This document shows, piece by piece, positions 1-22,112 of a stretch of 22,112 nt of DNA. The translations under genes and the position numbers were made by a program. Below the pieces are notes generated by a model. The model did no database searches, was not told where the DNA came from, and saw only the letters and a program-made list of their open reading frames with translations. The stretch is from Abditibacteriaceae bacterium (GTDB taxonomy: Bacteria > Armatimonadota > Abditibacteriia > Abditibacteriales > Abditibacteriaceae). The stretch spans positions 1-22,112 of the forward strand of contig JANMKN010000082.1 in assembly GCA_031372065.1 (NCBI GenBank), written 5' to 3'. Each line of letters starts with the position of its first letter. Position 1 is the stretch's first letter.

Positions 1-1726
1 CGCTGAAGGTTTTGCGCGTTTCGCCCGCCGCGAAAACCAAGCGAACACCGCCGTCACTGTAATCGCCGGGCGCTTTGGCTGTGCCATTGGTGGGAATAGC
101 GTTGATGGTGACGGTTTGGCCGCTTTTGGCTGATAAATCAATGGTGAAAGTCGCGTTAATGGTGCCGTTATTACCTTCAAAAACCGAAACATCGTCAATG
201 CTGGCCGAAGGTGGCGCGTCGTCATCTAAGATGGTGCCTAAACCTTGTTGGTCGTTGAGTGTGGCATTGACCGGATTGTTTAAAACCACGCGGAACTGTT
301 CGTCCGTTTCATCCAAGGTGTCGCCGCGCACGAAAACGGTGATGGTTTTCGTAGTTTCCCCGGCGGCAAAGGTTAGCGTTCCGTTGGTAGCACTATAATC
401 GGCAGGTGCCGTGGCGTTTGCGTCGGAGGCGCTGTAATTCACCGTGACGGGAAGAGACGCGGCTGGCGATAGCGTTACGGTAAAAGTAGTCGCGGTGGTG
501 GCGGTATTGTTTTCTTTGACGCTAACATCGTTGATGCTAATTTGGAAATTAGAGGGATTAATGGCTTCAAAGGCGCCAATATCAATGCGTGCATCGTTGA
601 CGCGCGGAAAACCGGTGCCCCGTTGGTCGAAATCGGGCGGCGGCGCGAAATTCGGATCGCCTGCATTTACGGCAGGGCTGTCATAGGGCAAAGCATGAGT
701 CGGTGTCGGCCCGCCATTATCTTGCAATGGGCCAAGCATGGCGTCGGTGTTGATTAAATCGCCGGGGCCGATTAAATAGCCCACACCATCATAGCCCTCG
801 CCATCATCATCGCTCAGATTGTGATCCGAAATAATTTCAAAACCCGTGGACGCTTGCTGCTCAACGAGATTATCTAACACGCCGTTGCTATCAACATAAC
901 GGTTATTGAAGAACAAGGTGTGAGATAAGGTAACGGACTTACCCGCATCGGCGAGGCCTGCGCCCTGACTTGAACCAAAATTACTATTTAGACTTTCATA
1001 ATTCGATATATTATTGGCAATAGTGCAATGGCGAACAGTCATGATGCCATCGCGGATATTGCGCAAGCCGCCGCCATACAGAGAAGTGGCGTTACCACTA
1101 ATGGTGCAATTGGTCAGCGTGGCATTGCCGCCCGAATAAACGCCGCCACCCACATTAGAAGCGGTATTGTTAGCAAACGTGCAGTCAGCGATGGTAAGCA
1201 GCGCATTGGCAGAAGTTTGCAAAGTTCCTAAACCGCCACCTTGAACGGCTTTGTTACCGCTCACGATGCATTGAGTTAGATTCAAAGTTCCATAATCAAT
1301 AAAAACTCCGCCTCCATTACCGGATACAGAAGCGGGAGAAACATCGCCATTAGAAATCGTTAGACCAGAAATAGTAACTGTTGAGCCATTTGTAGTGCCG
1401 TTGGAAATTGTGAAAATGCGATAAGCACCTGCCGCGCCTTGGCCCGCAACGGTCAATTTCTTTGCGCTTGGGCCTCGTAATTCAAGATTACTGTTAAGAT
1501 TGGGCAAAGCACTCGTTAATTGAATAGTGCCGCTGAGGTTGCCAAAAATAATTACATCCGCACCGGTGGCCGCGTTTGCTGCCGTAATCGCTTCGCGCAA
1601 AGAGCAATCGGCATTGCAAGTGCCATCGTTGGTATCTGCCAATTTGCTGACGGTAAACGTCGCGGCGTGCGACGAAATGCACACAAAACACATCAACAGA
1701 ACGATAAACAGCGACTTGAACTTCAT
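1..1726 (-). CDS. Secreted CSLREA-domain / beta-helix / choice-of-anchor Q / Calx-beta repeat protein (3' end runs off the window)
   Basis: Manual translation from ATG at 1726 gives MKFKSLFIVLLMCFVCISSHAATFTVSKLADTNDGTCNADCSLREAITAAN (signal peptide + CSLREA motif). It continues through GGG-rich beta-helix repeats, LGPLQDNGGPTPTHAL...DQRG...DIGAFE (choice-of-anchor Q) and Calx-beta repeats (GTLTFAAGETTKTITV, GTILDDD). The frame is open to position 2, so it has no stop in the window and is absent from the ORF track. Confidence 0.92.
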   Translation of the reverse strand, partial: MKFKSLFIVLLMCFVCISSHAATFTVSKLADTNDGTCNADCSLREAITAANAATGADVIIFGNLSGTIQLTSALPNLNSNLELRGPSAKKLTVAGQGAAGAYRIFTISNGTTNGSTVTISGLTISNGDVSPASVSGNGGGVFIDYGTLNLTQCIVSGNKAVQGGGLGTLQTSANALLTIADCTFANNTASNVGGGVYSGGNATLTNCTISGNATSLYGGGLRNIRDGIMTVRHCTIANNISNYESLNSNFGSSQGAGLADAGKSVTLSHTLFFNNRYVDSNGVLDNLVEQQASTGFEIISDHNLSDDDGEGYDGVGYLIGPGDLINTDAMLGPLQDNGGPTPTHALPYDSPAVNAGDPNFAPPPDFDQRGTGFPRVNDARIDIGAFEAINPSNFQISINDVSVKENNTATTATTFTVTLSPAASLPVTVNYSASDANATAPADYSATNGTLTFAAGETTKTITVFVRGDTLDETDEQFRVVLNNPVNATLNDQQGLGTILDDDAPPSASIDDVSVFEGNNGTINATFTIDLSAKSGQTVTINAIPTNGTAKAPGDYSDGGVRLVFAAGETRKTFS

Positions 1727-1769
1727 ATTTTTCTCCTACAATTTTGAAAGTGAACTTAGTATGACAAAT

Positions 1770-1812
1770 GCGAAGCGACGGGCTGAATATTCAGCCCGTC
1801 GCTTCGCTTTTT
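1770..1812. terminator. Perfect 38-bp palindrome with T-tract; probable intrinsic terminator or REP-like element
   Basis: GCGAAGCGACGGGCTGAATATTCAGCCCGTCGCTTCGC (1770-1807) is its own reverse complement and is followed by TTTTT on +. It lies just downstream of the 1826-2542 minus-strand gene. Confidence 0.65.
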
Positions 1813-1825
1813 AATTAAAATCACC

Positions 1826-2542
1826 TCACCCAAAAGGCCGTCGCGTGGGCAAGTGAAACTCGCCGCGTGGGGCGGCGTTGAGCGGGTTGGTGTAGGGCAG
1901 CATTCCGTTGGCGGCGATTTGGATTTTGCGCTTGTCGCGCTTGATTTCCTGCATCATCGCCACAGCGGTGTCGTAATCCAAACCCGCTGCGGTGCCGGTG
2001 TCGCTTTGGGTGTTTTCGTCGGCAATCCATTCGTCCAAGGCGTTTTGCAGGGCGGTGACATCGTCGGCATCCACGGAGGGCAGCGTTTCGTGGGTGAGAT
2101 TTTCCAAAATCGTGGTGGCGATTTGCTTGAGGCGCGACTCGTTGCTTTGCAATTGCTTGCCTATGAAATAACGTCGCAGATTGGGCTTGTCGCCGTCGTA
2201 TTTGAGACGCGCCCCGGTTTGCACGTCCCGAATCGCGGCAATCAGCGCGTCTTCGTCGGCTTGCTTGTCATCGGTGGCGGCGTGCGAGGTGTCGCGCCCG
2301 GTTTGGGCGTTGCCGAGCAAAGTGCGCGCTTGGGCGCTGCGCGTGGCTAACGAATCCACAAAAGCAGTCGTGATGAGGTATTTCGTGGCGAGTTTCGGCG
2401 CGTAGGCGGTTTTGCGCGCGGCGCGCACGACATCATCGGTTTCGTCCAACTCGGCTAAAAATTCCTTGTTGAACGCTTGCAATTCGCGCGGATGCGCGGT
2501 GTTGGGGGTGGCGTTATTGCCAGCCGTCTGTGGGGTCTCCAT
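1826..2542 (-). CDS. Hypothetical acidic alpha-helical protein (238 aa), downstream of 21-bp array 1
   Basis: Long ORF with an AGGAG Shine-Dalgarno before the ATG. Ala/Asp/Thr-rich amphipathic helices and a Pro/basic C-terminal tail; no catalytic motif recognised. Confidence 0.85.
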   Translation of the reverse strand: METPQTAGNNATPNTAHPRELQAFNKEFLAELDETDDVVRAARKTAYAPKLATKYLITTAFVDSLATRSAQARTLLGNAQTGRDTSHAATDDKQADEDALIAAIRDVQTGARLKYDGDKPNLRRYFIGKQLQSNESRLKQIATTILENLTHETLPSVDADDVTALQNALDEWIADENTQSDTGTAAGLDYDTAVAMMQEIKRDKRKIQIAANGMLPYTNPLNAAPRGEFHLPTRRPFG

Positions 2543-2610
2543 TGTTCGCTCCTAAAAATAAAATAGGCGTCAGAAATCGGCGTTGCCGCCGCGAAAAAGG
2601 TGTAAAAACA

Positions 2611-2639
2611 ATCATAAAATATTGCAAAGGCTGATTCAA
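2611..2639 (-). promoter_or_regulatory. Sigma70-like promoter for the 238-aa gene
   Basis: The minus strand reads TTGAAT-(17 nt: CAGCCTTTGCAATATTT)-TATGAT, about 70 nt upstream of the ATG. Confidence 0.6.
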
Positions 2640-2699
2640 GTGGCATTTTTGCTCGTTTCCATTGGATGTGTAGATGTTCTCCGAAACTCTTGGTCAAAC

Positions 2700-2867
2700 C
2701 TTCCAAAGTTATTTTGGGTGCTGCTAAAGTTATTTTTGCATCTACGAATGTTATTTTCGATGCTGCCAGAGTTATTTTCAATGCTACCAGAGTTATTTTC
2801 GCCTCTACTAAGGTTATTTTCGATGCTACCAAGGTTATTTTGGGCAAAAAAAGAGTTATTGTGGTGT
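2700..2867. repeat. Degenerate tandem array 1: 8 x 21 bp, invariant GTTATT core
   Basis: Units start at 2700, 2721, 2742, 2763, 2784, 2805, 2826 and 2847: cttccaaaGTTATTttgggtg, ctgctaaaGTTATTtttgcat, ctacgaatGTTATTttcgatg, ctgccagaGTTATTttcaatg, ctaccagaGTTATTttcgcct, ctactaagGTTATTttcgatg, ctaccaagGTTATTttgggca, aaaaaagaGTTATTgtggtgt. Confidence 0.95.
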
Positions 2868-2931
2868 GAATCCATGTCATTGAGCGGCGGCCAAGAGAAT
2901 TAGAGTGCCCGCCGAGAGAATTAGGGTTATT

Positions 2932-5334
2932 TTATCCCGGCATCAGTTGGTGGCCTTGGCGCAGTTGCCAGCCGTCAATGGCGAGCCAGAAAAGCATCAT
3001 GGCGACATCGCCCAAGGCGAGGCCGAGGAAGGCAGGAATCAGTTTGCGATACGAATCGCCGCCGCCGTAGCGCGAAACCAGAACTTTGCAAAGCCAGCCG
3101 ATGAAAATCGAAACCCAAAAAGTGTGCATCGGGTAAGCCACGCAGATCATGTAGCCGAGCGGATGCAAGGGAAACCACAAAAATTGGCTGCGGCACCACA
3201 TGACGAAAAAGGTCAGGCCGGCGCCCGATGCCAGCCACAGTAGATTGTAAGGATTCACGTCTTGCCCATTGAAGCCATTCGCCATTTGCTGCGCTTGACG
3301 TCCGGTCATTTGCGGCCCCCATTGCGAAAGCCAGCCTTGCAAGCCCAGCCCGCCGTTTTCGTAACCCAAGCGCACGTTCATATAAACGCCCAAGGTGAAG
3401 CCGACGAATATCACGGCGAAGATCAATAAACCCAGTTTGCGGCCTTCGATGCGCCGGTCACGCGCCAATTTGAAAGATTGAATAAAACTCGGCATTAAAG
3501 AGCCGCGATAATCTTGAATGCACGCCGATTCCATCACGCTGGCAACCACAACGCCATTGGCAGGCGATAAAAAGGTGCCCGGCCCGGCGCCCAGCACCGA
3601 AGCCAACGCGCCCAGCGGCATCCAGCCGTGATGCACGAAAATCAGGCCGCCTTCAGCCACAATGCGCGTGATCACGATGGCGATTGTTAAATAGCCAACC
3701 CACAGCGCCAAAGCGAGCAGGGGAGTCACGCCCGCGAAAATCGTCCACGCGACGAGAAACACAAACGAGCCGACGAAACTCCAAAACGCGGCAGGATAAC
3801 TCATCGCTTCGTGCTTTTCCATTTCGGTCATTTTCGCTTTGCCGAAGGCGCGTTTTACAATGTGCCCGAAATGTTCGCGGCCAATCCAGAAAATAATCGC
3901 GACATAAGCCAAATGTGCGCCCGTATCCTGAAAACCCACAAAGGCTTTGTTGCCGGTTTCCAACTGGTTCGGCAACGAGTTGGGTGGGAAGCCAAGGTAA
4001 TAAGCGGCCACCATTTGAAATTTGATGAACCAGTAGAAAAACCACAGAGAGAACGAAATTTCCGAAGTCAGCAAATAGGCGATGCCCGTGGCAATCGGCC
4101 AAACTTTAATCACTGTCCAGCCCAATTGATTCCACGGCGGCTCGCTGAAAAGTTGCCCGGTGTTAATGTCGAGCGGCACACGCGGCACATCGGGAAAATA
4201 AATGTTCAAACCGTTCAACAGTTGAATCAAAACCGCGATGCCAAAGCCGACCCACATGAGCGGATTTAAAAAGAAGGTGCCCATCGGCGACTTCGGATTG
4301 TCCATGCCTTCGGTCAGTTCCATCGGCAAGCGCATGAGTGGAAACGCCAGTGCTTCGCGTTCGCCCCACTGACCGCGCAGCATCACACTGAGGCTGCCGA
4401 GCAGGATAAAACTCGCCATGAACAGGCTGCCCCACGCCAAAAGTGGCACCAGCCACGCGCCCCACGGAATATGCCCGCCATTGCCGCCATACCAGCCTTC
4501 GACCACGGTTTTATCGTAGGTGCCGGTCATGTAGGTCGCCGGACTCATCCACGAAGGCATATCTTTAAGCGCGTCCATCCATTTATTTTCCGGCGAGGCG
4601 AAATAAAAGCAGCCGATGATAAAACTAACCCAATAATTGTTGCCACCGATGCCGACAATCAGCGCCGAGAACAAACAAGTAATGTAGACCGTGAGAACTT
4701 CATTGCGCGACAGCGGGCGACGCAGCAAAAAGCCGACGAATAAAAACGCCGCCGCCGCGACCAAAATCCAGCCAATTAATACAAAAAGCGAGGCCCACAA
4801 CGGCGGCGCGATCAGAAAATGCGTGATAAAGGCGGCGAAAAGACAAAACGGCACCGCGAGAAGATAAGATTTGCGCTTTGAAAAGTAAAAAGCGGCCAAC
4901 GAAGCAATCGCGCCGCCAAGCCAAGCTATCGAAATCAATCCGTAAAAGGGCGCCAAGCGCACACTAATTATTTCGTTAAATTGCCGCAACCCGTAAGCCA
5001 ATACCGCGCAACCAATGGCGCCGCCGAGTAGCATCACCGGCTTGCCATTATGCCCCGTCACATAATTGAGAATTGGGTTGACGACCAGCAGAAAAATCAG
5101 CAGCGTGCCGAGCGCGCCCGGCGGCAAGTGTGTGGCACCCAAAAAGGTGTTGAAAAATTTATAATCAACAACCGGAATAATCCACGCGAACAGCACTGCC
5201 AAAAACAAACTGAGCGCGACTACGCGCGGCGTCACGCCGGGGCCAAAATCATTTTCGGCTTGATATGCAGCTTCGCGCAGCGATTCCGACGATATTTCAG
5301 CGTGTTCCGTCGCGGTGGCAGTGGTCTGGGGCAT
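2932..5334 (-). CDS. Large polytopic membrane protein, DUF6785/DUF6784-like (putative transporter)
   Basis: 800-aa ORF with many hydrophobic segments. Motifs recalled from this family: QWGEREALAFPLMRLP, RIVAEGG, WFPLHPLGY, SIFIGWLCK...RYGG...YRKLIPAFLGLALGD. Confidence 0.8.
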   Translation of the reverse strand: MPQTTATATEHAEISSESLREAAYQAENDFGPGVTPRVVALSLFLAVLFAWIIPVVDYKFFNTFLGATHLPPGALGTLLIFLLVVNPILNYVTGHNGKPVMLLGGAIGCAVLAYGLRQFNEIISVRLAPFYGLISIAWLGGAIASLAAFYFSKRKSYLLAVPFCLFAAFITHFLIAPPLWASLFVLIGWILVAAAAFLFVGFLLRRPLSRNEVLTVYITCLFSALIVGIGGNNYWVSFIIGCFYFASPENKWMDALKDMPSWMSPATYMTGTYDKTVVEGWYGGNGGHIPWGAWLVPLLAWGSLFMASFILLGSLSVMLRGQWGEREALAFPLMRLPMELTEGMDNPKSPMGTFFLNPLMWVGFGIAVLIQLLNGLNIYFPDVPRVPLDINTGQLFSEPPWNQLGWTVIKVWPIATGIAYLLTSEISFSLWFFYWFIKFQMVAAYYLGFPPNSLPNQLETGNKAFVGFQDTGAHLAYVAIIFWIGREHFGHIVKRAFGKAKMTEMEKHEAMSYPAAFWSFVGSFVFLVAWTIFAGVTPLLALALWVGYLTIAIVITRIVAEGGLIFVHHGWMPLGALASVLGAGPGTFLSPANGVVVASVMESACIQDYRGSLMPSFIQSFKLARDRRIEGRKLGLLIFAVIFVGFTLGVYMNVRLGYENGGLGLQGWLSQWGPQMTGRQAQQMANGFNGQDVNPYNLLWLASGAGLTFFVMWCRSQFLWFPLHPLGYMICVAYPMHTFWVSIFIGWLCKVLVSRYGGGDSYRKLIPAFLGLALGDVAMMLFWLAIDGWQLRQGHQLMPG

Positions 5335-5376
5335 TGCCAGATATTTTAACTAAAGTGGAGCAGAATGTTCTCTTGT

Positions 5377-7974
5377 TTACGGCCCAATTCCACTCAGCGG
5401 ATAATTGCTGGCGGTTTGCCACGCGATGCGTTGAAAAATCGCCGCTTGTTCGGGCGTCAAGCCGCTGTCGAGCGCGCTGACTTTGCCTTCGGGACTTTCC
5501 TTGAACAAGCACGAATAAAAGACCAGAGCCACCATATAATTGCCGCGATATTGCAAATGCAATCCATCGGCGGAAATGTCTTTCCAAAAGTCGGTCAGGC
5601 CCGGCACGCGTCCGGCGTCTATTTCGGTTTTGAGCGCCGCCAAAGCGGGGCCAGCGGGCACGATCAGAACGGGTTTGCCGGTGTAGGTTTGATTGACTTT
5701 TTCGCGCACCGCTTCAATGAATTTCAGGTTGTTGTCTACGCCTTCTTGCCACGTTGTCGGCTTCGGCAAATTTAGCGGCAAAGCCGAGCCTAAACCTTGC
5801 GTGCGCTTTTCGGCCATTGATTTATCGGGCCACTGCGCATAAAGCCACGCTTGAATATCGGGGCTGTTTTGCCGCGCGAGATTATAGAATTTGATGGAGT
5901 ATTCGGCTTCGTTTTCGATAGGCTTATCGCGCCCGGCAAAGGGCTGCGTGAAGATGTGATCTATCGGCGCGAAAACTTGCAGGGCTTGGGAATAATTGGT
6001 GTCGCCAAAACCGCTGCCGGGATGCGCCCACAGATAATCAATGGCCGCGCCGGAAAAAGTGAAACGGTGATAATCGAATGATTTCCCGGCACTTTGCGCT
6101 ATCGGTTGCAGCCAGCGATCCATGCCGAAAGTCAGGCTGTTGCCGATATGAAACGTGCGCAAGCCAACAAAGTTATCGGGCAATTTGTAACCACCCGCGA
6201 CGGCGGCGCTGGCCGCTAAATCATCGGTGTAGGCAATGGCCGAAAACACGGTGCTTTTGTCCACCGAAATCGGTGCCGTGACGACTTCGCCTATATCGCG
6301 CGTCGGGTCGCCACCTGTGTTGCGAAATATCGTCTCGCCGCCGCGTGTGATGCGAAATTTCGCGTCCGGTGTGGGCGAGGAAAGCGTAACAGTCAGCGGT
6401 TCAGCATAAGTGCCCGGTGGCGGCGAAAAGACTGGCGGTTGGGCTTGTTTATCGGCGCCCAAATCAAGCGCCACCCATTGATCTGTGACGCTCGCGCCCT
6501 CGAAATAGGTGTCGGCATCGCCGTCGAAAACTTTGTCGAAGGTGCTGATTGAACCGGGCGCGGCATCGCTGCCAAGCGGCGTGCCGGAGATGCGCACGTT
6601 GTCCCACAAAAATTCCAGTTCGGCGAGGCCACCAAACGAATTAGTGGGCGCTTCAAATTTCAAAAACCGATAAAGCGCCGCTTTGGGCAGCACAATTTCG
6701 TTCCACTGACCTTCGAGCGGCATCGTAGTGATCGAAGTGATAAATTGCAGTTGCGAATTTGGCCCGGCGTTGGAGCCATAAAACTGGCCGCGAAACAAGC
6801 GTGCGGCATAACCGGGGCGAGGAAAAAAGCGAATCTTGGTTAGCGGCGGGCAAATAATTTTATTGCCGTTGAGCAGCGTGGCTAAACCTCGCGCGCGTCC
6901 AATACTGGCATTGGTGGTCTCTGAAAGCAAGACGTAAAAAATTTCGTTGCCTTCGTCTATGGCATCGGCATTTACAGGCACATCGAAAGTGCGATGAGTT
7001 TCACCCGCCGCGAAAGTCAGCGTGCCATTTTGCGTTTCGTAATCAAGAGGCGCGAGGGCCGTGCCATCAGCCGTTTTCCAGTTCACCGAAACCGCCCTGT
7101 CGCTTGGTGCGGAAAGACTCACCGTAAAATGCGCTTTGTCATCAGCTTCGTTGACGATAACATCGCCCGCCGATAAAGCTGGCGCACGGTCATCGTTGAG
7201 AATCGTGCCAGTAGCGCTTTTTATGGGGAGTGTGGCACCGATTGGCAGGCTCAAATTGAGCGTAAATGTTTCGTCCGGCTCATCGCGCAAATCGCCATTT
7301 ACTAAAACGCGCGCCAGAGCCACGTCATAGCCTGTGTTGAAAGCAACAGGCGTTGCGACAAGAGGAACATAATCATCGTTGGCTTTTGCGGTAGCAGGCC
7401 CAATGTCATTCTGTGTCGTGCAATTAACTCGCACCGTTCTGCCGCTGGGTGCCGACAAATGCAAGCGAAATACTGCGAATCTTTGCCCACTATTGCCTTC
7501 GGGGACAATGGCGTTTTCGATGGAAATTGAAGGGGCCGGATCATCATCTTGAATCGTGCCAATGGCGCGTCCACGTCCAAGACTGACATTGACTGGCGAC
7601 GACAGCAAAACGTAAAACACTTCGTTGTCTTCGTCTATTACATCGCTGATCAGGGGCACCGAAATAATCTGGCTGGTTTCGCCCGGCTTGAACTCCAATT
7701 GCCCAGCAGAAGCCTCGTAATCATACGGCGCCTTCGCCGCACCGTTGGCCGTTTTCCAATTGACCGTCACAGTCGTGGCGGCAGCTTTCGAGAGCGTCAC
7801 CACAAACAAAGCGTTGGTGGTGCTATTACTGCCTTCGATAACCGTCGTATCTTCAATGGTTACAGCAGCCAACGAATCAGCTATAGCAACAGGCGAATGC
7901 CAAATACTGGCTGAGGCGAATACCGCCAGCGCTACAATATGCCTTTTGAGAAAGCGAGAAAAGGGAGATTTCAT
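5377..7974 (-). CDS. Secreted multidomain protein: 3x Calx-beta, discoidin/CBM-like region, chitobiase-C/Fn3-associated domain, C-terminal SGNH-like hydrolase
   Basis: Likely start is ATG 7974 (MKSPFSRFLKRHIVALAVFASASIWHSPVAIA signal peptide). Calx-beta motifs (VNWKTANG...DY...LEFKPGETSQ; GTIQDDD), FDGDADTYF...WVALDLG, PPVFSPPPGTY, and an SGNH-like block I HIGNSLT with a C-terminal DGLH. Confidence 0.82.
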   Translation of the reverse strand: MKSPFSRFLKRHIVALAVFASASIWHSPVAIADSLAAVTIEDTTVIEGSNSTTNALFVVTLSKAAATTVTVNWKTANGAAKAPYDYEASAGQLEFKPGETSQIISVPLISDVIDEDNEVFYVLLSSPVNVSLGRGRAIGTIQDDDPAPSISIENAIVPEGNSGQRFAVFRLHLSAPSGRTVRVNCTTQNDIGPATAKANDDYVPLVATPVAFNTGYDVALARVLVNGDLRDEPDETFTLNLSLPIGATLPIKSATGTILNDDRAPALSAGDVIVNEADDKAHFTVSLSAPSDRAVSVNWKTADGTALAPLDYETQNGTLTFAAGETHRTFDVPVNADAIDEGNEIFYVLLSETTNASIGRARGLATLLNGNKIICPPLTKIRFFPRPGYAARLFRGQFYGSNAGPNSQLQFITSITTMPLEGQWNEIVLPKAALYRFLKFEAPTNSFGGLAELEFLWDNVRISGTPLGSDAAPGSISTFDKVFDGDADTYFEGASVTDQWVALDLGADKQAQPPVFSPPPGTYAEPLTVTLSSPTPDAKFRITRGGETIFRNTGGDPTRDIGEVVTAPISVDKSTVFSAIAYTDDLAASAAVAGGYKLPDNFVGLRTFHIGNSLTFGMDRWLQPIAQSAGKSFDYHRFTFSGAAIDYLWAHPGSGFGDTNYSQALQVFAPIDHIFTQPFAGRDKPIENEAEYSIKFYNLARQNSPDIQAWLYAQWPDKSMAEKRTQGLGSALPLNLPKPTTWQEGVDNNLKFIEAVREKVNQTYTGKPVLIVPAGPALAALKTEIDAGRVPGLTDFWKDISADGLHLQYRGNYMVALVFYSCLFKESPEGKVSALDSGLTPEQAAIFQRIAWQTASNYPLSGIGP

Positions 7975-8074
7975 GTGAGAATGTCTTATCGTTCGACAGT
8001 AGATTAAAGGATACAAAGTGTCGCAACACGGGCGCAGGTTTTAGCAGCATTTTGCTGTAACACTATGCCTCGTT

Positions 8075-9553
8075 ATGAAACATTTTTTTCTCCTTTTGAT
8101 GGCTGCCTCTTTTCTTTCGCTACCGCACGCTTTTGCCAAAGATTCTGCCCAAGAAAAGCCCAATGTTTTGTTCATTGCGGTGGATGACCTCAACGATTGG
8201 ATTGGCTGCCTGAAAACGCATCCGCAGGCGCACACGCCCAACATTGATGCGCTGGCGTCTCGTGGAACTTTATTCACCAACGCACATTGCCAAGCGCCGC
8301 TTTGTAATCCGTCGCGAGCAAGTCTTTTAACGGGATTGCGCCCTTCGACAACAGGCATTTACGGCCTCGCGCCCGGTATTCGCGCGGTAGAAGCCACGAA
8401 AAACCGCGTGACTCTGCCGCAATACTTCGCAAAGCACGGATATTTCACGGCGGGTTTTGGCAAAATCTTTCACGACGGCTCGATTGCTAAAAATGAACAA
8501 GATAAAGAATTCGATGTATGGGGCATCGCGCCGCCGATTCCACTGCCCGATAAGAAATTAGTGAACACGCCTTCCGATTTGCGCGCGATGGATTGGGGCA
8601 TTTTCCCCGCAGATGATCGCGAGCAAGCTGATTGGAAAATTGCTGATGCGGCGATTAACCAACTGAAAAACGCGCCGCAAGGCAAGCCTTTTTTCATTGC
8701 TGCTGGCTTTCGATTGCCTCATGTGCCGTGTTTCGCTTCGCAAAAATGGTTTGATTTAATCGGCCCTGAAGAGAAAATTATCTTGCCCAACGTGCTGCGC
8801 AATGACCGCGCCGATTTACCATTTTTCGCGTGGTATTTGCACTGGAAACTGCCCGAACCACGCCTGTCGTGGCTCGAAAAAGCCAACCAATGGCGCAATC
8901 TCACGCGCGCTTATTTGGCAAGCACGGCCTTTATGGATAGTCAAGTCGGGCGTTTATTGGAAGCACTTGAAAAAAGCGGAAAACGTGAAAACACGATCAT
9001 TGTTTTATGGTCAGATCACGGATGGCACCTTGGCGAAAAAGGCATCACCGGCAAAAATTCGTTATGGAATCGCTCCACTCATGTGCCCCTGATTTTCGCC
9101 GGGCCGCGCGTGACAAAAAACGCACGTTGCAATCAACCAGCGGAATTGCTTGATTTGTATCCAACGTTAGTGGATTTATGTGATTTACCCCCACAAAGCG
9201 GCCTCGAAGGTCACAGTTTGTCGCCACAATTGCAAAATTCAGCAGCGCCGCGCCGTTTTCCGGCGATTACTACACACAATGTGGGCAACGATAGTGTGCG
9301 CTCAGAACGTTGGCGCTACATTCGTTATGCCAATGGCTCGCAAGAATTATATGATGAGCAAAACGACCCCAACGAATGGCGTAATTTAGCGAGTGAGTCG
9401 CGTTATGCCAAAGTAATTCACAATCTTGCGCGGTGGTTGCCAAAATCCGCTGCGCTACCCGCGCCGGGCAGTGCCCAACGCGTTTTGTGGCAAGAAAACG
9501 GCGCGTGGATTTGGGAAGGCAAAGCCATTAATCCGGCGGAATTGGAAGATTAG
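8075..9553 (+). CDS. Exported formylglycine-dependent (S1) sulfatase, iduronate-2-/choline-sulfatase-like
   Basis: Signal peptide; KPNVLFIAVDDLND; CxPxR signature CNPSRASLLTG; GKIFH; SDHGWHLGEK. Confidence 0.95.
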   Translation: MKHFFLLLMAASFLSLPHAFAKDSAQEKPNVLFIAVDDLNDWIGCLKTHPQAHTPNIDALASRGTLFTNAHCQAPLCNPSRASLLTGLRPSTTGIYGLAPGIRAVEATKNRVTLPQYFAKHGYFTAGFGKIFHDGSIAKNEQDKEFDVWGIAPPIPLPDKKLVNTPSDLRAMDWGIFPADDREQADWKIADAAINQLKNAPQGKPFFIAAGFRLPHVPCFASQKWFDLIGPEEKIILPNVLRNDRADLPFFAWYLHWKLPEPRLSWLEKANQWRNLTRAYLASTAFMDSQVGRLLEALEKSGKRENTIIVLWSDHGWHLGEKGITGKNSLWNRSTHVPLIFAGPRVTKNARCNQPAELLDLYPTLVDLCDLPPQSGLEGHSLSPQLQNSAAPRRFPAITTHNVGNDSVRSERWRYIRYANGSQELYDEQNDPNEWRNLASESRYAKVIHNLARWLPKSAALPAPGSAQRVLWQENGAWIWEGKAINPAELED

Positions 9554-9608
9554 ATGGACAGACTGAGAAAAATCCCTGTTAAATTCTGTTTAATATTGAT
9601 CGAAAATG

Positions 9609-9637
9609 TTGACAAATGCGCAAAGATGAATTATTCT
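9609..9637 (+). promoter_or_regulatory. Sigma70 promoter of the BMC operon, probably giving a leaderless deoR mRNA
   Basis: TTGACA (9609-9614), a 17-nt spacer, then TATTCT (9632-9637). The ATG is at 9645, 7 nt beyond the -10 box, with no Shine-Dalgarno. Confidence 0.7.
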
Positions 9638-9644
9638 TGAAACA

Positions 9645-10523
9645 ATGCTCCGCGAACACCGTTTGCGTAAAATCGAAGATGCGTTAGCCCGCCAGCCATT
9701 TTTAGAAGTCAAATCGCTGGCCCGTCAACTACGCGTCTCCGATGCCACGGTGCGCCGCGATTTGTCGGCCTTGCACGATGCCGGACGACTCAAACGCACA
9801 CGCGGCGGCGCGTTGCCGCCACGCGAAAAAAATGCTGTTTCCCAAACGGCTTCGACTGCCCCACTTTCCGAACTCTCCACACAAAAAATTGCCGATCAAG
9901 CACGGCCTTTTGCCGAGCGCGATACCATCAATCGCGAAGCGAAAACACGTATTGGCGCCTTGGCCGCGACTTTAGTGAGTGACGGTCAAAGCGTGATGTT
10001 GTCGGGCGGCACAACTTGTTTGGCTTTAGCAAGACAATTGGTTCATCATCGCATTTCAGTGGTGACAAATTCGCTTCCAGCGGCCACGCTTTTGGGCGGC
10101 AATTTGGGCGTTGATGTTTTGGTCACCGGTGGCATGGTTTATTCACGGCGCGACCTGTTAATCGGGCCTTTGGTGTCGCATACGCTTTCGCAGATTCATG
10201 CGGCAGATTTGTTGTTTTTAGGCGGCAGTGGCGCCGATGCCGAAGGATTTTTCGATTCCAATCATTGGGAAGTCGAAGCACAGCGCGAACTGATGTCGCG
10301 GGCCAATAAAGTGGTGCTGCTTTTAGATTCGGCGAAGTTCAATCGCCGCGACATGATGATGGTGGCGCCGTGGAGCGAAGTGGATGTTTTAGTCACTGAG
10401 GCGGCCCCTGAAGAAATTGGTGGCGAGGAATTCGCCCGCGCCCTGCGCAAAGCCAAAGTTGATGTCATGGTGGCGCAAACGGGTGAAAAACCCTTGAAAC
10501 ATAAGGCGAAAAAGGAAAATTGA
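9645..10523 (+). CDS. DeoR/GlpR-family transcriptional regulator
   Basis: N-terminal HTH (LARQLRVSDATVRRDL...RTRGGA) and a DeoR C-terminal sensor domain (GGTT, VVTNSLPAA, LLDSAKF). Confidence 0.95.
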   Translation: MLREHRLRKIEDALARQPFLEVKSLARQLRVSDATVRRDLSALHDAGRLKRTRGGALPPREKNAVSQTASTAPLSELSTQKIADQARPFAERDTINREAKTRIGALAATLVSDGQSVMLSGGTTCLALARQLVHHRISVVTNSLPAATLLGGNLGVDVLVTGGMVYSRRDLLIGPLVSHTLSQIHAADLLFLGGSGADAEGFFDSNHWEVEAQRELMSRANKVVLLLDSAKFNRRDMMMVAPWSEVDVLVTEAAPEEIGGEEFARALRKAKVDVMVAQTGEKPLKHKAKKEN

Positions 10524-11425
10524 TGGCGGAAAACAATTTCAACGAACGCGCTCTGCGCGAAGAAATTTGCGAGATCGGACGGCGCGTCTGGCATCGTGAG
10601 TATGTTGCGGCTAACGATGGAAATATTTCGGTGCGCCTCAACGACCATGAAATTTTGGCGACGCCAACCGGCGTTTCCAAAGGTTATTTAACGCCCGATA
10701 TGCTGGTCGTCATTGACCGCCAGGGCAATAAATTGCGCGGGCACATGAAGCCTTCGAGTGAACTGAAAATGCATCGCGCGTTTTACGATGCGCGGCCCGA
10801 TGTGCGCGCCGTTTGTCATGCCCATCCGATTGTCGCAACGGGCTTTGCCGTAGCGGGCTTAAGTCTTGAACGCTGCACGCTTCCCGAAGTGGTCATCTCT
10901 TTGGGCAGCGTGCCTTTGGCGAAATACGGCGTGCCCGGTTCGGACGAACTGACGCAGGACATCATGGACAATTATGTGGCGAATCACGACGCGTTTTTAT
11001 TGGCGAATCATGGTGTGGTAACCATTGGGCAAACGCTTATGAATGCCTACTACAAAATGGAAACCGTCGAGCATTTTGCCAAGATTTCACTGGTGGCGCG
11101 GCAACTTGGTAACGAGAACGTGTTTTCGCCCGAACGCGCGCAAGAATTGATGGATGCGCGGCAACGTTACGGCGTGCTGGCAAGCGGCGCGTGTCGCATC
11201 GAATCGAAGGAAAAAGACCCGAAGGTCACCTATGCGCCCGAAGTGCCGATGACTGGTTTTGGTGCGGCGGCCTATGCCGGTGACGAAGCGAAAAGTGGAA
11301 TGACGAAGAATGGTAACGGCGCCAGCAACGGCCAAAGTAACGGTGCTTACGACCTCAGCGAAAGCGAATTGAAAGACTTAGTAGGCGAAGTTACGCGACG
11401 CATCGTTGAAGGATTGAAAAGATAA
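10523..11425 (+). CDS. Class II (Zn) aldolase, fuculose/rhamnulose-1-phosphate aldolase-like, with C-terminal encapsulation peptide
   Basis: DGNISVR, TPTGVSKG, PSSELKMH, HAHP and LANHG motifs. The ATG overlaps the deoR stop (TGATG). A low-complexity linker is followed by the amphipathic helix LSESELKDLVGEVTRRIVEGLKR. Confidence 0.93.
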   Translation: MAENNFNERALREEICEIGRRVWHREYVAANDGNISVRLNDHEILATPTGVSKGYLTPDMLVVIDRQGNKLRGHMKPSSELKMHRAFYDARPDVRAVCHAHPIVATGFAVAGLSLERCTLPEVVISLGSVPLAKYGVPGSDELTQDIMDNYVANHDAFLLANHGVVTIGQTLMNAYYKMETVEHFAKISLVARQLGNENVFSPERAQELMDARQRYGVLASGACRIESKEKDPKVTYAPEVPMTGFGAAAYAGDEAKSGMTKNGNGASNGQSNGAYDLSESELKDLVGEVTRRIVEGLKR

Positions 11426-11494
11426 TTTGCAATTGCGAGCAATTTCGCTCATAATTGAACAGAATTAATCAGAGATTAAATCTCAGGAGGCCAC

Positions 11495-11890
11495 ATGGCA
11501 GGAGAAGCATTGGGATTGATTGAGACAAAAGGCTTGATTGCCTTAGTCGAAGCGGCAGACGCGATGGCAAAATCGGCCAACGTGCAATTGGAAGGTTATG
11601 ATCAGGTCGGCTCGGCATTGGTCACCGTCACGGTGCGCGGCGATGTTGGCGCAGTCACAGCAGCGGTTGAAGCGGGCGCGGCAGCGGCGCGGCGTGTGGG
11701 CGAAGTCATTTCGGCCCATGTGATAGCGCGTCCGCATCCCGACTTGGAAAAAATGCTGCCTAAAGGAGCGGGCAAAAGTCCGCGCGCCTTTGGGAACTAT
11801 CTGGCAGCGCAAAACGGCGCGTCGGAATTGACCGCAGGCGAAAGCGTGGCGCCGGAAGCCGCTGACAGCGCGAAACGCAGTCGGCGATAA
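11495..11890 (+). CDS. BMC-H shell hexamer protein with ~40-aa C-terminal extension
   Basis: [22 protein letters not shown]...RGDVGAV...HVIARPH (Pfam BMC signature); AGGAGG SD. Confidence 0.96.
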
Positions 11891-11921
11891 GTTACGCCTT
11901 GGTGATTGGAGCGGAAACATA

Positions 11922-12146
11922 ATGATAATCATCGGCACTCATTTTTTTGCGTGGGGTTCACAGTTGATGAGCCAGTCCATGCAGTGTGGAAAATGCGGCA
12001 ACGTGGCGCAATTCATATTAAAAAAAGGAATGCGATTCATCACGGTGTTTTTCGTCATTCCGATTTGTCCCATCAGTGGTGTGAAGCACATGGCGCAATG
12101 CCCCAATTGCAAGGCGCGCTATGATGTAGCCGCAAATCAAAATTGA
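11922..12146 (+). CDS. Small zinc-ribbon protein (zinc_ribbon_15-like)
   Basis: 74 aa: MIIIG...CGKC...TVFFVIPICP...CPNC; GGAG upstream. Confidence 0.75.
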   Translation: MIIIGTHFFAWGSQLMSQSMQCGKCGNVAQFILKKGMRFITVFFVIPICPISGVKHMAQCPNCKARYDVAANQN

Positions 12147-12180
12147 CTGAAAATTGAAGCAAGTTTTAAGGAGAACGACA

Positions 12181-12450
12181 ATGGCAAACGGTGAAGCGTT
12201 AGGGATGATTGAGACCAAAGGTTTGGTCGGTGCCGTAGAAGCTGCCGACGCAATGGTGAAGGCGGCCAATGTGGAATTGATTGGCAAGCAAAGCATCGGC
12301 GGTGGACTGGTGACTGTGATGGTCGCTGGCGATGTTGGCGCTGTGAAAGCCGCCACGGATGCGGGTGCGGCTGCCGCGCAACGTGTGGGCGAATTGGTCA
12401 GCGTTCATGTGATTCCGCGTCCGCATAGCGACTTGGAAAAAGTGTTTTGA
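12181..12450 (+). CDS. BMC-H shell hexamer protein (EutM/PduA-like)
   Basis: [31 protein letters not shown]...[13 protein letters not shown]...HVIPRPH; AGGAG SD before ATG 12181. Confidence 0.97.
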
Positions 12451-12542
12451 TTTTAGGGATTAGGTCTTTGGCCTTGCACGTTATGCGTTTGATTTTTGGA
12501 ATTGTCTTCGAATTTCAAACTCCAAAGACCCAAATCCTAAAA
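12451..12542. repeat. Intergenic inverted repeat built from ~7-bp units
   Basis: TTTTAGGGATTAGGTCTTTGG (12451-12471) pairs with CCAAAGACCCAAATCCTAAAA (12522-12542), with 3 mismatches. Confidence 0.75.
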
Positions 12543-12562
12543 CCTAAGACCAGTTCGTCAAA

Positions 12563-13342
12563 ATGAAAATTTCGCACGAAGATTTAGTGCGTTTGATTGC
12601 CGGTGAAGTCGGGGCGCTGCTGCAAAGTCGTATAAACGCCGCGCCCAATGGCAAATCGAACGGGACGCCGCCGGGCTTGCCTACGACGCCTTTTGGCGCC
12701 GAGGCCAGCGACAAATATCCGTCGCCCGAAACGATTGCGCAGAACGGGTTTCCGTGCAATGTTTCGGCGCGGCATGGACATTTGACACCGGAACACGTCG
12801 AAATTTTATTTGGTCGCGGCGCGAAATTGACGCCTTTCAAATGGCTGTATCAGGAAGGGCAGTTCGCCTCGGAGCAACGCGTGCATATCGTCGGGCCGCG
12901 CGGCTCCATTACCAACGTGCGCATTTTGGGGCCGGAGCGCAGCAAAAGCCAGTTTGAAATTTCGCGCACCGATGCCTTGACCATTGGCGTGATGCCGCCG
13001 ATTTTGCAGTCGGTCAATCATGGCATCGGGTCGCCGATTACTGTGGTTGGCCCACAAGGTAGTCTGCATTTGGACGATGCTTTGATTCGCGCCAAGCGCC
13101 ATGTGCATTTGCATCCTGACGAAGCGCAGCTATTGGGCGTGCGAGATGGCGATGAAATCGGTGTCGAATTGCCCGGTAGCGATCAAGGCTTGCTGCTGTA
13201 TAACACGCTGATTCGCGTTGATAAAAGTTTTCACGCCGAGATGCACATTGACACCGACGAAGGCAACGCAGCGGGCATCGAACCGGGTGCCAAAGGTTTC
13301 GTGCTGTCGCCGCGCTCAGGCATTTGCCAGATTTGTAAGTAG
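12563..13342 (+). CDS. pduL: PduL-type phosphate acyltransferase (phosphotransacylase) with N-terminal encapsulation peptide
   Basis: NVSARHGHL, VRILGPER...QFEISRTDA, RHVHLH and EMHIDTDEGNA motifs; N-terminal helix ISHEDLVRLIAGEVGALLQSR followed by a Pro/Gly linker. Confidence 0.93.
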   Translation: MKISHEDLVRLIAGEVGALLQSRINAAPNGKSNGTPPGLPTTPFGAEASDKYPSPETIAQNGFPCNVSARHGHLTPEHVEILFGRGAKLTPFKWLYQEGQFASEQRVHIVGPRGSITNVRILGPERSKSQFEISRTDALTIGVMPPILQSVNHGIGSPITVVGPQGSLHLDDALIRAKRHVHLHPDEAQLLGVRDGDEIGVELPGSDQGLLLYNTLIRVDKSFHAEMHIDTDEGNAAGIEPGAKGFVLSPRSGICQICK

Positions 13343-13440
13343 GTTTTGGGACTTAGGTTTTGGGTTTTTGAACGGCGGAGTTGGTTCGTCAAAGCCCCAA
13401 AACCAAAACCCAAAGACCAAAAACCTAAGTCCCAAAACCT
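13341..13440. repeat. Intergenic inverted repeat, perfect 21-bp arms built from ~7-bp units
   Basis: AGGTTTTGGGACTTAGGTTTT (13341-13361) is the exact reverse complement of AAAACCTAAGTCCCAAAACCT (13420-13440); further CCAAAAC-like units lie inside. Confidence 0.9.
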
Positions 13441-13443
13441 GAA

Positions 13444-14160
13444 ATGATTCTCCCACACGGATGGCAATTGCCAGAAGCGGTAACGGAACGCTTGGGCGAA
13501 AGCGTGGGGCGGCAACGCGCGATAGTCGAGGACGGTCATCTGTTGCTGGTTTTGCATAAGTTGCCGTCGGCGGAAGGTTCGAAACGACAAGGAGTTTTGT
13601 TCTGGCGCAATGGCGAAGGTGAATGGAAAAGTAGCGAAGGGCGCGAAGGCGTTGGCGCGTTGCGCGTGCATTTGGAAGCGTATTCCAAAGCTGTGGAAGC
13701 GCTGGACGAATCCTACGAAAAAGTGCAAGGCGCGCACGATTTGTTTGTGATATTGGAAAGCACATTGCCGATTTCGCGCGCCGCGAAAAATCAAGCGACG
13801 GCCTTGCAAACAGCGCGCGAAAGTTTGCCGGAGGCACGCGAAATCATTTCGTTGCGCGATATGGCGAGCGATATCGAACGCGCTGCCGAACTGGTTTACA
13901 CCGATGCTAAAAATGCGTTGGATTATCAAATCGCGCGGCAAGGTGAAGAACAATCGCGATTGAGCCATGAATTGAGTGAGGCCGGCCATCGCTTGAATCT
14001 TTTGGCCGCTTTGTTTTTGCCGCTTTCGGTAATTGGCGGCCTCTTCGCCAACTCGCTGCACACTGGTTTGGAAGACGCTCCTTCTTGGGTGTTCTGGATG
14101 ATGATAGCGAGCGCGCTTCTATTGGGTTTTGCATTGCGTGGCAAAGCGCCGCGAAAGTGA
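13444..14160 (+). CDS. CorA-like membrane protein (helical stalk + 2 C-terminal TM helices), GMN motif absent
   Basis: A long helical region, then RLNLLAALFLPLSVIGGLFANSL and a second TM segment (WVFWMMIASALLLGFAL). This is the typical CorA C-terminal layout. Confidence 0.7.
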   Translation: MILPHGWQLPEAVTERLGESVGRQRAIVEDGHLLLVLHKLPSAEGSKRQGVLFWRNGEGEWKSSEGREGVGALRVHLEAYSKAVEALDESYEKVQGAHDLFVILESTLPISRAAKNQATALQTARESLPEAREIISLRDMASDIERAAELVYTDAKNALDYQIARQGEEQSRLSHELSEAGHRLNLLAALFLPLSVIGGLFANSLHTGLEDAPSWVFWMMIASALLLGFALRGKAPRK

Positions 14161-14164
14161 ATTT

Positions 14165-14449
14165 ATGCGACTTGGCAAAGTCGTCGGCACCGTGGTGGCG
14201 ACGCAAAAAGACCCCAAACTTGTCGGCTGGAAATTGTTGCTGGTGCGCGAATTGAATGTGGACGGCACTCCCACCAACACTTGCATGGTGGCAATTGATA
14301 CCGTCGGCGCGGGCATTGGCGAAACGGTTTTGACGGTGGCCGGAAGCTCGGCGCGCCTTGCCAATCGCGCCGAGGGCGTGCCAGTGGATGCTTCGGTTGT
14401 CGGTATCGTGGACACCGTCGAATGCGATGGCAAGCGAATGAGTTTTTGA
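14165..14449 (+). CDS. BMC-P vertex pentamer (EutN/CcmL family)
   Basis: MRLGKVVGTVVATQKDPKLVGWKLLLV...AIDTVGAGIGE...GSSAR...PVDASVVGIVD. Confidence 0.96.
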   Translation: MRLGKVVGTVVATQKDPKLVGWKLLLVRELNVDGTPTNTCMVAIDTVGAGIGETVLTVAGSSARLANRAEGVPVDASVVGIVDTVECDGKRMSF

Positions 14450-14455
14450 AAGGTT

Positions 14456-14633
14456 CAGCGCCGAGACGCGGAGATGCAGAGAAAAGAATAGCCACGAAAA
14501 GGCGCAGAAATCACAGAAACTGCCCATAAAAAGATGAATTTGGCCGTTGTTATCAAATTTTCTATGTCTTTTTGCATCTTTTGTGTTTTTTCGCGGCTAT
14601 TTTTCTACCAGCGCACTCCGCGTCTCGGCGCTG
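14456..14633. repeat. Nested long inverted repeat (outer perfect 18-bp arms; inner ~9-bp-periodic arms)
   Basis: Outer arms: CAGCGCCGAGACGCGGAG (14456-14473) / CTCCGCGTCTCGGCGCTG (14616-14633). Inner arms: AATAGCCACGAAAA (14487-14500) / TTTTCGCGGCTATT (14588-14601), plus GCAGAAA/CACAGAAA versus TTTTGCATC/TTTTGTG units. Confidence 0.88.
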
Positions 14634-14644
14634 GATAAAACATC

Positions 14645-14905
14645 ATGGATTTTGGAAAAGTCATTGGTCGGGTGGTTTGCACCATTAAAGACCCGAAATT
14701 GGAAAACCTGCCGCTACTCATCATCGAAGGCTGCGGGCATGACGGCAAGTCGGCGAACACGCGCTTTATTGCGGCGGATGCGATTGGCGTCGGCGAAGGC
14801 GAATTCGTTTGGTATGAAACGTCTGGCGAAGCGCCATTGGCGTGGGAAAGACGCCCGCCTGTGGATGCCTCAATTGTCGGTATTGTGGACAAAGTAAACA
14901 GTTAG
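14645..14905 (+). CDS. BMC-P vertex pentamer (EutN/CcmL family)
   Basis: MDFGKVIGRVVCTIKDPKL...AADAIGVGEGE...PVDASIVGIVD. Confidence 0.93.
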   Translation: MDFGKVIGRVVCTIKDPKLENLPLLIIEGCGHDGKSANTRFIAADAIGVGEGEFVWYETSGEAPLAWERRPPVDASIVGIVDKVNS

Positions 14906-14947
14906 CTTTATAGCAGTTAGATTTCAAAGCTAATCCCTAAAAGCTAA
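14902..14947. repeat. Short intergenic inverted repeat of TTAG/CTAA ~7-bp units
   Basis: TTAGCTTT (14902-14909) / AAAGCTAA (14940-14947), with inner TTAG/CTAA. Confidence 0.55.
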
Positions 14948-14955
14948 AGGCTCCA

Positions 14956-15261
14956 ATGAAACTCGCGCGTGTGATTGGCAACGTCGAAGGTGTGATTAAG
15001 CATCCGACTTACGTCAGCTTGAAAATGCTGGTGGTGCAGCCGTTGGATGAATTTCTTGGCGAAAAAGGCCGCACGCATCCGGCGATTGATACGGTTGGTG
15101 CAGGCATCGGCGATTTGGTTTTGGTGGTTGAAGAAGGCAAGGCCGCGCGCGAAAGAGTCGGGAAGAAAAACGTGCCGATTCGCACCTTAGTGATTGGAAT
15201 TGTGGATTCGGTAGATGTGCTGGCACGCGAAGAAACGGGCCACCAGAAAAATCTGGCATAA
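14956..15261 (+). CDS. BMC-P vertex pentamer (EutN/CcmL family)
   Basis: MKLARVIGNV...K...MLVVQP...AIDTVGAGIGDLVLV...EG..AR...PI...VIGIVD. Confidence 0.94.
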   Translation: MKLARVIGNVEGVIKHPTYVSLKMLVVQPLDEFLGEKGRTHPAIDTVGAGIGDLVLVVEEGKAARERVGKKNVPIRTLVIGIVDSVDVLAREETGHQKNLA

Positions 15262-15266
15262 ACGAC

Positions 15267-15995
15267 ATGAGTGAATTTGAACTGAACGCCACGCAACTGC
15301 AAAACCTGATTCGAGACACCGTTCAGGCTGTTTTGCAGGAACGCGCCGCGCGTCAAGCGCCAACGCCTATCGTGTCGGCGCCGCAACCGAAAGCCAAGCA
15401 GATTCTGGTGGCGGTTTGTTGCAATGAATGTTTGCGGCCCGAAGCGACAGCGGCGCTTAATGAATTGAGAAGCGCCGGTTTCATCCTAATCGAGCCGGGG
15501 CCTCATGAATTCAAAGAGCGCGCCACGCGCGAGCGATTAGTCTCCAAAAGTGACCTCGTTCTCTTACCTTCAATGGGCGATGACGACGCGGCGAAAATGG
15601 CGCTGGGCATTTTCGATGAGCCAACCGCACGAGTCGCGCTTTCGGCTTTGGCCGTGGGCAAACCACTTTTAGCATCGCCGCATTCGCCTTACGATGGCGC
15701 TTTGAAATCGCGCAGTCCGGTGCTTTTCAATTTGTGGCAAGGCTATCGCAAAACACTGGAAAATTTCGGCTTTGAAATTGTTGAAGCCGATGCAATGGCA
15801 AGCGCCGCACAAGCGCATTTGGCGCCGAAAAATGAAATCAAAATGGTCAGCGCACCATCTGGCAAGCGGCGTGTGATTACGGCGCAAGAAATCGAAGCGG
15901 CAGCGCTAAATGGCAAGCGTTTCGATGTGCCGCCCGGCGCGCTCATAACGCCTTTGGCGCGTGACAGAGCGCGCGAACTTGGTGTGAAATTGTGA
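15267..15995 (+). CDS. BMC-associated accessory protein: N-terminal encapsulation-like helix, flavoprotein/PduM-like Rossmann-type core, C-terminal ITPLARD domain
   Basis: N-terminal LNATQLQNLIRDTVQAVLQER plus Pro linker; core DLVLLP...AKMALGIFD...ALAVGKPL; C-terminal VITAQEI...VPPGALITPLARDRARELGV, a motif I recall from BMC-locus accessory proteins. Confidence 0.7.
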   Translation: MSEFELNATQLQNLIRDTVQAVLQERAARQAPTPIVSAPQPKAKQILVAVCCNECLRPEATAALNELRSAGFILIEPGPHEFKERATRERLVSKSDLVLLPSMGDDDAAKMALGIFDEPTARVALSALAVGKPLLASPHSPYDGALKSRSPVLFNLWQGYRKTLENFGFEIVEADAMASAAQAHLAPKNEIKMVSAPSGKRRVITAQEIEAAALNGKRFDVPPGALITPLARDRARELGVKL

Positions 15996-16005
15996 AGTTT
16001 TAATA

Positions 16006-16034
16006 GGAACGCGGAGGCACAGCCTCGGCGTTCC
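16006..16034. repeat. GC-rich intergenic hairpin (REP-like)
   Basis: GGAACGC-G-GAGGC-ACA-GCCTC-G-GCGTTCC, just upstream of the aldehyde dehydrogenase SD. Confidence 0.6.
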
Positions 16035-16056
16035 GTTTAAAAAGCATGAGGTAAAA

Positions 16057-17535
16057 ATGAAAATCAGCGAACAGCAAATTGAAGAAATCGTGCGCGGCGT
16101 GATGCAAAATATCGGTTCTGGTGGGGCGTTTGCCTCCAATGGCAAAGGCGCGGGACGCATTGACGATCCACAAAATCATCCGGCGGGCGAACACCAGCAT
16201 TCGGCTTCGGAACTGCGCGGTTTGCATGGCATTTTTAACACGGTTGAAGAAGCCGTCGAGGCGGCCCGTGTGGCACAGCGCACTTGGATTAAGATGCCGA
16301 TTGCGCAGCGCAAAATTTGCGTTGAGGCGATGCGCGCGGCGGGTCGCGCTAATGCCCGCCCACTGGCCGAAATGGCCGTGGAAGAAACGGGTCTGGGCCG
16401 CGTCGAAGACAAAGTGGTGAAAAATCAGCTTTGCTCCGATCTTACGCCGGGTTGGGAAGTTTTGCCGACGCAAATGTTTCAAGGCGATTTAGGTTTGACC
16501 ATTGACGATCATTTTCCGTATGGCGTGGTTTGCGGCATTACGCCGGTCACGAATCCCACTTCAGGCTTGATTAACAACGCGATTATTTTCGCCATTGCGG
16601 GCAACGCGGCGGTGTTTTGTCTGCATCCTTCGGCCAAAAAATGCACCATGACGACGATGGCGAGTCTCAACGATGCCGTCGCCAAAGCCGGTGGCCCGCG
16701 CAATTTGTTTACTGGCGTGGCTAATCCGACGCTCGAAACGGTGGATGCCATTATGCGCCATTCCGTTGTGCGATTAATCAACGCGACGGGCGGACCGGGC
16801 GTGGTTAAAGCGGCGCTCGGCGTCGGCAAAAAAGCGGTCTGCGCCGGGCCGGGCAATCCGCCTTCGATTGTGGACGAAACTGCCGACTTGGAAAACGCCG
16901 CGCGCAGCATCGTTAATGGCGCAAGTTTCGATAACAATTTGCTTTGCATCGGCGAAAAAGCAATTGTCGTAGTGGATTCCGTGGCTGATGCGTTTTTGGG
17001 GGCTTTACAGCGCGCTGGTGCCTACTTTGCGCGCGGCGACGAGGCGCAAAAGCTGGCAAATTATGTGGTCGAAGGCGATCATATCAGCCGCGAACCGATT
17101 GGCTGGGACGCCGCGCGCATTTTGCGAAAATGCGGAATCAACGCGCCCGAAAGCAGCAAAATCGGCGTGCTGGAATTGCCCGCCGATCACACGTTGGTTT
17201 TGCAAGAACAATTGATGCCGATTGTGCCTTTGGTGCGCGCGCGCGACTTCAAAGAAGCGCTGACCATTGCCCTGCGCATCGAAGGCGGGCGCGGCCACAC
17301 ACTTTCGATTCACTCGCTGGATGTTTCGCGCATCACGGCGGTGCGCAACGCTTATCAATGCACAGTTTTCGTGGCGAACGGCTCCACCGCAGCGGCTGAA
17401 GGCGTCGGCGGCGAAGGTTTCGTGGCGATGAGTTTGGCCGGTCATACGGGCGAAGGTTTCACCACAGCGGCAACGTTCGTCAAACGCCGCCGCGCCGCTT
17501 TTGTCGGCTCATTCAGCAGCGGCGCGCCGCTGTAA
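16057..17535 (+). CDS. CoA-acylating aldehyde dehydrogenase (EutE/PduP type) with N-terminal encapsulation peptide
   Basis: EETGLGRVEDKVVKN, TPVTNPT, ATGGPGVV, GPGNPP, SFDNNLLCIGEK (catalytic Cys), EQLMP and GEGFT motifs; N-terminal helix ISEQQIEEIVRGVMQNIG. Confidence 0.95.
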   Translation: MKISEQQIEEIVRGVMQNIGSGGAFASNGKGAGRIDDPQNHPAGEHQHSASELRGLHGIFNTVEEAVEAARVAQRTWIKMPIAQRKICVEAMRAAGRANARPLAEMAVEETGLGRVEDKVVKNQLCSDLTPGWEVLPTQMFQGDLGLTIDDHFPYGVVCGITPVTNPTSGLINNAIIFAIAGNAAVFCLHPSAKKCTMTTMASLNDAVAKAGGPRNLFTGVANPTLETVDAIMRHSVVRLINATGGPGVVKAALGVGKKAVCAGPGNPPSIVDETADLENAARSIVNGASFDNNLLCIGEKAIVVVDSVADAFLGALQRAGAYFARGDEAQKLANYVVEGDHISREPIGWDAARILRKCGINAPESSKIGVLELPADHTLVLQEQLMPIVPLVRARDFKEALTIALRIEGGRGHTLSIHSLDVSRITAVRNAYQCTVFVANGSTAAAEGVGGEGFVAMSLAGHTGEGFTTAATFVKRRRAAFVGSFSSGAPL

Positions 17536-17542
17536 AGTTGCC

Positions 17543-18352
17543 ATGAAACTTTCCCTTTTGAAATTTCGGCGTTTTGCTTTGCTTGTGGTTCTGACTGTCG
17601 CATCGCTGATGGGATGTAAGCGCGACCCTTTGGCAGATGTGCCAGAGCGCTTGCAGCTTTTCGTTCCGGCGGGGGCCATGCCAGCTGATATAAAGTTAAT
17701 TGTGGCTATGATGGAGGGAAAGGTTAGCGATTTTGAGGCGGCTTTGAGTGAAGGGGGAAATATCAGAATCGCAATGTCTAATGGCGAAACGCCCCTTCAA
17801 TATATTGTTAAATCCCGAAATCAACAATTGCTGAATGCGATTTTTTCCAGAATGCCTATCGGCGAAGTGAGAAGGACCTTTGTAGAATCGGCCAATAAAG
17901 GCGAAGACCGGGTTTTAGAGGCGTTAATTCCTCAACTTAAAAGCACTGGCTCCGATGTTTTTCAAGACGCCTTGATGAGTATGGCCGATTCTGGTGAAAT
18001 TCGAACGATAAAAGTGGAGGCTACTTACAAGAACGATGATGGGCGACGCTTAACAAAAGAAGCGACACGAGCTTTGGATATACTCCTGAAAAACGGGGCG
18101 CAAATCAATAAAGCATCCATTTATGGAGAAACCCCCTTGATGGCCGCCGCAAAAACTAATCGCGCCGAAATGGCATACGAATTATTGCTGCGCGGTGCTA
18201 ATTGGAAAGCCAAAAATAAAGCTGGTAAAACCGCTTTGGATGTGGCGCGTGCCAGTCGTGCGGGCGATAGGCTTTATGGGAGCATCATTCCTTTGTTAGA
18301 GCAATGGCAGGCTGGAAAAATATCTGCGCCTCGCTCAACGAAGGCAAAGTAA
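17543..18352 (+). CDS. Ankyrin-repeat lipoprotein
   Basis: ATG 17543 gives MKLSLLKFRRFALLVVLTVASLMG|C (lipobox). Ankyrin motifs GETPLQY, LLKNGAQIN...GETPLMAAA, LLRGANW...GKTALDVA. Confidence 0.85.
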   Translation: MKLSLLKFRRFALLVVLTVASLMGCKRDPLADVPERLQLFVPAGAMPADIKLIVAMMEGKVSDFEAALSEGGNIRIAMSNGETPLQYIVKSRNQQLLNAIFSRMPIGEVRRTFVESANKGEDRVLEALIPQLKSTGSDVFQDALMSMADSGEIRTIKVEATYKNDDGRRLTKEATRALDILLKNGAQINKASIYGETPLMAAAKTNRAEMAYELLLRGANWKAKNKAGKTALDVARASRAGDRLYGSIIPLLEQWQAGKISAPRSTKAK

Positions 18353-18387
18353 TTGGGGTCAATTTAAAATCTCACGCATCATAAACC

Positions 18388-18423
18388 AAAGCGGGGCCGA
18401 CAGCATTGTGGGCCTCGCTTTTT
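18388..18423 (+). terminator. Intrinsic terminator after the BMC-ankyrin gene run
   Basis: AAAGCGGGGCC...GGCCTCGCTTT stem followed by a T run. Confidence 0.65.
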
Positions 18424-18464
18424 GACTTACAGTAGGTGGGCAGAACAACAAGAATTGTTGGAAT

Positions 18465-18521
18465 GTAGGGGCGCACAGCGTGCGCCCGCAGAATTAGAGG
18501 ACGCACGCTGTGCGCCCCTAC
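18465..18521. repeat. GTAG-family REP doublet (REPIN-like)
   Basis: GTAG-GGGCGCAC-AGC-GTGCGCCC, a short spacer, then the inverted copy GGACGCACGCTGTGCGCCC-CTAC. Confidence 0.88.
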
Positions 18522-18607
18522 TGCCGTCATTTTGTCAGGAATAATTCATCGCCTTAACCAAAGATTGATAAAATGCCTCGTGTTTGGTCGTCCACAGGCC
18601 TTTTCGC

Positions 18608-19933
18608 ATGAACGAATCTTCTTCGCTTGCTCCACCCGCGCCAGTAGAAACGCCCACGTTGCGCACTTATCTGAGCATCAGTTTGTTCGGGCTGGCGCTC
18701 ACGTTTTTTTGGGGCGCCATGTTGGTGCAGGTCATGCCGCAGGCCGTTTTGCAAATCGCTGGCGATGCGCATAAAGATCATGTGCTGGCAATCGTGCAGA
18801 GTTCGGGCGCGTTTGTTTCGGCGATCACGCAAATTGTAGCGGGCGCGTTTTCCGATAACACCACATTGCGCATGGGGCGGCGCAAGCCATATTTGATTTG
18901 TGGTGTGTTGCTGACCACCGTTGTGCTGCTGTTTTTGCCCGGTGCGCGCACCATTGGCTCGCTGATGGCGGCTTATTGGGGCATTCAATTGTTTTTGAAT
19001 GTCTCGCATGGCCCCTATCAGGCGCTGATGCCCGATTTGATTCCGACAGATCATCATGGGCGCGCTTCCTCTTATATGGGTGTGGCGGCTCTGCTCGGAC
19101 GCATCGGTGGGCCGATGATTGGCGCATGGCTGCTGAGTCGGCCCGATGGGTTGCAATTGCTCACTTGGGTTTTCATCGGCGTGCTGAATAGCATGATGGT
19201 TATCAATGTGTGGTTGCTGCGGGAACAGCCTATTGCACATGGCGAAGGCATCAGTAAAACGCTGAAAAGTTTGTCGAAAGTCACATTGCGGCCTTATCCG
19301 GATTTTTTATGGCTGCTGATAAGCCGCTTCGGCATCATGCTGGGCGTTTATACCATTTTGCCGTTTCTTCAATATTATGTGCGCGATACTTTGCACATCC
19401 CGGAAGCCGAAGTGATGCACACCGTCATGAGGTTTTTATTGGCTGCTACCGGTTCTGGTTTTATAGGCGTCATTGTGGCGGGCATCGCCAGTGATCGTTA
19501 TTCCAAAAAGCTGATTTTGTATATCGCCAACGCGGTTTCGATGGTAGCTGCCGCCGGGTTTGGTTTGGCGCAAAACACTGAACAAGCGTTTTGGGCGGCT
19601 ATGGTTTATGGCGTGGGAGCGGGCACCTTTGCCGCTGTAGATTGGGCACTGGCCGCTGGACTTTTGCCGCCCGGTGCGCCCGCGAAATATCTGGGCATCT
19701 GGAGCCTTTCGGATACGATGCCGCAAGTGGTGGCTCCACTCATTGCCGGGCCATTTGCCGCCTATTTCAATGCGCAAATGCAAGGCATCGGCTACCGTTG
19801 GATAATGCTGCCCGCCGTTATTTATTTTGCGCTTGGCACTTATGCGATTACTTTTGTGCGCGAGCCGAAACACACGCTGCTCGAAGAGTTTTCGCACGCA
19901 GAAGAGGCCGATAATGACGCGCCGCAACTATAA
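18608..19933 (+). CDS. MFS transporter (GPH/sugar-type)
   Basis: About 12 hydrophobic segments; GAFSDNTTLRMGRRKPY, PYQALMPDL and GIASDRYSKK motifs. Likely start is ATG 18608. Confidence 0.93.
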   Translation: MNESSSLAPPAPVETPTLRTYLSISLFGLALTFFWGAMLVQVMPQAVLQIAGDAHKDHVLAIVQSSGAFVSAITQIVAGAFSDNTTLRMGRRKPYLICGVLLTTVVLLFLPGARTIGSLMAAYWGIQLFLNVSHGPYQALMPDLIPTDHHGRASSYMGVAALLGRIGGPMIGAWLLSRPDGLQLLTWVFIGVLNSMMVINVWLLREQPIAHGEGISKTLKSLSKVTLRPYPDFLWLLISRFGIMLGVYTILPFLQYYVRDTLHIPEAEVMHTVMRFLLAATGSGFIGVIVAGIASDRYSKKLILYIANAVSMVAAAGFGLAQNTEQAFWAAMVYGVGAGTFAAVDWALAAGLLPPGAPAKYLGIWSLSDTMPQVVAPLIAGPFAAYFNAQMQGIGYRWIMLPAVIYFALGTYAITFVREPKHTLLEEFSHAEEADNDAPQL

Positions 19934-19947
19934 TTTGAAGGCTTCGC

Positions 19948-20178
19948 ACGATTGATTCAACTATTGGAACGATTGACTGAACCTATGAAACGATTTACTA
20001 AACCCTACGCACGATTGACTGAACCTATGAAACGATTAATTCAACCATTGGAACGATTCTTTGAACTAATGAAACGATTTATCGAACCCTACGCACGATT
20101 GGTTGAACCAATCGTGCGATTTATCGAACCATTGAAACGATTGATAAAACCCTTCGCAGAAATGGCTGAACATTTCGT
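19948..20178. repeat. Degenerate tandem array 2: 10 x 21 bp plus one decayed unit, core (A)CGATT-N5-AAC
   Basis: Units start at 19948, 19969, 19990, 20011, 20032, 20053, 20074, 20095, 20116, 20137 and (decayed) 20158. Examples: ACGATTgattcAACtattgga, ACGATTgactgAACctatgaa (units 2 and 4 identical), ACGATTtactaAACcctacgc, ACGATTtatcgAACcctacgc. Confidence 0.95.
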
Positions 20179-20278
20179 ATAATTATCTCAACCCTTAACA
20201 TTAACAGTTGCAGTCAGCGCGCGAATGGCTGCGACCTAAATATGTAATTCTCATTTTTTCGCGCCAAAGGATATTCTC

Positions 20279-20932
20279 ATGGATAAAGTAGCACGACACC
20301 AGCAAGCACGCGGTGAACGCGTGCGCGATTTCGCCGATACGCACACGGCCTTGTTCGCTTCGGGCGACGCTGCCGAAGACATCGCCATTGTGCGCGCCGA
20401 AATCACCAACCTCTCGAACAGCGGTGGCTCGCAAAGCGGCAGTGGGCAAGCAGCCAAAGGCGACACCGCGCGCATCGCGGAAATCGTTCACGAAACAGAA
20501 GCCGAATTGCGCGACATTGCTCGCACAGGGCGGCGCCTCAAAAAGCGCGACCCGAATATGACCGCGCATTTCGAGTTGCCCGCCAACGACGCTGACGACA
20601 CCATCATGAACACCGCACGCGGTTTCATCACCAACGCCACTCCCTTGAAAGCCAAGTTCATCGCGCGCGGCATGGCCGATGATTTTCTCGACGATTTGGG
20701 CGATTTAGTCGAAGAATACGACGACTTGGTGGCCGCGCAAACCGGTCATGAGGAGGATCGCGGCGACGATACTGCCGCCATCACCGCCTCCGTGAAAAAC
20801 TTGGTAGATGCCATTGATGACCTTGATGACATTATGAAAAACAAGCTGAAAATGTTGCCTGCCGAACTCGGCGAATGGAAACGCGCCAGCGCACGCGGCA
20901 AAATCCCACGCAACCCGAAGAAAACCCCGTAG
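20279..20932 (+). CDS. Hypothetical acidic alpha-helical protein (217 aa), downstream of 21-bp array 2
   Basis: AAGGA SD; Ala/Asp-rich amphipathic helices; Pro/basic tail (GKIPRNPKKTP). The stop codon lies in the GTAG of the first REP. Confidence 0.88.
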   Translation: MDKVARHQQARGERVRDFADTHTALFASGDAAEDIAIVRAEITNLSNSGGSQSGSGQAAKGDTARIAEIVHETEAELRDIARTGRRLKKRDPNMTAHFELPANDADDTIMNTARGFITNATPLKAKFIARGMADDFLDDLGDLVEEYDDLVAAQTGHEEDRGDDTAAITASVKNLVDAIDDLDDIMKNKLKMLPAELGEWKRASARGKIPRNPKKTP

Positions 20933-21058
20933 GGACACGCTACGGCGTGTCCAATGTGCGGAAACACCAATCAGGCACGCCAATTTGGGCACTATTTTGG
21001 GCACGCCATAGCGTGCCCCTACGGGTTTGTCCTCGTAGGGACACGCTATGGCGTGTCC
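20929..21058. repeat. Left REP cluster of the RAYT cassette (3 copies)
   Basis: GTAGGGACACGCTACGGCGTGTCC 20929-20952 (+); GGGCACGCCATAGCGTGCCCCTAC 20999-21022 (-); GTAGGGACACGCTATGGCGTGTCC 21035-21058 (+). Confidence 0.93.
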
Positions 21059-21092
21059 TATGGCGTGTCAGCGCCAAATAAATTGATTCCGT

Positions 21093-21608
21093 ATGCCATT
21101 CGACCCGTTGATTCATCACCGTCGTTCAGTGCGATTGAAAGGTTACGATTACGCGCAAGCAGGTGCTTATTTCGTAACGATTTGCGTTTTTCGCAAACGC
21201 TGCGTTTTTGGGCGCGTGCAACATGACGTTATGAATTTAAATCGCTTTGGTTTTATGGCGCGCGATTGCTGGCTGGAAATTCCACAACATTATCCAACGG
21301 TCGAATTAGACGAATGGCAGGTGATGCCCAACCATATGCATGGCATTTTGGTCATCACGGATAATACAAATGCCAACCAACCCGCGAAATTCGGTGAATC
21401 GAAACGCGGTTCACTGGCAACGATTATCAATCGTTATAAAGGCGCCGTGACACGACAAATTAGCGAAGCGCGTCAGACCAAAACCAAAGTCTGGCAGGAT
21501 GGATTTCACGATCACATCATCCACAACGAGCGTGAATTGGACAGCATCCGCCGTTACATCATCGAAAACCCGTTGCACTGGGCCACTGATAAACATTACG
21601 CCGAATGA
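21093..21608 (+). CDS. REP-associated tyrosine transposase (RAYT / TnpA-REP, HUH Y1)
   Basis: RRSVRLKGYDY..GAYFVTIC, HUH motif VMPNHMHGI, and WQDGFHDHIIHNERELDSIRRYIIENP (catalytic Tyr). Flanked by GTAG REPs on both sides. Confidence 0.95.
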   Translation: MPFDPLIHHRRSVRLKGYDYAQAGAYFVTICVFRKRCVFGRVQHDVMNLNRFGFMARDCWLEIPQHYPTVELDEWQVMPNHMHGILVITDNTNANQPAKFGESKRGSLATIINRYKGAVTRQISEARQTKTKVWQDGFHDHIIHNERELDSIRRYIIENPLHWATDKHYAE

Positions 21609-21613
21609 CAACT

Positions 21614-21743
21614 GTAGGGACACGCTACGGTGTGTCCTCCGGCGTGCCAGCGCCGGATAAAATGCATCGGGACACAAATTGGGCACGCCATTTCAGTAGG
21701 AACACGCTACGGCGTGTCCGGGCACGCCATAGCGTGCCCCTAC
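21614..21743. repeat. Right REP cluster of the RAYT cassette (3 copies)
   Basis: 21614-21637 (+) GTAGGGACACGCTACGGTGTGTCC; 21696-21719 (+) GTAGGAACACGCTACGGCGTGTCC; 21720-21743 (-) GGGCACGCCATAGCGTGCCCCTAC. Confidence 0.93.
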
Positions 21744-21971
21744 AATCCACCATCCAAAACCGCCAATCCTGCCGCTTCGTTTTCTTCAATCGCTACTTCG
21801 ACGGCGCGTTTGGCGGCTTCAAGCAACGCTTTGGCACGCCGCCGCGCTGTGTGCGCCGCTTCCACATAGGCCACAATTTGCTTTTCCGAAAACATCGTCA
21901 GCGCGCGGTGTTTATCATCTTTTAAAATCGCCGCAATCGAAAGCAAACCTTGCGTTTCGGCTTCGATTATA
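21740..21971 (-). pseudogene. 3' remnant of a restriction-modification specificity (HsdS-like) gene cut off by IS1
   Basis: The C-terminus ...AKALLEAAKRAVEVAIEENEAAGLAVL resembles, from memory, the terminal helix of S-subunit-like proteins. The first ~14 codons of the 21740-22012 ORF lie inside the IS1 end. Confidence 0.55.
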
Positions 21972-22112
21972 GGTCGTGTTTCAGAAGTGATGCTGTTTTG
22001 AATTGAGGGCATGGATGTATAGTTTGATGACGGCTTGGTGCATTTCGAGTGATTTGGAAAAGCAAATGGTTTTGCGCTGCAATCGCTTGAGATGGGTGCG
22101 AAAGTTGAGGTT
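21972..22112 (-). mobile_element. Right end of an IS1-family element (extends beyond window)
   Basis: The candidate terminal inverted repeat GGTCGTGTTTCAGAAGTG starts at 21972 (fits the IS1 GGnnnTG end pattern) and overlaps the transposase stop. Confidence 0.8.
21981..22112 (-). CDS. insB: IS1-family transposase InsB-like C-terminus (partial)
   Basis: Manual translation gives NLNFRTHLKRLQRKTICFSKSLEMHQAVIKLYIHALNSKQHHF*. The NLxxRxHLKRLxRKTICFSKS.EMH motif is typical of the IS1 InsB C-terminus. Not in the ORF track. Confidence 0.88.
   Translation of the reverse strand, partial: NLNFRTHLKRLQRKTICFSKSLEMHQAVIKLYIHALNSKQHHF

Follow-up and report, generated by a model that had tools for sequence, protein, structure and literature searches.

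Organization of the Two Loci

The window, the whole stretch of 22,112 nucleotides analysed here, carries two genes for long-helix proteins (P1 and P2), each preceded by an array of 21-bp units. The features at the two loci are listed below.

1770..1807, no strand assigned: terminator-like 17-bp perfect hairpin, just beyond the P1 stop codon
1826..2542, minus strand: P1 gene, an ORF of 238 aa for a two-module long-helix protein of family A
2611..2639, minus strand: consensus-only match to a sigma70-like promoter, TTGAAT-17-TATGAT, in the gap from array 1 to P1
2700..2867, minus strand: array 1, eight 21-bp units with the invariant gene-strand core A(A/C)AATAAC, units not palindromic
2813..2891, minus strand: array 1 leader and first units, 78 of 79 nt the same as in a gene-less copy (G000:C213, ~4230-4308)
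2883..2926, no strand assigned: two extra 21-bp units of another motif (family D16), not in the register of array 1
19948..20178, plus strand: array 2, ten 21-bp units and one decayed unit, with invariant ACGATT and a second block AAC
20178..20183, plus strand: hexamer TATAAT where array 2 ends, a possible -10 read from the sequence; no -35 passed the scan
20207..20235, plus strand: hairpin with a 10-bp stem in the presumed P2 leader, found by eye, not by folding
20279..20932, plus strand: P2 gene, an ORF of 217 aa for a two-module long-helix protein of family B

The cores of array 1, GTTATTTT, lie at 2708, 2729 ... 2855 (n = 8) with a spacing of 21 throughout, giving a TRF score of 143, and the array ends 158 bp from the P1 ATG (2542). 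In array 2, ten [AG]CGATT cores from 19948 to 20137 are exactly 21 apart and are followed by one decayed unit that extends to 20178, 101 bp from the P2 ATG (20279). These values agree with an earlier note on this DNA, which had described two exact arrays of 8 and 10+1 units upstream of a 238-aa gene on the minus strand and a 217-aa gene on the plus strand. The dyad score of array 1 (0.38-0.43) is not significant, and one unit pair of array 2 (20093-20117) forms a near-perfect palindrome. The D16 units start right behind the stop codon of a DUF6785 gene. Near P1, the sigma70-like scan gave two matches versus 0.9 expected by shuffle, which is a weak signal, and no terminator between array and gene is listed at either locus.

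Proteins P1 and P2

No family was matched at cut-off by P1 in Pfam, NCBIfam, PADLOC or PHROG, or by the P2 family in Pfam or NCBIfam. Family A has eight loci in the own genome (G000), and P2 has 999 relatives at the 50%-cluster level. The AlphaFold models (pLDDT 85.6 for P1 and 97.2 for P2) are all helix and contain no strands, with helices at 18-42, 59-114, 135-148, 159-214 and 220-228 in P1 and at 3-21, 29-90, 106-129, 136-189 and 194-204 in P2. Each model is built from two repeats that pair a shorter helix with one of 54-62 residues, and a weak internal repeat was detected within P2. No recognised DNA-binding motif was found in either model; no catalytic motif was seen in the P2 family (family B), which has no conserved catalytic-type columns.

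BLASTP between P1 and P2 gave only E values of 0.04 and 0.10, the latter for the IRDV/LRDI register already aligned in the earlier note, and profile-profile comparison aligned P1 48-133 with P2 125-210 (probability 84.5, E 7e-6, 86 columns). The homology is real yet remote, in line with the distant relationship proposed earlier. Acidity, which had also been taken as a family trait, did not hold: P2 has a net charge of -9, but the family median is +1 and the proteins are overall neutral to acidic.

Foldseek returned nothing for P2 against PDB or BFVD at E <= 0.001. The best VIA Z values, 10.2 for P1 (rmsd 4.0, 187 aligned) and 10.1 for P2 (rmsd 3.6, 141 aligned), lie within the generic helical-bundle range and point to no specific relative. 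HBM-type and trypanosome receptor bundles are near the top of the fold lists for both models; such common matches would fit the same layout and give no function. DUF6261/HagB-like proteins, named in the earlier note for a fold comparison, are similar in size and all-helical. PF19775 matched none of 123 family-B members at E <= 0.01. The nearest Pfam-bearing Atlas cluster (0.86, 146 shared features) has DUF6261 on 32% of its members, which is a lead only, and an upstream repeat at HagB was not confirmed in the literature listing.

21-bp Arrays across the Genome

A genome-wide lag scan detected 281 arrays at lags 20-22, as against 14, 7 and 9 at the control lags 16-18, 25-27 and 31-33, and the 21-bp arrays are therefore not due to chance. 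Most are intergenic (264/281) and have a pure 21 period (250/281); f20 is above f21 in 29. About 100 motif families were distinguished among 205 strict arrays, whose conservation power at 10.5 bp is 1.55 versus 0.71 +/- 0.04. Derivation of the 21-mers from heptamers was ruled out, as lags 7 and 14 show no excess. Flank matches occur between pairs or small groups of arrays; neither a terminal sequence common to all arrays nor a target duplication was seen in the flanks.

A recognised partner gene lies beside 53 of the 264 intergenic arrays. Gene-less arrays that have a motif family in common with a gene-linked one (39-54 of 163) are not more frequent than under permutation, and motif families common to several gene-linked arrays number 2 versus 4.6-5.8 expected (p 0.01-0.09). 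Array 1 has one gene-less twin in the own genome, and three gene-less arrays with the motif of array 2 occur elsewhere in it.

Association of Arrays with Long-Helix Genes

In the own genome, with P1 and P2 as the only family seeds, an upstream array was found at 6/6 family A loci with room for one and at 6/7 family B loci; the background is 199 of 4465 genes (4.5%). Relatives of P2 in other genomes, mostly Acidobacteriota, have an upstream array at 16 of 18 loci and a downstream array at none (searched up to 2 kb); kin loci are not independent of one another. Further full-length paralogues have an array within 750 bp in five of six cases. The conserved array-before-gene module inferred in the earlier note, in which the period stays constant while the motif changes along with the gene, is supported. 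The proposed tie of the arrays to the gene family stood in one direction: homologues are enriched in upstream arrays, but a recognised partner gene is missing beside 211 of the 264 intergenic arrays.

The arrangement varies among families. The array is downstream of family F4 in three genomes and upstream of the remaining families, and arrays of period 20 and 41 precede some family members. No array was found at any of 10 family-B loci of genus g4, at 2/6 evaluable family-A loci in other genomes or at 14/29 one-module loci. Genome G059 has a large palindromic array family (79 pattern hits), with a helical gene at none of 20 loci examined and no partner gene found; its motif is absent from four other genomes. 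Plasmid searches gave no match for P0033 or the F2 query and one weak match, lacking an array, for the F4 query; P0033 had no phage match either. The window loci are members of a genome-wide cassette family that is accompanied by many gene-less arrays, and do not form a tidy two-part system.

Evidence for relocation came from the sister genome G162. The gene-less twin of array 1 at C213 is flanked by a gene whose G162 orthologue (84%) adjoins the P1 orthologue, and the latter has its own, diverged array. As G162 keeps the whole cassette at the site of the gene-less twin, this synteny establishes that array 1 has relocated. The window site is empty in G003, and all five sites in G162 that are orthologous to those of gene-less arrays lack an array. 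An MFS relative in G003 was discarded as an empty-site comparison, being only 55% identical. Among contigs of one study, no empty-site joint was found at either cassette.

Unit Symmetry and Protein Architecture

Significant dyad symmetry was observed at 20/22 one-module versus 5/22 two-module loci in the own genome and at 7/11 versus 2/21 in other genomes, the one-module families having been classed without folding. Over all loci, units are palindromic at 27/33 one-module and 7/43 two-module loci, the latter being mostly asymmetric, in a comparison that was conceived post hoc from the consensus lines of three families. Conservation and GC are similar between the two groups of arrays. Family means of dyad symmetry separate completely (7 vs 8 families, p 1.6e-4), with family F14, at first labelled "one?", reassigned to the two-module class after its sequence and score were known. 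Some one-module families are weakly homologous to P1/P2 (E 3e-4, 1e-3), and for others no homology was detected. This match of symmetry and architecture is the strongest clue to recognition of arrays by the proteins. The asymmetric unit could be read by a pseudo-dimer in P1, P2 and other two-module proteins, and the palindromic unit of one-module proteins by a homodimer.

Possible Function of the Cassettes

The reading that we favor, and consider fairly probable, is that array and gene form a cassette in which the 21-bp array, in double-stranded form, is bound by the long-helix protein encoded beside it, and that such site-plus-protein units wander among changing intergenic positions. Absence of a codon or strand signal, the 10.5-bp rhythm and the occasional 20- and 41-bp periods all point to double-stranded DNA rather than to peptide or RNA, with one predicted site per two helical turns. 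A phased binding array, one of the options offered in the earlier note, is now the preferred one. Because array 1 lies upstream of a promoter-like site, binding would likely control expression of the protein's own gene. Cassettes and bare arrays turn up at new intergenic sites, as synteny shows for array 1, gene-less arrays would be cassette relics or secondary copies, and the net effect might be dispersed, lineage-specific phased protein-binding sites, either selfish or nucleoid-organising.

A different view, which we regard as unlikely, takes the arrays for satellites, either autonomous or spread by the host, or for mobile-element ends moved by another enzyme, and the helical genes for non-recognising cargo. 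It would account for the 80% of arrays that are gene-less, for the lack of a cognate gene in the assembly for ~70% of these, for the G059 expansion with no partner seen, for the genes that persist without arrays and for the distribution of arrays over tandem, divergent and convergent gaps, which follows the background. However, unit symmetry that follows protein architecture, an array side that is specific to the family (as in F4) and a pairing of roughly one gene per motif family would all be surprising for cargo, and flanks with no common terminal sequence also argue against it. Less probable still is transcription of the arrays into repeat RNAs, with hairpins in the palindromic families, that the protein would bind in the manner of type III toxin-antitoxin systems or attenuation. 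Folding of array 2 does exceed that of shuffled sequences (z -4.3), z falls below -2 versus column-permuted arrays in 34% of 70 sampled arrays, all four copies of the array 2 family share the sense strand with a neighbouring gene, and the start of many arrays is no more than tens of bases away from a stop codon (median 54). Against this, array 1 shows no fold (z +0.8) and is separated from P1 by the promoter-like site, arrays overall have no consistent orientation to transcription (14 same, 16 opposite), periods of 21 and 10.5 bp fit B-DNA and not A-form RNA, and no Rfam match was obtained.

That the arrays encode heptad-repeat peptides partnering the helical proteins, another option of the earlier note, has largely been refuted already and seems very improbable. 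Open frames occur at both window arrays (76 aa and 141 aa), the pure 21 period prevails, and open frames slightly exceed expectation genome-wide (2.18 vs 1.77-1.84). On the other hand, 24/55 gene-linked arrays are closed in sense, where frames are open less often than in antisense, and 27/205 arrays lack any open frame. No codon-phase signal was obtained (contrast 0.49 vs null 0.55, whereas 14 arrays inside long ORFs gave 0.67 vs 0.49), synonymous positions (CGA, ATA) are among the invariant bases, and arrays with period 20 or 41, or with f20 above f21, do not suit a heptad.

Comparison with Known Repeat Systems

Bacterial tandem repeats with a constant period of 20-21 nt (also 40-41), variable sequence and a short conserved motif have been described in many bacterial groups, as several species-specific and mostly non-coding families per genome with no function known; the two helical turns were remarked upon, and a protein polymerising on the repeats was proposed speculatively to explain the fixed period (Subirana & Messeguer, PMC8161180). 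A partner gene, a cassette, mobility and a symmetry rule, all absent from the accessible part of that report, are added here. Another report concerns a different, heptamer repeat, and its accessible part names no helix-bundle partner (MacGregor 2015, PMC4679880). The arrays described here agree with the 20-21-nt satellites in constant period, variable sequence and short conserved motif, and likewise in being multi-family, species-specific and mostly non-coding. They belong to an already known class; the open literature searched yielded neither the cassette nor the symmetry rule and names no partner protein.

In iteron-Rep origins and centromere-binding pairs such as parC-ParR, direct repeats phased at about two turns precede the gene for the cognate binder, with likely autoregulation. 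Our loci resemble them in this phasing and in the position of the partner gene. However, the units here are highly degenerate, the loci are chromosomal and many per genome, the all-helix models of P1 and P2 lack a winged helix, ribbon-helix-helix or HTH, and no partition NTPase or origin lies beside the window loci. In REP-RAYT systems, the gene for a Y1/HUH transposase is patchily distributed beside a family of GTAG-tagged hairpins, whose gene-less copies are scattered intergenically, often after stops. Cognate repeats beside a gene plus gene-less copies (one for array 1, three for array 2) recall this pattern, whereas P1 and P2 have no Y1/HUH domain and their units, unlike GTAG-tagged hairpins, repeat as strict tandem 21-mers. 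The window itself includes one REP-RAYT gene (21093-21608), a separate gene and the only one with a PF01797 match.

Type III toxin-antitoxin loci also place a repeat array before a small gene, with near-identical pseudoknotted repeats, a promoter before the array and a terminator between array and gene. The units here are shorter and far more degenerate, a promoter-like site follows array 1, and matches to ToxN/CptN/TenpN (Pfam, NCBIfam, PADLOC) or to an Rfam antitoxin were not obtained, which leaves the likeness to this layout suggested earlier confined to the order of array and gene.

Implications

These results name candidate proteins for the 20-21-nt satellites, and the cognate pairs are testable with short oligonucleotides; one-module proteins are predicted to bind palindromic sites and two-module proteins asymmetric ones. 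It is possible, with less confidence than we give to binding at the window loci, that the long-helix superfamily represents new, re-programmable sequence-specific DNA readers with a 21-bp footprint, which would form dozens of orthogonal pairs within one genome, assemble into phased filaments and drive satellite spread. If binding is true, the proteins would offer a DNA-recognition scaffold with no known motif, a single genome would supply about 50 protein-site pairs that have diverged naturally and could serve as orthogonal parts, and the cassettes would be a repeat-spreading system seemingly without a nuclease of its own.

Two Arrays and the 21-bp Period

The earlier note read the window as carrying, twice, an array of 21-bp units before a gene for an acidic helical protein. 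Both arrays and both open reading frames (ORFs) lie where it placed them:

1826–2542, minus strand: P1 gene (238 aa, family A)
2700–2867: array 1, upstream of P1
9645–17535: presumed bacterial microcompartment locus, named from translations (DeoR regulator, class II aldolase, two shell hexamers, PduL-like, three EutN-like, aldehyde dehydrogenase)
12446–12551 and 13341–13440: related period-7 degenerate repeats, inverted to each other, the genome's second class of dispersed repeat
18465–18521: second GTAG-tagged 23-bp inverted repeat, of other sequence
19948–20178: array 2, upstream of P2
20279–20932, plus strand: P2 gene (217 aa, family B), its stop codon inside the first GTAG-tagged repeat of the next element
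20929–21743: REP-RAYT-like unit, with a Y1 transposase gene (21093–21608, PF01797) between GTAG-tagged palindromic repeats (genome-wide, the repeat pattern occurs 21 times and there are 2 Y1 transposase genes)

Array 1, of 8 cores, ends 158 bp before the P1 start codon; array 2, with 10 cores and one decayed unit, ends 101 bp before that of P2. Spacing is exactly 21 bp in both. An indel-tolerant scan of the window's genome (G000, in which the window is contig C106) recovered 281 arrays at lags 20–22, versus 14, 7, and 9 for three control lag sets; a 21-bp-type period is special in this genome. Period 20 exceeded period 21 in 29 of the 281, and the strict arrays (n = 205) formed about 100 motif families. 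Inverted halves or paired head-to-head arrays, which could form long hairpins, occur on contigs C14, C27, C68, C265, C369, C382, and C409, and short 21-bp arrays flanked by a further dispersed repeat (apparent period near 47 bp) at C3:5325, C172:2925, and C336:3419.

The Array-Adjacent Proteins

P1 and P2 had no match at cut-off in Pfam, NCBIfam, PADLOC, or PHROGs, and aligned P2 relatives (n = 123) gave no consistent family match either. P2 relatives number 999 at the 50%-cluster level; P1 relatives are few. In models of both proteins, a shorter helix and then one of 54–62 residues make up a unit that occurs twice (hence "two-module"), with strands absent; the P2 halves align weakly to each other. 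The proposed distant homology of P1 and P2 holds at the level of helix layout and of a profile match between the P1 first half and the P2 second half (probability 84.5, E = 7e-6), whereas direct similarity is marginal. Conserved polar columns of the P2 family, mainly Arg, Lys, Thr, Asn, and Trp, do not suggest a catalytic set, and mean family charge is neutral. Clustering of array neighbors yielded more orphan families (137–330 aa), some with a C-terminal fibronectin-III-like domain. Broken helical-family members that retain arrays were seen at C351:49953–50665 and C233:480–1119, and in genome G165 (loci L167/L172).

Linkage of Arrays and Genes

Seeding from P1 and P2 alone, we found an upstream array at 6/6 family-A loci with room and at 6/7 family-B loci (five by the detector, one at lag 41), with two further loci of each family at contig ends; the background was 199 of 4,465 genes. 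For the orphan families found by neighbor clustering, 52 of 63 loci have an array alongside, a count that is circular. Homologs elsewhere bear out the linkage: among 18 loci of P2 relatives in named genomes, mostly Acidobacteriota and, judging by gene content, probably of another phylum than the window, 16 have a 20–22 array upstream and 0 downstream, the two array-free loci being a complete gene and a C-terminal fragment. Further full-length paralogs have an array within 750 bp in five of six cases, the sixth at about −1000. Array motifs diverge with their genes, as the earlier note proposed: close gene pairs share a motif (cosine 0.83, 0.77) and distant pairs do not. In family F4 (150–165 aa), the array lies downstream of the gene (C234, C239, C43, C382, C69, and loci L190 and L230 in two other genomes).

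Array-free loci are evidence against the linkage: family B in genus g4 (arrays at 0/10 loci: L002–L005, L007–L009, L013, L014, L018), 2/6 evaluable family-A loci, and 14/29 one-module loci. Several g4 genes have a common divergent neighbor, which we take to be fabH-like, suggesting a domesticated, array-free branch of family B.

Nature of the Arrays

The arrays had been read as possible DNA-binding arrays, repeat RNAs, or heptad-repeat peptides. For a peptide, open frames are slightly in excess overall (2.18 vs. 1.77–1.84), but the arrays lack codon-phase signal (0.49 vs. null 0.55), which 14 arrays within long ORFs do give (0.67 vs. 0.49), and in 24 of the 55 arrays linked to a gene every sense frame is interrupted. 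As RNA, array 2 folds (z = −4.3) but array 1 does not (z = +0.8), the arrays have no Rfam family match, and related arrays take either orientation relative to transcription (14 vs. 16). Conservation is strongest at the 10.5-bp harmonic (1.55 vs. 0.71 ± 0.04), and a promoter-like site with a weak consensus match lies between array 1 and P1. Taken together with the period-20 arrays, these results lead us to favor a double-stranded DNA element.

Symmetry of the Units

Dyad symmetry is significant in 82 of 205 arrays. At matched conservation and GC, units are palindromic beside one-module proteins (20/22 in G000, 7/11 in other genomes) far more than beside two-module proteins (5/22 and 2/21); architecture was assigned from length, self-alignment (clear in F0 and F6, weak in family B, absent in A3, A4, and F14), and two models. 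Averaged by family, the two classes separate completely (7 vs. 8 families, P = 1.6e-4), the idea being post hoc and F14 having changed class after inspection; families that did not prompt it agree (4 vs. 8, P = 0.002). Homology of the one-module families, whose architecture was assigned from length and self-alignment, to P1/P2 is weak or undetected. Arrays 1 and 2 show no significant dyad symmetry, as predicted beside two-module proteins. Sequence-specific DNA binders ordinarily read a palindrome as a homodimer and an asymmetric site as a pseudo-dimer, so this match is the strongest indirect sign that the proteins recognize their arrays directly.

Movement and Scatter

The start of array 1 is repeated (78/79 nt) on contig C213, with inner units reshuffled and the gene absent. 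In genome G162, a P1 orthologue (57% identical) with its own diverged array adjoins the orthologue of the gene flanking this copy on C213, and in G003 neither array nor P1 follows the DUF6785 orthologue (79%). Thus, the P1 cassette has relocated and an array persists at the other site, probably the earlier of the two. Orthologous sites of gene-less arrays were array-free in sampled G162 DNA (5/5), and plasmids and phages gave no match for the query P0033. At the counterpart of the P1-cassette site, G003 carries another insert (L049, 3327–3595), an inverted-repeat element between two 26-bp direct repeats, and G162 has another hairpin element at the site orthologous to C363; such intergenic gaps may be insertion hot spots.

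The array-before-gene module is real and conserved, but the system is larger and messier than first read: a recognized partner adjoins only 53 of 264 intergenic arrays in G000. The remainder sit between ordinary genes, and their split among tandem, divergent, and convergent gaps matches the background. Motif families common to gene-linked arrays were rarer than expected (2 vs. 4.6–5.8, P = 0.01–0.09), and gene-less arrays falling in a gene-linked array's motif family (39–54/163) showed no excess over permutation. Some partners may be missing because the assembly is in 410 pieces and 94% complete. Array density per 200 kb sampled was 9 in G000, 15 in G059, 0 in G162, and 1 each in G033 and G084. 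In G059, one palindromic 21-bp family has expanded genome-wide (79 pattern hits, e.g., L128–L157; 0 in four relatives), with no partner gene in the 20 loci examined.

Relation to Known Systems

Iteron-Rep and centromere-binder pairs have an array-before-gene layout, and REP-RAYT systems have dispersed repeat copies. The layout and dispersal are alike here, but the defining proteins of the former are absent, as is that of REP-RAYT from the P1/P2 cassettes; DUF6261 is no more than a lead. The arrays are members of the 20–21-nt constant-length satellites of Subirana and Messeguer (PMC8161180), who ascribe two helical turns to the repeats and, in the part of the paper available, speculate on a polymerizing protein and name none. 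The repeats are thus already known and the array-gene system is new; no description of the cassette appeared among the literature listings searched, a novelty that Subirana and Messeguer's 2020 paper and supplements could alter. The period, the linkage, the scatter, the DNA-type non-coding signature, the symmetry correlation, and the move of one cassette are established here. We consider direct phased binding of each array by its putative partner, the long-helix protein, somewhat the likelier reading. The cassette gene would then probably be autoregulated, with a possible role in spread.
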